In this document: one piece after another, positions 1 through 64,000 of the stretch
Layout of the letters: each line of letters starts with the position of its first letter
How positions within the stretch are numbered: position 1 is the stretch's first letter
Assembly: GCA_964291285.2 (NCBI GenBank)
Contig: OZ219787.1
Location: 640,001-704,000, forward strand
Direction: 5' to 3'
Length of the DNA stretch: 64,000 bases
Origin: Alphaproteobacteria bacterium
GTDB lineage: Bacteria > Pseudomonadota > Alphaproteobacteria > Bin95
Notes under the pieces: model-generated
Told to the model about the DNA's origin: nothing
Databases searched by the model: none
What the model saw: the letters and a program-made list of their open reading frames with translations, nothing else
Position numbers and translations under genes: made by a program

Positions 1-337
1 TCGACACGTTGACAATGTCGTGGCCCTTCTGTCCCTGCACCTCGCCGGCGAGCACCGCCGGCAACTGCAGATGGGCGACATGGTCCAAGCGGACCGAAAC
101 GCCGGCCTGCTTGCCGAACTCCTCGAACTGGCGCTTGAGCTCCTCGTCCGACGCCGGCACGAAGTGCGACCATGCCAGCATCCGCAATTCCCGCTCCTGC
201 GCATAGGCAGGCGCCTGGCCGGCCGCAAGGATCGCGGCGATGCCGCCACCCACCTTTGCCGACGTTCCAAGGAATTCGCGCCGGCTCTGGGGATGTCCGA
301 GCAGGCCCCCCTTCGGCGTCAGCGTTGTCTTCTCCAT
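1..337 (-). CDS. ABC transporter substrate-binding protein (sugar-binding family) with Tat signal, 5' part only; runs off the window
   Basis: Not in the ORF track. My translation from ATG at 337 is MEKTTLTPKGGLLGHPQSRREFLGTSAKVGGGIAAILAAGQAPAYAQERELRMLAWSHFVPASDEELKRQ... It has an SRREFL twin-arginine motif, an AYA cleavage site and an AGGAGG RBS upstream. Confidence 0.8.
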   Translation of the reverse strand, partial: MEKTTLTPKGGLLGHPQSRREFLGTSAKVGGGIAAILAAGQAPAYAQERELRMLAWSHFVPASDEELKRQFEEFGKQAGVSVRLDHVAHLQLPAVLAGEVQGQKGHDIVNVS

Positions 338-682
338 CGGTTACCTCCTAAGGTGATGGTCGCGAGCCGTGATGTGCTGCGCCGGCATCTCCATGTACTT
401 CGTCGCGACGTCGCAACGCCCGCCCGGAATCGATCTGGCGATGTTCACGGTCACCCCTCTCCCCCCGGAGCGTGTGGGAAGACGCCACGCCACACAAGCA
501 CCACAACAAGATAACTCTGCAGGCAGACGGCGGAGAGGACAAGCAATTTTTGCACAAAAAGCGAAAAAGTTTCTTCTATGCCGCAGCTAATCCCGGAACA
601 AACTAAACGGCATGCCGACTCAGTCCGGGCACGAAAGCCGGCCAAGTCCCGGAATTGTCAATTGGCTATGCAGAAACATTGA

Positions 683-758
683 TGGTGGGCGATGACGGGA
701 TCGAACCGCCGACCCCCTCGGTGTAAACGAGGTGCTCTCCCGGCTGAGCTAATCGCCC
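683..758 (-). tRNA. tRNA-Val(TAC)
   Basis: Reverse complement reads GGGCGATTAGCTCAGCCGGGAGAGCA-CCTCG-TTTACAC-CGAGG...GGTTCGATCC...TCGCCCACCA; 76 nt with encoded CCA. Confidence 0.97.
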
Positions 759-786
759 CCCAGGCCCGGGCTCGCCCGACCTGCCG

Positions 787-1059
787 TTAATTCACGGCGT
801 CTTTCAGGCCCTTCCCGGCCCTGAACTTCGGCTGGTTCGACGGCGCAACATCGATCGTCTCACCTGTCCTGGGGTTCCGCGCCTTCGAAGCCGGCCGATG
901 GGCCACCGAAAAGGTCCCGAAACCGATCAGGCGCACATCCTGACCGTCGGCAAGTGCTTTGCTGATCGTATCGAAAACAGCCTCCACAGCCCGCGCGGCC
1001 TCGGCGCGCTGCAAGTTCGCGGATACTGCGACAGCTCCAACCAGATCGTTCTTGTTCAT
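787..1059 (-). CDS. hup: DNA-binding protein HU
   Basis: MNKNDLV...GFGTFSV...RNPRTGETI...PKFRAGKGLKDAVN; lies downstream of lon as expected. Confidence 0.97.
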   Translation of the reverse strand: MNKNDLVGAVAVSANLQRAEAARAVEAVFDTISKALADGQDVRLIGFGTFSVAHRPASKARNPRTGETIDVAPSNQPKFRAGKGLKDAVN

Positions 1060-1137
1060 TATATCTCCCTCCCGTCTTCGCTGAGGACGGTGCAGTAGCT
1101 AACCCGATTCACTGCATCCGTCCAGAGAAACAATACA

Positions 1138-1165
1138 CAATCGGGAACAATATAGAACCCGATTG
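1138..1165. promoter_or_regulatory. 8-bp inverted repeat between lon and hup (possible terminator or operator)
   Basis: CAATCGGG-N12-CCCGATTG immediately after the lon stop codon; function is inferred. Confidence 0.35.
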
Positions 1166-1169
1166 CATA

Positions 1170-3578
1170 TCAATGCGTAACCATCCCTCCGAAAGTTGCC
1201 CCTTCTACGGCCGGCGGCGGGGTTTCCGCCGCCTCCGGAGGTTGCCAGTCTATCGGCGTCGGGATATCGGTCAGCGCTCGGCCCAGCACTTCGTCGACGG
1301 TCTCTACCGGAACGATCTCGAGGCTGTTCTTCACACTGTCGGGTATCTCCGCGAGGTCCTTCATGTTTTCCTCAGGGATCAACACCGTGGTGATTCCGGC
1401 CCGCAGCGCCGCGAGCAGCTTTTCCTTCAGTCCGCCGATCGGCAGAACCCGGCCGCGCAGCGTGATCTCTCCGGTCATGGCGACATGGCGACGAACCGGG
1501 ATCCCGGTCAACGCCGAAACGATCGACGCGCACATGGCCACGCCTGCCGACGGTCCATCCTTGGGTGTCGCCCCTTCCGGAACATGGACGTGAATATCCC
1601 GGCGGTCGAACTCCGGTGGCGCGATGCCGAACCGCAACATCCGGGACCGAACGAAGCTGCGCGCCGCCTCGACGGATTCCTGCATCACATCGCCAAGCTT
1701 GCCCGTATGCTTCACATTGCCCTTGCCCGGCATGACGACGGCTTCGACCGACAGGATCTCGCCGCCGACTTCCGTCCAGGCGAGCCCCGTCGACACGCCG
1801 ACGAGGTCTTCCAGCTCGGTCTGCCCGAAGCGGAACTTGCGTACGCCCGCATAGGTCTCGAGATTGTCGCTCTCGATCTCGACTGCGCCGGCCTCGCTCG
1901 TCGCCAGCTCCTTCACTGCCTTGCGCTGCAGGTTTGCAAGCTCACGCTCAAGATTCCGGACGCCGGCCTCGCGCGTGTAGTAGCGGATAAGGTCGCGCAG
2001 CGCGCCGTCCGAGATCGTCCACTCTTCACTCTTGAGCCCGTGTGCGGCCAGCTGCTTGTCGATCAGGTGACGGCGGGCGATCTCGACTTTCTCGTCTTCG
2101 GTGTATCCGGGAATGCGGATCACTTCCATGCGGTCGAGCAGGGGCTGCGGCAGCCGGAGCGTATTCGCCGTCGTGATGAACATCACATCCGACAGGTCGT
2201 AGTCCACTTCGAGATAGTGGTCGTTGAAGGTGCCGTTCTGCTCCGGGTCGAGCACTTCCAGAAGCGCCGACGACGGATCGCCGCGCCAGTCGGCGCCCAG
2301 CTTGTCCACCTCGTCCAGCAGGAAGAGCGGGTTGGACGATTTGGCCTTCTTCATGCCCTGGACCACCTTGCCGGGCATGGAGCCGATATAGGTGCGCCGA
2401 TGCCCCCGGATCTCGGCCTCGTCGCGCACCCCGCCGAGCGACATGCGCACGAAATTGCGGCCCGTGGCGCGCGCGATCGACTTGCCCAGCGAGGTCTTGC
2501 CGACACCGGGCGGACCGACCAGGCAGAGGATCGGCCCCTTCACCTTCCGCACGCGGTTCTGGACCGCCAGATATTCGACGATCCGTTCCTTCACCTTTTC
2601 CAGACCGTAATGGTCTTCGTCGAGGATGCGCTCCGCGCCGCGGACATCCCGCTTTATCCTGGTCCGTTTCTTCCAGGGGATCCCCAGCATCCAGTCGAGA
2701 TAGTTGCGCACGACGGTCGCCTCGGCCGACATCGGGCTCATGCTGCGCAGCTTCTTGAGCTCGGCGGTCGCCTTTTCCGCCGCTTCCTTCGAGAGGCGCG
2801 TGTTCTTGATCTTCTCGTCGAGTTCCGAGAGCTCGTCGCGGCCTTCCCCACCGTCGCCCAGCTCCTTCTGGATCGCCTTCATCTGCTCGTTCAGATAGTA
2901 CTCGCGCTGCGTGCGCTCCATCTGCCGCTTGACGCGCGAGCGGACCCGTTTCTCGACCTCGAGCACATCCATCTCGCCTTCCATGCAGGCATAGACGCGC
3001 TCCAGGCGCTCGAAGACCGGTATGGTTTCGAGCAGCTCCTGCTTCTCGGCGATCTTCAGGCTCAGATGTGCCGCAACCGTATCCGCAAGCTTCGAGGGGT
3101 CTTCGATCTGGCCGACCGTGGCGATGACCTCGGGCGGGATCTTCTTGTTGAGCTTCACATAGTTCTCGAAATGCGACACCACCGAGCGGACCAGCGCGGA
3201 CAGTTCCTGCGGGTCCCCATGGGCGCTTTCCGGAATGTCCCGGGCCGCCGTCTCGAAGAACTCGGGCCGCTCGGTATAGGCCAGGATTTCGGCGCGGCTC
3301 TGCCCCTCCACCAACACCTTCACGGCGCCGTCGGGCAGCTTCAGCAGCTGGAGCACGGAGCCCACCGTGCCGATCCGGAAAATATCGTCCGGGCCTGGCT
3401 CGTCGACGGCCGCATCCTTCTGCGTGACCAGCAGGATGTGCTTGTCGTTCTTCATCGTCTCTTCGAGAGCCAGCACGGACTTCTCGCGCCCGACGAAGAG
3501 CGGCACGATCATGTGCGGAAAGACTACGATGTCCCGCAAGGGAAGAACGGGATAGAGATCGCCGCTGGTACTACTCAT
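1170..3578 (-). CDS. lon: ATP-dependent protease La (Lon)
   Basis: [11 protein letters not shown]-domain, Walker [10 protein letters not shown], catalytic KDGPSAG, IGGLKEK. Confidence 0.99.
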
Positions 3579-3679
3579 GATGCATCCTCGGGAGGCTCTG
3601 TGAGTGGCAAGGCTGCCTCGATGACATCATTTTACAACCGCCTCGCACGGTTCTTATCTGGGAAGGGGCCGCGGCCCGT

Positions 3680-4942
3680 TCAAGCGCCCGCCTTGGTCTC
3701 GTTGCCCCGCTCGACGTAGATCTGCAAGGGTCGCGCCCGCCCCTCCACCACTTCGCGGCTGATGACGATCTCCTCGACCCCCTCCATGCTCGGCAGCTCG
3801 AACATGCTGTCGAGAAGGATGCTCTCCATGATCGCCCGGAGTCCGCGCGCGCCCGTCTTGCGCGAAATCGCCTTGGCGGCGATGCCCTTCAAGGCATCCT
3901 CGGCAAATGTGAGACGCACATCCTCCATGTCGAACAGTCGCTGGTACTGCTTGACGAGGGCGTTCTTCGGCCGGGTGAGGATTTCGATCAGCGCGCCCTC
4001 CTCAAGGTCCTCGAGGGTGGCGATGACCGGCAGCCTGCCCACAAACTCGGGAATGAGACCGAACCGCAGCAGGTCTTCCGGTTCGATACCCTTCAGAACC
4101 TCGCCGGTCTGGCGGTCCTCGGGCGCGCTCACATCGGCACCGAAGCCTATCGACGACCCCCTGCCCCGCTGCGAGATGATCTTTTCCAGCCCTGAAAAGG
4201 CGCCGCCGCAGATGAACAGGATATTCGTCGTGTCCACCTGCAGGAATTCCTGCTGCGGGTGCTTGCGCCCGCCCTGCGGAGGCACTGAGGCGACGGTCCC
4301 CTCCATGATCTTGAGCAGTGCCTGCTGCACGCCTTCGCCGGAGACGTCCCGCGTGATCGACGGGTTGTCCGACTTGCGGGAAATCTTGTCCACCTCGTCG
4401 ATATAGACGATCCCGCGCTGAGCCCGCTCCACATTGTAATCCGCGGCCTGCAACAGGCGCAGAATGATGTTCTCCACATCCTCGCCGACATAGCCGGCTT
4501 CGGTCAGCGTCGTCGCGTCCGCCATGGTGAACGGCACATCGAGAATGCGGGCCAGCGTCTGCGCGAGCAGCGTCTTGCCGCATCCCGTCGGGCCGATCAG
4601 CAGAATATTCGACTTCGCGATCTCGACATCGCCCGCCTTGGCGTTGCTGCCGAGACGCTTGTAGTGATTGTGCACGGCAACGGAGAGGACACGCTTGGCG
4701 CGATCCTGGCCGATAACATAGTCGTCGAGGACCTTGCAGATACGCGCCGGAGTCGGAACACCGTCTCTCGATTTCACGAGGGAACTTCGATTCTCCTCGC
4801 GAATGATGTCCATGCACAGTTCGACGCACTCGTCGCAAATGAACACGGTCGGCCCCGCGATCAGCTTGCGGACCTCGTGTTGACTTTTTCCGCAGAACGA
4901 ACAGTAAAGCGTGTTCTTGGAATCGCCGCTCGATTTGCTCAT
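3680..4942 (-). CDS. clpX: ATP-dependent Clp protease ATP-binding subunit ClpX
   Basis: [20 protein letters not shown] zinc finger, [25 protein letters not shown] loop; start placed at MSKSS. Confidence 0.99.
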
Positions 4943-5063
4943 CTTCGATCCCAACATTCCCCGAAGCGGCAGCCCGAAAGCCGCACCGGCATGTTAGCGG
5001 GGTTTGCCCGCCGGGCCAACGCTTTCCGTATCGACATGGATTGCCGCGCCTGCAGCAGCTTTT

Positions 5064-5696
5064 TCAGGCCGGTTCCTCTTCGCCCGGGATACGGTGTTCG
5101 ACCACCTCGTCCACGATGCCGAATTCCCGGGCTTCCTCCGGGCTCATGAAGCGGTCGCGGTCAAGCGCTTCCTCCACCTTTTCAAGCGATTGGCTGCAGT
5201 GCTTCACATAGATTTCGTTCAGCCGCCCCCGGAGCGCCAGGATCTCGCGCGCATGAATTTCTATGTCGCTGGCCTGGCCGTGAAATCCGCCGGAAGGCTG
5301 ATGCACCATCACCCGCGCATTGGGCAGTGCGTAGCGCTTGCCCGGGGCCCCGGCGGACAGCAGCAGCGACCCCATCGAAGCGGCCTGCCCGATGCACACG
5401 GTCGAGACGTCGCAGCGGATATATTGCATGGTGTCGTAGATCGCGAGGCCGGCCGTCACCGCGCCGCCCGGCGAGTTGATGTAGAACGAGATGTCCTTGC
5501 TGGGATTCTCCGCCTCCAGAAACAGCAACTGCGCCGCAATTAGCGCGCCCACCTGGTCGAAGACCGGCCCCGTCAGAAAGATGATCCTCTCCTTGAGCAG
5601 CCGGGAATAAATGTCATAGGCGCGTTCGCCCCGGTTGGTGCTCTCCACCACCATGGGCACGAGCGTGTTCATATGGACTTCCTTCGGATCGCGCAT
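5064..5696 (-). CDS. clpP: ATP-dependent Clp protease proteolytic subunit ClpP
   Basis: [41 protein letters not shown]. Confidence 0.99.
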
Positions 5697-5705
5697 GGCC
5701 GCCGC

Positions 5706-7058
5706 CTACTCCTCTTCGGAAACGCCTTCGGACGCCGCGATCAACTCCTCGGCGCTCACCTCGCGGGTCGTGACCTGGGCGAGTTCGAGAATGAATTCGA
5801 CCACCTTGTTCTCCAGAATCGGCCCCTCGAACTGCGACAGGGCCGACGGGTTCTTGCGATAGAAGTCCAGTACGACCTGTTCCTGTCCGGGAAACTGCTG
5901 AACCTGCGAAGCCATGGCCCGCTGCAGGTCTTCCTGATTGACCTCGATATTGTTCTGCCGGCCGACTTCGGCAAGCAGCAGGCCGAGGCGGATGCGCCGC
6001 TCCGCGACCTTCCTGTACTCGTCCTTCAGCTCGTCGTCGGTCTTGCCCTCGCGAACCTCTTCCGCGTCGGATTCCTCCAGCCGCTTCTCGATTTCGCCCC
6101 AGATCGACCCGAACTCGGTCTCGACCATGCTCTCGGGCAGGGGGAAGTCGTGCTCCTCCTCCAGCCGGTCGAAGAGCTGCCTTTTGACGACCATGCGGGC
6201 GACCCCGCCATAGTGTCCCTTGATACGGTCGACGACGCTCTGGCGCAGTGCTGCAAGATCGTCGAAACCGACCCGCTTCGCCATCTCGTCGTCCGGATCG
6301 ACGGCCTTCCGCTCCCGGATTTCCTTGATCTCCACCGAAAACACCGCGGCTTTGCCGGCCAGGTGCGCCGCGTTGTACTCCTCCGGGAACTCGACCTCGA
6401 CATCGCGGGACTCGCCGGCGCGGGCGCCGACCAGCTGGTCCTCGAAGCCGGGAATGAACTCACCGGTGCCGAGTTCGATCTCGTAGTCTTCCGCAGCCCC
6501 GCCCGCAAACGCCTCGCCGTCGATCTTGCCTTCGAAGTCGATGGTCAGGGTATCGCCCTGCGCAGCGCCGCGGTCGTCCTCTACAGGCGCCAGCTCGGCG
6601 GTGGCCTTGGCGATGCGCTCGATTTCTTCTTCCACGACCTCGTCGGCGGGCTCGGCTTCAAGGCGCTCGAGTTCCAGGGAAGCGAAGTCGATAGGCTCGA
6701 TGTCCGGCAGCGCCTCGACACTGACGGTGTATTCAAGATCCGCCCCGGCCGGCAGCCCGTTCGCGAGGTCCGAGACCATGTCGATCTGCGGCATGACCGC
6801 CGGCTTCAGGCCCCGTTCTTCTATCGCCTGCTGCGTGCCGCGGTTGATGGTGTCCTCGAGAATCTCCCCCTCGACCGCCCTGCCGAAGCGCTGGCGCAGG
6901 ATCTTCAACGGCGCCTTCCCCGGCCTGAACCCAGGCAGGCGCATGTTCGCGCCGTATTCGGCGAGCTTGTCGTCGATCTTTGAGCGCAGGTCTTCGGCCG
7001 GCACGACAACACGGAAATCGTGCTTCAGCCCATCGGCAAGTGTCTCGGTAATCTGCAT
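5706..7058 (-). CDS. tig: Trigger factor
   Basis: GFRPGKAP ribosome-binding motif and FKBP domain (IDFEGKIDG...FIPGFEDQL). Confidence 0.98.
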   Translation of the reverse strand: MQITETLADGLKHDFRVVVPAEDLRSKIDDKLAEYGANMRLPGFRPGKAPLKILRQRFGRAVEGEILEDTINRGTQQAIEERGLKPAVMPQIDMVSDLANGLPAGADLEYTVSVEALPDIEPIDFASLELERLEAEPADEVVEEEIERIAKATAELAPVEDDRGAAQGDTLTIDFEGKIDGEAFAGGAAEDYEIELGTGEFIPGFEDQLVGARAGESRDVEVEFPEEYNAAHLAGKAAVFSVEIKEIRERKAVDPDDEMAKRVGFDDLAALRQSVVDRIKGHYGGVARMVVKRQLFDRLEEEHDFPLPESMVETEFGSIWGEIEKRLEESDAEEVREGKTDDELKDEYRKVAERRIRLGLLLAEVGRQNNIEVNQEDLQRAMASQVQQFPGQEQVVLDFYRKNPSALSQFEGPILENKVVEFILELAQVTTREVSAEELIAASEGVSEEE

Positions 7059-7108
7059 ATGAAGGGCTTCAACTGGTTACGGTCGACGGCGCCCGGCCGG
7101 GCGGTCCC

Positions 7109-7194
7109 TGGTGCGGGCGGAGGGACTTGAACCCCCACGGCCGCCGGCCACCGGATCCTAAGTCCGGCGCGTCTACCAATTCCGCCACGCCCGC
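7109..7194 (-). tRNA. tRNA-Leu(TAG)
   Basis: Reverse complement reads GCGGGCGTGGCGGAATTGGTAGACGCG-CCGGA-CTTAGGA-TCCGG...GGTTCAAGTCC...GCCCGCACCA; long variable arm; typical position upstream of tig. Confidence 0.97.
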
Positions 7195-7233
7195 CGGGGA
7201 GGGGCGGAGACTTATATCGAAAAGCCGGCTGGC

Positions 7234-9522
7234 TCAAGAGCGCAGCGAAAGCTTCGCGGCCGCCCCGAGAATGGCATCCGTATCCAGGCCGTGAGCCTGG
7301 TAAAGGTCGGGGATGTCGCCCGACTGGCCGAAATCCGTCGTCCCCAGCGCCTCGACACGATGTCCGGCAACCGAGCCGAGCCACCCGAGCGCGCTCGGGT
7401 GGCCGTCAAGAACGGTCACCAGCCCGCCCTTGCGCGACACCGGACCCAACAGCCGGGCCACGCAACTCCCGTCGCCGCGCGCCAGCCAGTCGTCATGCAA
7501 GCGGTCGATAGAGGTGACCGCCAGCAGGCCCGCTCCGGGGACGTCTTCGCGTACTGCCGCAAGCGCTGCCAGGGCTTCGGGAAGCACCGGCCCCATGGCG
7601 ACGATCGCGAGCTCCGTGCCGTCTGCCGGCGGCTCCAGCCAGTAGCCTCCAGAGATCACAGCTGAAACATCCAGCTCGCGCTCCGGCTGACCGAGCGGCC
7701 GGGTCGAAAGGCGCAGGTAAACCGATCCGCCCTCCCTAGCCTGCATGTGTTCGAAACCCCAATGCATGATTGCGGCGAGCTCGTCCGCGTAAGCCGGTTC
7801 GAATGCAGTCAGACCGGGCTGGGCAATGCCGATGTTCGGCGTGGTGCTGGACTGGTGCGCGCCGCCTTCCGGAGCAAGCGTGATGCCCGAGGGGGTCGCC
7901 ACGACCATGAAGCGCGCGTCCTGGTATGCGGCGTAGTTGAGGGCATCCAACCCCCGGGCGATAAACGGGTCGTAAAGCGTTCCAACCGGAAAGAGGCGCT
8001 CGCCGGTAAGTTCCGCCGAAAGGCCGAGCGCGGCCAAGCAAAGGAACAGGTTGTTCTCCGCTATGCCGAGTTCGACATGCTGGCCGGTCGGACCCTGCCG
8101 CCACCGCTGCGCCGAGACGACATTCTCTTCCCGGAAGACATCCTCCACGACTTCGCGCGCGAATATGCCGCGCCGGTTCACCCAGCCGCCGAGCCCTGTG
8201 GAAACCGTGACATCCGGCGAGGCGGTCACGATACGGTCTGCGAGCGGTCCGCCTTCCCGGGCGATTTCGACCAGAATTCGCCCGAACGCCTCCTGGGTAG
8301 ACATGCGCGCGCCAGCCGGCGCCTCCAGCCGGCCAGGCAGCGCGACCGGCGGCGCTTCCCGGCGGCGGGGTGGACTGCAGAAGAAGGACGAGCCTTCAAT
8401 GGCCGCGTGCAGCCGTTCCGGCGCGATGTCCAGCCCGGCTTCGGGTTCCCACTCCTCGCCCGGCCGGATGCCGACGGATGCCCGGAACGCTTCCATCTGA
8501 TCCGGATTCATGAGTCCGGCGTGGTTGTCCTTGTGGCCCGCGAAAGGCAGGCCGTAGCCCTTGATCGTGTAGGCGATGAAGCAAGTCGGCCGGTCGTCCT
8601 CGACCGCGGCGAACCCTTCGAGCACGGCAGCCATGTCCTGCCCGGCAAGATTGGTCATGAGGCCGTGCAGCTGCTCGTCGTCATGGCGCTTCAGCAGGCT
8701 GCGGATTCCGGCGAGATGGCCGAGGTCGTCCTCCAGCGCCTCTCTCCAAGCTGCCCCACCCTTGTACACGAGGGCCGAGTAGCGGGAGTTCGGGCAATCG
8801 TCGATCCAGCGTTCCAGAGCCTTGCCGTCCCGTTTCCGGAAGGCCGCCTGAAGGCGTTTTCCGTATTTGAGCGTGTGGACCTGCCATCCCATCGCCCGGA
8901 AAATGCCGTCGAAGCGCCGGAACAGGCGGTCGGTGACGACCGAGTCCAGGCTCTGGCGGTTGTAGTCAATGATCCACCACAGATTGCGGACATCATGTTT
9001 CCAGCCTTCGAGCATCGCTTCGAAGATATTGCCCTCGTCGATCTCGGCATCGCCCATTACGGCCACCATCCGTCCGGGCGGGCTGCCGTCCCCCAGCCCT
9101 TTCAGGCGCACATAGTCCTGCATGATGGAGGCGAATGTGGTGATCCCCACCCCGAGCCCGACCGAGCCGGTGGAGAAATCGACGTCGTCGCTGTCCTTGG
9201 TGCGCGAGGGATAGCTTTGTGCGCCGCCGAACGCGCGAAAGCGCTCCAGTTTCTCGCGCGACTGCCGCCCGAGCAGATACTGGATGGCATGATAGACCGG
9301 GCTTGCATGAGGCTTCACCGCCACCCGGTCGCCCAGCTTCAGCGTGTCGAAATAGAGCGCCGTCAAGATCGTCGCGACCGACGCGCTGGACGCCTGGTGC
9401 CCTCCCACCTTCAACCCGTCGCGGCTCTCGCGGAGGTGGTTGGCGTTGTGGATCATCCAGGAAGACAGCCAGAGCACCTTGCGCTCGAGCGCTTCCAGGT
9501 CTGCAAGGCGTTCCGCGTCCAT
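7234..9522 (-). CDS. Thiamine-diphosphate-dependent transketolase-like / AceE-type pyruvate dehydrogenase E1-like protein
   Basis: KVGGHQASSAS, FSTGSVGLG, ThDP motif GDAEIDEG...N, HVELGIAENN, EGGAHQS. Start placed at MDAERL because the longer ORF overlaps the divergent gene. Confidence 0.88.
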   Translation of the reverse strand: MDAERLADLEALERKVLWLSSWMIHNANHLRESRDGLKVGGHQASSASVATILTALYFDTLKLGDRVAVKPHASPVYHAIQYLLGRQSREKLERFRAFGGAQSYPSRTKDSDDVDFSTGSVGLGVGITTFASIMQDYVRLKGLGDGSPPGRMVAVMGDAEIDEGNIFEAMLEGWKHDVRNLWWIIDYNRQSLDSVVTDRLFRRFDGIFRAMGWQVHTLKYGKRLQAAFRKRDGKALERWIDDCPNSRYSALVYKGGAAWREALEDDLGHLAGIRSLLKRHDDEQLHGLMTNLAGQDMAAVLEGFAAVEDDRPTCFIAYTIKGYGLPFAGHKDNHAGLMNPDQMEAFRASVGIRPGEEWEPEAGLDIAPERLHAAIEGSSFFCSPPRRREAPPVALPGRLEAPAGARMSTQEAFGRILVEIAREGGPLADRIVTASPDVTVSTGLGGWVNRRGIFAREVVEDVFREENVVSAQRWRQGPTGQHVELGIAENNLFLCLAALGLSAELTGERLFPVGTLYDPFIARGLDALNYAAYQDARFMVVATPSGITLAPEGGAHQSSTTPNIGIAQPGLTAFEPAYADELAAIMHWGFEHMQAREGGSVYLRLSTRPLGQPERELDVSAVISGGYWLEPPADGTELAIVAMGPVLPEALAALAAVREDVPGAGLLAVTSIDRLHDDWLARGDGSCVARLLGPVSRKGGLVTVLDGHPSALGWLGSVAGHRVEALGTTDFGQSGDIPDLYQAHGLDTDAILGAAAKLSLRS

Positions 9523-9576
9523 GCTTCTTTTCAAGCGCCTTCCAGACTGGTTCAATCGCTGCCGGGAGGAAACGCC

Positions 9577-10437
9577 ATGACCGTCACCTTCAAGCAACTG
9601 ACCCCGGTGTTCGGCGCCGAAGTCTCGGGCGTCGATATCGCCAAGGGTGTGAGCAACTCCGACTTTGCCGAAATCGCCCGCCTTTTCAACGATTATTCGG
9701 TTCTGGTGTTCAGGGGCCAGCATATAGACGACCGGCAGCAGATCGAATTTTCAAGGCGGTTCGGGCCGCTGGAAGGCACCGTGCGCTCCAATGTCGGCGC
9801 GGGGTCCGAGATTGCGGTCATCTCCAATATCGATCCGGAAACCGACACGATCCTTCCAGTGGAAGACTGGCGCAATGTGTACAACTCCGGCAACGAGATG
9901 TGGCACACGGACAGTTCGTTCAAGCGCGTGCCCGCCACGGCTTCGCTGCTGTCCGGGCGCGAGGTGCCTCCCGAAGAGGGCGAAACCGAATTCGCCACCG
10001 GCCGCGCCGCCTGGGACGATCTGGAGGATGCCCTCAAGGAGGAGCTGGACGGTCTGATCGCCATCCATGACTTTGCTTATTCGCGCGGGTTGATACGCGG
10101 CGACCTTGTGGACGAGGCGCAGCGCAGCGAAACGCCGCCGGTGCCGCAGGCCGTGGTCCGCAGCAACCCGGCCAACGGCCGCCGCAACCTCTACGCCGGC
10201 GCCCATGCGAGCCACATACGCGGCCGCGATGTCGAGGAGAGCCGTGCCCTTATGCGCAGGCTGACCGAGCGCATCGTGCAGGAGCGCTACACCTACGCCC
10301 ACAGCTGGCGGCAGGGCGATCTGGTCATGTGGGATAACCGCTGCTGCCTGCATCGCGGCCGGCCCTGGAACAAGGGGAAATACCGCCGGGTGATGCATCG
10401 CACGACCGTCGCCGGAATCGGACCCACCGCCGCGTGA
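9577..10437 (+). CDS. TauD/TfdA family Fe(II)/alpha-ketoglutarate-dependent dioxygenase
   Basis: C-terminal part of ORF 7747..10437: MTVTFKQLTPVFGAEVSG, WHTDSSF (HxD), WDNRCCLHR; GGGAGG RBS. Confidence 0.93.
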   Translation: MTVTFKQLTPVFGAEVSGVDIAKGVSNSDFAEIARLFNDYSVLVFRGQHIDDRQQIEFSRRFGPLEGTVRSNVGAGSEIAVISNIDPETDTILPVEDWRNVYNSGNEMWHTDSSFKRVPATASLLSGREVPPEEGETEFATGRAAWDDLEDALKEELDGLIAIHDFAYSRGLIRGDLVDEAQRSETPPVPQAVVRSNPANGRRNLYAGAHASHIRGRDVEESRALMRRLTERIVQERYTYAHSWRQGDLVMWDNRCCLHRGRPWNKGKYRRVMHRTTVAGIGPTAA

Positions 10438-11606
10438 GAAACGGCTGGGGCGTCGTCGGGGCGACCTTCGTCGTCCTGTTCGTCGGATTCGGAGCTGCCT
10501 ACACCTTCTCGACCTTCTTTCCCTCGCTCGAGCGGGAGTTCGGCGCGACTCGCGCCGAGACGAGCCTGGTCTTTTCGCTGGCGGCGTTTCTCTATTTCGG
10601 CTTCGGGGCGGTCTCGGGGCGGATCGCCGACATCATGGGGCCGCGAGAACTGTGCATTGCCGGCATGGCCGTGGTCGGGGCCGGCCTGCTTGTCGCCGCC
10701 CATGCGACCACGCTCTGGCAGGTGTGCCTCGGATACGGCCTCGGGGTCGGCTTCGGTGTCGGGCTGGCCTATGTGCCGGCGGTCGGCGCGGTCCAGCGAT
10801 GGTTCACCGCGAGGAGGGGCACGGCCTCCGGTTTCGCCGTTGCCGGCATCGGCGTCGGCACGCTTGCCGCCCCCCTCATAGCCGTCGTCCTGATCGAGGC
10901 GGTGGACTGGCGCTTTGCTTATCTGGTGCTGGCGCTCGGCGTGCTGGTGCTGGGCGGCGGCGCGGCGCATTTCGTAACCGCGCCGGAGACCGGACCGGCC
11001 GCCAGTCCCGCCCTACCGGGCTTTACCGTCGGCGATGCGCTGTCCAGCCGCACGTTCTGGATACTCTACGCCGCGACCCTGGTGCTCGCGTTTGGCATCT
11101 TCATTCCGTTCGTGCATGCGGTGCCCCATGCGCTCGACCGGGGGTTTTCGCTGGTCGAGGCGAACGCTCTCGTGCCTCTCGTCGGGGTCGGCAGCACGAT
11201 CGGGCGCTTCGTCCTGGCTCCTGTGGCGGACCGTATCGGACGGAAGCTCTGCCTCTCGCTGCTCTATGCCGGCATGGGGGCGATGCTGGCGGCATGGGTG
11301 CTGGTCGGGCCGTTCTGGCATCTGGCGGCCGTCGCCGGCGTTTTCGGGCTCTGCTATGGCGGCTTCGTCGCGCTGGCGCCGTCCGTGACGGCGGACCTGT
11401 TCGGGCTGCGCTCCGTCGGGGCCATCATCGGGCTGCTCTATTCGAGCGTCGGCATCGGCACGCTGTTCGGCCCGCCGCTGGCCGGCCTCGCCTACGATGA
11501 GCTCGGCAGCTACGAGTGGCCGTTTTTCGCGGTTGCCGTCTGCGCCGTCGCGGCGGCCTGCGCCATCGCCTTCATCCCGCCCGCGGGACGGTCCCGTCCA
11601 AGATGA
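10434..11606 (+). CDS. MFS transporter (monocarboxylate/OFA-like)
   Basis: About 12 hydrophobic segments; MFS motifs GRIADIMGPR and ADRIGRK; GTGA overlap with the upstream stop. Confidence 0.9.
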   Translation: MRNGWGVVGATFVVLFVGFGAAYTFSTFFPSLEREFGATRAETSLVFSLAAFLYFGFGAVSGRIADIMGPRELCIAGMAVVGAGLLVAAHATTLWQVCLGYGLGVGFGVGLAYVPAVGAVQRWFTARRGTASGFAVAGIGVGTLAAPLIAVVLIEAVDWRFAYLVLALGVLVLGGGAAHFVTAPETGPAASPALPGFTVGDALSSRTFWILYAATLVLAFGIFIPFVHAVPHALDRGFSLVEANALVPLVGVGSTIGRFVLAPVADRIGRKLCLSLLYAGMGAMLAAWVLVGPFWHLAAVAGVFGLCYGGFVALAPSVTADLFGLRSVGAIIGLLYSSVGIGTLFGPPLAGLAYDELGSYEWPFFAVAVCAVAAACAIAFIPPAGRSRPR

Positions 11607-11713
11607 GCCGGTTCGGCCGCTTGCCGGATGCTTCGGCCGCACTATGCTCTTGCCCACGAGGCGCGGGGGGCGTCCGCGCTGATCGACCTTTCGCCTGACG
11701 AAGACAGAAGCCC

Positions 11714-12048
11714 ATGGACATGCGGGAAGCCAAATTCGGGATCGGCCAGGTGGTGCGGCATCGTCGCTACCCGTTCCGGGGCGTGATCTTCGATGTCGAT
11801 CCGACCTTTTCCAACACCGAGGAATGGTGGGAGTCGATCCCGGCGGAGGTGCGCCCGCGCCGCGACCAGCCCTTCTACCACCTGCTCGCGGAGAACGCCG
11901 AGTCGACCTATATCGCCTACGTCTCCGAGCAGAACCTTCTCGAAGACCATTCCGGCCGCCCTTGCCGGCATCCGCAGGTGGACGAGATGTTCGGCGAATA
12001 CGAGGACGGCCAGTCCAGTACACGCCCCTGCCCCACTACAAGAACTGA
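11714..12048 (+). CDS. hspQ: Heat shock protein HspQ (YccV-like), C-terminus frameshifted by a 5-bp duplication
   Basis: AKFGIGQVVRHRRYPFRGVIFDVDP...DQPFYHLLAEN...AYVSEQNL. CCAGT is duplicated at 12010-12019; removing one copy gives ...GQYTPLPHYKN* ending at 12048. As sequenced the ORF runs to 12136. Confidence 0.88.
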
Positions 12049-12069
12049 ATTCAACCGGAGTGAGCCGCC

Positions 12070-13281
12070 ATGGCGGAGCCTCTTCTTGCGGGCCTCAAGG
12101 TTCTTGACGTGGCCAGCTTCATCGCCGCGCCGGTAGCGGCCACCATGCTCGCGGACTTTGGCGCGGACGTCGTCAAGATCGAGCCGCCGACCGGCGATTC
12201 CTATCGCGGCCTGTCGGCCTTTCCCGGGTTTCCTTCGTCCCATGTGGACTATTCCTGGATGATGGACAACCGCTCGAAGCGCGGTCTTGCGCTGGACTTG
12301 CGACAGGAGGCCGGGCGGGAGGTGCTGCGGGAACTCGCGGCGGCGGCCGACGTGTTCATCACCAACTATCCGCCCCGCGTGCGCGAACAGCTGGAGCTCC
12401 GTTACGAGGACATAGCCCCCCTCAACGAGCGGTTGATCTACGCCTCGCTCTCCGCCTATGGCGAGGCGGGGCCGGAGGCCGGCAAGACCGGTTTCGACTC
12501 CACCGCGCTCTGGGCGCGCACGGGGCTGATGGACCTGGTCCGTCCCGACCCGGAGGGCTCGCCCGCGCGCTCGCTCCCCGGCATGGGCGACCATCCGACG
12601 GGCGTGGCGCTGTTCGCCGCGATCATGACCGCGCTCTACCGCCGCCAGGTTACGGGCAAAGGCGGCAAGGTCCACACCAACCTCATGGCGAACGGCGTGT
12701 GGTGCAACGCCTTCTACGCACAGGCGGCGCTTTGCGGCCTCGACATCCCGACCCGGCCGAAGCGCGAGAACTGGGCGACCGGCGTCGCCAACCATTACCG
12801 CTGCGCCGACGGACGCTGGTTCATTCTGAGCCTGGTAAACGAGGACAAGCAGTGGCCGAACCTGCTGCGCGCGCTCGACCGTCCGGACCTCGGCACGAAC
12901 CCGCGCTTCGCCGAGAAGCCCGCCCGGCACCGCCATGCGCGCGAGCTGATCGCCATTCTGGACGAAGTCTTCATCCGCGAGCCCTGGTCCGTGTGGCGGG
13001 AGCGGCTGGAGGCGGAGGGCCTGGCATTCGGCGTGGTCGGCAGGACCGAGGACATTCCGGAAGACCCTCAGATGAGGGCTGCGGAGATCGTCGTGCCCCA
13101 CGACGACCCGTCGGGCCTCTCCACCCACACGGTCGCGGCGCCGGTCTGGGTCGAAGGCTCGGAGAAGACGGCGCCCGGCCCCGCGCCGGAGACCGGCCAG
13201 CACACGGATGAGATTCTGGCCGAACTCGGCCGCGCGCCGGAGGACATCGCCGCGCTCAGGGCTTCGGGCACCGTGGCCTGA
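12070..13281 (+). CDS. CaiB/BaiF (family III) CoA transferase
   Basis: LAGLKVLDVASFIAAP...GADVVKIEPPTGD...NRSKRGLALDL. Confidence 0.95.
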   Translation: MAEPLLAGLKVLDVASFIAAPVAATMLADFGADVVKIEPPTGDSYRGLSAFPGFPSSHVDYSWMMDNRSKRGLALDLRQEAGREVLRELAAAADVFITNYPPRVREQLELRYEDIAPLNERLIYASLSAYGEAGPEAGKTGFDSTALWARTGLMDLVRPDPEGSPARSLPGMGDHPTGVALFAAIMTALYRRQVTGKGGKVHTNLMANGVWCNAFYAQAALCGLDIPTRPKRENWATGVANHYRCADGRWFILSLVNEDKQWPNLLRALDRPDLGTNPRFAEKPARHRHARELIAILDEVFIREPWSVWRERLEAEGLAFGVVGRTEDIPEDPQMRAAEIVVPHDDPSGLSTHTVAAPVWVEGSEKTAPGPAPETGQHTDEILAELGRAPEDIAALRASGTVA

Positions 13282-13305
13282 CAACGGGGCCGCGGAGGGC
13301 GCCAA

Positions 13306-14922
13306 ATGCTGGCCGACAATGCCGAGTTCGACTTCATCGTGTCCGGCGCGGGCTCGGCCGGCTGCGCCGTGGCAGCGCGCCTCTCCGAGTCCGGGCGCTA
13401 CAGCGTTTTGCTGCTGGAGGCGGGCCCGCGGGACACCGACCCGTGGATCCACATTCCGCTCGGCTTTCCCAAGCTGTTCATCGACGGGCGGGTCAACTGG
13501 AAGTTCGAGACCGAGCCCGTCGAGGCGCTGAACGGCCGCCGGCTTTTCCAGCCGCGCGGGCGCGTTCTCGGCGGCAGCAGCTCGATCAACGGCACGATCT
13601 ACATGCGCGGCCAGCCGCGCGACTATGACGGCTGGCGCCAGCGCGGGCTGGAGGGCTGGGACTGGGACTCGGTGCTGCCCTATTTCGTCAAGGCCGAGGA
13701 CAACGAGCGCGGCGCGGATGCGCTGCACGGCGCGGGCGGTCCGCTACGGGTCTCGGACGTGCCGACCGAATGGGAGCTGCACCGCGCCATGGTGGCCGCA
13801 GCGGTCGAGGCCGGCATCCCCGCCAACCCGGACTTCAACGGGCCGGAGCAGGAGGGGACCGGCTTCTACCAGTTCACCGCCTCGCGCAAGCGGCGCTGGA
13901 GCTCTGCGAAAGCCTATCTCGCGCCGGCCAGGAAGCGGCCCAACCTGCATGTCGAGACCTCGGCCCAGGCGCGTCGGCTGCTGATTGAGGACGGCCGCGC
14001 CGCGGGCATCGAATATCAGACGCCGGCCGGACCGAAGCGAGCGAATGCGAGGCGCGAGATCGTCGTGTCCGGCGGCACGTTCGGCTCTCCCCACCTGCTC
14101 CAGCTTTCAGGCATCGGCCCGGCGGAACATCTCGCTGAGATGGGCATCCGGCCGGTGCAGGACCTGCCCGGCGTCGGCGCTCATCTTCGCGACCACTTCA
14201 ACACCTATATCAGCTTCCGTTGCGCCCGGCCGGTGACCGCGAACGACCTGGCGCTGAGCCTGCCGCGCCGCCTGGTGGCCGGCGCGCGCTATGTGCTCTT
14301 CGGTGACGGCCCGCTCACCAGCACGGGCATCTGCGCCGGCGCCTTCGTGCGCACCGACCCGCGGCTCGACGGCCCCGACCTCCAGATCAACATGCTGAGC
14401 TGGAGTGCGGCCAGTCGCACGCCCGACATGATCGTGCCGCACCCCTTCTCCGCCTTCACGCTCAGTCCCGTGCACCTCTGCCCGGACTGCGACGGCTCGG
14501 TGCGCCTCAAGAGCCCGGACCCGCTTGCCGCGCCGGCGATCCGCTACGAGTTCCTGCGCAGCGAATACGACCGGCAGGCGATCCTCTACGGCATGCGCCT
14601 GTGCCGGAAGATCGCCGGCCAGCCGGCACTCGCGCCCTTCATGGCGGAGGAAGTGCTGCCCGGCCCGGACTGCGAGAGCGACGAGGACCTGCTGGCCGAC
14701 GTGCGGGCCCGCGCCGTCGCCAACTACCACCCCGTCGGCACCTGCCGCATGGGGCCGCAGACAGACTCTGCCACAGATTCAAGGCTGCGCGTCCACGGCG
14801 TCGCCGGCCTGCGCGTCGCCGACGCCTCGATCATGCCCACCATCGTCGCAGGCAACACCAACGCCCCCAGCATCATGATCGGCGAGAAGGCCGCTGCGAT
14901 GGTGCTGGAGGACGCGTGGTAG
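13306..14922 (+). CDS. GMC family oxidoreductase (choline dehydrogenase-like)
   Basis: GAGSAGC FAD-binding motif, GRVLGGSSSINGTIYMRG, YHPVGTCRMG, GNTNAP. Confidence 0.95.
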   Translation: MLADNAEFDFIVSGAGSAGCAVAARLSESGRYSVLLLEAGPRDTDPWIHIPLGFPKLFIDGRVNWKFETEPVEALNGRRLFQPRGRVLGGSSSINGTIYMRGQPRDYDGWRQRGLEGWDWDSVLPYFVKAEDNERGADALHGAGGPLRVSDVPTEWELHRAMVAAAVEAGIPANPDFNGPEQEGTGFYQFTASRKRRWSSAKAYLAPARKRPNLHVETSAQARRLLIEDGRAAGIEYQTPAGPKRANARREIVVSGGTFGSPHLLQLSGIGPAEHLAEMGIRPVQDLPGVGAHLRDHFNTYISFRCARPVTANDLALSLPRRLVAGARYVLFGDGPLTSTGICAGAFVRTDPRLDGPDLQINMLSWSAASRTPDMIVPHPFSAFTLSPVHLCPDCDGSVRLKSPDPLAAPAIRYEFLRSEYDRQAILYGMRLCRKIAGQPALAPFMAEEVLPGPDCESDEDLLADVRARAVANYHPVGTCRMGPQTDSATDSRLRVHGVAGLRVADASIMPTIVAGNTNAPSIMIGEKAAAMVLEDAW

Positions 14923-14937
14923 CGTCCTGACTCGGCC

Positions 14938-16995
14938 CTACACGACAGCGATGTCCAACCAGCCGAGCGGGGTCACGGTCGCGCGGTCCCCGGGGCGGAG
15001 GACGACGGTCGTGAGGTCGCTCTCCACCACTGCGGGCCCTTCCAGCGCCTGCCCGGGCCTGAGCGCGGCGAAGTCGAAGATCGGCGCTTCGAGCCAGCCG
15101 CCCATATGGACCTGCCTGCGCACACGGGGCGCGGCATCCGCGCCCGTGTCGGGCACACGCTCTTCCGGCAGGCCCGGCAGGCGCCCGACCGCGGCGGCGC
15201 GGGCGTTCACCAGCACCACATCGTCCTCGCGCAGCGCATAGGTGAACAGCGCCTCATGGCGGTCGTGGAAGCGCTCCGCGATCCGCTCCAGCAGGTCGTC
15301 CGCCTGCCAGTCGAGGCCGTCCAGCGCGACATCCACCTCGAATATCTGCTCGCCATAGCGCATGTCGGCAGCGCGGCGCACCGCCACCTCGCCGGAATGA
15401 CAGGCGGCAAGGCGCTGGCGGGCGGTGCTCTCCAGCTCATCATAGACGGACCGCACAGCGGCGGCGTCGAGCGCCGCCGCGTCCCCGATATGCGTGCGGG
15501 AGGCCTCGAAGCGCAGGTCGGTCGCGAGCATGCCCCAGGCGGACAGCACGGAGGCGACCCTCGGCACCACGACCCGCGCGATATCCAGCTGGCGCGCGAC
15601 GTCGGTGATGTGGAGGCCGGCGGCCCCGCCGAAGGCAAGCAGCGCGAACCGCCGCGGGTCCACGCCGCGCCTGACGGATACCAGGCGGATACCCTCCGCC
15701 ATATTGGTATGCACCACGCGGTGGACGCCCTCCGCTGCCGTCATGCGCTCTACTCCCAGGTCGGCCGCGAGCGCGTCGAGGGCCGCTTCCGCCGCCCCGG
15801 TATCCAGCTTCTCGCGCCCTCCGAGGAAGTTCGATGGATCGAGGAAGCCCAGCACCAGGCTGGCATCGGTCACGGTCGGCAGCGAGCCGCCGCGGCCGTA
15901 GCAGGCCGGGCCCGGGTCGGCCCCGGCGCTCTCGGGGCCCACATGCAGCACACCGCCCGCATCTACATGTGCGATGGAGCCGCCGCCCGCCCCGATGCTG
16001 GCGATATCGAGCGAGGAGAGCGCGATCCGCTCCCCGGCAATGCCCCGGTCGGACGACAGCGCCGCCTCGCCGCCGGAGATGAGCGAGATGTCGGTGCTGG
16101 TGCCACCCATGTCGAACGGGATGAGGTCGCCCGAGCCGAGCAGCCGGGCCGAGTAGCGCGCGCCCGCAACGCCGCCCGCAGGTCCCGACAGCACCGTCCC
16201 CGCCGCCAGCCGGACCGCCTCTTCCAGCGGCGCAACGCCTCCGTGGCTCAGGATGATGAGCAGCGGCCCGGCATAGCCGTTCTCCTCCAGCCGGGCGGCG
16301 AGACGGCCGAGATAGCCGGAAAGGGCCGGACCGACATAGGCGTTGACCACTGTGGTGGAGACGCGCTCGAACTCCTTGATCTGCGGGAACACGTCCGAGG
16401 ACAGCGACAGATAGGCTTCCGGCATCGCACGGCGCACCGCGTCCGCCGCCGCGCGCTCATGGGCATTGTCCCGCCAGGCATGCAGGAAGCAGATGGCGAC
16501 CGAGTCGACGCCCTGCCCGCGCAGCGCCTCGACCGCCCGGTCCAGCGATGCCGGATCGAGCGGCGCCTCGACGGCCCCGTCGGCGCGCACCCGCTCCGTC
16601 ACGCCGAGCCTGCGGCGGCGAGGCACCAGCGGTTCCGGCGGCGGGATGCGGAGATTGTAGCGGTCCGGCTTCAGGCCCTCCCGCATCTCCAGCACGTCGC
16701 GGTGGCCCTCCGTCGTCAGCAGGCCGACCGTGGCGCCCTTGCGTTCCAAGATGGCGTTGGTCGCAACCGTGGTGCCATGCACGATGCGTTCGGTCCGCGC
16801 CAGCAGGGTTGCTACATCCAGCCCTATCGTCCCGGCCAGGCGCTCCAGCCCGTCCAGCACGCCGGCAGACTGGTCCGCCGGGGTCGAGGGTGCCTTGGCG
16901 ATCCGGGTCTCGCCCCTGCGGTCCACGGCGACGAGGTCCGTGAAAGTGCCGCCTATGTCGATACCAATCCGGTATTCGGTCCCGGATTCACTCAT
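14938..16995 (-). CDS. Hydantoinase A / oxoprolinase family protein
   Basis: IGIDIGGTFTD, HGTTVATNAILE, SGPAGG, DMGGTSTD, GAGGGS; start placed at MSESG. Confidence 0.95.
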   Translation of the reverse strand: MSESGTEYRIGIDIGGTFTDLVAVDRRGETRIAKAPSTPADQSAGVLDGLERLAGTIGLDVATLLARTERIVHGTTVATNAILERKGATVGLLTTEGHRDVLEMREGLKPDRYNLRIPPPEPLVPRRRRLGVTERVRADGAVEAPLDPASLDRAVEALRGQGVDSVAICFLHAWRDNAHERAAADAVRRAMPEAYLSLSSDVFPQIKEFERVSTTVVNAYVGPALSGYLGRLAARLEENGYAGPLLIILSHGGVAPLEEAVRLAAGTVLSGPAGGVAGARYSARLLGSGDLIPFDMGGTSTDISLISGGEAALSSDRGIAGERIALSSLDIASIGAGGGSIAHVDAGGVLHVGPESAGADPGPACYGRGGSLPTVTDASLVLGFLDPSNFLGGREKLDTGAAEAALDALAADLGVERMTAAEGVHRVVHTNMAEGIRLVSVRRGVDPRRFALLAFGGAAGLHITDVARQLDIARVVVPRVASVLSAWGMLATDLRFEASRTHIGDAAALDAAAVRSVYDELESTARQRLAACHSGEVAVRRAADMRYGEQIFEVDVALDGLDWQADDLLERIAERFHDRHEALFTYALREDDVVLVNARAAAVGRLPGLPEERVPDTGADAAPRVRRQVHMGGWLEAPIFDFAALRPGQALEGPAVVESDLTTVVLRPGDRATVTPLGWLDIAVV

Positions 16996-17086
16996 GTCCG
17001 CATACCCCTCCCGGCCGCCGCCCCGCAGCGGCGGCACTGTAGCAGACTATCGGGCGGGCGCTATCCGGCGGGCGACGGCGCCGGGG

Positions 17087-17293
17087 TCAGGTGGACCATC
17101 GGTACGCGATCGAGACGGCGGCGCCGGCGAGACACGCCCCCACGACACGCCGGTCCCGGAACCCGCGAGGGTGGGTGCGTATATGGATGACGAAGACCAG
17201 GACGCAAAGCAGCGCGATCCAGATCGCGACGGTATCGGCCCCGGCATCGAGGCGGGCCCACCATCCGTCGTGAGGCTGTTGCGGCTCGGACAA
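17087..17293 (-). CDS. Small hypothetical membrane protein (68 aa)
   Basis: TTG start 9 nt after a GGAGGA RBS; two hydrophobic stretches (VAIWIALLCVLVFVI; VVGACLAGAAVSIAY). Confidence 0.5.
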   Translation of the reverse strand: MSEPQQPHDGWWARLDAGADTVAIWIALLCVLVFVIHIRTHPRGFRDRRVVGACLAGAAVSIAYRWST

Positions 17294-17428
17294 AGCGTCA
17301 ATTCCTCCGGATCGCCGGCTGCGATTTACCCTAGCAGCGTTGGGCCGGGCCCTGGAAACGCAATATGCATCTGCCATCGAAGATTGATTCGGCGTCCGGT
17401 TCCACCGAAACTGGAATGTCGAATAGGG

Positions 17429-18644
17429 CAGGGCAATCGCTTTTGGGCCTGTCATGCGGCGGCCCGGATCAAGTTGAGGAGCAAGTCGTCATTCCAGGCT
17501 GCGCGTTTGAGTTTTCCGCGCATGGCGTCTTTTGTGGGTTCGCGGCGTGCGATGTTGAGGGCGAGGCGTCGGATCAGGGCGAGGTTTTCGGGTCCGTGGT
17601 CCTTGCGGTTTCGCTGTCGGTCCTCGTTCATGGTCACGTCGAGCACCCAGTGCAGGCAGTTTTCGATGGTCCAATGGGCGCGCGCGGCGTGCTGGAAGCG
17701 CTCGGGCGCGAGCGGCGCGCTCATGATGTAGTAGCGGGTTTCGGTTTTGGTGCTCCTTGCGGTTTCGCGCCTGGCCTGGATCTTGCCGATGGCGGCCAGC
17801 CCCGGCCAGTCATGGCGCTCGCGCAGCCATGCAATCTCGTGGCAGACCGAGGCGCGGCGCGTCTCGATGCGCCCGTGATCGCCATCGACATGCTGACATG
17901 ATTGGAGTTTGTCCGCCTGGGCGGGATCGTCCAGATACAGGCGCACATCCTCATACAGGCTGCCCTGATTGCCCTTGAGCGCCAGCACATAGTCCCCGCC
18001 CTTGGCGGTAACGGCCTCGGCCGTCGCCCGCTGGGTATGCATCGCGTCCGCCGTCACGATCCGGCCCTTGAGCGCCAGCATCTCCAGCAGCTTCGGCATC
18101 GCCGCAATCTCGTTGGACTTGTCATCGACCTTCACCTGGCCGAGCATCAGGCGGGTCCCGGCGGCGAAGGCCTGCACCAGATGCACCGGCGAGCGCGCCG
18201 CGGCATCGGCGAAGGAACGCCGCAGCGACTTGCCGTCAACCGCGATCACATCGCCGTCCAGAACCGCCGCCCAGTCCTCCAGAAGCCGCAGCAGCACTTT
18301 CTGCAGGCTGTCGGGATCGAGGGCGTTGAACAGGTCCGAAAACGCATCGTGGCTCGGAATGCCGTGCTTCAACTCCATGAAACGGCGCAGAAACCCTTCC
18401 TTCGCCCGACCGAAACGCTCCATGTCCGCGCATCCCTCCCCACCGCACAAGGTCGAGAGCAGCGCGATCATCAGCATCTCGTGCAGAGAGTGGCGCGTCG
18501 CATTGCTGCGACGCGGATCCGTAACTCCTTCGAATACTGACGAAAACTCCTCCATCTCACACCCCAACTCACCAGATACGGAAACCGGAGTGTGAATCGA
18601 AAACGCAAACTCCTAAAAGCTAATCTTCAAAAGCGATTCCCCTG
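17429..18644 (-). mobile_element. ISAs1-family insertion sequence, apparently intact
   Basis: 17-bp terminal IRs CAGGGCAATCGCTTTTG / CAAAAGCGATTCCCCTG (1 mismatch); 10-bp target duplication TCGAATAGGG at 17419-17428 and 18645-18654. Confidence 0.95.
17452..18555 (-). CDS. ISAs1 family (H-repeat) transposase
   Basis: DPRRSNATRHSL, IPSHDAF, IAVDGKSLRRS, KSNEI, VTADAMHTQ, HGRIETR, HWTIENCLHWVLDV. Confidence 0.96.
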   Translation of the reverse strand: MEEFSSVFEGVTDPRRSNATRHSLHEMLMIALLSTLCGGEGCADMERFGRAKEGFLRRFMELKHGIPSHDAFSDLFNALDPDSLQKVLLRLLEDWAAVLDGDVIAVDGKSLRRSFADAAARSPVHLVQAFAAGTRLMLGQVKVDDKSNEIAAMPKLLEMLALKGRIVTADAMHTQRATAEAVTAKGGDYVLALKGNQGSLYEDVRLYLDDPAQADKLQSCQHVDGDHGRIETRRASVCHEIAWLRERHDWPGLAAIGKIQARRETARSTKTETRYYIMSAPLAPERFQHAARAHWTIENCLHWVLDVTMNEDRQRNRKDHGPENLALIRRLALNIARREPTKDAMRGKLKRAAWNDDLLLNLIRAAA

Positions 18645-18767
18645 TCGAATAGGGCCAAGTCCATTGCTGGATATAGCGAAGTCGATTATTGGAATAAGGA
18701 ATTGTGTTTCCTGCGGAAATCACCTGGATTTCAGGAGGCGATTCAGCCGGACACGAGGGTAGCGGAG

Positions 18768-19922
18768 ATGTTGAACGCGCCGTCTGCCTATATTGAAGGC
18801 CACGAGAAAGCCCAGCGTTACGACAGCACGCTGGCCGACAGGTATATCCGGCACACCACGATCGGCGACCCGGAGCTCGATCCGGTGATGGAGGAGGTCT
18901 ATTCGCTGCATCCCGCAGAACTTCACAGGTTCATCGGAGCGGGGATCGAGCAGCGGGAAGCGGAAATGCGGGCCGCGCCGGAGCCGCTGCGCCGTTTCTT
19001 CGAGGATTTCCGGGAGCCGGAATGGCTGGACTACAGCGCCTTTCAGCCGGGAGTGCGCGCCTTTCACGCCAATGCGGACCTTATGCTGGTCGCATTCGTC
19101 GCCGGCGTGCTCGTGGAAGGCTTTTCGACCCTCATAGCCAAATCGTTCAGCATTACCGGCCGCGTCGCGGCCACCAAAAGGCGCCTCCAGCAGAACAACC
19201 GCCAATTGCTCGAAATCTTCTTCCCCGGCGGCCTGCAGCGCGACGGGGACGGGTGGAAGCTCTCGACCCGGGTACGCTTCGTGCACGCCCGGATCAGGAG
19301 CCTGCTGGCGAGGCACGAGGAATGGAACGGCGACGCCTGGGGCACGCCGCTGAGCGCAGCTCATCTCGGTTTCGCCATTTCGGTCTTTTCCAAGCGGCTG
19401 CTGGATTACGCGCAACAGGTTGGCGCGTCCTTCACGGAAGAGGAAAAGGCGAGCATCCTCGACGTCTGGCGCTATTCCGGCTACCTGATGGGCATTCCCG
19501 AATCGATCCTTTACGAGGACGGCGCGGAGGCGGACAGGATTTACCGCATTGCAAACCTGTGCGAGCCGCCGCCCGATTCGGATTCGGCGGCGATGGCGAA
19601 CGCATTGATCGGCGCCATTCCCGGCATCGTGGACATCCGGGACGATGAGGAACGAAAACAGGTCATCGCCCTTGCTGACAAACTGTCCCGCGCGCTCATA
19701 GGGAACGAACTGGCCGGGCATTTCCAGTATCCCGCGACCCGGACCTTCGGAACCCTGTTCGGTTTCCGGCTGAAACAACGTCTCCAGCGCTGGCTGAAGA
19801 GCGGGCTGGTGGTCCGGGCGGACAATTTCAGCCAGCTTCTCCAGATTTCCGTATATGAAGAGAGTGGCCTGACCTACAATTTGCCGGACCACGTCAAACA
19901 CGAGAAGTCCCAACCATGGTAG
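18768..19922 (+). CDS. MpaB / Lcp (rubber oxygenase)-like heme oxygenase, DUF2236 family
   Basis: GDPELD N-terminal motif, TRVRFVHARIR (candidate heme-ligand His), WGTPLS, WRYSGYLMGIP. Confidence 0.8.
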   Translation: MLNAPSAYIEGHEKAQRYDSTLADRYIRHTTIGDPELDPVMEEVYSLHPAELHRFIGAGIEQREAEMRAAPEPLRRFFEDFREPEWLDYSAFQPGVRAFHANADLMLVAFVAGVLVEGFSTLIAKSFSITGRVAATKRRLQQNNRQLLEIFFPGGLQRDGDGWKLSTRVRFVHARIRSLLARHEEWNGDAWGTPLSAAHLGFAISVFSKRLLDYAQQVGASFTEEEKASILDVWRYSGYLMGIPESILYEDGAEADRIYRIANLCEPPPDSDSAAMANALIGAIPGIVDIRDDEERKQVIALADKLSRALIGNELAGHFQYPATRTFGTLFGFRLKQRLQRWLKSGLVVRADNFSQLLQISVYEESGLTYNLPDHVKHEKSQPW

Positions 19923-20001
19923 GCGGCGCAGGCTTCCTTCGGACCGCTCCGCTCGCAGCGGCCGGAACCGGAAAGGCAATGACGGTTGCCCGTTTCGGGC
20001 G

Positions 20002-22305
20002 ATGGACCGGATGATGGCGCCCTCGGCCCTTGAGCGCTATATCGGCTTCGTTCTTCGACGCCGATGGACGGTCCTGCTGTTCGCCGGCCTGGTTATGCTG
20101 GCGGTGACGGCAGGCGCTCCCTTCATCGGCGTGACCAACGATTACCGCAGCCTTTTCGATGAGGACAATCCGCAGCTCGCCGCGCTGGACGCGCTGGAGG
20201 AGACCTACTCCGCATCCGACATTGCGCTCGTCGCCATTGCCCCGCGGCAGGGTTCGGTCTTCACCCGCGAGACCCTCGCCGCGGTTGAAGAGCTGACCGA
20301 AGCGGCCTGGCAGGCGCCGTTCTCAACCCGGGTCGATTCCCTGACCAACTATACCCACAGCGAGGCGTCCGAGGACGACCTGGTCGTCGGCCCGCTTGTC
20401 AGGAACGCGGGCGCGCTCGCCGACGAAGGGCTTGTACGGGTCGAAGAGATCGCGCTGAACGCAATCGACCTTGCCGGCCGACTGGTCTCCCATGACGGGC
20501 GCGTGGCGGGGCTGACGATAAACTTCTCCTTGTCCGACGACCGGGATGCTTCGGTCGCCGAGATCAACAATTTCCTCCGCGCCCTTCTGGAGCAGGCCCG
20601 CGCCGGCCATCCGGACCTCGACTACCACCTGACCGGCGACGTCGTCATGCACCAGGTCTTCGCCGACACGACCCAGGACGACGTGCGCACCCTCACGCCT
20701 CTGGTGTTCACGATAATTGCGGTTGCGATCGGGCTCCTGCTTCGTTCCTTGTCGGGCGCCCTCGCCCTCATCATCGCGCTGATATTCACCGTCAACACGA
20801 CGATGGGCTTCGCCGGCTGGGTCGGAACGGTACTCAACCCCGCCAACTCCGGCATCCCGATCATCGTGATGACCGTCGCCGTGGCGCATTCAATCCATAT
20901 CGTTGCAAGCGTTCTGGAGCGATTGGGACGTGGCCTCGGCAGGAGTGACGCCGTTGCCGAGGCGCTCCGCGACAATATCTGGCCCGTTTTCCTTACCACC
21001 GCGACCACTGCAATCGGATTCCTCAGCCTGAATGCGTCCGATTCGCCGCCCTTCCACGTGCTGGGCAACATGGTCGCTTTCGGAGTGCTGTGCGCCTTCC
21101 TCTACTCGGTTACCGTCCTGCCGGCCCTGCTTTCAATCCTGCCGCTGCGCGCGCCTCCCGCGCCGGGCGGGCAGCCCGGTTTTTTCGAACGGTTCGGCGA
21201 TTTCGTCGTGGAGCGCCGGAGGGCGCTGCTCATTTCCGTGCCCCTCCTCGCCGCGGTGCTGGTATCCGGCATCCCGCACATCGACCTGACGGACAACTGG
21301 CCGCGATATTTCGACGAGCGCTACGAGTTCCGGCGCGACACGGATTTCGTCATCGACAATCTGACGGGCATGGAAACGCTCGAATATTCGCTCGATTCGG
21401 GGCGCGACAACGGCATCACCGACCCCGGATATCTGCAGGCCGTGGATGCCTTTGCGGAGTGGGGCCGGGCGCAGCCGGAAGTGATCCATGTCCAGGCGTT
21501 CCCGGACATCATGAAGCGCCTCAACAGGAACATGCACGGCGACGACCCGGCCTACCACCGCCTGCCCGAGGACGGGGCCCTGGCGGCCCAGTACCTCCTG
21601 CTTTACGAGCTTTCGCTTCCCTTCGGCAGCGACCTCAACGACCGCATCGACGTCGCCAAGTCCGCAACCCGGCTGAGCGTCGTCACGCGAAGCCTGACCT
21701 CGCGGCAGCAGCGCGAACTCGATACGCGGGCCCAGCAATGGCTCCGGGCAAACGCGCCCGACCTGCTGACGGAAGCATCGGGGTTCACCATCGTTTCCGC
21801 GCATCTTTCGCAGCGGAACATCAGGAGCATGCTGACCGGGACAATCATCGCCATGGCGTTGATATCCCTCATACTGATCGGGATTTTCAGGAGTATCCGC
21901 CTGGGCCTCGTCAGCCTGGTGCCCAACTTCATCCCGGCCGCCATGACCATCGGCCTCTGGGGCTATCTTGTGGGGCGGGTCGGTCTCGCCGGGTCGGTGA
22001 TGACGGCGATCGCCTTCGGGATCGTCGTGGACGATACGATTCACTTCCTGACCGCCTATCTGAGGGCCCGCCGCGAGGGGCTCGATCCCGCCGGAGCCGT
22101 TCGCAGCGCGTTTCGTACAGTCGGCCGGGCGCTGTGGACCACCACGATAGTCCTGTCGCTCGGATTCCTGGTGTTTGCCTCATCCGGGTTCGAGGTAAGC
22201 TGGGCGCTCGGCCTGATGGTGGCGATCACACTCGTCTTCGCGCTGCTTGCCGACTTCCTGCTTCTCCCGGCCCTTCTGATGGCGATCGACCGCAGGAGCC
22301 CGTGA
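20002..22305 (+). CDS. MMPL / RND-family transporter
   Basis: Two repeats of TM + periplasmic loop + 5 TM; LTTATTAIGFLSL and GIVVDDTIHFL motifs. Confidence 0.92.
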   Translation: MDRMMAPSALERYIGFVLRRRWTVLLFAGLVMLAVTAGAPFIGVTNDYRSLFDEDNPQLAALDALEETYSASDIALVAIAPRQGSVFTRETLAAVEELTEAAWQAPFSTRVDSLTNYTHSEASEDDLVVGPLVRNAGALADEGLVRVEEIALNAIDLAGRLVSHDGRVAGLTINFSLSDDRDASVAEINNFLRALLEQARAGHPDLDYHLTGDVVMHQVFADTTQDDVRTLTPLVFTIIAVAIGLLLRSLSGALALIIALIFTVNTTMGFAGWVGTVLNPANSGIPIIVMTVAVAHSIHIVASVLERLGRGLGRSDAVAEALRDNIWPVFLTTATTAIGFLSLNASDSPPFHVLGNMVAFGVLCAFLYSVTVLPALLSILPLRAPPAPGGQPGFFERFGDFVVERRRALLISVPLLAAVLVSGIPHIDLTDNWPRYFDERYEFRRDTDFVIDNLTGMETLEYSLDSGRDNGITDPGYLQAVDAFAEWGRAQPEVIHVQAFPDIMKRLNRNMHGDDPAYHRLPEDGALAAQYLLLYELSLPFGSDLNDRIDVAKSATRLSVVTRSLTSRQQRELDTRAQQWLRANAPDLLTEASGFTIVSAHLSQRNIRSMLTGTIIAMALISLILIGIFRSIRLGLVSLVPNFIPAAMTIGLWGYLVGRVGLAGSVMTAIAFGIVVDDTIHFLTAYLRARREGLDPAGAVRSAFRTVGRALWTTTIVLSLGFLVFASSGFEVSWALGLMVAITLVFALLADFLLLPALLMAIDRRSP

Positions 22306-22353
22306 ACCGCCGGTGTGTCACGGCATGTCCTGGCCGGGTTCTTCGACGAAGCA

Positions 22354-22416
22354 CCTGTTCATATTTTTTGAATTATTTCTACTATAGAGCTTGATTTTTT
22401 AAAAGTTTATGGTAAT
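22354..22416 (+). promoter_or_regulatory. AT-rich promoter-like block at the start of element copy 1
   Basis: TTCA-N7-TGAA palindrome, then CTTGAT and GGTAAT, conserved with copy 2. Spacing is shorter than canonical sigma70, so promoter function is inferred. Confidence 0.45.
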
Positions 22417-22560
22417 TTGACCCTGAGGATGAGGGCGACGTTCGCGGGGCCGCCTCGTCTTCCGCGTCGGCGTCGGCGCGAAAAAAGCGGGGATTATCCG
22501 CTTGACTAAATGACGGCGAGTCCCCATATTCTGACTCAAGCAGTCGGAACGGAGGCCGTC

Positions 22561-23529
22561 ATGGCTGGCAAGCACTACCGCGAAGGCGTGACCATCATGG
22601 AGTTGGGAGAGATGTTCCCGACCGAGGAAAGCGCCCGCGAATGGTTTGAGGCGAAGGTCTGGCCGAACGGTCGCCATTGCCCGCGCTGCGGCCATACCGA
22701 GACGATTGAATGCACCGGCAACCCGCCGATGCCCTACTACTGCCCCGGCTGCAAGCGGCATTTCAGCGTCCGCATCGGCACCGTCATGGAGCGGTCCAAG
22801 CTCTCGTTCCGCAAGTGGGTTTGGGCGATCTACCTGCACCTGACTTCGCTCAAGGGCGTCTCCAGCGTGAAGCTGGGCCGGGACATAGGCGTCCGGCAGG
22901 CAACCGCATGGTTCATGCTCCAGCGCATCCGCGAAGCCTTCAAGCGCGACGACGAGCCGCCCATGGACGGGCCGGTAGAGGTGGACGAGGTCTATCTGGG
23001 CGGGCTGCGCAAGAACATGCACAAGGCGAAGCGGGAGAGCCTTGAGGGTCGCGGCGCTGTCGGCAAGGACATTGTCGTTGGCGTGAAGGACCGGGGCACG
23101 AAGCAGGTTCGCGCCCGCCATGTCCAGCACGCGGACGCGCCGTCGCTGGCAGGCTTCGCCGCTCACAACGCCCGCATCGGCACGACGGTCTATTCGGACG
23201 AGGCGACGGTCTATCGGGCGCTGCAAGTGTGGTTTCAGCATGAAGCGGTCAATCACTCCGCTGGCGAGTATGTCCGCCAGCAGGCGCATACCAACGGGAT
23301 CGAGAGCTTCTGGGCCATGTTGAAGCGGGCGCACAAGGGCGTCTATCACAAGTTCTCGCCGAAGCACCTTCACCGCTACATCGCGGAGTTCGCCGGGCGG
23401 CACAACATCCGCGAAGCCGGGACGCTGGCACAAATGGCGGGACTGGCGGCCGGCATGGTCGGGAAGCGCCTGACCTACGCCCGGCTGATTGCCGAGAACG
23501 GGCTGGCGAGCGGGGCGCGGCCATACTAG
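22561..23529 (+). CDS. IS1595 family (ISXO2-like) DDE transposase
   Basis: Zn ribbon CPRCG...YYCPGCKRHFSV, HTH, VEVDEVYLGG, VYSDE, HTNGIESFWAMLKR, YIAEF; GGAGG RBS before MAGKH. Confidence 0.96.
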   Translation: MAGKHYREGVTIMELGEMFPTEESAREWFEAKVWPNGRHCPRCGHTETIECTGNPPMPYYCPGCKRHFSVRIGTVMERSKLSFRKWVWAIYLHLTSLKGVSSVKLGRDIGVRQATAWFMLQRIREAFKRDDEPPMDGPVEVDEVYLGGLRKNMHKAKRESLEGRGAVGKDIVVGVKDRGTKQVRARHVQHADAPSLAGFAAHNARIGTTVYSDEATVYRALQVWFQHEAVNHSAGEYVRQQAHTNGIESFWAMLKRAHKGVYHKFSPKHLHRYIAEFAGRHNIREAGTLAQMAGLAAGMVGKRLTYARLIAENGLASGARPY

Positions 23530-24732
23530 TCACGCCTCTATCAGCCACGGGAACAGGGCGGCGCGCTTCTGCATACGCTCTTTCAGGAATTGCTCTTGCG
23601 AGCGCGTTCCCTTCGACGAATTGCAGGCGCCGCACAGCAGCCAAAGGTTCTCAAGGTGGTCGGTCCCGCCATGCGCTTGCGGGACGATATGGTCCACCGT
23701 CAGATTGCGCTTGCGGAAATGCTCCCCGCAACCGCCGCAAAAGCCTTCCTGCTGGCCGTAGAGCAAGTCCAGGTGCGTCCGGTAGTGGGGAAGGTCTCCC
23801 AGGTCCGTGCGGCCCGGCTGGTCCGTCCTGTGGACAACATCGCCGGTCTTGTAGAGCGGGATTTCGTCGAGGATGCCTTGCAGGCGCGTCGTGACGAGCT
23901 CGGCCGCCTTCGCGGAAATGTCGATGCCGATCCACTGGCGCTGTAGCCGCTCCGCCGCCACGGCGGCCGTCGCGCAACCGCAAAATGGGTCCAGCACGAC
24001 ATCGCCCTCGTTACTCGACGCCTTGATGATGCGGTCCAGAAGGGCAAGCGGCTTCTGCGTCGGATAGCCGACATATTGCGCCTTTTGGCGGGGCGCTATG
24101 GCGAGTCCATTTCCTTTCTCTTGCGGCCACCATGTTTCAGGGACTTTGCCGTCCGTCAGCCCATATTCGCCCTCGATAAATCCAGAACCGCGCAAACCGT
24201 CTTTGAAATTCGCCTTGGTCTTGCCATGGTGCTGAATACGCACGGCGTCGGCATTGAAGGTCCATGTCTCGCCGACTGAATACCAGTGGATTGTATCGTG
24301 CTTTCGGTTGAACTGGCGCATATGCGGTGAGCCGGGGCCAGTATAGCACCAGATAATCTCGTTCCGGTGATTAAGGCGTCCGAAAATCGCGTCCATGAGC
24401 ATCTTGAGATAATGCGACGCGAACGGGTCACAATGCAGATAGATGCTGCCGGTCGGCTTCAGGACACGCCGCATTTCGACGAGGCGTTGCGCCATCATGC
24501 CGAGATAGGCCGCCATGCCGCGCCCGTGCGCCAGCCGGGCCGCGTCGATTATGGCGAAAGTCGTCGGGTCACGCTCTTGCAGCAGTGCCAGATAGACGCG
24601 GTCCGCGTCGTCGAAGGTCCATGAGTCCTTGAAGGCAGCCCCGGCCGCCTCCGAGCCTATGGGTGCGCTATAGGTGCGGTTGGAGTTGAAGGGCGGGTCG
24701 AGATAGATGAGATCGACCGTGGCGCTGTTCAT
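23530..24732 (-). CDS. Site-specific N6/N4 DNA methyltransferase (beta class) fused to a C-terminal HNH endonuclease; true start probably further upstream
   Basis: Motif IV LIYLDPPF precedes YPTQKP and motif I LDPFCGCAT. The C-terminus CGGCG...LTVDHIVPQAHGGTDHLENLWLLCGACNSSKG is a Zn-binding HNH. The frame stays open upstream (NWRNRTIWTRDNLHVLRG) to TAG at 24820-24822. Confidence 0.9.
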   Translation of the reverse strand: MNSATVDLIYLDPPFNSNRTYSAPIGSEAAGAAFKDSWTFDDADRVYLALLQERDPTTFAIIDAARLAHGRGMAAYLGMMAQRLVEMRRVLKPTGSIYLHCDPFASHYLKMLMDAIFGRLNHRNEIIWCYTGPGSPHMRQFNRKHDTIHWYSVGETWTFNADAVRIQHHGKTKANFKDGLRGSGFIEGEYGLTDGKVPETWWPQEKGNGLAIAPRQKAQYVGYPTQKPLALLDRIIKASSNEGDVVLDPFCGCATAAVAAERLQRQWIGIDISAKAAELVTTRLQGILDEIPLYKTGDVVHRTDQPGRTDLGDLPHYRTHLDLLYGQQEGFCGGCGEHFRKRNLTVDHIVPQAHGGTDHLENLWLLCGACNSSKGTRSQEQFLKERMQKRAALFPWLIEA

Positions 24733-25167
24733 GCCTCTCAGGACATGGAGATTGTCGCGCGTCCAGATGGTGCGGTTGCGCCAGTTGGCTTCCTGCGTCG
24801 CCGCTGCGTCGCCTGCCTTCTACCCTATCAGATTTCCTCGCCATGCTTGATCTCCCGCTGTGAAGAGCACAGGCTAGGAGACGGGCTGATATTTAGTCAA
24901 ACGGATAATCCCCAAAAAAGCCGTTGAGAAACGGACGGGATAAGTGCGTCCCGTGCCACGCCCGCGGGCAGGTACAGGCGCAATCAGGCGCACGATACGC
25001 GCGGATAAGGGTCCCGCCGCCCGGATGAGCCGGCGGCGGAGAGGACGGAACGAAACCGGAGCGACAGGAAGAACCCATGCCGAAGACAGAGGGCCACCGA
25101 AACCGGATGGAATACCCGTACCCCATGCCCGAACGGACGACAGGGTATGCGTCGCGTGCATGCAAAC

Positions 25168-25240
25168 CATGACATCTCATGACACATCGCAGGAGAGGCT
25201 CGGGACGCCTCATGACAAAACATGACATCTCATGACATTC
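25168..25240 (+). repeat. Five CATGACA heptamers at 10-bp period, in two clusters
   Basis: Starts at 25168, 25178 and 25211, 25221, 25231. Confidence 0.9.
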
Positions 25241-25335
25241 CCGTGGAGTGGGCCCCTGGGTCGCTGCAGCCCTGCCGCACTGCCTCTGCCCGACTCCGGC
25301 CATGGTTTGCCGGCTCCGGGACCCGGCCCGTCGCG

Positions 25336-26136
25336 TCAGACCGCCTCCAGCGGCGGCGGAGGCGGCGGGTCGGCAAAGAGAGCCTGCGCCCCCACGATAT
25401 CGAGGTCATGCCCCGGCGAGCGGGCTATGGTGGCATGCACCGTGCCGGCGGCGAGTGCCATGGCCTCCGCCCAGCCGTCCCGCCACCGGGCCGCAAGCAG
25501 AGCGGCGAACAGGTCGCCCGCCCCGTAACCCGGATGCGCGACCTGCGGCACCACAGCCTGCCTGGCCTCGCCTTCCGATATGCCGACACAGGCGATGCGC
25601 CCCTCCCCCGCCGGGACGCTTGTCGCCACGACGAGGGAGGGCCCGAGCCCGGCGGCAACCTCGGCGGCTCGCGCCGGCCCGTCCACCTCCCGGGCCCCGA
25701 GCAGGGAAAGCTCGAACCGGTTGGGCGTTGCCGCCGCGGCCCGCGGCAGGAGTTCCCGCCGGATGGCTTCGGGCAGGTCCGGGGCCACGAACAGCCCCTT
25801 CGGATCGTCGCCCATGACCGGGTCGAGCAGGTAGGGCGCGCCCACACGGTCAACCGCGCGCGCCACCGCTTCCGCATTGGCGGCCGAGCCCAGATAGCCG
25901 GAAAGGACGAGATCGATGTCCTCCAGGAAACCGCGTTCCTCCAGCCCGCTCACAATGCGGTCGATGCTCTCGGCCGGATGCACCTCCCCCCGGAACCCGC
26001 CATGGGCGGGATGGTTGGAATAGGCGACCGTGTCGATGCAGGTGACCTGATGACCTAAGCGCTGGAGCACGAACACCGCCGTGCGATTGCCGACGAAACC
26101 GCGCGCCACCGAGGACTGGATCGATAGAATGTGCAT
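25336..26136 (-). CDS. pdxY: Pyridoxal kinase (PdxK/PdxY family)
   Basis: ILSIQSSVARGFVGN, DTVAYSNHPAHG, LSGYLG, DPVMGD, TPNRFEL, GAGDLF. Confidence 0.9.
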   Translation of the reverse strand: MHILSIQSSVARGFVGNRTAVFVLQRLGHQVTCIDTVAYSNHPAHGGFRGEVHPAESIDRIVSGLEERGFLEDIDLVLSGYLGSAANAEAVARAVDRVGAPYLLDPVMGDDPKGLFVAPDLPEAIRRELLPRAAAATPNRFELSLLGAREVDGPARAAEVAAGLGPSLVVATSVPAGEGRIACVGISEGEARQAVVPQVAHPGYGAGDLFAALLAARWRDGWAEAMALAAGTVHATIARSPGHDLDIVGAQALFADPPPPPPLEAV

Positions 26137-26185
26137 GATGTCCGCCCCGTCGCCGACGACTCGCCCGCACAAGGAATCCGCCTTC

Positions 26186-27061
26186 ATGCCCCAAGCCGTC
26201 AAGCCGCGCCGCAGCGCCCTCTACATGCCGGCCTCCCGCGCCGGCGCGCTGGAGAAGGCGAAGACGCTGCCTGCCGACGTGTTGATCTTCGACCTCGAAG
26301 ACGCCGTCAGCCCCGACGCAAAGGAAACGGCCCGCGCGCAGGCGGTGGCGGCGGCGCGTTCGGGAGCCTACGGGCCGCGCGAGATCGTCATTCGCGCCAA
26401 CGGCCTCGACACGCCCTGGGGGCACGACGACCTCGCGGCCATCGCCGGATCGGGCGCGGATGCGGCGCTGCTGGCGAAGGTCGAGAGCGAGGCGACGGTC
26501 CGCCAGGCCGCCGCCCTGCTCGAACGGCACGGCGCTCCTGCCGGAATGGCCGTCTGGGCGATGATGGAAACGCCGCTGGCCATGCTGCGCGCGGACGCTA
26601 TTGCAGGGGCCGGGCATCGCCTGTCCGCCCTCGTCATGGGCACGTCCGACCTGGCCAAGGAGCTGGGCGCGGCGCATACGCCGGACCGGCTGCCCTTCAT
26701 CACCGGGCTCGGCCTCTGCCTGCTGGCGGCGCGCGCCCACGGTCTCGCCGTCCTGGACGGGGTCCATCTGGACCTCGCCGACGACGAGGGATTCGCCGCC
26801 GCCTGCCGGCAGGGGGTCGAATTCGGCTTCGACGGCAAGACACTGATCCACCCGAAACAGGTCAGCCCCTGCAATGCCGCCTTCTCGCCGGGCCCCGGCG
26901 CCCTTGCCGAGGCGGAGCGGATCATCGCCGCCCATGCCGAAGCGGAGGCGGCGGGCCGGGGCGTCACCGTGGTGGACGGACGGCTGATCGAAAACCTGCA
27001 TGTCGAAATGGCGAGACGGACGGTCGCGCTCGCCGAAGCCGTCGCCGCGCGCCGGGGCTGA
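26186..27061 (+). CDS. CitE/malyl-CoA lyase-like CoA ester lyase (HpcH/HpaI family)
   Basis: RRSALYMPAS, DLEDAV, MMETP, MGTSDL, GFDGKTLIHPKQ. Confidence 0.92.
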   Translation: MPQAVKPRRSALYMPASRAGALEKAKTLPADVLIFDLEDAVSPDAKETARAQAVAAARSGAYGPREIVIRANGLDTPWGHDDLAAIAGSGADAALLAKVESEATVRQAAALLERHGAPAGMAVWAMMETPLAMLRADAIAGAGHRLSALVMGTSDLAKELGAAHTPDRLPFITGLGLCLLAARAHGLAVLDGVHLDLADDEGFAAACRQGVEFGFDGKTLIHPKQVSPCNAAFSPGPGALAEAERIIAAHAEAEAAGRGVTVVDGRLIENLHVEMARRTVALAEAVAARRG

Positions 27062-27129
27062 CACCGTGTGAGCGCAATGACACGGTTGTCGGCTAACATG
27101 CGCAATCCGGCTGGGGGACGCCCTTTCGC

Positions 27130-28503
27130 ATGACCTACCGCACCCTCCGTTCCTGGCTCGACCGGTTGCAGGCCACCGACCGGCTTGCTGTCGCCCGGCC
27201 GGGCGTTTCGCTGGATTTCACCCTCGCCGCGCTCGCCAAGCGGTGGGATGCGCAGAAGGCGGTGCTCTTCCCCGAGCCGCTCGGCCTCGACGGCCGCCGC
27301 CACGAGATACCGGTCGTCTCCGGCCTCGTCTCGGACCGGGGCTGGATTGCCGAGGCGATGGGCGTCGAGCCCGGCGCGGTGCTCGACCGTTTCCGCGCCG
27401 CAGCCGAGCAGCCGCTTCCCTGGCGGGAGGTGGCCGACGGCGCGTGCCAGGAACGCATCGACCGCAGCCCCGACCTCACGACCGCCCTTCCGATCCCGAA
27501 GCACAATGCGCTCGACGCCGGGGCCTATATCTCCGCGGGCCTCGTCATCGCGCGCAACCCGGGGACCGGCATCCAGAACGTCTCGATCAACCGCCTCCAG
27601 ATCACCGGGCCGAGGCGGATGGGCATCCTGATCCTGCCCCGCGACCTGCATCATTTCTTCGCGGCCGCCGAAGCAGCCGGGGAACCGCTCGACGTGGCCG
27701 TCGCGGTCGGCGTCGATCCGCTGACCCTGCTCGCCAGCCAGGCCATCCTGCCCATCGACCATGACGAGCTGGAGGTGGCGGGCGCGCTGCATGGCGCACC
27801 GCTGGAAGTGGTGAAATGCGCGACGAATGAAGTCCGCGTGCCCGCCGGTGCCGAGATCGTCGTCGAAGGGCGCCTGCTGCCAGGCGTGCGCGAGACCGAG
27901 GGGCCGTTCGGCGAGTTCCCGCAATATTACGGGCCTGCCGGCGAGCATCCGGCCATCGAGGTGCAGGCCGTGACGACACGCGAGAGGCCCGTCTTCCACA
28001 CCATCGTGCCGGCGGCGATGGAGCACCTGCTGCTTGGCGCCATCCCGCGCGAGGCCACCATCGCCGCGCATCTGCAGCGCACCTGCCCGACCGTGCTCGA
28101 CGTGCACCTCTCGCGCGGCGGCGTCTGCCGCTACCACCTCCACGTGAAACTGCGGAAGACACAGGAGGGCCAGGGGCGCAATGTCATCATGGCCGCCTTC
28201 GCCGCCCATGCCGATGTGAAGCAGGTGACGGTGGTGGACGAGGATGTCGACGTCCACGACCCGACGGCGGTGGAATGGGCGGTGGCGACCCGCTTCCAGG
28301 CCGGGCGCGACCTGTTCGTCGTCCCGCGCGCCCAAGGCTCGAAACTCGACCCCTCCGCGGACAACGGCGTCTCGGACAAGCTCGGTCTCGACGCCACCAT
28401 GCCGCTCGACCGCGACGGTTTCACCTACACCGTCGTCCATGTCCCCGGAGAAGACGACCCCGGCCTCGACACATTGCTCACCGACGAGCACTACGAGTTC
28501 TGA
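27130..28503 (+). CDS. UbiD family (prFMN-dependent) decarboxylase
   Basis: NVSINRLQ, EIVVEG, EGPFGEF, VVDEDVDVHD...WAVATR, KLGLDAT. Confidence 0.93.
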   Translation: MTYRTLRSWLDRLQATDRLAVARPGVSLDFTLAALAKRWDAQKAVLFPEPLGLDGRRHEIPVVSGLVSDRGWIAEAMGVEPGAVLDRFRAAAEQPLPWREVADGACQERIDRSPDLTTALPIPKHNALDAGAYISAGLVIARNPGTGIQNVSINRLQITGPRRMGILILPRDLHHFFAAAEAAGEPLDVAVAVGVDPLTLLASQAILPIDHDELEVAGALHGAPLEVVKCATNEVRVPAGAEIVVEGRLLPGVRETEGPFGEFPQYYGPAGEHPAIEVQAVTTRERPVFHTIVPAAMEHLLLGAIPREATIAAHLQRTCPTVLDVHLSRGGVCRYHLHVKLRKTQEGQGRNVIMAAFAAHADVKQVTVVDEDVDVHDPTAVEWAVATRFQAGRDLFVVPRAQGSKLDPSADNGVSDKLGLDATMPLDRDGFTYTVVHVPGEDDPGLDTLLTDEHYEF

Positions 28504-28540
28504 ACCGGCGGCGCGACTGCCCACAGGAGACCTCCGACCC

Positions 28541-29920
28541 GTGACCGACATCTTCCTGGCCGATGCGCCTGACGCCGTGCCTGTCCTGATCGTGGACAAG
28601 GAAAGCCTGCAAGGCTGGCTGGAGAGCGCCGCGCCGGCCGCACGCAACTGGGTGGCCGCCAACGGCTTCGAGGCGGAAGCCGGCAGCGCCCTGGTGCTTC
28701 CCGATGCAGACGGCAGGCCCTCCTGTGTGCTCGCCGGCTCGGACGGGCCCGGTGACATGTGGGCCCTGGGCGGCCTGCCGCGCAGACTGCGCAGCGGAGC
28801 GTTCCGCATCGAGAACGATCTCGACGCTGCGGAAGCGACGCGGGCGGCGACGGCCTGGGGGCTCGGCTGCTACGCTTTCGACGCCTATTCCGACAGCAAA
28901 GGCCGCAACCATGCGAGCCTCCTCTGGCCTGCGAATGCCGACCGGAACGCCGCCCTGGCGACGGTCGAAGCGCAGTCGCTGGTGCGCGACCTCATCAACA
29001 CGCCTGCGAACGACATGGGGCCGGAGCGGCTGGAAGCCGCCGTCCGGGAACTCGGCGAGCGCCACGGGGCGCGGGTCTCGGCCATCGTGGGCGATGAGCT
29101 GCTCGCCGCGAACTACCCGACCGTCCATGCCGTCGGCCGCGCCGCCGCCATTGCGCCGAGGCTGATCGACCTCGTCTGGGGAGACGAAGACCGCCCGAAA
29201 CTCACGCTTGTCGGCAAGGGGGTCTGTTTCGACAGTGGCGGGCTGGACCTGAAGCCCCCTGCCGGCATGAGGCTGATGAAGAAGGACATGGGCGGCGCGG
29301 CGAACATGCTGGGACTCGCGCACATGGTCATGTCGACTGCCTTGCCCGTCCGGCTCCGGCTGATGGTGCCGGCGGTCGAGAACAGCGTGTCCGGCAATGC
29401 CATGCGGCCCATGGACGTGATCCGCACGCGCAAGGGCCTGACGGTCGAGATCGGGAATACGGATGCCGAGGGCCGGCTCATCCTCTGCGATGCGCTGGCC
29501 GAAGCCTCGGGCGAGACGCCCGACCTGATCCTCGACTGCGCAACCCTGACCGGCGCCGCCCGGACCGCGCTCGGCGCCGACCTGCCGGCGCTCTTCTGCA
29601 ATGACGACGCCGTGGCGGCGGCGCTTCTCGAAGCCTGCGAGGCGGAGCAGGACCCGGTCTGGCGGATGCCGCTTTTCCAGCCCTACCGAAAATTGCTCTC
29701 CAGCGATGTCGCGGACATGAACAACGTGTCCGACGGGCCGCTTGCCGGGGCGATAACGGCGGCGCTGTTCCTGGAACGCTTCGTCGAGCCCGGCACGCCC
29801 TGGGCGCATGTGGACATGATGGCCTGGAACCGCGAGAACCGGCCCGGCCGGCCGCGCGGCGGCGAGGCGCAGTTCATCCGCGGCGCCATGGCCATGCTGC
29901 GCCGGCGCTATGCCGTATAG
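28541..29920 (+). CDS. Leucyl aminopeptidase (M17 family)
   Basis: LVGKGVCFDSGGLDLK, MKKDMGGAA, NTDAEGRL, ATLTGA; GTG start after AGGAG. Confidence 0.94.
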   Translation: MTDIFLADAPDAVPVLIVDKESLQGWLESAAPAARNWVAANGFEAEAGSALVLPDADGRPSCVLAGSDGPGDMWALGGLPRRLRSGAFRIENDLDAAEATRAATAWGLGCYAFDAYSDSKGRNHASLLWPANADRNAALATVEAQSLVRDLINTPANDMGPERLEAAVRELGERHGARVSAIVGDELLAANYPTVHAVGRAAAIAPRLIDLVWGDEDRPKLTLVGKGVCFDSGGLDLKPPAGMRLMKKDMGGAANMLGLAHMVMSTALPVRLRLMVPAVENSVSGNAMRPMDVIRTRKGLTVEIGNTDAEGRLILCDALAEASGETPDLILDCATLTGAARTALGADLPALFCNDDAVAAALLEACEAEQDPVWRMPLFQPYRKLLSSDVADMNNVSDGPLAGAITAALFLERFVEPGTPWAHVDMMAWNRENRPGRPRGGEAQFIRGAMAMLRRRYAV

Positions 29921-29926
29921 CCGCCC

Positions 29927-30895
29927 TCAGTAGAACAGCTTTCTCCGGTCCATTCCCTCGTAGAGATGGGCCACGAACTCGCCATAGCCGTTGTAGAGCA
30001 GGGTCTTGCGGCGCTCGTCGGTGCCGATCATGCGCTCGGTCGCCTGGCTCCAGCGCCGGTGCGGCACCTCCGGGTTCACATTCGCCCAGAAGCCGTATTC
30101 GCGGCCCTGCACCTTCTCCCAGAAGCTCTTGGGCCGCTTCTCGGTGAAGGTGAAGCGGACGATCGACTTGATCGACTTGAAGCCGTATTTCCACGGCAGC
30201 GCGAGGCGCAGCGGCGCGCCGTTCTGGGCCGGCACCGGCTTGCCGTAGAGGCCGGTGACGATGAAGGCGAGCTCGTTGGTGGCCTCTTCCATGGTGACGC
30301 CCTCGACATAGGGCCACGGATACCAGAACTCCTTCTGGCCGGACGCCATGTCCGAGTCGTTGAAGGTCTCCATGCGGACATATTTCGCCTTGGCGAGCGG
30401 CTTCGCGAACTCGACCAGCTTCGCCATCGGGAAGCCGGACCAGGGCACCGCCATCGCCCAGGCCTCGACGCAGCGGTGGCGGTAAAGGCGCTCCTCGACG
30501 CCCATCTTGCGCACCAGGTCGTCGAACCCGATCTCGATGGGTTTTTCGACGTCGCCGTCGAGATGCACGGTCCAGGGGCGGATGCGCAGATTGTCGCGGG
30601 CGCGCTTCCAGATGCCCTTGCTGGAGCCGAATTCGTAGAAGTTGTTGTAGGTGGTCGCGACCTCTTCAGGCGTCAGCGGCCGGTCGAGCGTATAGGCCTC
30701 GTTACGCGGTCCCGGGTAGAGGTCGGCAGTCGGGTCCGATTCCGGCGTGGCGGCGCGCGCCGCAAGAGGCCATGCCGCCGCCGCGATGCTGCCGGCCGCC
30801 GCCGCCTGGATCAGCCGCCGCCTGTCGCGGAATACCGCCTCCGGCGTCGCCTCGCTCTCGGGCAGCTCCCAGCCCCGTCGTCTCAGGATCTGCAT
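29927..30895 (-). CDS. msrP: Protein-methionine-sulfoxide reductase catalytic subunit MsrP
   Basis: ATPEAVFRDRRRL Tat-like leader, YNNFYEFG, HRCVEAW, QNGAPLRL..PWKYGFKSIKSI, EYGFWANVNP. Confidence 0.95.
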   Translation of the reverse strand: MQILRRRGWELPESEATPEAVFRDRRRLIQAAAAGSIAAAAWPLAARAATPESDPTADLYPGPRNEAYTLDRPLTPEEVATTYNNFYEFGSSKGIWKRARDNLRIRPWTVHLDGDVEKPIEIGFDDLVRKMGVEERLYRHRCVEAWAMAVPWSGFPMAKLVEFAKPLAKAKYVRMETFNDSDMASGQKEFWYPWPYVEGVTMEEATNELAFIVTGLYGKPVPAQNGAPLRLALPWKYGFKSIKSIVRFTFTEKRPKSFWEKVQGREYGFWANVNPEVPHRRWSQATERMIGTDERRKTLLYNGYGEFVAHLYEGMDRRKLFY

Positions 30896-30967
30896 GCCGT
30901 GCACTCCTTTGCCCATCTTGACGCAACAAATGCGCGGGAAATGCCCCGGCCGCCAATCACTTTCCTG

Positions 30968-32170
30968 TTATGCCGGCTGAGCCGCCGGGCGGACGATGGG
31001 CTTGTCGGCGATGGGCAGATGGATGATCGCGGCGAAGACACCGAGCGCGATGTTGATCAGCCAGATCGCTTCATAGCTGCCCGTCTGCTCGTACAAGTAG
31101 CCGCCGAGCCAGGCGCCCGAGGACGCGCCTGCCTGGTGGCCCAGAAATACGATGCCGAACAGCGTGCCGAAATAGCGTATGCCGAAAATCTGCCCGACGA
31201 TCCCGGAGGTGAGCGGCACCGTGCTGAGCCATGCGAGGCCGAGGCCGGCGGCAAAGATGAGCGTCGTCGTCGTCGTGACAGGCGTAAAGGCATAGACCGC
31301 GAACATGAGCGCGCGCACCGCATAGAGGCCGCTCAGCAGGTATTTCTTGCGGTACCGGCTGCCGAGGAAACCGACCGCGATCGTGCCGATCAGATTGCAG
31401 ATGCCGATAACACCGATCGCCCAGCCGCCCGTGTCGGCCGGCAAGCCGCTTTCGGTGATGAATTTGGGCAAGTGCGTCACGATGAACTGCACGTGGAAGC
31501 CGCAGACGAAGAAGCCTGCGGTCAGCAACAGGTAGCCGGAATGGCCCCTTGCTTCCGCGAGCGCCTCGTGCAGGCTCTGCTCCGCTTCCATGCCCCGTGC
31601 CGGCGTCACCGGCCTGCTCCGCAGTACGGCAGCCAGCAGAGCGACGATGGCCATCAACCCCAACAGGGACAACAGCCCGGTCCGCCACCCGAAAGCCTCG
31701 ATAATGTGGGGCGCGGCCGGCGCGACGAAGAACTGCCCGAGCGAGACCCCCGTCGCCGTCAGCGCCATGACCAGGGGGTGGCGGTCCCTGGGAAAGGCGC
31801 GCACCACGGCCGTCATCACGATGGGCATGCCGCAGCCGGCGGCCCCGAGGCCGACCAGCAGGCCCAGCGAGAGATAGGCTCCTTCGGGCGTCTCCATGCG
31901 GCTGGCCCAGTAGAGGCCGGAGGCGTAGATCGCGCTGCCGATGAGCAGCGTCCGTCCGGTTCCGAAACGGTCCGCCAGCCAGCCGAAGAACGGCTGCCCG
32001 AGGCCCCAGAAAATCGCCTGGATCGCAATCGCCATCGACATGATGTCCACCGGCCAGCCCAGGCCGGTGCTAACCGGGTCCAGGTAGATGCCGAAGGACT
32101 GGCGCGACCCGAAGGTGAAGGCCAGCACAAGGCTCCCCGCAATGACGACCAACACGCGGTAACGAAGCAT
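30968..32170 (-). CDS. MFS transporter
   Basis: GSRQSFGIY, GWLADRFG, FFVCGFHVQFI, HQAGASSGAWLGG; start placed at MLRYR. Confidence 0.9.
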   Translation of the reverse strand: MLRYRVLVVIAGSLVLAFTFGSRQSFGIYLDPVSTGLGWPVDIMSMAIAIQAIFWGLGQPFFGWLADRFGTGRTLLIGSAIYASGLYWASRMETPEGAYLSLGLLVGLGAAGCGMPIVMTAVVRAFPRDRHPLVMALTATGVSLGQFFVAPAAPHIIEAFGWRTGLLSLLGLMAIVALLAAVLRSRPVTPARGMEAEQSLHEALAEARGHSGYLLLTAGFFVCGFHVQFIVTHLPKFITESGLPADTGGWAIGVIGICNLIGTIAVGFLGSRYRKKYLLSGLYAVRALMFAVYAFTPVTTTTTLIFAAGLGLAWLSTVPLTSGIVGQIFGIRYFGTLFGIVFLGHQAGASSGAWLGGYLYEQTGSYEAIWLINIALGVFAAIIHLPIADKPIVRPAAQPA

Positions 32171-32237
32171 CGCCGATTTCCCGAAGCGTTCCGTCTCGCT
32201 TACAATCTGGCCCGCCCCGAGACAAGGAGATGCCGGA

Positions 32238-33035
32238 ATGGGCGACACGGTGCTTTGCGAGATCGACAAGGGAATCGCCTGGGTCACGCTCAACAACCCG
32301 AAGGCGCGCAATGCGCTGAGTGCGCAGATGCGCATCGACATGCGGGACGTCATCGGCGACCTGGAGCATGACGGGTCCGTGCGCTGCGTGGTGCTGCGCG
32401 GCGCGGGCGGGCATTTCATGGCGGGCGGCGACATCCGCGCCATGCAGGAGCGCCTCGAAATAGACAAGGAGACCCGCAAGCGCGTCGTGGTCGAGGGCAT
32501 CCATGCGATCCATCTGCCGATCTTCGCCATCCGCCGGATGCGCAAGCCGGTGATCGCGAGCGTCCAGGGCGCCGCCGCCGGTTTCGGCCTCGGGCTGGTC
32601 GCGGCCTGCGACCTCGCGCTCGCCGCCGACGACGCCTTCTTCACGCTCGCCTACTGCCATATCGGCGCGAGCCCGGATGGCGGCTCGTCTTATTTCCTCG
32701 CCCGTACGCTCGGCATGAAGCAGGCCATGGAACTGGCGCTGCTCGGCGACCGTTTCGGCGCCGAGCGCGCGCTCGAACTCGGCATCGTGAACCGGGTCGT
32801 GCCGGCCGCCGACCTGGAGGCCGAGACCCGGGCGCTGGCCGAACGCCTCGCCGCCGGGCCGACGGTCGCCTACGCCCAGGCCAAGTCGCTCTTCAACACC
32901 GCCTTCCACACGCCCATGGAGCAGCAATTGCAGTGGGAGGGCGAGCATATGGCGATGTCGATGACCACGGACGACCATGCCGAGGGCGTCACCGCTTTCC
33001 TCGAAAAGCGCCGGCCCGTCTTCAAGGGCGCCTGA
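32238..33035 (+). CDS. Enoyl-CoA hydratase/isomerase (PaaG-like)
   Basis: TLNNPKARNAL, FMAGGDI, GAAAGFG, PDGGSS, AFLEKRRPVFKG. Confidence 0.93.
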   Translation: MGDTVLCEIDKGIAWVTLNNPKARNALSAQMRIDMRDVIGDLEHDGSVRCVVLRGAGGHFMAGGDIRAMQERLEIDKETRKRVVVEGIHAIHLPIFAIRRMRKPVIASVQGAAAGFGLGLVAACDLALAADDAFFTLAYCHIGASPDGGSSYFLARTLGMKQAMELALLGDRFGAERALELGIVNRVVPAADLEAETRALAERLAAGPTVAYAQAKSLFNTAFHTPMEQQLQWEGEHMAMSMTTDDHAEGVTAFLEKRRPVFKGA

Positions 33036-33077
33036 GCGCCCGCCGTCATTGCCCGAAAACGCTGCCACGGAGCGGAC

Positions 33078-34019
33078 ATGACCGAATTGCGGACCGTCAC
33101 CGACGGGCTGATGTTTCCCGAAGGGCCGATCGCCATGCCGGACGGCTCGGTGCTCCTCGTCGAAATCCGTCGCGGCACGTTGACGCGCGTCTTTCCGGAC
33201 GGGGGCAAGGAGGTCGTCGCAGAGACGGGCGGCGGGCCGAACGGCGCCGCGCTCGGGCCCGACGGGCGGGTCTATATCTGCAACAATGGCGGCAATGAAT
33301 GGCTCGACGAGGCGGGCGGGCGTATGCGCCCCGTCGGGCAGGGGAGGGACTACAGCGGCGGCCGGATCGAGGCGGTGGACCTCGCGACCGGCGCGGTCGA
33401 GATGCTCTACACCGAATGCGAAGGCCGCCGGCTCAAGGGGCCGAACGACCTCGTGTTCGACGGCGAGGGCGGCTTCTGGTTCACCGATCTAGGCAAGGTC
33501 CGCGACCGGGAGCGGGCCTGGGACCGCACCGGCATCCACTACGCCCACGCCGACGGCTCCTTCATCACCGAAGCGGCCTTCCCGCTCATCACGCCGAACG
33601 GCATCGGCCTCTCGCCCGACGACAGTGTGGTCTATGTCGCCGAAACGCAGACCGGGCGCATCTGGGCCTTCGACATCGAGGCGCCGGGCGTTCTGAAGAA
33701 ACATCCCTGGCCGAGCCCCCATGGCGGGCGGCTGGTCAACCAGACTCACGGCTACCGCATGCTCGACAGCCTGGCGGTGGATGCGGCCGGGAACATCTGC
33801 GTTGCCACCCTGATGGACCCCGGCATCTCCGTCGTCCGGCCCGACGGGTCGGGGCTGGAGCATGTTCCGATGCCGGACCCTTACACGACCAATATCTGCT
33901 TCGGCGGCCCGGACCTTCGCACCGCCTTCATCACAATGTCCCACACCGGCAGGCTGGTTTCCTGCGACTGGCCGGAAGCCGGCCTGCCGCTCCACTACCT
34001 GAACGAGCGGACCGGATAG
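33078..34019 (+). CDS. SMP-30/gluconolactonase family protein
   Basis: FPEGP, GPNG, GPNDLVFD, PNGIGLSPD, DSLAVDAAGN, TNICFGG. Confidence 0.92.
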   Translation: MTELRTVTDGLMFPEGPIAMPDGSVLLVEIRRGTLTRVFPDGGKEVVAETGGGPNGAALGPDGRVYICNNGGNEWLDEAGGRMRPVGQGRDYSGGRIEAVDLATGAVEMLYTECEGRRLKGPNDLVFDGEGGFWFTDLGKVRDRERAWDRTGIHYAHADGSFITEAAFPLITPNGIGLSPDDSVVYVAETQTGRIWAFDIEAPGVLKKHPWPSPHGGRLVNQTHGYRMLDSLAVDAAGNICVATLMDPGISVVRPDGSGLEHVPMPDPYTTNICFGGPDLRTAFITMSHTGRLVSCDWPEAGLPLHYLNERTG

Positions 34020-34045
34020 CGCCGGACGGAGCACGGAACGCGCCC

Positions 34046-34813
34046 ATGCGGGAAGAGCTGCTCGAATCCGTCTGCCGGGTTGCGCGCGAGGCGGGCGAAA
34101 CGATCATGCCCTGGTTCCGCGCGCCGAGGCTGGAGACGCGCCGCAAGGCGGACCGCAGCCAGGTGACGGCGGCGGACGAGGCGGCCGAACGCCTGATCCT
34201 CGAGCGCCTCGCCGCATTGACCCCGGAAATCCCTATCGTGGCCGAGGAAAGCGTTGCGGCGGGGCGGGTGCCGGAAATCGGCGACGGGCCGTTCTGGCTG
34301 GTGGATCCGCTCGACGGCACCAAGGAGTTCATCCACAAGGTTCCCGAGTTCACGGTCAATATCGCGCTCATCGAGCAAGGACGCCCGGTGCTGGGCGCCG
34401 TCTATCTGCCCGCTTCGAATGAGCTTTATGCCGGCCGGAAGGACGCCGGCGCCTTCATGGAAGACAGCGGCGGGCGGCGGAAAATCGCCATCCGGCCGTT
34501 CCCCAGCACGGGCATCACGGTCACGGTCAGCCGCACTTACGGGGCGGGCCGGGACATCGACCGCTTCCTCGCGCGCTACGATGTCGCCCGGCAGATCGAC
34601 GCCGGCTCGTCGCTCAAATTCTGCCTGATCGCGCGCGGCGAGGCGGACGTCTATCCGCGCTACGGCGGCAGCAACGAGTGGGACACGGCCGCCGGCCATG
34701 CCGTGCTGGCGGCTGCCGGCGGCTCCGTGCGCGAAATCGACGACGGCCCCGAACTGCTCTACGGCAAGGCGCGCTTCTCGAATCCTTGGTTCATCGCCTG
34801 GGGCGGGTCGTGA
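34046..34813 (+). CDS. cysQ: 3'(2'),5'-bisphosphate nucleotidase CysQ
   Basis: VTAAD, VAEE, WLVDPLDGTKEF, GSSLKFC, EWDTAAGHAVL. Confidence 0.92.
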   Translation: MREELLESVCRVAREAGETIMPWFRAPRLETRRKADRSQVTAADEAAERLILERLAALTPEIPIVAEESVAAGRVPEIGDGPFWLVDPLDGTKEFIHKVPEFTVNIALIEQGRPVLGAVYLPASNELYAGRKDAGAFMEDSGGRRKIAIRPFPSTGITVTVSRTYGAGRDIDRFLARYDVARQIDAGSSLKFCLIARGEADVYPRYGGSNEWDTAAGHAVLAAAGGSVREIDDGPELLYGKARFSNPWFIAWGGS

Positions 34814-35733
34814 GGTCCGGGGCGGCTGTCAAGGACGCCGCCCGGTCGATCCGCGCCGGCAGGCTCGTCGCCTTCCCGACCGAGACCGTTTACGGGCTCG
34901 GGGCCGACGCGACCGACGACCGCGCCGTCGCCGCCGTGTTCGAGGCCAAGGGCCGGCCGCGCTTCAACCCGCTCATCGTGCATGTTGCGGACCGCGGCGG
35001 GGCGGAGGCGCTGGCGGTCTTCGACGACCGCGCCCGCCGGCTCGCAGACCGGTTCTGGCCCGGCCCGCTGACCCTGGTGTTGCCGCGCGCGCCGGCCTCG
35101 CCCGTCTCGTGGCTCGCGTCGGCCGGCCTCGACACGCTGGCGCTCCGCTGGCCGGCGCATCCGCTGGCGGAAGCGTTGATCCGCGCCGCCGGGCGGCCGC
35201 TGGTGGGCCCGAGCGCCAACCGCTCCGGGCGGCTCAGCCCGACGACGGCGGCCCATGCCGCGGCGGAGCTCGGGCAGAGCGCGGCCATGGTGCTCGACGG
35301 CGGCCCCTGCCGGCTCGGCCTCGAATCGACCGTGGTCGCGCTCGGCGCCGGCCCGCCGGCCCTGTTGCGGCCGGGCGCTCTCGACGCCGACGCAATCGAG
35401 GCGGAGACCGGCCCGCTCGCCGAACCCGCCCCGTCGGCAGGCGGCGATGCGCCGCGCCCCGCGCCGGGGATGCTGCTGCGGCATTATGCGCCCGGCAGCC
35501 CGCTCCGCATGGAGGCCAACGCGGCCCGCCCGGGCGAAGCCATGCTCGGCTTCGGGGCCGTGGACGGCGACCTGAACCTCAGCCCGTCCGGCGATCTCGC
35601 GGAGGCCGCCGCCAACCTGTTCGCCATGCTGCGCCGGCTGGACGGCGGGGGCGGCATCGCCGTGGCCCCGATTCCCGGGCGCGGCCTCGGCCGGGCGATC
35701 AACGACCGCCTGCGCCGCGCCGCCCGGGGGTAG
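34810..35733 (+). CDS. tsaC: L-threonylcarbamoyladenylate synthase (Sua5 type)
   Basis: VAFPTETVYGLGADA, KGRPRFNPLIVH, PSANRSG, ESTVV, PGML..HYAP; GTGA overlap with the cysQ stop. Confidence 0.93.
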   Translation: MRSGAAVKDAARSIRAGRLVAFPTETVYGLGADATDDRAVAAVFEAKGRPRFNPLIVHVADRGGAEALAVFDDRARRLADRFWPGPLTLVLPRAPASPVSWLASAGLDTLALRWPAHPLAEALIRAAGRPLVGPSANRSGRLSPTTAAHAAAELGQSAAMVLDGGPCRLGLESTVVALGAGPPALLRPGALDADAIEAETGPLAEPAPSAGGDAPRPAPGMLLRHYAPGSPLRMEANAARPGEAMLGFGAVDGDLNLSPSGDLAEAAANLFAMLRRLDGGGGIAVAPIPGRGLGRAINDRLRRAARG

Positions 35734-35739
35734 CCCGGC

Positions 35740-36228
35740 TCACGCCGCGGCCTCCTCCGCGTGGAAGCGGATGGCGAGGCGGGGGCCGACGGGCCAGGGC
35801 TGGCGGCGGTGCGCCTCGACGATCTGCCGCGCCCGCGCGGCCGCCGCTTCGGGAAACGGCACGCCCCGGCGCAGCCCCAGGTCCACATGCATGCACAGGC
35901 ACTCGTAGGCGGCGAGCGCCGGACCCTCCGCCGTGCGGTGGAGCGTCTGCAGATAGTGGACGCGCTTCTCGTCCGCATCGGCGAAATGGAACCGGCAGAG
36001 CAGCCGCTCGCCGGCCCTGGCGTCGTCCAGATAGACGACGTGGCTCTCCAGCGCGAAAGTGCTGCAATTGGTCCGCGCGAGATAGTCCGGCGGCAGACCG
36101 AGCGCGCGCCCGAACGGCTCCAGCACCGCCTCGAACAGCTCCAGATAGCGCACCCGCGGCACGAGGCCGTCCGGCCCCGCCCAAGCGGCCGGAATCTCCG
36201 GCGCGAACCCTTCCGGCCAGATGCTCAA
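35740..36228 (-). CDS. Thioesterase-like (hotdog fold) protein
   Basis: STFALESHVVYL, DADEKRVHY, MHVDL pattern of 4HBT-like thioesterases; coupled to asd. Confidence 0.7.
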   Translation of the reverse strand: MSIWPEGFAPEIPAAWAGPDGLVPRVRYLELFEAVLEPFGRALGLPPDYLARTNCSTFALESHVVYLDDARAGERLLCRFHFADADEKRVHYLQTLHRTAEGPALAAYECLCMHVDLGLRRGVPFPEAAAARARQIVEAHRRQPWPVGPRLAIRFHAEEAAA

Positions 36229-37235
36229 AGCCAGGTGTCGGCGAGTTCGTGGGCGATCTGTACGGCGTTGGTCGCCGCCCCCTTGCGCAGATTGTCCGAA
36301 ACGACCCAGAGGTTGAGGCCGTATTCGACGGTCGGGTCGTGGCGGATGCGCGAGACGAACACGGTGTCGTCGCCGGCGGCCTCCTTCGGCGTGACATAAC
36401 CGCCGTCCTGGCGCCGGTCCACCACCTCAACGCCGGGCGCCGCGCTCAGCAGTTCGTAGGCCTCTTCCTCATCCATCGGCCCGTCGAACTCGACATTCAC
36501 CGCCTCGGCATGGCCGACGAAGACCGGCACCCGCACGCAGGTCGCGGTGACCGCGATGTCGGCGTCGAGGATCTTCCGGGTCTCGTTGACCATCTTCCAC
36601 TCTTCCTTCGTCGAGCCGTCCTCCATGAAGACGTCGATATGCGGCACGACATTGAAGGCGATCTCCTTGGTGAACTCGGCGGGCTCCGCGTCCTCCAGCT
36701 GATAGACCCCGCGCGTCTGGCCCCAGAGCTCGTCCATGCCCTTCCGGCCCGCGCCGGAGACCGACTGGTAGGTGGAGACCACGATCCGCCGGATCGGCTG
36801 CGCGTCCTGCAGCGGCTTCAGCGCCACCACCATCTGTATGGTCGAGCAATTGGGGTTGGAGACGATGTTGCGCGCCGAAAAACCCGCCAGCGCCTCCCGG
36901 TTCACCTCCGGCACCACCAGCGGCACGTCGCTGTCCAGGCGGAAGGTCGAGCTGTTGTCGATCACGACACAACCGGCGGCGGCGGCGCGCGGCGCATGCA
37001 CCTTCGAGACCGCGCCACCCGGCGAGAACAGCGCAATGTCCCAGCCCGAGAAGTCGAACTCGTCGAGCACCTGCACGTCGAGCTCGTCGTCGCCGAAGGA
37101 CACCTTGCGGCCATGACTTTTTCGCGACGCCAGCGCCGCAATGTCGTCCACGGGGAAGGATGTCTCGTGCAACCCTTCCAGAAGCTGGTAGCCGACGGCT
37201 CCGGTCGCGCCGGCTACGGCGACCCTGTAGCCCAT
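36225..37235 (-). CDS. asd: Aspartate-semialdehyde dehydrogenase
   Basis: VAGATGAVG, VIDNSS, NPNCSTIQM, CVRVPVFVGH, DNLRKGAATNAVQIA. Confidence 0.98.
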   Translation of the reverse strand: MGYRVAVAGATGAVGYQLLEGLHETSFPVDDIAALASRKSHGRKVSFGDDELDVQVLDEFDFSGWDIALFSPGGAVSKVHAPRAAAAGCVVIDNSSTFRLDSDVPLVVPEVNREALAGFSARNIVSNPNCSTIQMVVALKPLQDAQPIRRIVVSTYQSVSGAGRKGMDELWGQTRGVYQLEDAEPAEFTKEIAFNVVPHIDVFMEDGSTKEEWKMVNETRKILDADIAVTATCVRVPVFVGHAEAVNVEFDGPMDEEEAYELLSAAPGVEVVDRRQDGGYVTPKEAAGDDTVFVSRIRHDPTVEYGLNLWVVSDNLRKGAATNAVQIAHELADTWL

Positions 37236-37268
37236 GAGCTCGTGTCCTTCGCAAATGGCCGGCGAGAC

Positions 37269-37826
37269 TTACGGCGCGCCCGCCCGCTTTTCAATCCCCC
37301 GCTCCCGTTTGCCGGATCCATGCGCCCTGCTGCGCCAACGGGACTCGGCCAGGACCACGGAGGTCTCGATCTGGCGCTCGGGAACGGTCCAGTAGCGCCG
37401 CAACAGCCTTGTTTTCTCCGGCTCCGGAACCGTCTCGAACCCATACCGGCGATAGAACGCAATCGCCCAATCGGCGGCTGCCCAGGTGCCGATAAGGACC
37501 GGACGGTCCTGACGCGCGAGCAATCCTTCGAGCAGCGCCGACCCGATGCCCGACCTCCGGTGCGCCGTCGCCACATAGGCATGGCGGATCAGCGTCACAT
37601 CCTCGACCGGCTGGATGCCCATTACCCCGACCAGTCCCGCTCCTGCTATCTCGTATCCGTCGAAGCTGATATCAGCCGCAAGCTCTTCGGCCAGCTCCCC
37701 GGCGGGCATGTAAGGCTCCTTCCACCGATCGTCCGGTATGACCCCGCGATAGGCCTGGGCGGCATCGTTGATAATCGTGAGGATGCGGTCGAAGTCGTCC
37801 GCCGTGCAGTGCCTGATCATGGCCAT
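37269..37826 (-). CDS. GNAT family N-acetyltransferase
   Basis: IINDAAQAYRGVIP, LIRHAYV..HRRSGIGSALL, AIAFYRRYGF. Confidence 0.88.
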   Translation of the reverse strand: MAMIRHCTADDFDRILTIINDAAQAYRGVIPDDRWKEPYMPAGELAEELAADISFDGYEIAGAGLVGVMGIQPVEDVTLIRHAYVATAHRRSGIGSALLEGLLARQDRPVLIGTWAAADWAIAFYRRYGFETVPEPEKTRLLRRYWTVPERQIETSVVLAESRWRSRAHGSGKRERGIEKRAGAP

Positions 37827-37875
37827 CTCCGTTCGTTGCGCCGCTTCGCCGCCAGCCAATGCGCTCTTCCCGGCT

Positions 37876-39525
37876 TCAGGCGGCCAGAAGGCGTTCCGCC
37901 AATTCTCGGGCCTCGTCGAGTTCGCGGACAATCCGGCCTTCGGGAACACGACGCAACACATCGAATGCTTCCAGGATGACCCTGACTTCCCCGGACATGC
38001 CCATGATGATCGTTTCCGTATCCTCCTTGCCGGCGCGTTCCATGAGAAGCGCAACCACATGCGCGGCGCTGTCGTCGATATGAGTCACGCGCGAGAGGTC
38101 GAAGATGACGACTTCGTGTTCCCTGATATCGGCGCCGACCATCCGGACCAGCTTGCGGGATGAGGCGACGGTGAACGCGCCCCGGAACGCCAGAAGCCCG
38201 ACGCGGGCGTCAAAGGGGTCGGCATCCGCCTCTTCGCCGTCGGCCGCGAGAAAGGTCCGGTCCAGCAGGGGCACCGAAATCACGCTGTCCAGCTCCATCC
38301 TCTCGAGCCGCGACGCATGGACGATGCCGGCCGCCACCAGTCCGAACGCGATTGCCGTCAGGGGCCCGGCGAACACCGCCAGGACGAACGTCAGCACCAT
38401 CACCACCGCATAGCCGCGAGGCATTCGACGGAGGCTCCGGACAAACCGCCAGTCGATAAGCTCCCAGCCTATCTTCAGGAGGATGACAGAGAGCGCGGCA
38501 AGGGGGATCGGCTCGGCAAACCGTCCGAGACCGAGCAGCAGCGCAAGAAGGCACGCCGCGCGCACGATGCCGGCCATGACGGTACGGCCGCCGAGATTCA
38601 GGTTGATGAGGGTGCCCGGATTGGCGGCGCCGGGCATGGCTCCGAGTACGCCCGCAGCCATGTTGCCGATGCCCTGCCCCACCAACTCGCGGTTCGGATC
38701 GTGCTGCGCTCCGGTGATCGCGTCCGCGGTAAGCGACATCATCAGGCTGTAGATCGACGCGACCAGGGCGATCAGGAGGGCCGGCTCGACCGCAGACAGC
38801 AGGAAGTCGAGCGATGGCAGGCTCAGGACCGGAGCCGGAAGTCCGCTCGGCAGAGCGCCGAGCACGGCAATACCGTCCAGCAAGAAGACGCCGAGAGCGG
38901 TCGCGACGGCCATCGCTGCCAGCGGCCCCGGAGCCCACCTGTCCACAGCCCGCGGCCAGAACACCAGAACAGCCATGGTCGCGGCCGAAAGGATGACGGT
39001 TTCGGGATCCGCCAGGGAAACCGCCTCCGGCAGCGCCAGAAGCGTGTTGACCGCGCCCCGGGCAGGCAGGCCGGTTCCGAGAGCGGTCTGGATCTGGGAC
39101 AGGATCAGGATGACGCCGACGCCGGAAATGAAGCCGGACAGCACGACATGCGGCATGTAGGAGACGAAGCGCCCCACCCTGAACAGCCCGAACAGGATCT
39201 GGAATCCGCCCGCCATCGCGGCGATGAGGCCGATTTCGGCAAGGCTGGCCCCGCCCGTGGCGAGGACCACGGAAACCATGACGGCGATGGCCGCGCTCGG
39301 GCCGCTGGACTGGGCCTTGGTGCCGCCGAAAAGCGCCGCGAAGAAACCCACTATGACGACGCAATAGAGACCGGCCAGCGCCCCCATGCCGGACGCAACC
39401 CCCAGAGCCATGCCGCCGGGAACCCCGACTGCCAGCATGGTCACGCCGCTGCGGGCGTCGGCCCGGAATGTTCCCCAGGTGTAGGGTTCGGAGTCCGGTG
39501 ATCTCCAGCGGCCCAGCATCGGCAT
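37876..39525 (-). CDS. SulP family inorganic anion transporter with STAS domain
   Basis: GLY..IVGFFAALFGG...SGPS, NRELVGQGIGN, STAS-like DLSRVTHIDDSA. Confidence 0.92.
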   Translation of the reverse strand: MPMLGRWRSPDSEPYTWGTFRADARSGVTMLAVGVPGGMALGVASGMGALAGLYCVVIVGFFAALFGGTKAQSSGPSAAIAVMVSVVLATGGASLAEIGLIAAMAGGFQILFGLFRVGRFVSYMPHVVLSGFISGVGVILILSQIQTALGTGLPARGAVNTLLALPEAVSLADPETVILSAATMAVLVFWPRAVDRWAPGPLAAMAVATALGVFLLDGIAVLGALPSGLPAPVLSLPSLDFLLSAVEPALLIALVASIYSLMMSLTADAITGAQHDPNRELVGQGIGNMAAGVLGAMPGAANPGTLINLNLGGRTVMAGIVRAACLLALLLGLGRFAEPIPLAALSVILLKIGWELIDWRFVRSLRRMPRGYAVVMVLTFVLAVFAGPLTAIAFGLVAAGIVHASRLERMELDSVISVPLLDRTFLAADGEEADADPFDARVGLLAFRGAFTVASSRKLVRMVGADIREHEVVIFDLSRVTHIDDSAAHVVALLMERAGKEDTETIIMGMSGEVRVILEAFDVLRRVPEGRIVRELDEARELAERLLAA

Positions 39526-39560
39526 CCCCTGGCAGGGCGGTCGAGACGGCTCCCGCTGCC

Positions 39561-40298
39561 CTAGCCGCGCCCGATGAACGGCATGCCGTTCGCCATCACG
39601 GTCAGGAACGGCACATTGGCGTCCGGCGAGAGGCCCGCCATGTAGAGCACAGCGTCGGCCACATGGCGCACGTCCATCACCGGCTCGACCTTCGTGGAAC
39701 CGTCAGGCTGCAGCACGCCCTTTTTCATCCGCTGCGTCATAGGGGTCTCGGCATTGCCGATATCGATCTGGCCGCAGGTGATGCCGCAGGCCCGCCCGTC
39801 GAGGATGGTCGAGCGCGTGAGCCCGGTGACACCGTGCTTGGTCGCAGTGTAGGGCGCCGAGTTGGGGCGCGGCACATGGGCCGAGATCGACCCGTTGTTG
39901 ATGATCCGCCCGCCGGAGGGGTCCTGCGCCTTCATCACCCGGAAGGCTTCCCTCGTGCACAGGAAACTGCCGGTGAGGTTTGCGTCCACCACCGCCTGCC
40001 ACTGCGCGAGCGTCAGCTCCTCCAGCGGCACCGGAGGCGCGCCCGAGCCTGCATTGTTGAACAGGAGATCGACACGGCCGAACCGGGCAACCACCGCCTC
40101 GAACAGCGCTTTCACCTGCGCCTCGTCGCCGACATCGGTCGATTGCACCAGCGTGCGCTCCGGCCAGCGCCGGGCGACCTCCTCCAGCGGCTCCGCGCGC
40201 CGCCCGGCGAGCGCCACCTCATAGCCTGCACCCAGGAGCGCCTCCGAAGCGGCCTGCCCGACGCCCGTCCCGGCGCCGGTAACTATTGCAACCGGCAT
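39561..40298 (-). CDS. SDR family oxidoreductase
   Basis: [14 protein letters not shown], catalytic YTATK. Confidence 0.95.
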
Positions 40299-40407
40299 CG
40301 CGCTTTCCTCTCCCTCCTCGTCGAGCGGGGCACTCTAGAGCCTTTCTGCGCCGCACGGAAACGGTCTAGGCTAAGGGCCTGCACGGCATGACGGAGGCAG
40401 CGACCAG

Positions 40408-41298
40408 ATGAGTTCCGAGCAATTGGCGGCCCTGAAGGCCCTGCTTCGGGAACGCGGCAAACCGGAGAACCCGACAGTGCCCGAAATGCGCGCGCGCATC
40501 GCGGAAGTGGGCGAGCGGTTCCCCGCGCCGACGGAAGCGGAGGTAGCGCCGGTGACCGTCGCCGGCCGCTATGCGGAATGGATTGCCGCACCCGGCTGCT
40601 TCGCGGACCGCGCCGTGCTCTACCTGCATGGTGGCGGCTATGTCATCGGCTCCTGCGATTCGCACCGCAACCTGGCCTACAACATTGCCGCGGCGTCGAA
40701 AGCGAAAGTCCTGCTCCTCGACTACCGCCTCGCGCCGGAATCGCCCTTTCCCGCGGCGGTGGACGACGCGGTCGCCGCCTATTGCTGGCTGCTCGACGAG
40801 GGCTTTGCGCCAAGCCGGCTCTCGATAGCGGGCGACTCGGCGGGCGGCGGGCTCACCGTCGCTGCGCTCGTCGCATTGCGCTATCGCGGCCAGCCGATGC
40901 CGGCGGCGGGGCTGTGCCTGTCGCCCTGGGTGGATATGGAAGGCGTCGGCGCCTCGATGACGGCCAAGGAAGACGAGGACCCGACCCTGAACCACGAGGC
41001 GCTGCTCTGGTTCTCCGAGCGCTATCTTGCGGGCGCCGATCCGCGCGCGCCGCTCGCTGCGCCGATCTACGCCGACCTCGCGGGCCTGCCGCCGCTGCTG
41101 GTCTAGGTGGGCACCGCCGAAGTGCTGCTCGACGACTCGCTCCGGCTCGCCGAGCGCGCCCGCGCGGCGGGCGTCGATGTCAGCCTCGATGTCGCTCATG
41201 ACATGATGCATGTCTGGCACCTGTTCGAGCCGGTGCTGGACGAAGCGGGCGAGGCGATTGCCCGCGCCGGGGCCTTCCTGCGCGGGCGCATGCGGTGA
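40408..41298 (+). pseudogene. Alpha/beta hydrolase (HSL-family esterase) interrupted by an in-frame TAG
   Basis: HGGGY and GDSAGG precede TAG at 41104-41106 in LPPLLV*VGTAEVLLDD. The same frame continues to MMHVW and TGA at 41298. Confidence 0.88.
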
Positions 41299-43547
41299 TC
41301 GGGGAAAGCCTCCCGCGCCTTGAAGATGCGGCGCTGCTGACCGGCCGGGGCCGCTTCATCGACGATATAGACCTTGCCGGCCAGGCATGGGTGCGTTTCC
41401 TGCGCTCGCCCCACGCCCATGCCGACATCCTCGGCGTGGACGACGGCGAGGCGCTGAAGGCGCCGGGCGCGATCGCCCTGCTGCGCGACGGCCTGGAAAC
41501 CGGGCCGCTCGACAACCGCTCGCCGGTACGACGGCGCGACGGCGCGCCGCTGGCACCGCCGCCCTTCCCCGCGTTCGCGCGGGATCGGGTGCGCTATGCG
41601 GGCGAGATCGTCGCCATGGCGGTGGCGGAGACGGCGGCGGCGGCGCGCGACATGGCGGAAGCCGTCGCCGTGGATTACCGCCCGCTGGACGCGGCCGAAA
41701 CCGAAGAACTGTTCGAGTGGGAGAGGGGCGACGCCGCGGAGGTCGAGGCGCTGTTCACGGGCGCCGCGCACCGGGTCGGCATAAGCCTTGCGAACAACAG
41801 GATCAGCGCGGCGCCGCTGGAAACGCGGGGCGCGCTTGCCGAGTGGGACCCGCGGGACGGGCGCTACACGCTCATTGCGCCGACCCAGGGGCCGGGCCAG
41901 GTGCAGGAGGCGCTGGCGAAGGCGCTCGGCGCGGCGCGCGCCGACGTGCGCGTCATCACGCCCGATGTCGGCGGCGGCTTCGGCATGAAGAACGGCATCT
42001 TCGCCGAGCAGGTCCTGCTCGCCCAGGCAGCCCGGCTGCTCGGGCGGCCGCTGAAATGGATCGACGATCGCACCGAGGCTTTCCTCTCCGACTACCATGC
42101 CCGCGACCACGACACGGTGGCCGAGCTTGCGCTGGATGCCGAAGGGACTTTCCTTGCCATCCGCACCTCGACCCGGTCCGACCTCGGCGCCTATGCCACG
42201 GGCGCCGGGCCGATCATCCCGACCGACGGCGGCTCGCGGATGCTCGCCAATGTGTACCGCATCCCGGCGGTCCATGCCGAAACGGTCTGCCGCCTCAGCC
42301 ACACGACCCCGATCACGGCCTATCGCGGGGCAGGCAAGCCGGAATACGGCTATATCGTCGAGCGCCTTGTGGACGAGGCGGCGCGCCGGTTGGCCATCGA
42401 CCCGGCGGAGCTCCGCCGGCGCAACATGATCCGCCCCGAGGAGATGCCCTGGCGCACGCCGACAGGCCTCGTCTATGACAGCGGCGATTTCGCCGGCAAT
42501 CTCGACGCCGCGCTGGAACTGGCGGACCGCGCGGGCTTTGCCGGGAGGCAGCGCGCAAGCGAGGCCGCCGGGAAGCTGCGCGGCTTCGGCTTCGCCTCCT
42601 ATACGGAACCCGATGGCTACAAGGACGGGCGCGTGACGATGCGCTTCGACGAGGAGGGTCTGCTCACCGTCACGCTCACCGCCGCCAGCAACGGGCAGGG
42701 CTTCGCGACCACCTTCTCGCAGATCGCGGCGGCGCAATTGGGCCTGCCGGTCGATGCCGTTCGGGTGCTGACCGGCGACAGCGACATCGTCGGCCGCGGC
42801 AGCGGGGCGGGCGGCTCGCGCGTCACCACGGTGGCGGGCGCGGCGATGGTGCGGGCGAGCGAGCGCATCGTGGAGAAGGGCCGGCGCATCGCCGCCGCCA
42901 TGCTGGAGGCGAGCGAGGACGATATCGCCTTCGGGCAGGGCGCCTTCGAGGTCGTCGGCACGGACCGGCGGGTCGGGCTCAGGGAAGTGGCGGGGGCCAG
43001 CTTCAACCCGGCGTTCCTCGGTGAGGATATGGATATGGGGCTCGACGCCGCCGGCCATTTCAATGCCCGCACCTACAGCTTCCCGAACGGGACCCATGTC
43101 GCCGAGGTCGAGATCGACCCCGAAACCGGTCGGGTCTCGCTGGAGCGCTACAGCCTGGTCAACGATGCCGGCGTCGTCGTCAATCCGATGCTGCTGGAAG
43201 GCCAGTTGCACGGCGGCATCGCGCAAGGCGTCGGCCAGGCCCTGATGGAGCACATGGTTTACGAGCCGGAAACGGGCCAGCCCCTCTCCGGCTCTTTCAT
43301 GGACTACGCCATGCCGCGCGCAGCCGACATTCCGTCCTTCGCGCTGGAGCGGAGCCGGACGCCCTGCCTGACCAACCCGCTCGGAGTGAAGGGCGTCGGC
43401 GAAAGCGGCACCACGGCCGCCCTGCCGGCGGCGATGAACGCGGTGGCGGATGCGCTCGCCTCGGCCGGGGCCGCCTGCGTCCAGATGCCTGCCACGCCGG
43501 AGCGGGTCTGGCGCGCCCTCAGGGACCGGGCGCAGGAGATGGGATAG
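41295..43547 (+). CDS. Xanthine dehydrogenase / CoxL-family molybdopterin-binding large subunit
   Basis: RLEDAALLTGRGRFIDD, DVGGGFGMK, AYRGAGKPE, GQLHGGIAQGVG, GVKGVGESG. Confidence 0.94.
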   Translation: MIGESLPRLEDAALLTGRGRFIDDIDLAGQAWVRFLRSPHAHADILGVDDGEALKAPGAIALLRDGLETGPLDNRSPVRRRDGAPLAPPPFPAFARDRVRYAGEIVAMAVAETAAAARDMAEAVAVDYRPLDAAETEELFEWERGDAAEVEALFTGAAHRVGISLANNRISAAPLETRGALAEWDPRDGRYTLIAPTQGPGQVQEALAKALGAARADVRVITPDVGGGFGMKNGIFAEQVLLAQAARLLGRPLKWIDDRTEAFLSDYHARDHDTVAELALDAEGTFLAIRTSTRSDLGAYATGAGPIIPTDGGSRMLANVYRIPAVHAETVCRLSHTTPITAYRGAGKPEYGYIVERLVDEAARRLAIDPAELRRRNMIRPEEMPWRTPTGLVYDSGDFAGNLDAALELADRAGFAGRQRASEAAGKLRGFGFASYTEPDGYKDGRVTMRFDEEGLLTVTLTAASNGQGFATTFSQIAAAQLGLPVDAVRVLTGDSDIVGRGSGAGGSRVTTVAGAAMVRASERIVEKGRRIAAAMLEASEDDIAFGQGAFEVVGTDRRVGLREVAGASFNPAFLGEDMDMGLDAAGHFNARTYSFPNGTHVAEVEIDPETGRVSLERYSLVNDAGVVVNPMLLEGQLHGGIAQGVGQALMEHMVYEPETGQPLSGSFMDYAMPRAADIPSFALERSRTPCLTNPLGVKGVGESGTTAALPAAMNAVADALASAGAACVQMPATPERVWRALRDRAQEMG

Positions 43548-43612
43548 CGGTCCGGAACGGGCGGCCCCGTGGCCTGGCTCCGACGAAGGCGCTCCGAACA
43601 CCCCTCGCGATG

Positions 43613-43640
43613 TGTCATGAGATGTCATGAGATGTCATGA
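43613..43640 (-). repeat. Three TGTCATG (CATGACA) heptamers at 10-bp period
   Basis: TGTCATGAGA x2 + TGTCATGA at 43613, 43623, 43633. Confidence 0.9.
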
Positions 43641-43800
43641 TCCGCATGCGGGCGGCGCATATCCTGTGGTCCTTTCGGGCATGAGGCCGTTTCGCCGGAG
43701 CTGTGTTCGTCTGCATCCCCAATGTCGTTCCTCCACCGCGTTTCGTTCCGATTCGTTCCGTTCTCCCGCCGACCGGCCTGCCCGAGTGGCGGGACCCTAA

Positions 43801-45814
43801 CCCGACTTCCGCAACTCGGCTTGAGAATCGACTGATTTGACGGTTTTCCGGCGCGAGAAGTGTCGGATTTCGGTGCAGTACCTCTCGGGACCGGCTTGTA
43901 GTGCCGACCTACCCCCTTGATCGGGCTGGCGAAGATCCGGACGCTGCGCTGATGTTCGTGCGCTGCAAGAGACGCTTCAAGGACGGCAAGGAGCACCGCT
44001 ACTGGAGCGTTGTGGAGAACGTCCGGGTCCACGGCGGTCGGGTTGTTCAGCGTCAGGTGCTCTATCTCGGGGAGATCAACGACAGCCAGCGAGCGGCGTG
44101 GTGCCGCTCGATCGAGGTGGTGGAGGGCAAGTCGCGATCACGGCAGATGGCGCTGTTTCCCGAGGACCGGGAGGCGCCGGCGCTGACTTGCGAAGTGGTG
44201 AAGATCGACCTCTCGCAGGTGGCGCTTCACGACCCGCGCCAGTGGGGGGCGTGCTGGCTGGCGCTGTCCTTGTGGGACCGCCTGGACCTGGACCGCTTCT
44301 GGGAAGAGCGGCTGCCGGCGAGCCGGCAAGGCACGCGGTGGCTGGACATCCTGAAGATCCAGGTCTGCTACCGGCTGATCGACCCGGGCAGCGAGTGGCG
44401 CCTTCACCGTCACTGGTATGAGCACAGCGCGCTTCGCGATCTTCTGGGTGGCGAGCGGGCGATCGCCGACGACACACTCTATCGCTGTCTCGACAAGCTG
44501 CTGGCGCACAAGCAGGGCTTCTTCTCGTTTCTGCGCGACCGCTGGGCGACGCTGTTCGAGGCGCGCTTCGACGTGCTGCTCTACGACCTGACCTCGACCT
44601 ACTTCGAGAGCGATCCGCCGTTCGATGACAAGCGCCGCTTCGGCTACAGCCGGGACAAGCGGCCCGACTGCGTGCAGGTGGTGATCGCCCTGATCGTTAC
44701 GCCGCAGGGCTTTCCGCTGGCCTATGAGGTGATGCCGGGCAACACCTCCGACGACACCACGCTGGCGGCGTTCCTCAAGAAGATCGAGGATCAGTATGGC
44801 CGCTCCGAGCGGGTGTGGATCATGGACCGCGGCATCCCCACCGAGGAGACGCTGGCCGCGATGCGCGAGGGCGAGGCGCCGGTGCGCTACCTGGTGGGCA
44901 CGCCCAAGGGCCGGCTGACGCGGCTCGAGAAGGTGTTCCTGGGCCTGCCCTGGCAGGAGGTGCGCCAGTCCGTGACTGTCAAGCTTCTGGTCGAGGATGG
45001 CGAGCTCTACGTCCTGGTGCGCAGCGAGGGGCGGCAGGTGAAGGAACGCGGCATGCGCCGGCGCCGGCTGAAGAGGCTGTGGCGTCGATTGGCCGAGTTG
45101 CAAGGGCAGTCGAACAGCCGGGATCAGTTGTTGCTCAAGCTCGGCGCCGCCAGGAAGGAGGCCGGCCGGGCCTGGAGCCTGGTCGACATCACCGTGCCCG
45201 GGACCGACAGCGAACTCGCCGCCAACGGCTTCTCATTCCGCCTGCAGCGCGACCGGCTGCGCCAGGTCCGCCGCCGCGAGGGCCGTTACCTGCTGCGATC
45301 CAACATGGTCGCCGAAGACCCCGCCACGCTGTGGCATCTGTACATGCAGCTCGTCGAGATCGAGCAGGCGTTCAAGGAACTCAAGCACGACCTCGCGATC
45401 CGCCCCATCTTCCATCAGCGCCAAGAGCGCATCGAGGCGCATATCTTCGTCTCGTTCATCGCCTACTGCCTGCTGGTGACCCTGAAGAACCTCGCCCGGC
45501 CGCGCGCCCCGGGCCTCACCCCACGCGCCATCCTTGAGGCCTTCGCCACCATCCAGATGGTGGACGTCCATCTGCCAACCACCGACGGCCGGCACCTCGT
45601 CCTGCCGCGCCACACCCGGCCGAACAAGGAGCACGAGCTACTGCTGCAACAGCTCGGCATGACCTGGCCGCAGCAACCCGCACCCCGGATCTCCGCCTGA
45701 CGGCACACGGCGCCGCCTCTCCGTTCGCCGCCTTGTAGTGCCGACCCTCGGGGAGACGATCAAGGCTATTCAATGAGTTAGCATCCTCATGACCCCCGAG
45801 TTGCGGAAGTCGGG
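43801..45814 (+). mobile_element. IS1634-family insertion sequence, apparently intact
   Basis: Perfect 19-bp IRs CCCGACTTCCGCAACTCGG / CCGAGTTGCGGAAGTCGGG; flanking direct repeat CTAA at 43797-43800 and 45815-45818. Confidence 0.93.
43952..45700 (+). CDS. IS1634 family DDE transposase
   Basis: MFVRCKRRFKDGKEHRYWSVVEN, LLYDLTSTYFE, FGYSRDKRPD, WIMDRGIP, IEQAFKELK...RPIFHQ. Confidence 0.95.
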   Translation: MFVRCKRRFKDGKEHRYWSVVENVRVHGGRVVQRQVLYLGEINDSQRAAWCRSIEVVEGKSRSRQMALFPEDREAPALTCEVVKIDLSQVALHDPRQWGACWLALSLWDRLDLDRFWEERLPASRQGTRWLDILKIQVCYRLIDPGSEWRLHRHWYEHSALRDLLGGERAIADDTLYRCLDKLLAHKQGFFSFLRDRWATLFEARFDVLLYDLTSTYFESDPPFDDKRRFGYSRDKRPDCVQVVIALIVTPQGFPLAYEVMPGNTSDDTTLAAFLKKIEDQYGRSERVWIMDRGIPTEETLAAMREGEAPVRYLVGTPKGRLTRLEKVFLGLPWQEVRQSVTVKLLVEDGELYVLVRSEGRQVKERGMRRRRLKRLWRRLAELQGQSNSRDQLLLKLGAARKEAGRAWSLVDITVPGTDSELAANGFSFRLQRDRLRQVRRREGRYLLRSNMVAEDPATLWHLYMQLVEIEQAFKELKHDLAIRPIFHQRQERIEAHIFVSFIAYCLLVTLKNLARPRAPGLTPRAILEAFATIQMVDVHLPTTDGRHLVLPRHTRPNKEHELLLQQLGMTWPQQPAPRISA

Positions 45815-46026
45815 CTAATTCGCGCGTAATGTGCGCGCCCGCCCGCGCCTGCCCCCGCGCGCGTCTCGCGGCGGCGCGAATCGCGCGCCTGATTGCGCGC
45901 CCGCGCGCACGGGGCCCAAACGCAGGGCACACCTGTCCTGTCAGTTCCACAGAGGTCTTTGTTTCGCGCCGGCGCGACGCAGGAAATGAAGCAGCCCCGC
46001 GAATGCCGCTCCCCTCCTGCTGCCCT

Positions 46027-46090
46027 ATTCTAACACAATTTATCTCAGATCAAGTATCTAAGGAGAAATATTTCAAAAATAATGAACAGG
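46027..46090 (-). promoter_or_regulatory. AT-rich promoter-like block at the start of element copy 2
   Basis: Minus strand reads TTCA-N7-TGAA ... CTTGATC ... TGT-TAGAAT (extended -10-like), pointing into the element. Confidence 0.5.
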
Positions 46091-46104
46091 GAGAGATTAC
46101 GACA

Positions 46105-47814
46105 TTATCGCTCGTCGGCCTGGCGGGGGATCAGTTCCTCGCCGGCGCGGGAGTGGCCGATGATGCGGGTCAGCAACAGCACCGGCAGCACGCCCGCCAG
46201 CACGATGGCGAGCGCCGAGAGCGAGCATTCCTCCAGCAACTCGTCCGAAGCGAACTGATAGACGTTCGTCGCCAGTGTCTCGTAGTTGAAGGGCCGGAGG
46301 ATGAGCGTCATCGGCAGCTCCTTCATCGAATCGACGAAGACCAGCAGCGCCCCGGTCAGCACGCTGCCGCGCACGATGGGCAGATGCACGCGCGAGAGCC
46401 GCGAGAACGGCCCGTGGCCGAGCGTGCGCGCCGCGCTGTCGATATTGGGCGTCACTTTCGAGAGGCCCGCGTCGATGGTGCCATAAGCGAGCGCCAGGAA
46501 ACGCACGGTGAGCGCAGCCGAGACCGCGAACAGCGTTCCGCTGAAAACCAGCCCGGTGGAGGTGCCGAATTCGGCGCGCGCAAAGGCGTCGATGCCGCGG
46601 TCAAGGCCGGCGAGCGGGATCATCACGCCGAGCGCCAGCACCGCGCCCGGCACCGCGTAGCCGAGCGACACGAAGCGCGCCGCGCCCTGGGCGACTGGCG
46701 GCGCGCCGGCCCTGGCGCCATAGGCGAGCACAAGCCCGAACGCAGAAGCCGCCAGCGCGGCGATGCCGGCGAGGGTCAGGCTGTGCTCTGCATAGTTCAG
46801 GAAGTCGGACAATTGGTCCGGCTGCCAGGCCGTAACCGCATACCAGGCGAGCACCGCCGAGGGCAGGAGGAAGCCGAGCAGCACGGGCAGCGCGCAGGCC
46901 AGGAATGCGCCGGTGGCGACCCAGCCGGAAAGGCGGCGCGGCGCCAGCCGCCGGTAGCGCCCGCTCGTGTGGTGGAACCGCCGTTGGCGCCGGGCGGCGC
47001 GCTCCACCCAGATGAGACCGGCAATGACAACCAGAAGCACAAGCGCGAGCTGGGCGGCGCCGGCGGCATTGCCCATGTTCATCCAGATATCGAAAATGCC
47101 GACTGTGAAGGTGCGAAGCGCAAAGAATTCGACTGCGCCCAGATCGTTCAGGGTTTCCATGAGAGCGAGGATGACGCCGATGGCCACCGCCGGGCGGGCG
47201 AGCGGCAGCGCCACGCGCCGGAAGGCCTGCCAAGGCGTGCAGCCGAGCAGGCGGCTCGCTTCCAGCACGCAGATGTTCTGCTCGATGAAGGCCGCCCTGG
47301 AGAGCAGATAGACATAGGGGTAGAGCACCAGCGAGAACAGGGTGACGGCGCCGCCGAGCGAGCGTATCTGCGGGAACCAGTAGTCCTGCGCGCTGGTCCA
47401 GCCGAACGAGGCGCGCAGAAACACCTGCACCGCGCCGGCATATTCCAGCAGGTCGGTATAGACGTAGGCGACGACATAGGCGGGCATGGCGAGCGGCAGC
47501 AGCAGCAGCCATTCGAAGGCCCGGCTTCCCGGAAACCGGCACATGGTGACCAGCCAGGCCGTCGCGACGCCGATAGCCACCGTGCCGATCGCAACGCCGA
47601 GCGCAAGCAGGAAGGAATTCCATATGTAGTCCGGCAGCACCGTCGAGGCGAGGTGCCGCCAGATGTCGAGGGTCGGCGTGACGGCCGTCCAGATGACGGC
47701 GCAGATCGGCGCGGCCGCCAGCGCCGCCACCGACAAGGTTACCCAGGTCCAGCCGTCCGGTGTCGTGGTGCGCCAGGCCCGGCGCCGTGCGCTAGCTGCG
47801 CCGGCGACGGCCAT
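46105..47814 (-). CDS. Iron(III) ABC transporter permease (FbpB-like)
   Basis: LPLAMPAYVVAYVY, LYPYVYLL, EASRLLG, METLNDLG, KELPMTLILRPFNYETLA. Confidence 0.93.
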   Translation of the reverse strand: MAVAGAASARRRAWRTTTPDGWTWVTLSVAALAAAPICAVIWTAVTPTLDIWRHLASTVLPDYIWNSFLLALGVAIGTVAIGVATAWLVTMCRFPGSRAFEWLLLLPLAMPAYVVAYVYTDLLEYAGAVQVFLRASFGWTSAQDYWFPQIRSLGGAVTLFSLVLYPYVYLLSRAAFIEQNICVLEASRLLGCTPWQAFRRVALPLARPAVAIGVILALMETLNDLGAVEFFALRTFTVGIFDIWMNMGNAAGAAQLALVLLVVIAGLIWVERAARRQRRFHHTSGRYRRLAPRRLSGWVATGAFLACALPVLLGFLLPSAVLAWYAVTAWQPDQLSDFLNYAEHSLTLAGIAALAASAFGLVLAYGARAGAPPVAQGAARFVSLGYAVPGAVLALGVMIPLAGLDRGIDAFARAEFGTSTGLVFSGTLFAVSAALTVRFLALAYGTIDAGLSKVTPNIDSAARTLGHGPFSRLSRVHLPIVRGSVLTGALLVFVDSMKELPMTLILRPFNYETLATNVYQFASDELLEECSLSALAIVLAGVLPVLLLTRIIGHSRAGEELIPRQADER

Positions 47815-48205
47815 AGAGCTCGAGACGATGGTCCACCAGGTCGAAGCCGAGGCGCTCGGCGATCCGGCTCTTCATCTCTTCGAGTTCGGCGTCGTAAAAC
47901 TCCTTCACCGTCCCGGTTTCCACATCGATCAGGTGGTCGTGATGCTCACCGGCCTCCTCGTAGCGCGCCCGGCCGCCGCCGAAATCGTGCCGGGTCAGCA
48001 CATTGGCGTCCTCGAAGAGCTTAAGCGTGCGATAGACGGTGGCGATGGAGATATGCGGGTCGATCCGGCTCGCGCGCCGATAGACCGTATCGACATCGGG
48101 ATGGTCGGCGCTGTCTGAGAGGACGCGGGCCACCGTGCGGCGCTGGCCCGTCAGGCGAAGGTTTCTTTCGCGGCACAGCCTTTCGATGCCGGTTTCCTCA
48201 GCCAT
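47792..48205 (-). CDS. fur: Fur family transcriptional regulator (Fur/Mur type)
   Basis: LRLTGQRR, DHPDV, ISIATVYRTLKLFE, HHDHLID, HRLELYG. Confidence 0.93.
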   Translation of the reverse strand: MAEETGIERLCRERNLRLTGQRRTVARVLSDSADHPDVDTVYRRASRIDPHISIATVYRTLKLFEDANVLTRHDFGGGRARYEEAGEHHDHLIDVETGTVKEFYDAELEEMKSRIAERLGFDLVDHRLELYGRRRRS

Positions 48206-48355
48206 TCCCTGCCGTCCGATATCCGCCTGACAGTGTTGAATACAGGCCGCAACCGGCCGGGTCAATCGGAACGGACCGCACGGCGGGGCGCGGCTTCGTT
48301 GACAACAAGCGTCCTTCCGACGCTTGATCGGGCAAACGGGGCGTTGGAGCGGCTC

Positions 48356-49234
48356 ATGTTCGAGGGATTCCAGAGGTCCAGGATCGACGCCGGAGAGTGC
48401 GGGATCCATGTCGTGCATGGAGGCGAGGGGCCGCCGCTGCTGATGCTGCACGGCTATCCCCAGACCCATGCGGAATGGCACAAGGTGGCGCCCCGCCTGG
48501 CGGAGCGGTTCACGGTCGTCTGCCCGGACTTGCGCGGCTACGGAGACAGCGACAAGCCGCGTTGCGAACCGGGCGACCACACGACCTACTGCAAGCGCAC
48601 CACCGCCGGCGACCAGGTGGCGGTCATGCGGGCGCTCGGCTTCGAGGCCTTCCACCTCGTCGGCCATGACCGGGGCGTGCGCGTCGGGCTCCGGCTCGCG
48701 CTCGACCATCCCGGGCGCGTCCTGAGCTTCACCAACCTCGACGTGGTGCCGTCACTGGAGGCGTTCGAGAACATGGACGCCTCGCTCGCATTTTCGTGGT
48801 TCCACTGGAACCTCATGCGCCAGCCTTCGCCGCTTCCGGAGACCGTGTTCTCGGCCAATCCGAAGCTGTTCCTGGATTTCTTTCTGGCCCAATGGACGGC
48901 GGCGCCGGGTGCTTTCGAGGAAGCGGCCTACGGGGAATATCTGCGCTGCTTTTCCGACCCCGAAACGGTGCGCGCCATGTGCGCCGACTACCGCGCGGTC
49001 GCGCTCGACATGGAGCATGACGCCGCCGACCGGGGCCGGAAGCTTGCCTGCCCGGTGCTGGTGCTCTGGGCCGGCAACATGCCGAAGCGGCCCGGCTGGC
49101 AGACCGGGGCCAAGCTGAACATGCTGGATGTCTGGCGCGCCCGCGCCGACGATGTGCGCGGCCGTGCGCTCGATTGCGGGCATTTCATCCCCGAGGAGGC
49201 GCCCGACGAACTGCTCGCTTTCCTACCGGGCTGA
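48356..49234 (+). CDS. Fluoroacetate/haloacetate dehalogenase-like alpha/beta hydrolase
   Basis: LHGYPQT, DLRGYGDS, GHDRGVRV (Asp nucleophile), FHW, MCADYRA, GHFIPEEAP. Confidence 0.85.
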   Translation: MFEGFQRSRIDAGECGIHVVHGGEGPPLLMLHGYPQTHAEWHKVAPRLAERFTVVCPDLRGYGDSDKPRCEPGDHTTYCKRTTAGDQVAVMRALGFEAFHLVGHDRGVRVGLRLALDHPGRVLSFTNLDVVPSLEAFENMDASLAFSWFHWNLMRQPSPLPETVFSANPKLFLDFFLAQWTAAPGAFEEAAYGEYLRCFSDPETVRAMCADYRAVALDMEHDAADRGRKLACPVLVLWAGNMPKRPGWQTGAKLNMLDVWRARADDVRGRALDCGHFIPEEAPDELLAFLPG

Positions 49235-49238
49235 GCGC

Positions 49239-49445
49239 CTATTCTAGGCCGATGGCGCCGCAGACGAGGGGGAAATGCTCCATCTGCCCGGTGCTCATGA
49301 GGTAGTAGAGATACCAGAGCCCGCCGACGGCGCCGGCCGTTGCCAGCCCCAGCAATGCGGCGCCGCGCAGGAACGACCGCAGGAGGTCGCCCCAGACCTC
49401 CGCTTCCTCCGCCTCGGGGGGCGAATATTCACGGTCCCGGCTAAT
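49239..49445 (-). CDS. Possible small membrane protein downstream of secB; start uncertain
   Basis: Open frame with a TM-like segment GAALLGLATAGAVGGLWYLYYL fills the gap; no clear canonical start. Confidence 0.3.
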   Translation of the reverse strand: MSRDREYSPPEAEEAEVWGDLLRSFLRGAALLGLATAGAVGGLWYLYYLMSTGQMEHFPLVCGAIGLE

Positions 49446-49953
49446 CGCCGCCTCCCTCCTCCTGCGCCGGCTGCCCGCCCGCCTCCTGCCGGCGCTCGTC
49501 CGTCTGCGCGGCCGCGGCGCGCTCGAACAGCACATCGAAGTCGATGGGGTCGATCAGGAAGGGCGGGAAGCCCCCGTCCCGCACTGCATTGGCGATGATG
49601 CCGCGGGCAAAGGGGAACAGCAGCTTCGGCACCTCGGACCCGACCACCCTGGTCCTCACTTCGTCCGGCAGGGGCGGCACGGCGGCAACCGCGCCATAGG
49701 ACAGCTCGACCAGGAAGAGGACCATCTCGCCGCGCTTGGCCCGCGCCGTGACATGCAACACCACCTCGAAGTGGTTGTCCTGCAGCGGGCGCGCCTCGAC
49801 ATTGAGATCGATGCCGATCTCGGGCCGCGTTTCCAACTCGTTGAAGCTCATCGGCGCGTTCGGGCTCTCGAAGGAGAGGTCCTTCAGATATTGCGCGCCG
49901 ATGGTCACTTGCGGCTTCGTGTCGGCCGCTCCGTTCGCGCCGTTCCCGTTCAT
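49441..49953 (-). CDS. secB: Protein-export chaperone SecB
   Basis: AQYLKDLSFESPNAP, LFLVELSYG, LLFPFAR...DGGFPP...PIDF. Confidence 0.95.
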   Translation of the reverse strand: MNGNGANGAADTKPQVTIGAQYLKDLSFESPNAPMSFNELETRPEIGIDLNVEARPLQDNHFEVVLHVTARAKRGEMVLFLVELSYGAVAAVPPLPDEVRTRVVGSEVPKLLFPFARGIIANAVRDGGFPPFLIDPIDFDVLFERAAAAQTDERRQEAGGQPAQEEGGGD

Positions 49954-49963
49954 GGCCGCCCGT

Positions 49964-50515
49964 CTAGCACGGGGCGGCAAAGGGAGGAAGCGGGCCGGAG
50001 GGGTCGTGCTCGCGGATGGCGCCGTTCTCGACGGTCTCGCCGGTCAGCGCGCGGATGACGCCCCAATGGGTCACGGCGCAGATGCCATCGCGGTCCGGGC
50101 GCCCGGCCACGGCGGTACGGAAGGCGCGGGCGCGGGCCAGTACCCGTTCATGCGTTTCCCCGAGTTCGCACCACCACTGCTCGTCGAGGGCGGAGAAATC
50201 GAGGTCCTGCCACGCTCCGGCCAGCATGCCCGCGCGGGTCCCGACATCGCAGGAAAAGCCCGCCCGCTCGCGTAGCAACGGCTCCACCAAAATTGGGACA
50301 TCAAGGCGCCGGGCCACCGCCACCGCCGTTTCCAGCGTGCGCCGGTAGGGGCTCGCGAAGAGCAGCGAGATGCCGTGCCCGGCAAGCGCGGCCCCGGCCG
50401 CCTCGGCCTGCCGGCGGCCCTCCTCCGTCAGCCCCGGATCGGGGAGGCCCGGATCGATGCGCGTCTGGCCGTAGTGCAGGTTCCAAAGCGTCTGGCCGTG
50501 GCGCAGCAGGATCAT
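49964..50515 (-). CDS. Histidine phosphatase family protein
   Basis: MILLRHGQ (RHG motif), ASPYRRTLET, VTHWG; ATGA overlap with the fxsA stop. Confidence 0.88.
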   Translation of the reverse strand: MILLRHGQTLWNLHYGQTRIDPGLPDPGLTEEGRRQAEAAGAALAGHGISLLFASPYRRTLETAVAVARRLDVPILVEPLLRERAGFSCDVGTRAGMLAGAWQDLDFSALDEQWWCELGETHERVLARARAFRTAVAGRPDRDGICAVTHWGVIRALTGETVENGAIREHDPSGPLPPFAAPC

Positions 50516-50943
50516 CTGGGCTCTCCCGGCGTGTCGTCGCGATATTCGCCTTCGATAATTCCGGCCCCGCCCTGCCGGACGCGGAACCCCTCGCCCCAGC
50601 GCCGCCACGCCCATCCCGCCGCGAGGTCCCGGAAGGGCGGCAGCAGCAGCAGGAACCCGGCGGCGTCGGTGAAGAAGCCCGGCGTCAGCAGCAGGGCGCC
50701 CGCCACGATGAGGCAGACGCCGTCGAACATTTCCCGCAACGGCGCGCCGCCTCCGGCGATCGTCCGCCGGGCGCGCATCAGCACACCAACCCCCTGCGCG
50801 CGGATCAGCCAGGTCCCGACGACGGCCGTCAGCACGATGACGGCAAGCGTCGGCCACAACCCGATCCAGCCGCCGACCTCGATGAAAACGGCGATCTCGA
50901 CCAGGGGAACCCCGATCAGCGCCAAAAGGATTGCGAAGGCCAT
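50512..50943 (-). CDS. fxsA: FxsA family membrane protein
   Basis: VPLVEIAVFIEVG, AGALLLTPGFFTD, IIEGEY. Confidence 0.92.
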   Translation of the reverse strand: MAFAILLALIGVPLVEIAVFIEVGGWIGLWPTLAVIVLTAVVGTWLIRAQGVGVLMRARRTIAGGGAPLREMFDGVCLIVAGALLLTPGFFTDAAGFLLLLPPFRDLAAGWAWRRWGEGFRVRQGGAGIIEGEYRDDTPGEPR

Positions 50944-51013
50944 ACTTGCCCTTTCCTAGACTTGGGCTTATCTCTGGTCAATCGAGTGAAGGGATCGGCT
51001 GCAAAGGCCGGTA

Positions 51014-51691
51014 GTGAGCGCCATGGACGGCGGAATTCCGTTCTTCGACCTGTTGTTCTTCGCCATGGTGGCGGCGTTCCTCGTCTTCCGGCTGCGCAGC
51101 GTTCTGGGCCGCCGCCAGGGGCACCACCAGGCGCCTCCGCAGGCGGAGCCGAATGCCGCCGGCGATGCGAACTCCAACGACAATGTGATAGCGCTGCCCG
51201 ACCGCAACAAGGACGAGGACGAAGAGAGCGACGGCACGCCGCTCGGAGACGGCATACGGCAGATCCGGGGCGTGGACGCGAGCTTCGACCCGGAACTGTT
51301 CGCTTCGGGCGCGCGCGCGGCGTTCGAGATGATCGTCAATGCGTTTGCCGGCGGCGACCGGGACACGCTCCGGCCGCTGACCAGCGCCGAGGTGTTCGGC
51401 AATTTCGAGCGGACCATCGCGGACCGGGAGGAGAAGGGCCATATCCTCGAGGCGACGCTGATCGGCATCAAGGAAGCCGAGCTCACCGATGCCGGGCTCG
51501 ACGGCCATGAAGCCTGGGCGACGGTCCGCTTCGTCTCGGAGCAGGTCGGCGTGCTGCGCGATTCGGAAGGGCAGACGCTCTCCGGCGCAACCAACGCCAT
51601 CGAGGAGATCACCGACGTGTGGACCTTCGCCCGAGACACGCGGTCGCCCGACCCCAATTGGCGGCTGGTCGCAACCGGGGGCGAAAGCTGA
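51014..51691 (+). CDS. Tim44/TimA family protein
   Basis: FLVFRLRSVLGRR, FASGARAAFEMI, DVWTFARD...PNWRLVAT; divergent from fxsA as in other Alphaproteobacteria. Confidence 0.9.
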   Translation: MSAMDGGIPFFDLLFFAMVAAFLVFRLRSVLGRRQGHHQAPPQAEPNAAGDANSNDNVIALPDRNKDEDEESDGTPLGDGIRQIRGVDASFDPELFASGARAAFEMIVNAFAGGDRDTLRPLTSAEVFGNFERTIADREEKGHILEATLIGIKEAELTDAGLDGHEAWATVRFVSEQVGVLRDSEGQTLSGATNAIEEITDVWTFARDTRSPDPNWRLVATGGES

Positions 51692-51716
51692 GCCTGTCCC
51701 GACCCCGGAGAACACC

Positions 51717-52559
51717 ATGACCGGATCATCGACCGCCATGATCGGCAAGCGCGGGCTCGTCATGGGCATGGCGAACGACCGCTCCATCGCCTGGGGGATC
51801 GCGCAGGCGCTGGCGGAGAGCGGTGCCGAACTCGCCATCACCTACCAGACGGAGCAGCTTGCCAAGCGCGTCCGCCCGCTCGCCGAGTCGCTGGGCGCGG
51901 CGCTGGTGCTGCCGGCCGATGTCGCCGACGACGCCAGCATGGACGCCCTGTTCGAGACGCTGGCGGCCGAATGGGGCCGGCTCGATTTCGTCGTCCACGC
52001 CATCGCCTTTTCCGACAAAGACCAGCTCAAGGGCCGCTATGTCGATACGACGCGCGAGAACTTCCGCATGTCGCTCGACATCTCCTGCTTCTCCTTCACG
52101 GACCTCGCCCGCAGGGCCTCGGCGCTGATGGAGCCGGGGGCGGCGATGCTGACGCTCACCTATTACGGCGCCGAGCAGGTGATGCCGCACTACAATGTCA
52201 TGGGCGTCGCCAAGGCCGCGCTGGAAGCGAGCGTGCGCTACATGGCGGCCGATTTCGGCAATGACGGCATCCGCGTCAACGCCATATCGGCCGGGCCGGT
52301 CAAGACCCTCGCAGCGTCCGGGATCGGCGATTTCCGTTTCATCCTGAGGTGGAACGAGCTGAACTCGCCGCTGCAGGCCAATGTCACCCTGGAGCAGATC
52401 GGCCAGTCCGCCCTATACCTGCTCAGCCCGATGAGCGCCGGCGTTACCGGCGAGGTGCATCATGTGGATTGCGGCTACCACACCGTCGGCATGATGAACC
52501 CGCACCGGGCGGGGGACACGTCGGACCTGCTGGCGAGCTTCAAGCCGAAATACGGCTGA
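51717..52559 (+). CDS. fabI: Enoyl-ACP reductase FabI
   Basis: [42 protein letters not shown]. Confidence 0.97.
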
Positions 52560-53632
52560 TGGCCTCCAACGGGTTCGGACAGGCCTTTCGCTTCACCACA
52601 TGGGGAGAGAGCCACGGGCCGGCCATAGGCTGCGTCGTGGACGGCTGCCCGCCCGGCATTCCGCTCGCCGAGGACGACCTCCAGGTCTGGCTCGACAAGC
52701 GCCGGCCCGGCCAGTCGCGCTTTACGACACAACGCCGGGAGCCGGACAGCGTGCGCATCCTCTCCGGTGTGTTCGAGGGGCAGACGACAGGCACCCCCAT
52801 CGGCCTCGTGATCGAGAATGTGGACCAACGCTCCCGGGACTACTCGAAAATCGCCGACCGCTTCCGCCCCGGCCATGCCGACTACACCTACTGGCGGAAA
52901 TACGGCATTCGCGACTATCGCGGCGGCGGGCGGTCGTCGGCCCGCGAAACCGCCATGCGGGTGGCGGCCGGAGGCATCGCGCGCAAGGTTCTCGGCGACG
53001 GAGTGTCGATCCGCGGCGCGTTGGTCCAGATCGGGGAAAAGCGCGTGGACGGCGCGCGCTGGGACTGGAACGCCGTCGGGGACAATCCCTTCTTCTGCCC
53101 GGACGCCGCCGCAGCCGAGGAATGGGCGGACTATCTGGATGCGGTGCGCAAGGCCGGGTCGTCGGTGGGCGCGGTCATCGAGGTCGTCGCGGAGGGCGTG
53201 CCGGCCGGCCTCGGCGAGCCGGTCTATGGCAAGCTCGACGGGGACCTTGCCGCCGCGATGATGAGCATCAATGCCGTAAAGGGCGTCGAGATCGGCGACG
53301 GCTTCGCTTCGGCGGCGAAGCGCGGCGAAGATGCGCATGACGAGATGGCCCCGGACGGCGAAGGCGGCATCGCCTTCCTCTCCAACAATGCCGGCGGCGT
53401 GCTGGGCGGCATTTCCTCGGGCCAGCCCGTAGTTGCGCGTTTTGCTGTCAAGCCGACCAGCTCGATCCTGCTTCCGCGCCGGGGCGTCACCGAGGCGGGC
53501 GAGGCCGTCGAGATCGTCACCACGGGCCGCCACGACCCCTGCGTCGGCATCCGCGCCGTGCCGGTCGGTGAAGCGATGATGGCGCTGGTGCTCGCGGACC
53601 ACCTGCTCCGGCACCGCGCCCAGACAGGCTGA
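52559..53632 (+). CDS. aroC: Chorismate synthase
   Basis: [36 protein letters not shown]. Confidence 0.98.
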
Positions 53633-53694
53633 CGCCGGCACTTCCCCGCTTCCGGCCTGCGGGCCAGAATATGCGAAACAGCCGGAGGATCAGG

Positions 53695-54900
53695 ATGTCC
53701 GGACCGCTTGCCGGATTGCGCGTGATCGACCTCACCACCGTGATGTACGGCCCCTACTGCACCCAGTTGATGGGCGACTACGGAGCCGATGTGGTGAAAG
53801 TCGAGCCGCCGGGAGGCGATATAAGCCGGCAGGTAGGGCCGCGCCGCAACGGGGGCATGGCGGCCGGCATCCTCACCAAGGCGCGCAACAAGCGCAGCCT
53901 CGTGCTCGACCTGAAGCGGCCCGCCGGGCGCGACGCGCTTTACCGGCTGGCCCGGACGGCCGACGTGTTCATCCACAATATGCGCCCGAAGCCCGCCGCC
54001 CGGCTCGGGATCGACTATGCGGTGATCGCCGGGCATCGGCCCGATATCGTCTATTGCACCGCCGTCGGCTTCGGCAAGGACGGCCCCTATGCCGACAAGC
54101 CTGCCTATGACGACCTGATCCAGGGCGTCTCCGGGCTCGCCTGGCTGGAGGGCGCGCAAACCGGCGGCGCGCCGCGCTACGCCCCCTCCGTGCTCGCCGA
54201 CAAGACCAGCGGCCTGTTCGCGCTCTTCTCGATCCTGATGGCGCTCCACCATCGCGCCCGGACCGGCGAGGGACAGGAAATCCACTGCGGCATGTTTGAG
54301 TGTTTCGCCTCCTTCGTGATGAACGAGCACCAGCAGGGGCGCACCTTCGACCCGCCGCTCGGGCCCGCCGGCTACGAGCGCCTGCTGACGCCCTGGCGCC
54401 GGCCGCACGAAACCGCCGACGGGCATCTCTGCGTGCTGCCCTACAACGACCGCCACTGGCGCCGTTTCTTCGAGATCGCCGGGCAGCCGGAGCTCGCGGA
54501 AGACGAGCGGTTCGCGAACATGACCGCCCGCTCGCGGAACATCGAGGCGCTCTACCGGATCCTCGCCGACATCATGCGGGGCCGGACGACGGCGGACTGG
54601 CTGGCGGAACTGGAAGGCGCCGACATTCCCTGCATGCCGATGCACTCCCCCGAAACGCTGTTCGACGACCCGCATCTGCAGGCCGTGGATTTCTTTAGGA
54701 CCTTCGACCACCCCTCCGAAGGCCGCCTCGTGCATATGCGGCCTCCCGTCTCCTTCTCGAAGACGCCGGGTTCGATCCGCCTCCAGGCGCCGCAGGCCGG
54801 CCAACACAGCGAGGAAGTGCTGCGCGAGGCGGGGCTCGACGCGGCGGAAATCCGGGCGCTGGTCGAGGCGGGCGTGACGGCGACGGCCGCAGAGCCATGA
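53695..54900 (+). CDS. CaiB/BaiF (family III) CoA transferase
   Basis: GPLAGLRVIDLT, GADVVKVEPPGGD, RNKRSLVLDLK, AYDDLIQG. Confidence 0.95.
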   Translation: MSGPLAGLRVIDLTTVMYGPYCTQLMGDYGADVVKVEPPGGDISRQVGPRRNGGMAAGILTKARNKRSLVLDLKRPAGRDALYRLARTADVFIHNMRPKPAARLGIDYAVIAGHRPDIVYCTAVGFGKDGPYADKPAYDDLIQGVSGLAWLEGAQTGGAPRYAPSVLADKTSGLFALFSILMALHHRARTGEGQEIHCGMFECFASFVMNEHQQGRTFDPPLGPAGYERLLTPWRRPHETADGHLCVLPYNDRHWRRFFEIAGQPELAEDERFANMTARSRNIEALYRILADIMRGRTTADWLAELEGADIPCMPMHSPETLFDDPHLQAVDFFRTFDHPSEGRLVHMRPPVSFSKTPGSIRLQAPQAGQHSEEVLREAGLDAAEIRALVEAGVTATAAEP

Positions 54901-56030
54901 ACGACGCCGTCCGGAGTCCGCTCTTCAACGACAACCGCATCAAGCTCGGCGTGATGGCGTTCAACTGCTCGCACGGCTCCACCGTGACGACGGCGGACGG
55001 CGCCTGGCCGATGACATGGGAGGACAACCGGGCGCTCGCCCGCATGGCGGACGCCGCCGGTTTCGAGGCGCTGCTGCCGGTCGGGCGCTGGAAGGGCTAT
55101 GGCGGCGAGACCAATTTCAACAACCGGACCTTCGAGAGCCTGACCTGGGCGGCCGGCATTGCGGCCGAGACCTCGCACGCCACCGTCTTCTCGACCGTCC
55201 ATGCGCCGCTCGTCCACCCGGTCGCGGCCGCGAAGATGGGCGCGACCGTGGACCATATTTCGGGAGGCCGCTTCGCGCTCAACCTCGTAGCCGGATGGTT
55301 CAGGAACGAGTTCGACATGTTCGGCATCGAAATGCGCGCCCATGACGACCGCTACGCCTATGCCGAGGAATGGCTTTCGCTGGTGAAGCGCCTCTGGAGC
55401 GAGCGGGAACCTTTTGACCTCGACGGACGCTTCTTCAGCGGCAGGGCGCTCTGGAGCGAGCCGAAACCCCTCCAGCGTCCGAGGCCACCGATCATGAACG
55501 CCGGCAGTTCGTCCGCCGGACAGGCATTCTCCGCCGCCCATGCCGACATGAATTTCGTCATGCTGCGCCAGAAGGACGAGGGCAGCGACCGCGCGCAGAT
55601 CGCGCACCTCAAGGCCATGGCCGCCGACCTCGGCCGGGCCTCGCAATGCTGGATCCACGGCTATGTCGTCTGCCGGCCGACCCGGCGCGAGGCCGAGGGC
55701 TATCTCCACCACTATGTCGTCGAGCGCGGCGACGACGTGGCGGTCGCCAACATGCTGGACATCTTCGGGCTGCAGTCCGGCACCCTGGAGCCGGCGGTGA
55801 TGGACGCCTTCCGCTTCCACTTCAAGGCGGGCCACGGCGGCTATCCGCTGGTCGGGGCGCCGGAGGACATTGTGGAAGAGTTGGAGCGGCTTTCGGACAT
55901 GGGCGTGGACGGGCTGCTGCTCTCCTGGGTGGATTATCTCGGCGAGTGCCGCCAGTGGATCGAGGAGGTGATGCCGCTGATGGAGGCGGCCGGCCAGCGC
56001 CGCCCGTTCACGGCCCGCGCGACCGCATAG
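54897..56030 (+). CDS. LLM class flavin-dependent monooxygenase (SsuD/SfnG-like)
   Basis: GFEALLPVGRWKGYGG, AKMGATVDHISGGRFALN, MNAGSS. Confidence 0.92.
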   Translation: MNDAVRSPLFNDNRIKLGVMAFNCSHGSTVTTADGAWPMTWEDNRALARMADAAGFEALLPVGRWKGYGGETNFNNRTFESLTWAAGIAAETSHATVFSTVHAPLVHPVAAAKMGATVDHISGGRFALNLVAGWFRNEFDMFGIEMRAHDDRYAYAEEWLSLVKRLWSEREPFDLDGRFFSGRALWSEPKPLQRPRPPIMNAGSSSAGQAFSAAHADMNFVMLRQKDEGSDRAQIAHLKAMAADLGRASQCWIHGYVVCRPTRREAEGYLHHYVVERGDDVAVANMLDIFGLQSGTLEPAVMDAFRFHFKAGHGGYPLVGAPEDIVEELERLSDMGVDGLLLSWVDYLGECRQWIEEVMPLMEAAGQRRPFTARATA

Positions 56031-56076
56031 GCGCAGCCGTTATAATGCGCCCGGACACCTGCCCCGGAGGACCCCG

Positions 56077-56466
56077 ATGACCCGCGACGAACTCAAGGAA
56101 ATCACGCTCCAGTTTACCGACGCCTTCAACCGCGACGACCTCGACGGCGTCATGGCCTGGTTCGCCGACGACGCGGTCTATGACGAGTTCCACGGCGCCC
56201 GGCACGAGGGCAAGGAGGCGATCCGCGCGGCATTCGAGCCGATGTTCGCGGGCAAATTCGGCAAGGTGCGCTTCGAGGAGGAGGACCTGTTCCTCGACCC
56301 GGAGGACGGCAAGGCAATGATTTCCTGGTCCTGCGTGCTCACCACGCCGGAACGGTCGAGCGCCTGGCGCGGCCTCGACCTGCTGCATGTCGAGGGCGGC
56401 AAAATCACCGCCAAGCACACCTACGCCAAGACAGCCCGCCCCCTGTTCGAGGCCCGGGCCGCCTGA
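56077..56466 (+). CDS. NTF2-like / SnoaL-like domain protein
   Basis: FTDAFNRDDLDGVMAWFADDAVY...GKEAIRAAF...GGKITAK; GGAGG RBS. Confidence 0.85.
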   Translation: MTRDELKEITLQFTDAFNRDDLDGVMAWFADDAVYDEFHGARHEGKEAIRAAFEPMFAGKFGKVRFEEEDLFLDPEDGKAMISWSCVLTTPERSSAWRGLDLLHVEGGKITAKHTYAKTARPLFEARAA

Positions 56467-56521
56467 CCGGATCCGGTAGGGCTCGGAACCGAACGGCTTC
56501 CTGCCCCCCGGACCTGTCGCG

Positions 56522-56845
56522 CTATTGTGCCACCGAGCGCGCCGTCGGAACCACGCGGGTGACCTGGATCAGGTCGCGGTCGATGAGGTCCACGACCTTG
56601 GGCGCGACCTCGTTCTTCCAGAAATCGCTCTCGTAAACGGCGGCGTAGAGCGCTTCGCGGCTCTCTTCGCTCTCGAAACGGCGCGTCCAGAAATAGACCG
56701 AGTCGTCCTCCTCGCCGCGGTAGCTGCCGGTGATGACCATGCCCTTGGAGACCTGAAACGGGATGATCGTCCCCTCCATGAACTCGAGCCACTGTTCCAT
56801 CTTGCCGGGCCGGACCGTGTACCGGCGAAGCTCGTAAAACGCCAT
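56522..56845 (-). CDS. NIPSNAP family protein
   Basis: FYELRRYTVRPGKM...W.RRFESEESRE...VYES. Confidence 0.88.
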   Translation of the reverse strand: MAFYELRRYTVRPGKMEQWLEFMEGTIIPFQVSKGMVITGSYRGEEDDSVYFWTRRFESEESREALYAAVYESDFWKNEVAPKVVDLIDRDLIQVTRVVPTARSVAQ

Positions 56846-56989
56846 TCGGATGCTCCCTTCTCTTCCGGAAATGCCGGGCGATCCTGCATCGATACCCCGG
56901 CGGAAGGAGCGCGACAAGCGGCATAGGATGGGGCAACCGCTTCCGCGGCCGTTCTGCTATGCTTGCCCGCAAACGACGGGAGACGGGCC

Positions 56990-57328
56990 ATGACGAGAAT
57001 AATCGCCGTAGTCACCTACGGATTGCCGGAAGGCACCGACCGGGAAACGGCCGTGCAGATGTTCCGCGATTCGATCCCGCGCTACATGGCCACCGAGGGG
57101 CTGATCCGCAAGAACGTCCTCTACAGGGACGGCCTCGGCGGGGGAATCTATCTCTGGGAGTCCCGCGAAGCAGCGGAGAAGGGCTACAACGCCGAATGGG
57201 TCGCCTACATGACGGCGAAATACGACCACCCGCCGCAGATCGAGATGTATGAGATGCCCATCACGATGGACCGGGAATACAACACGGTTTACGACGAGGG
57301 CGCGGCCTACGACGAAGCGGCCGAGTAG
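56990..57328 (+). CDS. YdhR-like putative monooxygenase (dimeric alpha-beta barrel)
   Basis: GLIRKNVL...GGGIYLWESREAA pattern. Confidence 0.75.
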   Translation: MTRIIAVVTYGLPEGTDRETAVQMFRDSIPRYMATEGLIRKNVLYRDGLGGGIYLWESREAAEKGYNAEWVAYMTAKYDHPPQIEMYEMPITMDREYNTVYDEGAAYDEAAE

Positions 57329-57349
57329 CCGCCCCGCCATAGTTTCCCC

Positions 57350-57384
57350 AAAGCCGGCGCCGGTGAGGCCGCGCCGGCTTTTTT
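57350..57384. terminator. Rho-independent terminator, probably bidirectional
   Basis: AAAGCCGGCGC-N10-GCGCCGGCTTTTTT between convergent genes. Confidence 0.8.
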
Positions 57385-57394
57385 CTTCAGCGCG

Positions 57395-58243
57395 CTACTC
57401 CGCGGCCAGCGTGTCCGCTGTGGCCGGCGCGTCGGCCTGCGCGCGGTCCATTGCTTCCCAGTCGAACAGCGCGGGCTGCTTCTCGACGAAGCGGGCAACC
57501 GCCGCCGCGTGGTACTCGGAGCCGGACGCGACCGACTGGGCGAAGGCCTCCATCTCCAGCATGGTGCGGTGGTCGAGGTTGAAGGACTGGTTGAGGATGG
57601 TCTTGGAAAGGCCGATGGCGGTCGTCGAGGCCTTCGTGAAACGCCCCGCCAGCTCTCGCGCCGCGTCCATGAGCGCGTCTTCCTCGTGCAGCTCATGGAC
57701 GATGCCGTATTCCCTGGCCTCGGCCGCGCCGAGCTTGCGGGCGCTGAAGATCAGTTCCTTCGCCCTTTGCAGCCCGACGATGCGCGGCAGCAGGTAGAAG
57801 CCCGACCAGTCGGGCACCAGCCCGATGCGCCCGAAAGCCTGCATGAAGATCGAACGCGGCGTGGCGAGGATGAAGTCACAAGCGAGCGCAAGGTTGCAGC
57901 CGGCCCCGGCGGCCGCGCCGTTGACCGCAGCAATGACCGGCATTTCCAGGTTCATGAGGTCGTAGAAGCGGTTGTGGCCCTCGCGCATCCGCCGGCGATT
58001 GAACTCGGCGCCCTTCTGGCGCGACTGCATCGCCTTCACATCGCCCCCGGCGCAGAACGCCCGGCCCGCCCCGGTGACGATCGCCGCCTTGATGCTGCGC
58101 CCGCCCTCGCGCTTGAGCTCGGCCAACACGGCGTCGAGCTCGGACCGCATGGGCTCCGAGAGCGCATTGCGCGCCTCCGGACGGTTGAGCGTAATCGTCG
58201 CAATCTCGTCGGCCACATCGAAGATCAGATGCTGAAATGCCAT
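57395..58243 (-). CDS. Enoyl-CoA hydratase/isomerase family protein
   Basis: TLNRPEARNAL, FCAGGDV, NGAAAGAG, IGLVPDW. Confidence 0.93.
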   Translation of the reverse strand: MAFQHLIFDVADEIATITLNRPEARNALSEPMRSELDAVLAELKREGGRSIKAAIVTGAGRAFCAGGDVKAMQSRQKGAEFNRRRMREGHNRFYDLMNLEMPVIAAVNGAAAGAGCNLALACDFILATPRSIFMQAFGRIGLVPDWSGFYLLPRIVGLQRAKELIFSARKLGAAEAREYGIVHELHEEDALMDAARELAGRFTKASTTAIGLSKTILNQSFNLDHRTMLEMEAFAQSVASGSEYHAAAVARFVEKQPALFDWEAMDRAQADAPATADTLAAE

Positions 58244-58343
58244 CGGGGCGTTCCTCTGTCAGGTCGTTGCATTCCTCGCGAACATAGCGGACGCGGCGCG
58301 GCGGGCAATCTGCCGGCGCCCCCGCCGGCAACGCCTGTCCACC

Positions 58344-59498
58344 TCAATGCCCGAAGGCGGGCATAACGTCCTCCGCCACGCGGTCGAACTGCTCCAGCAT
58401 CTGGGCGGTCGGCGTGCCCATGCTGGTGGAGACGTTGATGTGCTCCATGCCGGGGTAGCGTTCTTCCAGCTGCTTCAGGCGCTCGACCAGCTCCTCGGCG
58501 GTGCCCGCGAACCAGGCGCCGAGGTCCATGAAATGCTCCAGCCTCGGCACGCCGTTTCCGTACCAGCCGCCCCGGCGCGATGCCGCCTTCACGCCTTCGG
58601 GCGAAATGCCCGGCACGAAGCCCAGCGGTGCGAATATCTTCACATGCTCCTCATAGAGCGGTGTCATTTCGCGGACCGCCTGTTCCTTCGTGTCGGCGAG
58701 ATAGAAGAAAATCCCGATCGTCAGGTTCTCGCCGAGCTCTAGGTCGAGGCCGGCGCGGGCCGCCGCGTCCCGGTAGCCCTGGATCGGTCCTTCCGCCATG
58801 GTCGCCGCGCCGCCGCCGACGGCGCCCTTGATGCCGTGCCGGACCATGAAGTCCAGCCCGCGCGGATTGGCGCTCACCACCGGTTGCCAGCATTCCACAG
58901 GCAGATTGACCGGGCGCGGCACGAGCGTGATCTCCTCCAGGTCGTAGCCGCGATAGGGCACACGCGGCGGCAGGGTGTAGTGGCTGCCCTCATGGCGGAA
59001 GCTCTCCTCGTTGAACGCTTTGAACATGATCTCGACCTGCTCCTCGAACAGGTCCCGGTTGGCGGTCTGGTCCTGCATCGGCGCGCCGAAGGTCTCGACC
59101 TCGCGGGTGTGGTAGCCGCGCCCGACGCCGAACACGGTGCGCCCCTCTGTCAGGATGTCGGCTGTGGCGAAATCCTCCGCAAGCCGCAGCGGATGCCACA
59201 TCGGCGCGATGTTGAAGCCGCAGCCGATCCTGAGCGAGCGGGTGATATGAGCCAGATGCACCGCGCACATGAGAATGTTCGGGATGCACTCATAGCCCTC
59301 ATGCTGGAAATGGTGCTCAGCCAACCAGAGCGTGTCGAAGCCGATCTCGTCCAGCTTCTGCGCCACCGCGTCGGTCTTGGCGAAGACGGACGCGAGCGCC
59401 TCGTTGGAGTAGCGGCGCTCGTCGGCGGGGGTCGCATCCTGCCCCCGGTCCGGCAGGTCGATATGGCCGGGATAGACGGTGGTGAACTTGCGGATCAT
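58344..59498 (-). CDS. LLM class flavin-dependent oxidoreductase (luciferase-like)
   Basis: GFDTLWLAEHHF, WHPLRLAEDFATADIL..GR..FGVGRGY; start placed at MIRKF. Confidence 0.92.
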   Translation of the reverse strand: MIRKFTTVYPGHIDLPDRGQDATPADERRYSNEALASVFAKTDAVAQKLDEIGFDTLWLAEHHFQHEGYECIPNILMCAVHLAHITRSLRIGCGFNIAPMWHPLRLAEDFATADILTEGRTVFGVGRGYHTREVETFGAPMQDQTANRDLFEEQVEIMFKAFNEESFRHEGSHYTLPPRVPYRGYDLEEITLVPRPVNLPVECWQPVVSANPRGLDFMVRHGIKGAVGGGAATMAEGPIQGYRDAAARAGLDLELGENLTIGIFFYLADTKEQAVREMTPLYEEHVKIFAPLGFVPGISPEGVKAASRRGGWYGNGVPRLEHFMDLGAWFAGTAEELVERLKQLEERYPGMEHINVSTSMGTPTAQMLEQFDRVAEDVMPAFGH

Positions 59499-59589
59499 GC
59501 AAACCTCCAGAAGAGCCGGGCGCCTGCGGCACCGGGCGGAAGGCAAGGCGGAAACGCTCTTTGCCGGGAGCCGGGCAAGCGGGGAAAGT

Positions 59590-59681
59590 TGGCGGACAGG
59601 GAGGGATTCGAACCCTCGGTACGCCTGTTGACGTACGACGGATTAGCAATCCGCTGGTTTAAGCCACTCACCCACCTGTCC
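59590..59681 (-). tRNA. tRNA-Ser(GCT)
   Basis: Reverse complement reads GGACAGGTGGGTGAGTGGCTTAAACCA-GCGGA-TTGCTAA-TCCGT-long variable arm-GGTTCGAATCC-CTCCCTGTCCGCCA. Confidence 0.96.
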
Positions 59682-59819
59682 CGAAAGCCGGCGAGACTTA
59701 CAGAATCCGGGCCCCCGGCGTCAACGCCCAAACGGCGCTGAGAAACCCGCCGGTCGGTCTTCGAACCGGCTCGCGGGATGTGCTACACTCCCGCTGGCGT
59801 CAACCCCGCGAGAAGCCCC

Positions 59820-60350
59820 ATGATCCGTTCCTGTCTCGTCGCCGCCGCCATCGCCGGGCTCCTGGCTGGCTGCGGCGACGCCAAGGTAGAGCATGATTAT
59901 CCCGACCCGCTGTATCGGCACCTGCCGGGAAGCCAAGGCTCAAGCTACCTTCCGAAAGAAGGCGCACAGGGAATCTTCGGGGAGGGCGGCATCAATCTTC
60001 TTGGAGGAGAGGAGCAGCAGGGCGGCGGTTCCGGGATCGGCGTCAACAGTTTCCTGTGGCGCGCTTCGCTCGACACGCTGTCCTTCATGCCGCTGGCCTC
60101 GGCGGACCCCTTTGGCGGCGTCATCATCACCGAGTGGTTCGCGCCGCCCGAAACGCCGAACGAACGCTTCAAGGTCACGGTGTATATCCTCGACAGGCAG
60201 CTTCGGGCCCACGGCCTAAAAGTCGCGGTATTCCGCCAGGAGAAAGGCGAAGCCGGCTGGGTCGATGCGGCGGTGGACAGCGCCACCCTCACCGAAATCG
60301 AGAACAACATCCTGGTCCGGGCGAGGGAACTGCGCATCGCCAGCCTGTAG
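59820..60350 (+). CDS. DUF3576 domain-containing lipoprotein
   Basis: Lipobox LAGC; GVNSFLWRASLDTLSFMPLASADPFGGVIITEW; upstream of leuS. Confidence 0.9.
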   Translation: MIRSCLVAAAIAGLLAGCGDAKVEHDYPDPLYRHLPGSQGSSYLPKEGAQGIFGEGGINLLGGEEQQGGGSGIGVNSFLWRASLDTLSFMPLASADPFGGVIITEWFAPPETPNERFKVTVYILDRQLRAHGLKVAVFRQEKGEAGWVDAAVDSATLTEIENNILVRARELRIASL

Positions 60351-60374
60351 CATCCGGGGACACGGAGCGCCTTC

Positions 60375-62927
60375 ATGGCCCGATACGACCACCGCGAAGC
60401 CGAGCCTTACTGGCGCGGGCGATGGGAAGAAGCCGGCTGTTTCACGGCCCGCGAGGATGCTTCGCGCCCGAAATACTACGTGATGGAGATGTTCCCCTAC
60501 CCTTCGGGGCGCATCCATATGGGTCATGTGCGCAATTTCACGCTGGGCGATGTCGTCGCCCGCTACAAGCGCGCGCAGGGCTTCAACGTGCTGCACCCGA
60601 TGGGCTGGGACGCCTTCGGCCTGCCGGCGGAGAACGCCGCCTTCGAAGCCGGCGTCCATCCCGGCGTCTGGACGCGCCGGAACATCGCCACCATGAAGGC
60701 GCAGCTTTCGACCATGGGCCTCTCCTACGACTGGGACCGGGAGCTTTCGACCTGCGAGCCCGAATATTTCAAGCATGAGCAGGCGATGTTCCTCGACTTC
60801 CTGGAGAAAGGGCTCGCATACCGGCGCAAGTCCTGGGTCAACTGGGACCCGGTCGAGAACACCGTGCTCGCCAACGAGCAGGTGATCGACGGCCACGGCT
60901 GGCGTTCGGGCGCTCCGGTCGAACGGCGGGAACTGGCCCATTGGTTCCTGAAGATCACGGCTTATAGCGACGAATTGCTCGAGGCGCTCGACGGGCTGGA
61001 CCGCTGGCCGGACCGCGTGCGGCTGATGCAGGCAAACTGGATCGGCCGCTCGGACGGCGCGCGGGTCGGTTTCCGGCTCAAGGGACGCGCCGATACGCTC
61101 GAGGTCTTCACCACCCGGCACGACACGCTGTTCGGCGCCTCCTTCATGGCGATCTCGCCGGACCATCCGCTCGCGCAGGAAATCGCGGCGAAAGACCCGG
61201 ACATGGAAGCCTTCATCGCCGAATGCCGCAGCCTCGGCACCAGCGAAGCTGCAATTGAGCAGGCGGAGAAGCGCGGCCGGGATACCGGGCTGAGGGCCTT
61301 GCACCCGTTCGACGAAGGCGTGGAACTGCCTGTCTATGTCGCGAATTTCGTGCTCATGGACTATGGCAGCGGGGCCATTTTCGGCTGCCCCGGCCATGAC
61401 CAGCGGGACCTCGATTTCGCCCGCGCTTACGGCCTGCCGGTGCTCCCCGTCGTCTGCCCGCCCGACGCGGCCCCCGGGAGTTTCGAGATCGAGGCGGAGG
61501 CCTATACCGGCGAGGGGCGGCTCATCAACTCGTCCTTCCTGGACGGGCTCGACGTGCCGGAGGCCAAGCGCAGCATGGGCGAGCGGCTGGAGGCGCTGGG
61601 CATCGGCGAGCGCACGGTGCAGTACCGGCTGCGGGACTGGGGCGTCTCCCGCCAGCGTTACTGGGGCTGCCCGGTCCCGGTCATCCATTGCGGCGCCTGC
61701 GGCATCGTGCCCGTGCCGCGCGCCGACCTGCCCGTGACGCTGCCCGACGACGTGACCTTCGATGCGCCTGGCAATCCGCTGGACCGGCACCCGACCTGGA
61801 AGCATGTCCCCTGCCCGTCCTGCGGTGCCCCCGCCGAGCGCGAGACCGACACCTTCGACACATTCTTCGAGTCCTCCTGGTATTTCGCCCGTTACTGCTC
61901 GCCGGGCGTCGAGGACCGGCCGTTCGACCGCGAGGCCGTGGATTACTGGATGCCGGTGGACCAGTATATCGGCGGCGTCGAGCATGCCGTACTGCATCTG
62001 CTCTATTCCCGCTTCTTCAGCCGGGCCATGAAGGAATGCGGCTATATCGGGGTCGAGGAGCCCTTCGCCGGCCTCTTCACCCAGGGCATGGTTTGCCACG
62101 AGACCTACCGGGCCCAGGACGGGGGCTGGCTGCAGCCGAACGAGGTGGAAGACGACGGCCAGGGGGGCAAGCGGCGCTCCTCGGACGGGGCGCCGGTTTC
62201 GGTCGGCCGGTCCGAGAAGATGAGCAAATCGAAGAAGAATGTCGTCGATCCCGAGGAGATCATCGAACGCTACGGCGCCGACGTGGCCCGCCTGTTCATG
62301 CTCTCCGACAGTCCGCCGGCGCGCGACCTGGACTGGACCGAGGCGGGCGTGGAAGGCGCATGGCGCTATCTAAACCGGCTCTGGCGGCTGGTGGACGAGG
62401 CGCCGGACGCGCCGGGCGGGGCGGGGACGAGCGATGCGGCGGAGGCGCTGAGGAACGTCGCGCACAGGACCGTGGACGCGATGACCGGCGATCTCGAGCG
62501 CTTCCATTTCAACCGGGCGGTGGCGCGGGTCCGCGAGCTGACAAATGCGCTGGCGGATGCCCTGCCCGCTGCCGACCCGGCGATGGCGGCCGCATATCGC
62601 GAGAGCGTCGGGACGGCCGTGCGCCTGATCGCCCCGATGACGCCCCATCTGGCGGAAAGCTGCTGGCGAAGGCTCGGCGGGGAGGGCCTGCTTGCGGACC
62701 AGCCCTGGCCGGTCGCCGACCCTCTGCGGCTCACCGAAGACATCGTGGTGCTGCCCGTACAGGTGAACGGCAAGCTGCGCGGCCAGCTGGAGGTGGCGCG
62801 CGGTTTGGAGGCGGCGGATGTCGAGGCGGCGGCGCTCGCGCTTGCCGGCGTGCAACGGCAGCTCGAAGGCCGGCCGCCCCGCCGGGTCGTCGTCGTGCCC
62901 GACAAGATCGTCAATGTCGTGGCCTGA
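60375..62927 (+). CDS. leuS: Leucine--tRNA ligase
   Basis: [13 protein letters not shown] (HIGH-like), editing-domain TTRHDT, KMSKS. Confidence 0.99.
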
Positions 62928-63432
62928 GAAGCTTGTGGCCGCCGTCGCCGGGCTGCTGCTCGGCGCCATGCTCGCCGGCTGCACCCTCGAGCCCGTCCAT
63001 GCGCGGCGGCCCCAGCAGGGACCCGATGTCACCGCGGCCATGGCGCAGGTCGAGGTGGAGCCGATTCCGGACCGGGTCGGCGTGTTGCTGCGCCGCCGGC
63101 TGGAGGAGCGCCTCGCTCCGGGTGGACCCCGCCTTCCTGCGGAATACCGGCTGCGCGTGCGGCTGCGTTCGTCTTCGGCCGGCTCGCTCATCGGCAAGAG
63201 CGAGAGGGTGACCCGCTCCGACCTGACGCTGACTGCCGAGTTCCAACTCTTCGAGCGTGGCGACGAACAGCCGGTGCAGCAGGGCTGGGCGCGCTCGGTC
63301 CACAGCCACGACGTGCTGGACTCCGCCTTTGCGACGCGGGCGGCGGAACGCGCAGCGCGCGACCGCGGCGTCGATGCGTTGAGCGCCCAGATCGCGCGCC
63401 GCCTCGCGCTCTTTTTCCGCAACGGGAAATAG
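62914..63432 (+). CDS. lptE: LPS assembly lipoprotein LptE
   Basis: Lipobox LAGC; position between leuS and holA. Confidence 0.8.
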
Positions 63433-63437
63433 GCCGG

Positions 63438-64000
63438 ATGAAGCTCGCCGGCCGGCAGATTGCCGCGTTCCTGCGCGATGTGCCGCCGCCCGAACTGCTC
63501 GCCGTCCTTCTCTACGGACCCGACGAAGGGCTGGTGCGGGAACGCGCGCGCCTGCTGGCCGGCAAGGTCGTCGAGGACATCCGGGACCCTTTCCGGGTCG
63601 CGACACTCACCGGGCCGGACCTGAAGGCGGACCCGGCGCTGCTGGCCGACGAGGCGGCCGCCATTTCGCTCACCGGCGGCAAGCGGCTGGTGCGGCTGCG
63701 CGCCGCCGGCGACGATTGCGCGAAGGCGCTTGAGGCCGTTCTGGAAGGGCCCGCCGCCGATGCGCTCATCGTGGTCGAGGCGGGCGATCTTCCGCCGCGC
63801 TCCGGGCTGCGCAAGCTGGCCGAATCGCACAGCCGGGCCGCCGCCCTGCCCTGCTACGCGGATGACGACGACGCCGTCTCCCGGCTGGTGGAGCACGCCG
63901 TGCGGAGCGTCGGCGCGAAAATCGAGCCGGACGCGCTCGCCTTCGCCGCGGACCATCTCGGCAACGACCGGATGACGACCCGCATGGAGGCGGAAAAGCT
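63438..64000 (+). CDS. holA: DNA polymerase III subunit delta, 5' part; runs off the window
   Basis: Not in the ORF track. Translation: MKLAGRQIAAFL...LAVLLYGPDEGLVRERA...DPALLADEAAAISLTGGKRLV...LPCYADD. Confidence 0.93.
   Translation, partial: MKLAGRQIAAFLRDVPPPELLAVLLYGPDEGLVRERARLLAGKVVEDIRDPFRVATLTGPDLKADPALLADEAAAISLTGGKRLVRLRAAGDDCAKALEAVLEGPAADALIVVEAGDLPPRSGLRKLAESHSRAAALPCYADDDDAVSRLVEHAVRSVGAKIEPDALAFAADHLGNDRMTTRMEAEK

What the first reader, a model, noticed from the sequence alone, without database searches (positions are those of the whole stretch)
22354..46090. Hidden two-copy ~450-490 bp non-coding element: candidate new structured RNA or mobile element family
Seen: removing IS1595 (22489-24921) and IS1634 (43801-45818) reveals two diverged, collinear, oppositely oriented copies of one element: 22354-22488+24922-25240 (+) and 43587-43800+45819-46090 (-). 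Hand-counted blocks: 32/42 identical in the AT-rich head, 34/40 at 25124-25163 vs 43644-43683, and 23/23 at 25168-25190 vs 43607-43629, separated by variable-length GC-rich linkers. Both copies lie between convergently transcribed genes (MMPL/pdxY; Mo-hydroxylase/iron permease), so the promoter-like head has no protein gene to drive. I see no credible ORF, clear terminal IRs or target duplication. Inference: a self-contained transcription unit for a ~400-nt ncRNA, or a non-autonomous element mobilised in trans. I do not recognise it as any known RNA family.
Basis: partly seen in the sequence, partly recalled or inferred. Interest (0 to 1): 0.9.

Follow-up and report, generated by a model that had tools for sequence, protein, structure and literature searches.

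The report
Gene-less relics of terminase-like cassettes
The two "hidden non-coding elements" are gene-less copies of a roughly 90-copy family whose intact members encode a phage small-terminase-like DNA-binding protein, so they are remnants of an unusual dispersed gene cassette and not a new structured RNA.

Summary
Both IS-split copies exist at the stated coordinates and are homologous.

They are not a two-copy element. The genome holds 137 profile hits and 92 promoter-bearing "heads" on all 5 contigs. The family occurs in 13 of 16 genomes of the genus.

Each unit has three fixed parts:
- an AT-rich head with a sigma70-like -35/-10 motif;
- a GC-rich leader of about 240 nt;
- a tail of CATGACA heptamers at a 10-bp period.

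Ten G000 copies carry a 329-aa ORF between leader and tail. It has an SF6/SPP1-type small-terminase HTH domain and is under purifying selection. The window copies are ORF-less deletion derivatives.

No Rfam family matches. Only two short 5' hairpins show covariation.

My best reading is a DNA-level dispersed cassette whose terminase-like protein docks on the phased heptamers. How it spreads is unknown.

The scan had already met the heptamer tail and terminase-like gene in another genome (e1-914585). Three paper searches found nothing in print.

The parts
22356..22488 (+). Copy A, 5' part. Head starts at TGTTCAT (22356). AT-rich tract, -35-like TTGATT (22391-22396), 16-nt spacer, -10-like TAATTT (22413-22418), then the first leader hairpins.
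   Evidence: Sequence read; profile hit to model positions 2-125; head alignment.
22489..24913 (+). IS1595-family insertion splitting copy A. It carries a transposase (22510-23529, +) and a passenger DNA methylase-HNH gene (23530-24732, -). 8-bp target duplication AAAAAAGC at 22481-22488 and 24914-24921.
   Evidence: Pfam DDE_Tnp_IS1595 E 1.1e-38 and Zn_ribbon_IS1595; N6_N4_Mtase E 4e-46 and HNH. Ends and duplication read and in the junction print.
24922..25249 (+). Copy A, 3' part. Leader core (GCAATCAGGCGC..., ATACGCGCGGATAAGGGTCCCGCC) and tail. The right terminus ends ...CCCGTGGAGT.
   Evidence: Profile hit to model positions 120-441 at C3:664914-665189; sequence.
25168..25237 (+). Copy A heptamer array: five CATGAC units starting at 25168, 25178, 25211, 25221 and 25231 (10-bp phase within each group).
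   Evidence: unit starts.
43601..43800 (-). Copy B, 3' part: leader core from the TTAG site to the tail. Three TGTCATG units on the + strand at 43613-43639.
   Evidence: Profile hit to model positions 252-441.
43801..45814 (+). 4-bp duplication CTAA at 43797-43800 and 45815-45818.
   Evidence: Pfam DDE_Tnp_1 E 1.9e-13. The same IS sits at the same element position in two further copies.
45819..46088 (-). Copy B, 5' part. Head (TGTTCAT = reverse complement of 46082-46088), -35-like TTGATC (46048-46053), 15-nt spacer ending in TGT, -10-like TAGAAT (46027-46032), then leader hairpins.
   Evidence: Profile hit to model positions 1-255; sequence.

Best explanation
WHAT IT IS
The two window elements are ORF-less internal-deletion derivatives of a lineage-specific dispersed gene cassette. 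Each has since been split by an IS.

The intact cassette is about 1.3 kb. It has four parts:
- an AT-rich head with a sigma70-like promoter, mostly TTGACA-N15-TGnTATGAT;
- a GC-rich 5' leader of about 240 nt that begins with two hairpins;
- a 329-aa ORF;
- a tail of 2-8 CATGACA heptamers spaced 10 bp apart that overlaps the stop codon.

The ORF has an N-terminal SF6/SPP1-type small-terminase HTH domain, a helical oligomerisation core and an acidic disordered tail.

HOW IT MOST LIKELY WORKS (inferred)
- The terminase-like protein assembles into a ring or oligomer.
- Its HTH domains, one DNA turn apart, dock on the phased heptamers of every copy, intact or gene-less.
- This gives about 90 protein-bound sites per genome.
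- The short copies keep the cis parts (promoter, leader, heptamer tail). So they behave as non-autonomous members, served in trans by about 10 intact genes.

SHOWN VERSUS INFERRED
- Shown: the anatomy, the copy number, the homology of short and long copies, the fold and family of the protein, purifying selection, and presence/absence between species.
- Inferred: protein-heptamer binding, promoter activity and the way copies spread. No transposase, TIR or regular target duplication was found.
For: FAMILY SIZE AND ANATOMY
- 137 profile hits and 92 heads.
- Head-to-tail lengths for the 92 heads: 45 at <=600 bp, 17 at 600-954 bp, 11 at 1123-1421 bp, 12 above 1.5 kb, and 7 with no tail within 6 kb. 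Of the 12, 8 were resolved as IS insertions.
- Of 121 heptamer clusters, 90 lie next to family hits. The commonest spacing is 10 bp, counted 252 times.

THE GENE
- 12 of 12 Terminase_2 matches in the genome lie inside family copies.
- Pfam Terminase_2 E 1.8e-11 on residues 11-71, and PHROG 51.
- Profile against PDB: 2cmp, the SF6 G1P DNA-binding domain, at E 1.5e-6.
- Foldseek top hits are 3zqq, 4zc3 and 2cmp, with target-normalised TM-score 0.82-0.85 and 39-40% identity over 50-56 residues.
- dN/dS is 0.18 (residues 1-110), 0.31 (111-205) and 0.55 (206-329) over 152-153 pairs of 18 genes.

SHORT COPIES DERIVE FROM LONG ONES
- Short copies keep ORF N-terminal codons (...STRQEAFCRHYTAS) fused to the tail.
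- Four such copies are >=88% alike and have unrelated flanks.
- At one orthologous site a relative has the gene-bearing form while G000 has a short copy plus an IS.

CONSERVED ARCHITECTURE IN RELATIVES
- 57 of 80 relatives' loci have the head/leader just upstream of the gene.
- 61 of 80 have CATGAC arrays on the gene strand, and 0 of 80 on the other strand.
- Arrays persist in genera where the protein is only 45-59% identical.

PROMOTER
- 47 of 92 heads score >=9 of 12 against TTGACA/TATAAT. Shuffled heads give a mean of 10.8, and random genomic 120-mers give 33 of 3000.
- The -35 TTG and -10 A/T columns are conserved at about 0.9, while the spacer lies at 0.3-0.6.

OLIGOMER
- Four copies of residues 1-205 scored 0.45; the best of 3 controls scored 0.00. 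The runs agree in at least 72% of contacts and partner pLDDT is at least 65.
- That mark was reached by 20 of 30 proteins solved as pairs of one chain and by 1 of 23 solved as single chains.
- A similar ring is already solved, so the pass may only reflect that likeness.
- Passages of PMC4737164 state that adjacent HTH motifs in small-terminase rings lie about one B-DNA turn apart, and that the SPP1 pac site has direct repeats around the terminase gene start.

GAIN OR LOSS
- A 1683-bp block holding an element is absent from G000 and is flanked by a 22-bp direct repeat.
- An 891-bp block is replaced by 23 bp in G000.
Against: - No experiment or RNA data shows that the promoter fires or that the protein binds the heptamers.
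- The commonest -35/-10 spacer is 15 nt (31 of 47 good promoters). That is short for sigma70, although 26 of those carry TGn.
- No transposase, recombinase or nuclease domain was found in the cassette. No terminal inverted repeats were found.
- Target duplication is inconsistent: a 22-bp repeat in one case and none in another.
- Most short copies are old singletons: 47 of 73 have no partner at >=88% identity. Several copies sit at orthologous sites in different species. Spread is therefore rare or ancient, and in-place decay explains at least one short copy.
- SF6 small-terminase DNA-binding domains bind DNA largely without sequence specificity (title and passages of PMC4737164). Sequence-specific heptamer docking therefore cannot simply be assumed from the homology.
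- The heptamer array also places a stop codon in all three forward frames in 65 of 73 tails. That is an alternative reason for its form.
Confidence: 0.6

Rival explanations
1. Pure in-place decay. Every short copy is a pseudogene relic of a gene copy that once sat at that locus. Short copies were never mobilised, and heads and tails stay alike through gene conversion between copies.
For: - At one orthologous site a relative (L064) has the 1280-bp gene-bearing form, while G000 has a 366-bp ORF-less copy plus an IS.
- 47 of 73 uninterrupted copies are singletons below 88% identity.
- Copies are shared at the same sites between species.
- The heads of the 10 near-identical genes fall into three types, which suggests recombination between copies.
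Against: - Four copies share one deletion junction (RHYTAS|TGSRGP), are >=88% alike and lie at four loci with unrelated flanks. Two further 3-copy subfamilies behave the same way.
- That means multiplication after the deletion.
- Random decay would not keep both ends in nearly all of the 73 copies.
Confidence: 0.2
2. A host-level function. The roughly 90 heptamer arrays plus terminase-like proteins act as a chromosomal network of pac-like sites. They might start phage- or GTA-type packaging of host DNA, or act as decoys that mislead an infecting phage's terminase (a defence role).
For: - The closest solved relatives are pac-recognising small terminases of SPP1-like phages.
- The arrays lie in or next to the terminase-like gene, as pac does in SPP1 (passages of PMC4737164).
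- The genes are under purifying selection and are kept at orthologous sites across species.
- Copies are spread over all 5 contigs at 6.7-18.1 per Mb.
Against: - No Terminase_6N, TerL_ATPase or Terminase_3 match was found in this 100%-complete genome.
- There is only one marginal TerL_nuclease ORF (25 bits against a cut-off of 24), and it is not adjacent to a family copy.
- Viral contigs hold only distant HTH-only relatives: 26-53% identity, confined to the N-terminal region, mostly about residues 10-70.
- No phage record resembles the cassette.
Confidence: 0.12
3. One reading: a self-contained transcription unit for a ~400-nt structured non-coding RNA.
For: - The promoter-like head is conserved in copies without any ORF.
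- Two short hairpins at the start of the leader show compensatory changes. There are 25 double-change cells against a shuffled mean of 10.7, with 0 of 500 shuffles as high. Helices 1 and 2 hold all 8 covarying pairs.
Against: - No Rfam match.
- The consensus fold is only -17.7 kcal/mol, with a covariation term of -0.57 and 21 pairs in 421 columns. An offline alifold of 75 leaders gave -11.9.
- Helices 3 and 4 never covary.
- The region between leader and tail varies from about 0 to 1000 bp and is ORF debris.
- In intact copies the same leader is a 5' UTR with a Shine-Dalgarno-like AGGAG before the ATG.
- The tool warns that related sequences can beat its shuffles without any structure.
Confidence: 0.05
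4. The heptamer arrays are binding sites of a host regulator or replication protein (Pho-box-like response-regulator sites or iterons), unrelated to the neighbouring gene.
For: TGTCAT resembles the Pho-box half-site (recalled). Direct repeats at about one helical turn are typical of OmpR/PhoB-type regulators and of iterons (recalled).
Against: - The period is 10 bp, counted 252 times. An 11-bp spacing was seen only twice. The Pho box has an 11-bp period (recalled).
- The arrays sit at the 3' ends of ORFs, not at the -35 regions of promoters.
- They are tied to the terminase-like gene across genera.
Confidence: 0.03

Closest known systems
Small terminase G1P of SPP1/SF6-type phages and its pac site
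   Same: - The N-terminal HTH domain matches by Pfam, by sequence to PDB entries (2cmp, 4zc3, 3zqp) and by fold.
- A helical core follows the HTH and is predicted to self-associate.
- Direct repeats lie in or next to its own gene.
- The 10-bp repeat spacing equals the roughly one-turn spacing of HTH motifs in small-terminase rings (PMC4737164, passages).
   Different: - It is chromosomal, multicopy (10 intact genes and about 80 gene-less copies) and not next to a large terminase or phage structural genes.
- It has a long acidic disordered C-terminal half.
- The repeats lie at the 3' end over the stop codon, not at the gene start.
- No close relative was found in viral collections.
MITEs and other non-autonomous deletion derivatives of transposable elements
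   Same: - The short copies are internal-deletion derivatives that keep both ends of a longer coding element.
- They outnumber the longer element about 8 to 1, are intergenic (40 of 41), and some multiplied after the deletion.
   Different: - No terminal inverted repeats and no regular target duplication were found.
- The long form encodes no recognisable transposase.
- Most copies are old and fixed at orthologous sites.
REP/BIME-type intergenic repeats as IS landing pads (recalled: IS1397 and some IS110-family elements target REPs)
   Same: - It is a dispersed intergenic repeat hit repeatedly and site-specifically by ISs.
- An IS110-family element lies at the identical leader position in 4 copies, and a DDE_Tnp_1 IS lies at one TTAG in 3 copies.
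   Different: It is about ten times longer than a REP. It is not a simple palindrome, it carries a promoter, and it derives from a protein gene.
Earlier finding of this scan, e1-914585 (another genome)
   Same: It describes three TGTCATG motifs one DNA turn apart capping small terminase-like genes in sponge-associated alphaproteobacteria, read as a docking site. I re-found the gene-array link here independently of that genome.
   Different: - That note did not describe the promoter head, the long leader, the ORF-less derivatives or the IS hot spots.
- Its genome has the short-leader form of the family.

Membership tests
Any Rfam RNA family | Covariance-model match at or near the family's gathering score | tested here: not met
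   On the window at gathering score, only 3 tRNAs matched. On 20 intact copies at E<=1, only a neighbouring tRNA matched.
Structured ncRNA (generic) | A conserved secondary structure with covariation along the molecule | tested here: not met
   21 pairs in 421 columns at -17.7 kcal/mol. Covariation is confined to two 5' hairpins (10 pairs, 8 covarying), and helices 3-4 have none.
MITE | Terminal inverted repeats | tested here: not met
   Ends aligned in three recent subfamilies and in the 10 gene copies. The left end is ...TGTTC and the right end is CATGACAYNNYGCNNGGAGT. An inverted heptamer-like ATGAACA occurs at only 10 of 92 heads.
MITE | Target-site duplication of fixed length | tested here: inconclusive
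   Only two filled-versus-empty comparisons were possible. One showed a 22-bp direct repeat around a larger 1683-bp block. The other showed none.
MITE | An autonomous partner encoding a transposase | tested here: not met
   The long form encodes only the Terminase_2-domain protein; no transposase domain was found. Whether that protein acts in mobility is unknown.
Phage small terminase (Terminase_2, SF6 G1P type) | N-terminal HTH DNA-binding domain of the family | tested here: met
   Pfam at 45.2 bits against a cut-off of 26.1. PDB profile hit 2cmp at E 1.5e-6. Fold match with target-normalised TM-score 0.82-0.85.
Phage small terminase (Terminase_2, SF6 G1P type) | Ring-forming oligomerisation core | tested here: inconclusive
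   Self-association score 0.45 against a best control of 0.00, with the interface on helices 68-110. Only 4 copies could be folded, and the pass may be memory of solved rings.
Phage small terminase (Terminase_2, SF6 G1P type) | Encoded next to a large terminase in a phage, prophage or GTA packaging module | tested here: not met
   No Terminase_6N, TerL_ATPase or Terminase_3 in the genome. The one marginal TerL_nuclease ORF at C2:~89.8-91.4 kb is about 12.7 kb from the nearest copy.
Pho box / OmpR-family direct-repeat sites | Two 7-bp repeats at an 11-bp period overlapping the -35 region of regulated promoters (definition recalled) | tested here: not met
   The period is 10 bp (252 spacings; an 11-bp spacing seen twice). 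The arrays lie at the 3' ends of ORFs.
REP/BIME | 20-40-bp imperfect palindromic units, often with a RAYT transposase in the genome (recalled) | not tested
   The unit is 355-1421 bp and is not a palindrome. No search for a RAYT gene was run.

The most novel reading that the evidence does not exclude
The cassette is a new kind of bacterial mobile or self-propagating element. It uses a domesticated small-terminase-like ring protein, instead of a classical transposase, to recognise its phased-heptamer end. Equivalently, it may be a chromosome-wide set of about 90 pac-like sites that channels packaging or blocks phage terminases in sponge symbionts. Either way the gene-less copies would be working cis sites rather than junk.
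Probability: 0.25. Interest if true: 0.85.

Novelty: new variant of a known kind. Interest (0 to 1): 0.6.

Why it matters
- It replaces a "new structured RNA" claim with a concrete, testable object. That object is a lineage-specific family making up roughly 1% of the genome of uncultured sponge-associated alphaproteobacteria.
- The family is built around a phage small-terminase DNA-binding module that has left the phage context and multiplied.
- If the protein docks on the phased heptamers, this is a natural case of a ring of HTH domains reading sequence repeats one helical turn apart. That bears on how small terminases recognise pac sites.
- The family also marks synteny breaks between species. 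Of 32 relatives' elements with both flanks present in G000, 14 have flanks on different contigs and 3 more lie over 30 kb apart.
- It is a preferred landing site for at least three IS types, so it shapes genome structure in these symbionts.
- For annotation, these genes are currently labelled "terminase small subunit" in MAGs. That label could be misread as prophage evidence.

Tried and rejected
RNA EVIDENCE
- The look-up of sequencing runs found one RNA run (X24, contigs only, 9% of words).
- Laid on an 18.5-kb stretch holding a short and a gene-bearing copy, X24 covered all 30 bins at roughly even depth. The repeat bin was raised in the DNA runs as well.
- Contigs cannot show starts, strand or level, so this says nothing about transcription.

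DATABASE LOOK-UPS
- PLSDB plasmids (blastn distant): no match.
- Phage records: no match.
- Paper searches on sponge symbiont plus terminase small subunit plus repeat, on the heptamer itself, and on "TerS-like" terms gave nothing relevant (listings only).

TIR LEAD
- An apparent 28-30-nt inverted repeat bounds the 1683-bp block in L096. The repeat tool did not report it, and its motif has 0 hits in G000. I dropped it.

LEFT-END HEPTAMER
- ATGA[AC][AC]A occurs near 15 of 92 heads in direct orientation and 10 of 92 in inverted orientation, against a shuffled mean of 0.9.
- It is real for some subfamilies but not general, so I do not use it as a defining end.

EMPTY-SITE SEARCHES THROUGH genome search
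- The MMPL/pdxY locus and one other locus gave shared copies and rearranged flanks, but no clean empty site.

METHOD CAVEATS
- My first promoter regex (spacer 16-18 only) found 9 of 92. It missed the dominant 15-nt spacer, and one search replaced it.
- My home-made gene caller is crude. It mis-called the strand of the kinase gene at 25336-26202. The context counts are therefore approximate.
- The orientation bias (downstream gene on the same strand in 26 of 41) is weak. I do not read the element as a promoter donor for neighbouring genes.

Full report
1. THE OBSERVATION

- Reading the sequence, 25168-25190 is the exact reverse complement of 43607-43629 (23 of 23). 25124-25163 matches 43644-43683 at 34 of 40.
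- blastn of the IS-free reconstructions gives a collinear chain of blocks: 84% over 64, 79% over 78 and 73% over 138 nt.
- The excised stretches are each an IS plus one copy of its target duplication.
  - An IS1595-type element lies at 22489-24913 with 8-bp AAAAAAGC on both sides.
  - A DDE_Tnp_1 element lies at 43801-45814 with CTAA on both sides.
- The flanking genes are as described and convergent.

The "two-copy" part is wrong.
- blastn with the two copies hits 120 loci on all five contigs.
- A profile built from 32 full-length genomic copies plus the two reconstructions finds 137 hits at E<=1e-5. Of these, 92 begin at the AT-rich head and 41 are full-length short copies.
- Heads are split 46/46 between strands. 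They occur at 6.7-18.1 per Mb on every contig.

2. ANATOMY

The consensus and the 92 aligned heads show the following parts.
- TGTTC, then an AT-rich tract.
- A -35-like TTGAC(A) and a -10-like TATGAT or TAnnAT.
  - 47 of 92 heads score at least 9 of 12 against the E. coli hexamers. Shuffled heads give a mean of 10.8, and random genomic 120-mers give 33 of 3000.
  - The spacer is mostly 15 nt (31 of 47), and 26 of those carry an extended -10 TGn.
  - The hexamer columns stay at about 0.9 conservation, while the spacer and upstream tract drift to 0.3-0.6.
- A GC-rich leader with invariant cores. GCAATCAGGCGCGCGA occurs 79 times in the genome.
- A tail of CATGAC(A) heptamers.
  - There are 121 clusters in the genome, 90 of them next to family hits. 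A 10-bp spacing was counted 252 times, against 22 for the next most common.
  - Tails hold 2-8 units, most often 3 or 5. They place a stop codon in all three forward frames in 65 of 73 tails.
- Head-to-tail length is a continuum. Of the 92 heads: 45 at <=600 bp, 17 at 600-954 bp, 11 at 1123-1421 bp, 12 above 1.5 kb, and 7 with no tail within 6 kb. Of the 12, 8 were resolved as IS insertions.

3. THE MISSING GENE

The heptamer clusters that were not next to a profile hit led to ORFs that end inside an array.

Ten G000 copies carry a 329-aa ORF between leader and tail. It ends ...PDHDKT-stop, where CAT GAC AAA ACA TGA is the array itself.

Evidence on the protein:
- Pfam Terminase_2 at E 1.8e-11 on residues 11-71, and PHROG 51.
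- All 12 Terminase_2 matches in the genome lie in family copies.
- A profile of 25 family proteins hits the SF6 G1P DNA-binding domain in the PDB at E 1.5e-6.
- An AlphaFold model has mean pLDDT 66.7, above 80 for about residues 10-100, with helices at 146-198 and a disordered C-terminal half.
- Its best Foldseek hits are the SF6 small terminase entries 3zqq, 4zc3 and 2cmp. The target-normalised TM-score is 0.82-0.85 with 39-40% identity over 50-56 residues, though formal E-values are only 0.02-0.08.
- Four copies of residues 1-205 are predicted to associate through helices 68-110. The score is 0.45 and the best of 3 controls is 0.00. The runs agree in at least 72% of contacts and partner pLDDT is at least 65. 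That mark was reached by 20 of 30 proteins solved as homomeric pairs and by 1 of 23 solved as single chains. Small-terminase rings are already solved, so the pass may only reflect that likeness.
- The gene is under purifying selection. Median dN/dS is 0.18 for residues 1-110, 0.31 for 111-205 and 0.55 for the acidic tail, at dS of about 0.45-0.5, over 152-153 pairs of 18 genes.

Other cargo between head and tail:
- Three copies carry an unrelated acidic 218-aa ORF with no Pfam family.
- One copy brackets an isochorismatase-family gene.

4. SHORT COPIES ARE DELETION DERIVATIVES

- Several short copies still read ...(A)LSTRQEAFCRHYTAS, the ORF's N-terminus, fused to tail-proximal sequence.
- Four of them share one junction, are at least 88% alike and lie at four loci with unrelated flanks. 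Gene-less copies therefore multiplied after the deletion.
- Against that, 47 of 73 uninterrupted copies are singletons below 88% identity.
- At one orthologous site a relative (L064) has the gene-bearing form while G000 has a 366-bp copy plus an IS. So decay in place also happens.
- The window's copies A (about 460 bp) and B (about 470 bp) are of the gene-less kind.

5. DISTRIBUTION

- The family is present in 13 of 16 other genomes of the genus.
- It gives one weak hit among 8 genomes of two sister genera, and two weak hits among 16 other families of the class.
- A protein-guided scan of one genome per species found 118 relatives. All lie in uncultured alphaproteobacterial MAGs, some named from sponges.
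- Of the 80 loci kept, 57 have the head/leader directly upstream of the gene. 61 have CATGAC arrays on the gene strand and none has them on the other strand.
- In more distant genera (45-59% protein identity) the long leader is missing. A TTGnnn-N15-17-TAtAnT motif sits about 40 nt before the ORF, and the 10-bp arrays are still at the 3' end.
- The wide protein search gave 375 clusters. The only names given are automatic "terminase small subunit" labels on MAG proteins.
- Viral contigs contain only distant relatives, at 26-53% identity and confined to the N-terminal region, mostly about residues 10-70.
- No phage or plasmid record resembles the DNA.
- The genome has no Terminase_6N, TerL_ATPase or Terminase_3 match. 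It has one marginal TerL_nuclease ORF.

6. IS IT AN RNA?

- No Rfam family matches the window at gathering score.
- None matches 20 intact copies at E<=1, apart from a neighbouring tRNA.
- RNAalifold on 33 leaders from 2 or more species groups gives -17.7 kcal/mol, with 21 pairs in four short helices over 421 columns.
- An offline run on 75 non-redundant leaders gave -11.9.
- Counting pairs: 25 double-change cells against a shuffled mean of 10.7, with 0 of 500 shuffles as high. All 8 covarying pairs lie in the two hairpins at the very start of the putative transcript, and helices 3 and 4 never covary. The tool warns that related sequences can beat its shuffles without any structure.
- I read these hairpins as 5'-UTR or DNA hairpins of a protein-gene leader, not as a large structured RNA.
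- Direct RNA evidence could not be obtained (see Tried and rejected).

7. GAIN, LOSS AND ENDS

- Using the relatives' loci against the full G000 genome, 54 elements had usable flanks and 32 had both flanks in G000.
- Of those 32, 14 map to different contigs and 3 more lie over 30 kb apart. Copies often sit at synteny breaks.
- Shared occupied sites include L022, L064, L066, L077, L080 and L093. The MMPL-side head of copy A is shared with G007, and a full copy lies next to the kinase gene in G006.
- Three sites are empty in G000.
  - L096: a 1683-bp block holding a 1323-bp gene-bearing copy is flanked by a 22-bp direct repeat of a hairpin-like sequence that is single in G000.
  - L032: 891 bp (one copy plus a partial second copy) replaces 23 bp, with no duplication.
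  - L072: not resolved.
- Ends defined from recent subfamilies are ...TGTTC on the left and CATGACAYNNYGCNNGGAGT on the right. I found no inverted repeats.
- The way copies spread is therefore unknown.

8. MECHANISM I COMMIT TO (confidence about 0.6)

- It is a DNA-level dispersed cassette.
- Its promoter drives a small-terminase-like protein.
- That protein oligomerises and docks its HTH domains on the heptamers spaced one helical turn apart.
- Gene-less copies, including the two in the window, keep the cis parts and are served in trans.
- The spacing argument rests on passages of PMC4737164. They state that adjacent HTH motifs in small-terminase rings are about one turn of B-DNA apart, and that the SPP1 pac region has direct repeats around the terminase gene start. 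The same paper reports largely sequence-independent binding by the SF6 domain, which is a caution.
- Rivals are in-place decay only (0.2), a host-level pac-like or decoy network (0.12), a structured ncRNA (0.05) and regulator sites or iterons (0.03).

9. NOVELTY

- Three full-text searches found no description (listings only).
- The scan itself met the tail and the gene before, in another genome (e1-914585).
- New here are the promoter head and long leader, the gene-less derivatives that outnumber the genes about 8 to 1, selection on the protein, the presence/absence cases and the IS hot spots.
- I class it as a new variant of a known kind: non-autonomous derivatives of a dispersed element.
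- I give 0.25 probability that the parent is a truly new kind of element or chromosomal system.

Noticed in passing
G000 C1:640190-641314 (L204); also C2:~876820-877944, C3:~1276528-1277652, C2:~1145192-1148469: A 1124-bp IS110-family element (DEDD_Tnp_IS110 E 5.7e-24, Transposase_20 E 5.5e-20) sits at exactly the same leader position in 4 copies. That position is between ...GGAGA and AGGTGCG (model position 147). The orientation is always the same, opposite to the host element. It looks like sequence-programmed targeting of this repeat.
   Followed up: partly
window 43797-45818; G000 C3:~941317-943369; C4:~195437-199366; C2:~344442: The 2.0-kb DDE_Tnp_1 IS of copy B is inserted at the same TTAG of the conserved GCGCGAATTAGGGTCC motif in at least 3 copies, in both orientations. 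It also lies at a CTAA in the -10 region of another copy.
   Followed up: partly
window 23530-24732 (-): The IS1595-type element carries a passenger gene: a DNA methylase (N6_N4_Mtase, E 4e-46) fused to an HNH nuclease domain.
   Followed up: no
window 25249-25275; G000 C2:~1256615, C2:~1109890, C1:~734690: Directly after the right terminus (...GGAGT) several copies abut TGGGCCCCTGG...GGACAGTTT, which looks like an IS3-type end. At C2:1256615 it is followed by an IS3 OrfA-like reading frame. After window copy A only a short remnant is seen.
   Followed up: no
G000 C3:1747463-1748585 (L035): One head and one heptamer tail bracket an isochorismatase-family gene (Pfam E 3.1e-25) instead of the terminase-like ORF. 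This is either cargo exchange or a chance juxtaposition of a head and a solo tail.
   Followed up: no
G000 C2:1233486-1234439, C1:735640-734698, C2:331493-332432 (L034, L042): Three copies carry a second cargo. It is an acidic 218-aa protein with repeated DYDGSEDE..TPEF.AW motifs and no Pfam or PHROG family, and it also ends ...EHDKT in the array.
   Followed up: no
P0001 residues ~303-316: Some family proteins have a KKQKKKKGKKRR patch after the acidic region. Others have long D/E runs instead. This is a basic cluster in a protein of an animal symbiont, and its meaning is unknown.
   Followed up: no
L013:771-828 (G000 C1:~361580): A tRNA gene lies about 90-140 bp downstream of one gene-less copy, on the same strand.
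   Followed up: no
flanks of many copies, e.g. G000 C1:~227545-227590; L093, L094 and L096 downstream of tails: Small GC-rich hairpin repeats (for example GTCGCCCCCGCGAAGGCGG...) recur next to heads and tails. A second, shorter repeat family may be interleaved with this one.
   Followed up: no
G000 C2:~89851-91431 (L134): This is the only large-terminase-like ORF in the genome (526 aa, TerL_nuclease at 25 bits against a cut-off of 24). Its neighbours have no Pfam family.
   Followed up: partly
window 686-758, 7112-7194, 59593-59681 (-): Three tRNA genes were found by Rfam.
   Followed up: no

Follow-up and report, generated by a model that had tools for sequence, protein, structure and literature searches.

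A dispersed family of small directional gene cassettes in an alphaproteobacterial genome, with a conserved leader whose first hairpin probably folds as RNA

MITEs are non-autonomous internal-deletion derivatives of an autonomous parent insertion sequence (IS). REP/BIME, ERIC and Correia-type elements are intergenic repeats, and REPs are preferred targets of insertion sequences, including those of the IS110 family. Integron gene cassettes are single-ORF units with a conserved 3' sequence that are arrayed beside an integrase. At the RNA level, 5'-terminal stem-loops, such as that of the ompA 5' untranslated region, stabilize bacterial mRNAs. The Br-REP elements of Bradyrhizobium are described (PMC5082802) as high-copy intergenic repeats that are able to form RNA hairpins and that serve as IS landing sites. 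Here, we analyzed a window of 64,000 nucleotides from an alphaproteobacterial genome (contig OZ219787.1, positions 640,001 to 704,000), in which an initial annotation had described two element copies sharing three hairpins (A, B and C) and had proposed that these fold in an RNA transcribed from a promoter-like head.

The description of two copies had to be replaced, as the pair in the window represents two IS-disrupted members of a dispersed family. nhmmer returned 137 family matches in this genome, 37 of which spanned at least 90% of the 506-position model, and we counted 94 heads, 86 of them with a tail on the same strand. Among 113 tail clusters, 86 adjoined a same-strand family-model match; the other 27 were mostly tails of long-cargo or IS-split units as read from coordinates, with about 8 unaccounted for. 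Of 16 congeneric genomes, at least 12 contained cassette copies, and a family of roughly 100 copies per genome that is widespread in the genus is the best explanation. A literature search at the level of listings and abstracts found no account of the cassette or of multicopy small-terminase-like cassettes, and an intact copy had no match in the plasmid collection (blastn, distant mode).

Each unit opens with an AT-rich head, in which an extended -10 motif is conserved, and continues with a leader that is GC-rich and approximately 230 nt long, a Shine–Dalgarno (SD) sequence with an ATG, a cargo ORF and a tail. The leader contains a near-invariant core as well as hairpins A, B and C, and its median pairwise identity was 68% (150 of 155 unique leaders, HMM-column alignment). 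In the family alignment, the tail consists of 3–5 direct CATGACA repeats with a 10-bp period, which places TGA and ATG in all three frames. Units begin with TTGTTCA... and end with ...CATGACA, with CATGA(A/C)A-like motifs at both ends, and the lengths of those without an IS split run continuously from 353 to 1423 bp. This length series with both ends in common, in which few units have intact genes and many are gene-less or decayed, resembles MITEs and their parent IS, as do the intergenic position, the presence that varies among congeneric genomes and the orientation independent of neighboring genes. Unlike that system, however, the cassettes lack terminal inverted repeats and a clear target duplication, the gene of the longest units has no nuclease or recombinase fold, and the units are directional, with a putative promoter, a leader and a ribosome-binding site of their own. 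Compared by layout alone, they share with integron cassettes the single ORF and the conserved 3' sequence, but they carry their own promoter-like head and long leader and are scattered singly over five contigs rather than arrayed by an integrase, which argues against an integron cassette. The high copy number, intergenic position, RNA hairpin potential and use as IS landing sites, including by the IS110 family, recall REP/BIME, ERIC, Correia and Br-REP elements, whereas the cassettes are ten times longer, are not simple palindromes and include a promoter-like head and an ORF.

Both copies in the window are short forms, split by different insertion sequences. Copy 1 lies on the forward strand and begins with a head at 22355–22419 (nhmmer match C3:662355-662486, model positions 3–129), in which the unit start TGTTCA (22356–22361) precedes a -35-like TTGATT (22391–22396) and a -10-like TAATTT (22413–22418); the transcript start is predicted near 22425 on the same strand. 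Hairpin A (22432–22456, forward), a predicted 5'-terminal stem-loop, has 5 Watson-Crick pairs, 1 G-T pair and 2 mismatches. Hairpin B (22463–22481) and an A-rich run occupy 22463–22488 (forward), of which 22481–22488 is one side of the 8-bp target duplication, AAAAAAGC, that flanks an IS1595-family element. This element of 2425 bp (22489–24913, forward) has terminal inverted repeats and splits the copy; it encodes a transposase on the forward strand (22510–23529; Pfam DDE_Tnp_IS1595 and Zn_ribbon_IS1595) and a passenger DNA methylase-HNH gene on the reverse strand (23530–24732; Pfam N6_N4_Mtase and HNH). In run X1, it formed its own contig at approximately 3.6 times the flanking depth. The leader resumes at 24922–25076 (forward) with hairpin C (25014–25039) and a GGA-rich stretch, and in a pairwise alignment of the IS-free copies its core was approximately 52 nt shorter than that of copy 2. 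The short ORF (25077–25172, forward; 31 codons, type 3, MPKTEGHRNRMEYP...) stops at the TGA within the first CATGACA of the tail (25168–25237, forward), whose repeats start at 25168, 25178 and then 25211, 25221 and 25231. Directly past the tail lies the motif TGGAGTGGGCCCCTGG (25244–25259, forward), which matches the left end of IS3-family elements sited there in other copies.

Copy 2 lies on the reverse strand (nhmmer match C3:685815-686088, model positions 4–259). Its head (46019–46088) contains a -35-like TTGATC (46053–46048) and, as an extended -10, TGT followed by a -10-like TAGAAT (46032–46027); the transcript start is predicted near 46020, reverse strand. Hairpins A (46012–45988; 6 Watson-Crick pairs and 2 G-T) and B (45981–45965) occupy 45965–46012 and are followed by the mid-leader (45815–45964), which holds the near-invariant core (GCAATCAGGCG...CGCGCC) and ends at the IS junction TTAG; all of these are on the reverse strand. 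The insertion sequence of 2014 bp (43801–45814, forward) is flanked by TTAG and splits the copy at model position 256–259, the same insertion position as in other copies, and its 599-aa DDE transposase is encoded at 43901–45700 (forward; Pfam DDE_Tnp_1). The distal part (43590–43796, reverse) comprises hairpin C (43794–43764), a degenerate start region and three CATGACA repeats (43639–43613); copy 2 has no terminal CATGACA repeat cluster. The strings, coordinates and base changes that the initial annotation gave for the three hairpins were correct throughout in both copies. The 9-nt loops of hairpin A differ only at the first base, and hairpin B has T-G wobbles and a loop that differs in length between the copies.

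We assessed the coding potential behind the leader. Of 68 uninterrupted copies, 63 had an SD sequence and ATG after the leader, and the cargo was a 329–336 aa small-terminase-like protein, a 218–234 aa acidic protein or a decayed remnant. Ten copies had an intact ORF of 329–336 aa, with a dN/dS of 0.21 for residues 1–135; for residues 136–300, mean dN divided by mean dS was 0.35 (median 0.29). This protein matched Pfam Terminase_2 at 42.7 bits (cut-off 26.1) and PHROG 51 at 8.6e-12, and all 12 Terminase_2 matches in the genome fell within cassettes. Automatic pipelines label the cassette gene 'terminase small subunit'. In the structure model, residues 11–110 had pLDDT values of 75–97, the C-terminal half was acidic and mostly helical or disordered, and no nuclease, recombinase or other catalytic fold was seen. 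Small terminases made up all of the best 10 Foldseek rows, and the SF6 DNA-binding domain aligned with a TM score of 0.85 (rmsd 1.5 Å, 56 columns, 39% identity). The N-terminal helix-turn-helix (HTH) domain followed by a long helix is as in phage small terminases (Terminase_2 / SPP1-SF6 G1P). In contrast to these, the cargo genes have no large-terminase or phage neighbor, occur in 10–12 copies per genome behind a common leader and encode that acidic, mostly helical or disordered C-terminal half. For the acidic cargo protein, ESM Atlas gave scores of 0.81–0.83 to unnamed clusters, below the level of a lead.

Short copies retained N-terminal remnants of the long cargo ORFs, and the distal part of their ORF was read in two different frames; therefore, the small ORFs may not be functional. 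With the frame free to vary, nucleotide conservation exceeds protein conservation in the short copies, as would be expected of a stand-alone structured non-coding RNA gene of approximately 450 nt with its own promoter, in which the hairpins are the functional fold. The conserved promoter motif, the covariation of hairpin A described below and leaders somewhat more stable than shuffles are also in line with such a gene. We nevertheless consider it improbable: the same leader precedes SD and ATG in nearly all uninterrupted copies and precedes the intact ORFs under purifying selection, the variable middle region changes length by hundreds of bases, hairpin A is the only helix consistently predicted, and four intact copies gave no Rfam match at E <= 1. 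Rfam at gathering thresholds found only 3 tRNAs in the window. The best reading is still a transcribed, folded RNA on the head-to-tail strand, as initially proposed, yet this RNA would be a 5' untranslated mRNA leader instead of a stand-alone molecule, because of the start signals in 63 of 68 copies and the ten intact ORFs under purifying selection.

Next to the leader stands the promoter-like head, the motifs of which were kept across the family. The -35 TTG was present, base by base, in 76, 80 and 78 of 83 heads, the TG of the extended -10 in 64 and 60, and the last T of the -10 in all 83, and the TAnnAT motif was retained across family heads. A simple promoter scan, however, called no site in either window head, and in copy 2 the head was missed because its spacer is 15 nt. 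The promoter-like character thus held at the level of the family motif but was not picked up by the scan, and transcription from the head may be proposed from motif conservation. We compared RNA and DNA runs (one and three, respectively) over window positions 20000–26500; the RNA run was the sole one with related sequence and was available as contigs. Contigs of this metatranscriptome run (X23) covered the RND gene (20202–22051) and none covered 22387–22603, although contigs cannot show absence, starts or strand.

We tested pairing on 115 distinct leaders (alignment A1). Gap placement in the MAFFT alignments made RNAalifold miss obvious stems (-12 kcal/mol on A1, 2 pairs on alignment A2); therefore, the helices were specified by hand. 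Across all helices, 80.6% of cells paired in register, compared with 35–56% when the 3' partner was slid (six registers). Cells with double changes numbered 112, against 63 +/- 6 in shuffled alignments (0 of 500 reached this value) and 50–86 in slid registers, although the shuffle control ignores relatedness and three subfamilies can inflate these cell counts. The number of pairs with a double change was 19, practically the shuffle mean of 18.8 (307 of 500 reached it). In an all-against-all analysis of mutual information on 155 leaders, the subfamily signal dominated and the helices were not outlined.

Hairpin A was the clearest of the helices. Here, 85.8% of cells paired and double changes occurred at 6 of 9 pairs; pair 23–45 was AU in 62, GC in 20 and GU in 11 sequences, and pair 18–49 was AT in 32 and GC in 27. 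It was the sole helix consistently predicted in the 115 single-sequence ensembles, with a mean ensemble pair probability of 0.52–0.73. In hairpin B, 74.7% of cells paired, with double changes at all 5 contiguous pairs and none at the sixth, outer pair. Hairpin C paired in 69–76% of cells, and compensatory changes in excess of the controls were not observed in it or in the core helices. The compensatory changes that had been noted between two copies were borne out for hairpin A and in the total cell count, which lay above the shuffles, but not in the pair count; they were weaker in hairpin B, and hairpin C was subfamily-specific. Among the three hairpins, only A has real covariation support; on these 115 leaders, A alone, located at the predicted 5' end of the transcript, appears well supported.

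The hairpins might have been chance products of CG-rich palindromic sequence at 67% G+C, inherited by descent with the pairing unselected. The z-scores were modest for the segments (A+B -1.26; C -1.85), and both the shuffle-level number of double-change pairs and the dominance of subfamilies in mutual information are what such an origin would give. However, pairing and double-change cells fell away in slid registers, and hairpin A still pairs at the 68% median identity of the leaders; we give this explanation very little credence.

Like the ompA-type 5' stabilizer, hairpin A lies a few nucleotides beyond the predicted start of the transcript, and no other helix is as well conserved; unlike in that stabilizer, its loop sequence is itself conserved. 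Positions T30, C31, C32 and G33 of the loop were kept in 105–111 of 113–114 sequences, which suggests recognition by a factor.

We next considered the strand. It had been argued that the G-U wobbles work only on the strand that the head would transcribe. G-U cells outnumbered A-C cells in hairpin A (88 vs 41) and weakly in hairpin B (54 vs 45), whereas no such excess was observed in hairpin C (50 vs 103), which favored neither strand, or in the GATAC hairpin (8 vs 73); the wobble argument thus does not generalize. For the A, A+B and C segments, folding was 1.3–3 kcal/mol better on the element strand, and the whole-leader RNAalifold energy was alike on both strands (-105 vs -108). Measured over 26 of the 115 leaders, stability exceeded that of dinucleotide shuffles modestly (mean z -2.16 for the element strand, -1.71 for the opposite strand). 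In the near-invariant core and in the GATAC hairpin, variation was one-sided or absent, which a sequence-specific protein or DNA site would explain no less well than RNA.

These observations bear on whether the palindromes act as DNA, as recognition or extrusion sites for cassette copying or as IS targets, with RNA folding incidental. The inconsistent wobble asymmetry and a core that is nearly invariant without covariation are compatible with this, as are the CATGA(A/C)A-like motifs at both ends and the fixed model positions at which insertion sequences landed: an IS110-family element at position 151 in 3 copies, with an identical gap of 1124 bp, the DDE element at 256–259 in at least 4 copies, and the TGGAGTGGGCCCCTGG IS3-like end after 22 of 86 tails. 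We regard a purely DNA-level role as rather unlikely, as G-U cells are twice as frequent as A-C cells in hairpin A, whose folding is more favorable on the element strand, and the searches turned up no partner recombinase or transposase. Y1_Tnp (PF01797) had no match in the genome, and the control was positive in 6 of 14 genomes; a RAYT-type Y1 transposase, as associated with REP/BIME, was thus not found in this genome. The Y2_Tnp profile matched nowhere, controls included, so it has no bearing on the genome.

Cassette positions were also examined across genomes. Relative to neighboring genes, cassettes were oriented nearly at random (13/10/7/7 of 37). Of two orthologous sites, the one after the RND gene was filled in 4 genomes, in 1 of them with a different subfamily, and empty in one, and another genome had a tail remnant where its relative is empty. 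The site after an ABC permease gene was filled in G007 and empty in G012, and there the insertion supplies the stop codon of the gene. Both orthologous sites examined were thus polymorphic, with filled and empty forms. Terminal inverted repeats were not found in the units; by eye, only 7 of 9 bases matched the reverse complement, and the repeats of the tail run in direct orientation. No flanking bases were shared at 6 near-identical copies or between filled and empty sites, although a short target duplication could be missed because the boundaries are fuzzy. No unit encoded a transposase or recombinase, the longest uninterrupted units encoding only the Terminase_2-like or the acidic protein, and no tail repeats were found as inverted pairs bounding a larger autonomous element. 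With terminal inverted repeats, a clear duplication and a transposase or recombinase all lacking, we infer mobility from the distribution only.

The cargo protein raised the idea of a domesticated or satellite-like packaging module, in which the small-terminase-like protein would bind CATGACA as a pac-like site and the approximately 100 sites would seed packaging of host DNA into phage-like particles. In favor of this, the N-terminal domain is similar to that of SPP1/SF6-type small terminases, purifying selection acts on the protein, and the tail offers 3–5 direct repeats at one helical turn. Against this, homology among six copies stopped at the cassette tail, phage or large-terminase genes adjoined no unit, and the leader core had 0 matches on viral contigs, where only three ordinary phage small terminases matched the protein at 31–34% identity in the HTH. 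The genome gave no match to the RcGTA marker GTA_TIM, with a positive control, and the small-terminase-like genes that are multicopy in other alphaproteobacterial genera (7 and 4 copies) have no repeat tail. Such a module therefore seems highly improbable. A link to gene-transfer agents was not supported by the same marker.

A mobile or recombining cassette with an mRNA 5' leader would be the best reading of the family. We consider it reasonably probable that both copies in the window belong, as short, decayed and IS-disrupted members, to a small directional gene-cassette family, with the hairpins in a conserved leader and hairpin A probably an RNA structure. Full-length units of approximately 1.3 kb would code for a small-terminase-like DNA-binding protein whose C-terminal part is acidic, an unrelated acidic protein would be the product of other units, and most units, including both window copies, would be internal-deletion derivatives of 350–600 bp. 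Transcription would start from the head, which has a promoter motif of the extended -10, sigma-70 type, and proceed across the leader to the cargo ORF, and the CATGACA tail would stop every reading frame. In the RNA, hairpin A would most likely form a stem-loop at the 5' end whose loop is conserved, a typical mRNA-stabilizing or regulator-binding structure, and may serve in either way. Hairpins B and C are GC-rich palindromes for which an RNA role is plausible, C being just upstream of the ribosome-binding site. More tentatively, and with considerable doubt, the family could be a previously undescribed selfish element. Its only gene would be small-terminase-like, it would have its own promoter and structured leader, direct CATGA(A/C)A-type bounds and MITE-like gene-less derivatives, and it would act as a landing pad for at least three IS families, with relatives in other alphaproteobacterial genera.

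The cassette poses the question of how a unit with no recognizable transposase multiplies, and its more than 100 leader variants provide a natural set for tests of compensatory logic in a 5' stem-loop. If the cassette reading is true, roughly 1% of the genome would consist of one uncharacterized cassette family that has brought outward-independent promoters to about a hundred intergenic sites, with consequences for annotation, for the transcription of neighboring genes and for IS dynamics.

The three leader stem-loops of the initial annotation were re-read in the window sequence, and their positions and sequence strings were right. Hairpin A lies at 22432-22456 (plus) in copy 1 and 46012-45988 (minus) in copy 2, hairpin B at 22463-22481 and 45981-45965, and hairpin C at 25014-25039 and 43794-43764. 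Copy 1 is interrupted by a 2425-bp IS1595-family element (22489-24913) with an 8-bp duplication and a DNA methylase-HNH passenger gene, and copy 2 by a 2014-bp insertion sequence (IS) at 43801-45814, which encodes a 599-aa DDE transposase and has TTAG on its flanks. When the insertions were removed computationally, the copies were alignable across ~470 nt, copy 1 lacking ~52 nt of the middle part of copy 2. The copies had been described as a pair; they are instead members of a dispersed family of cassettes. Searches of the genome with either copy part returned dozens of matches, and nhmmer with a 506-position profile returned 137, of which 37 span at least 90% of the profile; its first 300 positions are covered by about 93-101 copies. 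The genome holds 94 heads, 86 of them followed by a same-strand repeat tail. Among 113 tail clusters, 86 adjoin a same-strand family-model match; by coordinates, the other 27 are mostly tails of long-cargo or IS-split units, with ~8 unaccounted for.

Outside this genome, among the matches listed, at least 12 of the 16 other congeneric genomes matched a 3.2-kb query in its element part. An exact scan for the 25-letter leader core returned at least 103 stretches; 78 of the 80 listed lie in assemblies labelled uncultured Alphaproteobacteria or Rhodospirillales, and of the remaining two, one lies on a 1.8-kb contig and one on a Bryobacterales-labelled contig. On the latter (L119:5683-6946), model positions 165-466 occur three times in tandem behind one full leader, a local amplification of inner cassette sequence; the contig is binned to another phylum, which may reflect mis-binning or transfer. 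Cassette-related sequence is also present in runs labelled sponge metagenome. Rfam gave no match for the cassette in the window, nor for four intact copies at E <= 1, and no description of such cassettes was found in the literature searched.

The cassette is directional. It begins with TTGTTCA, followed by a near-palindromic GAAATAATTC and then a promoter-like motif. Conservation within the AT-rich head peaks at the key bases of this motif: among 83 heads, the -35-like TTG is kept, base by base, in 76, 80 and 78, the extended -10 TG in 64 and 60, and the final T of TAtgAT in all 83. A simple promoter scan called no site in either window head because the spacer is 15 nt. Hairpin A starts ~7 nt past the -10 motif; behind it lie hairpin B, an A-run and a GC-rich stretch whose core hardly varies, then a hairpin with a GATAC loop, and hairpin C. 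Of 68 uninterrupted leaders, 63 are followed by a Shine-Dalgarno sequence and ATG. CATGACA repeats with a 10-bp period end the cassette; those at 25211, 25221 and 25231 in the window bring TGA and ATG into each of the three frames. Just 3' of the tail, at least six copies (C1:293090, C3:319350, C1:227591, C4:370685, C3:917465 and C4:739606) carry a ~200-nt module that starts (G/A)GG(A/C/G)CGGTCCCGCCGCC and runs into GC-rich repeats; it is absent from the orthologous locus in genome G007.

Cassettes not interrupted by an IS form a size continuum of 353-1423 bp, and their leader-to-tail content varies. Ten units hold an intact ORF of 329-336 aa. Its N-terminal 60-70 residues exceed the curated cut-off for Pfam Terminase_2 and also match PHROG small-terminase families; the genome has 12 Terminase_2 matches, every one of them within a cassette. 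A structure model from 28 sequences was confident at residues 11-110, where a helix-turn-helix precedes a long helix; past this region it contains helices and disorder alone. In Foldseek, small terminases took all ten top ranks, although the lowest E-value was no better than 3.7e-3. Across the ten copies, dN/dS was 0.21 in the N-terminal domain, and mean dN over mean dS was 0.35 (median 0.29) in the acidic part, indicating that this protein is maintained by selection. The second cargo, an acidic protein of 218-234 aa (L189:772-1428, plus; L190:1821-2525, minus), repeats a YDGSEDE(F/Y)H ... TPEF(R/Y)AW motif; it matched no Pfam family and, weakly, only PHROG 31793 (unknown function), along with Atlas scores of 0.81-0.83. 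Many short units retain N-terminal remnants of either cargo, and others, including the window copies, carry an ORF of 31-41 codons, the distal part of which falls in either of two frames. This suggests that the short units derive from the cassette by internal deletion.

Among 8000 candidates scored in public data, 312 clusters of cargo-like proteins were found at E <= 1e-5, those with a name always being 'terminase small subunit'; 9 of 301 sampled genomes of the class had a cargo match. In two other alphaproteobacterial genera, a small-terminase-like gene of 274-293 aa with an acidic C-terminal part is multicopy, with seven copies in G027 (L203:2012-2836) and four in G287 (L210:1778-2659, minus), in repeat units of ~1.05-1.2 kb. 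The G027 unit (~1.05 kb, 84-91% identity) has a promoter-like CTTGTA...CATGATGG at its very start. This start resembles that of the cassette, whereas, with the G027 ends aligned, its leader is short and the CATGACA tail is missing. The G287 copies match across ~1.05-1.2 kb at ~77% identity; in one, the gene is flanked by 195-bp direct repeats.

The cassette is a dispersed and probably mobile element. By crude gene calls, its orientation relative to neighbouring genes is near random (13, 10, 7 and 7 of 37). The site 3' of an RND transporter gene holds a cassette in G006, G010 and G007, is occupied by a different subfamily ~290 nt further downstream in G012, and is empty in G005; in the same comparison, G009 has a tail remnant at a position where G004 is empty. 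The site 3' of an ABC permease gene is occupied in G007 and empty in G012; the core motif lies nearby in G015, and a scan for the exact motif alone found none in G010 or G016. In the window, inserted sequence has taken the place of the end of the permease reading frame and supplies its stop codon (46105-46120 compared with L217:1440-1530), which sits in sequence absent from the empty G012 site. A tandem array of at least ten CGCCGAG heptamers lies ~200 nt 3' of the orthologous cassette in G007 (L216:3070-3150). Neither terminal inverted repeats nor a target duplication was found at the cassettes. In six near-identical long copies, homology fades gradually at the AT-rich head and drops sharply at or shortly past the last CATGACA. 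Neither the uninterrupted units of this genome nor 77 units of other genomes were found to contain a transposase or recombinase, and no Y1 transposase was found in the genome.

We then assigned six helices by hand in an alignment of 115 distinct leaders, drawn from this genome and others, and counted pairs. Paired cells amounted to 80.6%, compared with 35-56% in six slid registers and 78.7 +/- 0.2% in shuffles, a control that ignores the relatedness of the leaders. Cells with both sides changed numbered 112 against 63 +/- 6 in shuffles (0 of 500 reached 112) and 50-86 when slid; pairs with a double change numbered 19 against 18.8 in shuffles (307 of 500 reached 19). The compensatory changes proposed from two copies held mainly for hairpin A, in which 85.8% of cells are paired and six of nine pairs show double changes (one pair reads AU 62, GC 20, GU 11; an outer pair AT 32, GC 27). 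The core helix is invariant throughout, and the GATAC hairpin varies on its 5' side alone. Hairpin B is paired in 74.7% of cells, with double changes, largely between subfamilies, at all five contiguous pairs; its sixth, outer pair shows none and is 43% paired. Hairpin C is paired in 69-76%, and two subfamilies have other hairpins instead. In 115 single-sequence ensembles, hairpin A alone stands out (mean pair probability 0.52-0.73); hairpin C reaches ~0.31 and no other helix exceeds 0.3. Loop bases of hairpin A are conserved in 105-111 of 113-114 sequences.

It had also been argued that G-U wobbles single out the strand read from the head. G-U and A-C cells numbered 88 and 41 in hairpin A, 54 and 45 in B, 50 and 103 in C, and 8 and 73 in the GATAC hairpin. 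Folding energies on the element and opposite strands were -13.7 and -11.8 kcal/mol for the A segment, -27.8 and -24.8 for A+B, and -21.0 and -19.7 for C; RNAalifold gave near-equal energies for the whole leader (-105 vs -108), and MFE z-scores in 26 of the 115 leaders were -2.16 and -1.71. The argument is therefore valid for hairpin A and not as a general rule. The transcribed strand is better supported by anatomy, since the promoter motif, the ribosome-binding site and the ORFs under selection share the head-to-tail direction.

DNA-level roles for the leader palindromes and core are a serious rival, and IS insertions at fixed cassette positions fit them. An IS110-family element (DEDD_Tnp_IS110 and Transposase_20; gene L063:1208-2341, minus) occupies precisely model position 151 in three copies with an identical 1124-bp gap (C1:640190/641314, C2:876820/877944 and C3:1276528/1277652), a pattern suggesting that it targets a specific sequence in the leader. 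Three further copies are broken at or near this position (142-151). A single kind of IS, with a 582-599 aa DDE_Tnp_1 protein, lies at model position 256-259, beside TTAG, in at least four copies (window copy 2, C3:941317/943369, C1:257955/261224 and C4:195437/199366), and several more are broken off there. A few bases past the last CATGACA, 22 of 86 tails are followed by a TGGAGTGGGCCCC-type motif, which in the window lies at 25244-25259. Some copies carry an IS3-family element there, with OrfA starting MRKHRTHSMAFKRQ, and the motif forms the left end of that element; others, the window copy among them, have the motif alone. The IS1595-family passenger is a 400-aa fusion of an N6_N4 DNA methylase and an HNH nuclease, and this protein also occurs within a second cassette (C3:1311904); the element forms its own contig at ~3.6x flanking depth in sequencing run X1.

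Judged from sequence, hairpins A, B and C appear to belong to the predicted 5' leader of the cassette mRNA. The near-invariant core looks like a candidate sequence-specific site, and hairpins B and C are conserved palindromes that could act as either RNA or DNA. Hairpin A most likely does form as a stem-loop at the 5' end of the RNA, where it may have a stabilising or factor-binding role.

Follow-up and report, generated by a model that had tools for sequence, protein, structure and literature searches.

We found a 2,425-bp transposon of the IS1595 family that carries, next to its transposase, a gene in which a DNA methyltransferase (MTase) is fused to an HNH nuclease. On balance we lean towards reading this cargo as a one-protein restriction-modification enzyme, whose expression would be switched by slippage in an 11-nt repeat. 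New here are the conserved start codon of the cargo gene, which lies upstream of the 11-nt repeat and is in frame in none of the element's four genomic copies, and the occurrence of frame-shifting repeats at the same place in other lineages. All positions given below refer to the window, that is, the whole stretch of 64,000 nucleotides that was analysed.

Anatomy and mobility of the transposon

The element spans positions 22489-24913 and is bounded by a left terminal inverted repeat at 22489-22525 (plus strand) and a right one at 24877-24913 (minus strand), which pairs with the left arm. The arms are 37 nt long and 81% complementary; both begin GGGGATTATCCG, and their outer 23 nt (22489-22511 on the left, starting GGGGATTAT) match at 22 of 23 positions. 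A target-site duplication of 8 bp flanks the element, with AAAAAAGC at 22481-22488 and AAAAAAGC again at 24914-24921 (neither copy is assigned a strand). An initial annotation of this DNA had described 23-bp inverted repeats and an 8-bp duplication around a transposase and a convergent gene that directly abuts it, and this description holds. The element contains no genes beyond these two, and the stop codon of the transposase ORF (TAG, 23527-23529) and that of the cargo ORF (TGA, tca on the plus strand, 23530-23532) adjoin with zero gap. Such a structure is far beyond chance expectation.

The transposase ORF occupies 22510-23529 on the plus strand and encodes 339 aa from its first ATG. Judging from the N-termini of paralogues and from the sequence, translation likely starts at ATG 22561, behind a GGAGG at 22551-22555, which would yield a protein of 322 aa. 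The assignment to the IS1595 family, already made in the initial annotation, is borne out by Pfam (DDE_Tnp_IS1595, PF12762, 1.1e-38, profile positions 2-153 of 153; Zn_ribbon_IS1595, PF12760, 5.4e-08) and by the NF033547 transpos_IS1595 model (5.6e-54, 183.3 bits at a cut-off of 75). A putative promoter, the consensus match TTGACT-17-CATATT at 22502-22530 (plus strand), is located inside and just after the left repeat; it is the sole sigma-70-like match in 22400-25000, where shuffled sequences give a mean of 0.5. All plasmid-borne IS1595 transposases in PLSDB are less than 60% identical to the transposase described here, the best reaching 43%.

Four copies of the element, all with identical ends, are present in this genome at four different sites. 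Two copies are 100% identical, and the other two are 97% identical by BLAST, differing only by a 66-bp repeat expansion and, in one copy, two substitutions. Perfect 8-bp duplications flank copies A1 and A3 (AAAAAAGC and TTTGGTTA), and copies A2 and A4 carry each other's duplication halves. The empty site is preserved in a contig of run X2, which stems from another sample of the same organism: in this contig, 22480 is directly followed by 24914 and the 8-mer occurs once, so that 2,433 nt of the window are missing, with an overlap of 8 letters at the joint. In run X1, the element forms a 2,425-nt contig at a depth of 497, compared with 136 for its flanks. None of the 60 related genomes searched contains the whole element, and the best match (77%) covers the transposase part only. 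We conclude that the element is a real transposon, which has been active recently and moves as a unit. Its DDE transposase would move the entire 2,425-bp unit and duplicate 8 bp of its AT-rich targets on insertion.

It belongs to the cargo-carrying insertion sequences (transporter IS, tIS), with a passenger gene inside its terminal repeats that is unrelated to transposition. In common with the IS1595-family tIS (Siguier, Gagnevin and Chandler 2009, as cited in PMC11891212), its DDE transposase has a zinc ribbon at the N-terminus, its inverted repeats are short, its target duplication measures 8 bp, and its passenger lies inside the repeats. Its GGGGATTAT ends would fit the end consensus ggnnatTAT of the ISNwi1-type subgroup (ISNwi1 and ISNwi1+ in ISfinder). 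The cargo itself is different: in excerpts from PMC11891212, the passenger named for the IS1595 family is a transcription regulator (ISNha5), a methyltransferase passenger is named only for IS220 of the IS1380 family, and a methyltransferase-nuclease fusion is not named as IS1595 cargo. Among the papers listed on IS1595 passenger genes, none deals, by title and abstract, with an MTase-HNH cargo.

Domains and conservation of the cargo protein

As annotated from the internal ATG 24732, the cargo ORF spans 23530-24732 on the minus strand and encodes 400 aa. It comprises, on the same strand, an MTase domain at about 23896-24717 (Pfam N6_N4_Mtase, 4e-46, residues 6-279) and an HNH domain at about 23602-23739 (Pfam HNH, 4.8e-14, residues 332-377). 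In the methylase, motif IV (DPPF, 24688-24699, minus strand) precedes motif I (DPFCG, 23977-23991, minus strand), which is the beta-class order, and the C-terminus of the protein carries CxxC..DH..N..CxxCN. The beta-class and HNH motifs that the initial annotation had read from the letters are thus located and matched by Pfam models. The methylase is probably of the N6-adenine type, going by the DPPF rule.

Selection appears to have kept both halves of the protein intact. DPPF, DPFCGC, the four Cys, DH and the two Asn are conserved without exception in the aligned relatives (20 of 20 and 32 of 32), and dN/dS of the cargo is 0.10 against locus L009 and 0.09 against L010 (0.11 for the linker and HNH part alone). 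The initial annotation had named a catalytically inactive HNH domain as an argument against its reading; the HNH motifs are intact. The region between the two domains behaves differently. Four relatives (P0008, P0009, P0018 and P0019) are 85-93% identical to the query over only 45-51% of its length and have unrelated central regions, which indicates that the target-recognition region has been swapped among close relatives that otherwise show 82-93% identity. Whether the cargo also varies among related IS copies had been raised as a question, and in this genome it does: they encode an MTase-HNH fusion (446 aa), an MTase with a separate HNH ORF, and an MTase-Mrr_cat fusion (544 aa). An IS1-family element of this genome also carries an MTase-HNH gene, and locus L083 encodes an MTase-T5orf172 fusion.

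These features bear on the idea that the cargo is mainly an epigenetic regulator, that is, a phase-variable methyltransferase like the Mod proteins of phasevarions, with an HNH domain that serves a non-defence purpose (nicking, repair or DNA binding) and without restriction. The methylase core indeed scores like a Type III Mod (MTase_III, 7.8e-46; only generic methylase models of PADLOC match the cargo), and the PDB sequence search, which otherwise returned only stand-alone methylases and Cas9-type HNH domains, gave a weak match to EcoP15I Mod. Phasevarions are classically built on mod genes under repeat control, according to excerpts from PMC5909438 and PMC7383803, and the ORF list of the element holds only transposase and cargo, with neither a separate restriction gene nor a Res helicase-nuclease partner. 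However, the catalytic and zinc residues of the HNH domain are invariant and under purifying selection, and the fast replacement of recognition domains on near-identical backbones is typical of defence specificity turnover. Moreover, Mrr_cat and T5orf172, which are true nuclease folds, fill the nuclease position in paralogues, so that nuclease activity appears to be a selected property. A mainly regulatory role therefore seems decidedly improbable to us.

Distribution of the fusion and association with insertion sequences

The fusion is a member of a large family without a name, most of whose members occur in lineages that typify sponge microbiomes. NCBIfam and PADLOC detect its methylase part and an HNH of generic type, and nothing more. 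The initial annotation had allowed that the fusion might already be a characterised family. It is a large family indeed, but literature searches, PADLOC, NCBIfam and PDB yielded no characterised member. A literature search for such a fusion by name found no paper, and none on an MTase-HNH fusion was among the papers listed on phase-variable methyltransferases and on restriction-modification in sponge symbionts. Among the plasmids in PLSDB, 490 records match the methylase part and none covers at least 80% of the protein; the HNH fusion is therefore present in none of them. Some family members adjoin other defence genes (XamI/Eco57I, Dcm, RAMA, SMODS).

An IS1595 transposase adjoins the cargo gene at 14 of the 79 best family loci, in tandem at ten, convergently at three and divergently at one. 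At nine of these 14 loci, GG(G/A)ATTA(T/C) end repeats enclose both genes, with identical 8-bp duplications at six and 7/8 matching ones at two. The other 65 loci have no IS1595 transposase beside the gene and lie mostly among housekeeping genes, and no IS1595-type end repeats were found within 2.5 kb of them. The association with IS1595 ends, the absence of which had been named as an argument against the initial annotation, thus exists, but only a minority of members show it. The 183 neighbour ORFs examined included no match to a DDE transposase family. This genome itself harbours cargo-carrying elements of four lineages with both ends located (A, B, D and E; 11 copies altogether), and a pair (C) whose ends were not found; most of its IS1595 copies are without an MTase-HNH gene. 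Element D combines the cargo with an IS1-family transposase, and IS1-like fragments occur at locus L013. Inspection by eye showed one GGGAATTAT end directly upstream of the gene at locus L079.

On the cargo tree, from which four frameshifted matches (L038, L072, L076 and L086) were left out, the IS association is scattered: the 17 IS-linked rows require 14 changes, and 85 of 500 shuffles give a count as low. Transposase and cargo identities are uncorrelated (Spearman 0.12). Co-divergence of the two genes was rejected on this ground, and the cargo has been exchanged repeatedly.

The initial annotation had also considered a nuclease that helps the transposon to be retained or to home, by analogy to TnpB and IscB. 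More broadly, the cargo might serve the transposon itself, either by an HNH break that aids transposition, retention or homing, or by methylation of the transposon ends that times transposition, by analogy to Dam and IS10. Such a role would fit the recurrence of the IS1595 association, its IS1-family counterpart, the several cargo-carrying lineages and pair C in this genome, and the HNH domain, which is most similar to those of IscB and Cas9. Against it stand the 65 loci without an IS1595 transposase or nearby IS ends, the scattered association, the uncorrelated identities and variable gene order, the many IS1595 copies here without such a gene, and recognition regions that change while the end repeats stay GGGGATTAT. 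TnpB and IscB are RuvC-containing RNA-guided nucleases with an adjacent guide RNA, encoded in IS200/IS605- and IS607-type elements. The cargo resembles them as a nuclease gene beside a transposase and in its IscB-like HNH domain, but has no guide RNA locus and no RuvC domain detected in the Pfam scan; the IscB model (guided_IscB) matches the HNH stretch only, reaching 42.5 bits where 175 are required, and a transposase adjoins only a minority of the family members. We consider a helper function of this kind very unlikely. Recognition-region swaps, nuclease-domain swaps (HNH, Mrr, T5orf172), dN/dS of about 0.1 and the invariant catalytic motifs argue for a one-protein restriction-modification enzyme instead, and the mobile single-polypeptide module that the initial annotation had proposed as its first reading is also the one we favour.

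Start codon, 11-nt repeat and reading frame

The annotated start of the cargo gene, ATG 24732, is preceded only by a GAGAGG one base away, and it is probably not the ancestral start. The frame continues upstream of it through 24733-24819 (minus strand), without any ATG, GTG or TTG, and encodes the conserved N-terminal segment NWRNRTIWTRDNLHVLRG. This 18-aa segment is intact, identical at 18 of 18 positions to the N-terminus of P0019, and at most of the 79 related loci it comes after a start codon. Further upstream, at 24842-24844 (minus strand), lies the ATG that represents the conserved cargo start, with GGGAG at 7-nt spacing and a peptide that begins MARKS. The MARKS start of the relative P0005 is in frame with the conserved N-terminus, and a same-genus element in genome G010 starts with MARK, followed by a different repeat, (GACAGCGC)x10.6.

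An 11-nt tandem repeat (ctgcgtcgccg on the plus strand; 24793-24814, minus strand) sits between ATG 24844 and the conserved N-terminus, and its unit length is not divisible by three. The window copy and A2 have 2 units, A3 and A4 have 8. With either number, and hence in all four copies, ATG 24844 is one base out of frame with the cargo ORF and leads into an out-of-frame peptide of 58 or 80 aa. According to frame arithmetic, 3, 6 or 9 units are needed to join this ATG to the ORF, which would result in a protein of 441-463 aa. Since the difference between 2 and 8 units is a multiple of three and leaves the register unchanged, no frame-changing event is seen within this genome. Three units are present in one sponge-metagenome contig (depth 4.5, about 89% identity), which ends before the ATG.

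Gene callers begin the cargo at the internal Met, so that the real start and the repeat are both missed. P0001, P0002, P0004, P0008, P0009 and P0028 are called from an internal Met as well; with many close relatives called in this way, the shorter protein might be the real product, or the 'off' register might reflect decay.

Repeats of other kinds are found at the same place elsewhere in the family: (GCGACCG)x20 in L010, C9 after the ATG in the IS1-type element of this genome, and C14, C15, G12, G9 and C9+C11 at other loci. Frame-shifting repeats occur in 9 of 79 5' windows and in 45 of 2,711 controls (odds ratio 7.6, Fisher p 1.4e-5), where the controls are mostly coding, the 5' windows include intergenic DNA, and windows of one locus are not independent. 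This accumulation of frame-shifting repeats at the 5' end of the cargo gene suggests phase variation.

A cargo that is dead or dying in this genome would produce part of the same picture: the repeat expansion would be a knock-out, the transposon would spread with a useless passenger, and the repeats of the relatives would be incidental low-complexity leaders. All four copies being out of frame with the conserved start agrees with this, as does the reference sequence being 'off' in 7 of 10 readable repeat-bearing lineages, a count in which calls at homopolymer loci are unsafe because homopolymer lengths are error-prone in long-read metagenome assemblies. In-frame stops in L020, L030 and L034, and frameshifts at the four loci left out of the cargo tree, would also be expected from decay. 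Yet the frame from 24819 to 23533, about 430 codons, is open in all four copies and identical except for the repeat and a single substitution in copy A4, which adds no stop, and the N-terminal segment has kept its full identity to P0019 although it looks untranslated. Unrelated repeat units (7, 8 and 11 nt, poly-C, poly-G) at the same position in separate lineages, enriched relative to controls, make up a pattern that selected contingency loci, but not random decay, should leave. We thus hold decay to be unlikely and a switchable restriction-modification gene to be the better reading.

Proposed function and comparison with known systems

In the mechanism that we propose, the cargo would join a beta-class amino-methyltransferase, a variable central target-recognition region and a C-terminal HNH nuclease in one chain. 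A single recognition module could direct both the methylation of host DNA and the cutting or nicking of unmethylated incoming DNA by the HNH domain. It counts against this mechanism that a single HNH site in a monomer nicks one strand only. Slippage in the 11-nt repeat would turn the full-length protein on or off, with the present register predicted to be 'off'. Methylation, cleavage, a role in defence and reversible switching within populations are what we infer from this architecture.

Type IIC/IIG enzymes (MmeI, Eco57I, BpuSI, BtgZI) similarly combine nuclease and methyltransferase in one chain with one swappable recognition module, as described in excerpts from PMC4081073. In most Type IIC enzymes, a PD-D/EXK nuclease at the N-terminus precedes a gamma-class methylase; BtgZI, an odd member with an N-terminal alpha-class methylase and a C-terminal PD-(D/Q)XK nuclease, shows that such an order can work (PMC4081073, same excerpts). 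The cargo described here departs from the usual architecture with its beta-class methylase and C-terminal Cys4 HNH domain. It also differs from Type III Mod/Res systems, in that its Mod-like methylase has no Res in the element.

Phase-variable restriction-modification is known from simple-sequence-repeat tracts in Type III mod and Type I genes (PMC5909438, PMC7383803, in part) and from Cj0031 of Campylobacter jejuni, a Type IIG enzyme under poly-G control (PMC4889913, in part). As in these genes, a hypermutable repeat inside or just after the coding start would decide on methylase production in the cargo, and Cj0031 is, like the cargo, a one-protein enzyme. The genes described in these sources are chromosomal, belong to host-adapted pathogens and have homopolymer or 4-5-nt repeats, whereas the cargo has an 11-nt unit (7 or 8 nt or homopolymers in relatives), resides inside a transposon and occurs in uncultured sponge-type lineages; its switching is predicted from the repeat and the reading frame.

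More tentatively, the family as a whole could consist of mobile contingency loci, i.e. one-protein restriction-modification enzymes that cross phyla in sponge microbiomes on IS1595 and IS1 transposons, each with its own repeat switch, and whose arrival in the 'off' state spares the naive genome. We regard this broader view as possible, though doubtful at present. Arrival in the 'off' state would let the transposon settle and multiply in an unmethylated genome without killing the host. In the rare event that the repeat slips to 'on', subpopulations with methylated DNA and resistance to phages would arise, and exchange of the recognition and nuclease modules would supply new specificities. Thanks to the switch, a self-restricting cargo could still transpose and be transferred horizontally.

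If the reading as a switchable restriction-modification gene is true, a cargo-carrying insertion sequence, a single-chain restriction-modification enzyme and repeat-driven phase variation are united in one 2.4-kb unit. An uncharacterised enzyme architecture, a beta-class methylase with a C-terminal HNH domain and exchangeable modules, would be added to the repertoire of restriction enzymes, and the fusions could be new specificities or nicking enzymes. The logic of contingency loci, which has been studied mostly in host-adapted pathogens, would then extend to mobile elements of sponge communities, which are dense and rich in phages. The passage of a potentially self-toxic gene from one phylum to another would also become easier to understand.

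Structure of the element

The element at 22489-24913 is certainly a transposon, and the core observation of the initial annotation, inverted repeats and an 8-bp duplication around a transposase and a convergent cargo gene that abut with zero gap, can be read directly in the sequence. The terminal inverted repeats (22489-22525 and 24877-24913) are 37 nt long and 81% complementary, match at 22 of the outer 23 positions, and begin in each arm with GGGGATTATCCG. They are flanked by the directly read target duplication AAAAAAGC (22481-22488 and 24914-24921). The two long ORFs inside the repeats meet stop to stop. The transposase ORF on the forward strand (22510-23529) matches Pfam DDE_Tnp_IS1595 (1.1e-38) plus the IS1595 zinc ribbon, and scores 183 bits against the NCBIfam IS1595 transposase model, above its cut-off of 75. 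Its start is most likely ATG 22561, which is preceded by GGAGG and coincides with the aligned N-termini of paralogues; the left end also holds a promoter-like TTGACT-17-CATATT, by consensus match only. The cargo ORF, annotated on the reverse strand (23530-24732), matches Pfam N6_N4_Mtase (4e-46, residues 6-279) and HNH (4.8e-14, residues 332-377), in agreement with the methyltransferase and C-terminal HNH motifs read initially.

Recent mobility

The element is mobile and was recently active, as four copies in its own genome and an empty site demonstrate. This genome comprises five contigs (6.1 Mb, 68% GC), of which C3 contains the window. Copy A1, in the window, is identical to A2 (C3:2119247-2121671), while A3 and A4 contain 66 extra bases and A4 also two substitutions. 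A1 and A3 each have a perfect duplication of their own (AAAAAAGC and TTTGGTTA); the left and right flanks of A2 are AATCCGAA and CATTACTG, respectively, whereas at A4 (C2:1045193-1047683) these two 8-mers have changed sides. Such swapped flanks are as expected from a reciprocal crossover between copies on two contigs, an IS-mediated translocation or inversion, but might also stem from an assembly mis-join at the repeat. In the public sequencing run that covers the full region, one contig of 2,425 nt coincides with the element; its depth of 497, versus 136 for the flank, is compatible with about four copies. The empty site is a 1,173-nt contig from a second sample with the same organism label, in which 22480 is joined straight to 24914 and the joint shares 8 letters.

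Two runs from other samples of the organism (X2 and X3) contain, over 22489-24192, a transposase variant of about 93% identity. Beyond the transposase stop, the X2 contig continues with 764 letters unlike the 3' part of the window cargo, which suggests a sister element whose cargo differs in sequence. Despite the GC-rich genome, the duplicated 8-mers of this element (A) and of two further units of the genome, B and E, are AT-rich (AAAAAAGC, TTTGGTTA, CAAGAATA, CTTTTTTG and AAACTAAA), as are duplications at related loci elsewhere (AAAATTTT, AATGATTT and TCTGTTTT). The 8-mers of A, B and E and of six related loci suggest a preference for AT-rich targets.

The cargo family and its exchange between transposons

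The methylase-HNH fusion is common, with at least 8,000 relatives (every scored candidate was a match). Of the best 120, nearly all have the two Pfam domains together, under names no more specific than 'DNA methyltransferase' or 'hypothetical'; both domains also occur together in several ESM Atlas clusters, which have 56-123 members. A collection of species-representative genomes yielded at least 594 stretches encoding relatives. The overwhelming majority of the best 79 loci lie in metagenome-assembled genomes whose lineages are typical members of sponge microbiomes (Poribacteria, Dehalococcoidia, Poriferihabitaceae, Latescibacterota, Caldilineaceae and others); words of the window were found in small shares in three sponge-metagenome runs. 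Among 72,556 plasmids searched, 490 records matched the methylase part, and none of them covered the HNH part.

In an iterated HMM search, an IS1595 transposase directly adjoined the cargo gene at 14 of the best 79 loci, in tandem at 10, convergently, as in the window, at three and divergently at one. At nine of the 14, from Acidobacteriota, Chloroflexota, Rhodothermota and Pseudomonadota, end repeats starting with GG(G/A)ATTA(T/C) enclose both genes, with six identical 8-bp duplications and two of 7/8. The association of the fusion with IS1595 ends holds for these nine, a minority; at the 65 loci that have no IS1595 transposase beside the gene, no such ends were found within 2.5 kb. Pfam scans of 183 neighbouring ORFs at the 65 unlinked loci found no DDE transposase families; the neighbours are mostly housekeeping genes plus two integrases, with tandem methylase-HNH paralogues at L049, L063 and L032 and defence genes (XamI with Eco57I, Dcm, RAMA, SMODS) beside some. 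Just upstream of a stand-alone methylase-HNH gene, L079 (4640-4840) has about 18 copies of a TGGCTTT-type repeat and then one IS1595-like end, GGGAATTAT, an arrangement that could be what remains of a transposase-less cassette. Paralogous methylase-nuclease genes stand in tandem, two or three per array, at L049:3388-7775, L063:3444-7384 and L083:12-3728; in the last, a methylase-T5orf172 fusion adjoins two more methylase genes, one truncated ahead of its HNH part.

Sequence comparisons indicate that the cargo is exchanged between transposons and not co-inherited with the transposase. IS linkage is scattered on a cargo tree of 80 proteins, from which four frameshifted rows were left out (14 changes for 17 linked rows, equally low in 85 of 500 shuffles), and transposase and cargo identity matrices are uncorrelated over 16 pairs (Spearman 0.12, equally high in 512 of 2,000 permutations). 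The nearest relative of the window protein (83%) is a stand-alone gene at locus L009, where DNA similarity to the window ends at the gene borders. In G010, a genome of the same genus, an element has the same ends and convergent layout with a transposase of 74% identity and a cargo of only 34%.

In the window's own genome, four lineages with cargo have defined ends and represent two IS families; for a further pair (C), no ends were found. Besides the element under study, the four comprise unit B (C3:1207871-1210444, also on C2 and C1), 2,574 bp in three copies with an own duplication each, which combines an IS1595 transposase with separate, overlapping ORFs for a methylase (314 aa) and HNH (226 aa); unit D (C3:1268788-1271925), 3,138 bp in three copies with ends GGTAGTG..., which pairs an IS1-family transposase with a 403-aa methylase-HNH protein; and unit E (C3:1124272-1126886), 2,615 bp with duplication AAACTAAA, in which the IS1595 transposase is split and the methylase is fused to Mrr_cat (544 aa). 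In pair C (C5:334601-336886), an IS1595 transposase adjoins a 446-aa methylase-HNH gene. Element D also has an ORF of about 78 aa (L090:2822-3130, reverse strand) between its end and the methylase-HNH gene; it starts MPTGPQGQKRP.., has a basic C-terminus, and is closely followed by a second ATG plus a C9 tract.

Probable function of the cargo

DPPF precedes DPFCG, so the methylase is of the beta class; its Asp-Pro-Pro-Phe/Tyr motif presumably denotes N6-adenine, by the usual rule. PDB sequence matches of the methylase core are stand-alone beta-class enzymes (RsrI, MboIIA and others), and those of the tail are Cas9-type HNH domains. In alignments with 20 and with 32 relatives, DPPF, DPFCGC, the four HNH cysteines, the Asp-His pair and both asparagines are invariant. 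Compared with its two nearest loci, the cargo shows dN/dS values of 0.10 and 0.09, and the linker and HNH part alone gives 0.11; the HNH motifs are intact. Residues of about 150-215 are hypervariable in sequence and length, and four related proteins (P0008, P0009, P0018 and P0019) share 85-93% identity with the window protein in their N- and C-terminal parts around unrelated central regions. The nuclease is exchanged as well, for Mrr_cat in unit E and for T5orf172 at L083.

Swapped central regions, an exchangeable nuclease, invariant catalytic residues and purifying selection together correspond to how a restriction-modification specificity system behaves. The cargo is thus probably a one-protein restriction-modification enzyme, as initially proposed, in which a single recognition module would serve the methylase and the tethered nuclease alike. 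It is unlikely that nuclease or methylase instead serves the transposon as a transposition helper, because most members of the cargo family lack a transposase, the end repeats are constant while the recognition regions vary, and most IS1595 copies in the own genome are cargo-free. The same holds for the TnpB/IscB-like aid to retention or homing suggested initially. In principle, the cargo comes closest to the Type IIC/IIG enzymes among described systems (PMC4081073). The enzymes described there combine PD-D/EXK with a gamma-class methylase, or, in BtgZI, PD-(D/Q)XK with an alpha-class methylase, whereas the cargo joins a beta-class methylase to HNH.

A frame-shifting repeat at the 5' end

The annotated start at 24732 is probably an internal methionine, by which gene callers would miss the true 5' end and a repeat within it. 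Upstream of this ATG the cargo frame stays open to 24819 with no start codon and encodes NWRNRTIWTRDNLHVLRG, which is identical to the N-terminus of P0019 (18/18) and matches the post-start segment in most of the 79 loci. A further ATG at 24844, with GGGAG ahead at 7-nt spacing, opens a peptide starting MARKS..; in P0005 (75% identical, 440 aa) the same start is in frame with the shared N-terminal segment, and in the window it is one base out of frame. Between this ATG and the conserved N-terminus lie 11-nt repeat units (24793-24814); A3 and A4 have six more of them, which make up their 66 extra bases, so copies hold 2 or 8 units. By computation, ATG 24844 is joined to the ORF only at 3, 6 or 9 units (441, 452 or 463 aa), and 2 or 8 units, as found here, give off-frame peptides of 58 and 80 aa. 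The four copies in the own genome show no frame-changing length difference. One sponge-metagenome contig of about 89% identity and depth 4.5, which ends before the ATG, has 3 units, one extra.

Frame-shifting repeats recur at this position in other lineages, with differing unit sequences. Locus L010 has (GCGACCG)x20 between ATG and N-terminus and the G010 element (GACAGCGC)x10.6 after MARK.., both out of frame; L013 has (GCCAGCCC)x7 at the cargo 5' end, and element D has C9 after its ATG, one base from in frame. Homopolymers, whose lengths are unreliable in long-read assemblies, are out of frame at L066 (C15), L039 (G12) and L087 (G9) and in frame at L036 (C14) and L009 (C9 plus C11). At L072, C17 (4980-4996) lies within the DPPF codons and the gene is frameshifted. 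Tracts, defined as homopolymers of at least 8, at least 4 copies of a 4-11-nt unit not divisible by three, or at least 6 copies of a 2-nt unit, occurred in 9 of 79 5' windows, one of them (T8 in L068) within a gene whose locus is truncated at the start, as against 45 of 2,711 control windows taken at the same loci, which are mostly coding DNA and not independent (odds ratio 7.6, Fisher p 1.4e-5).

Start codon, hypermutable tract and ORF would form the layout of phase-variable restriction-modification genes, of which Type III and Type I systems provide known examples (PMC5909438, PMC7383803). Cj0031 is a phase-variable one-protein Type IIG enzyme (PMC4889913), with which the predicted cargo shares both this layout and the one-protein organization. 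We lean slightly towards the plausible reading that the 11-nt repeat acts as an on/off switch of the cargo gene.

Implications

It is established that IS1595-family insertion sequences can carry cargo (PMC11891212, citing Siguier 2009). The fusion forms a large family, but the literature searches brought up no characterised member and no publication on either a beta-class methylase-HNH fusion or a repeat-switched transposon cargo. To the known cargo-carrying elements the window adds direct evidence of recent movement, in the form of four copies and an empty site, and evidence of a shuffling of cargo and backbone, with several cargo-carrying lineages on two IS families in one genome. It further adds the swapping of both the recognition and the nuclease domain, and a recurrent frame-shifting repeat at the probable true 5' end of the cargo.
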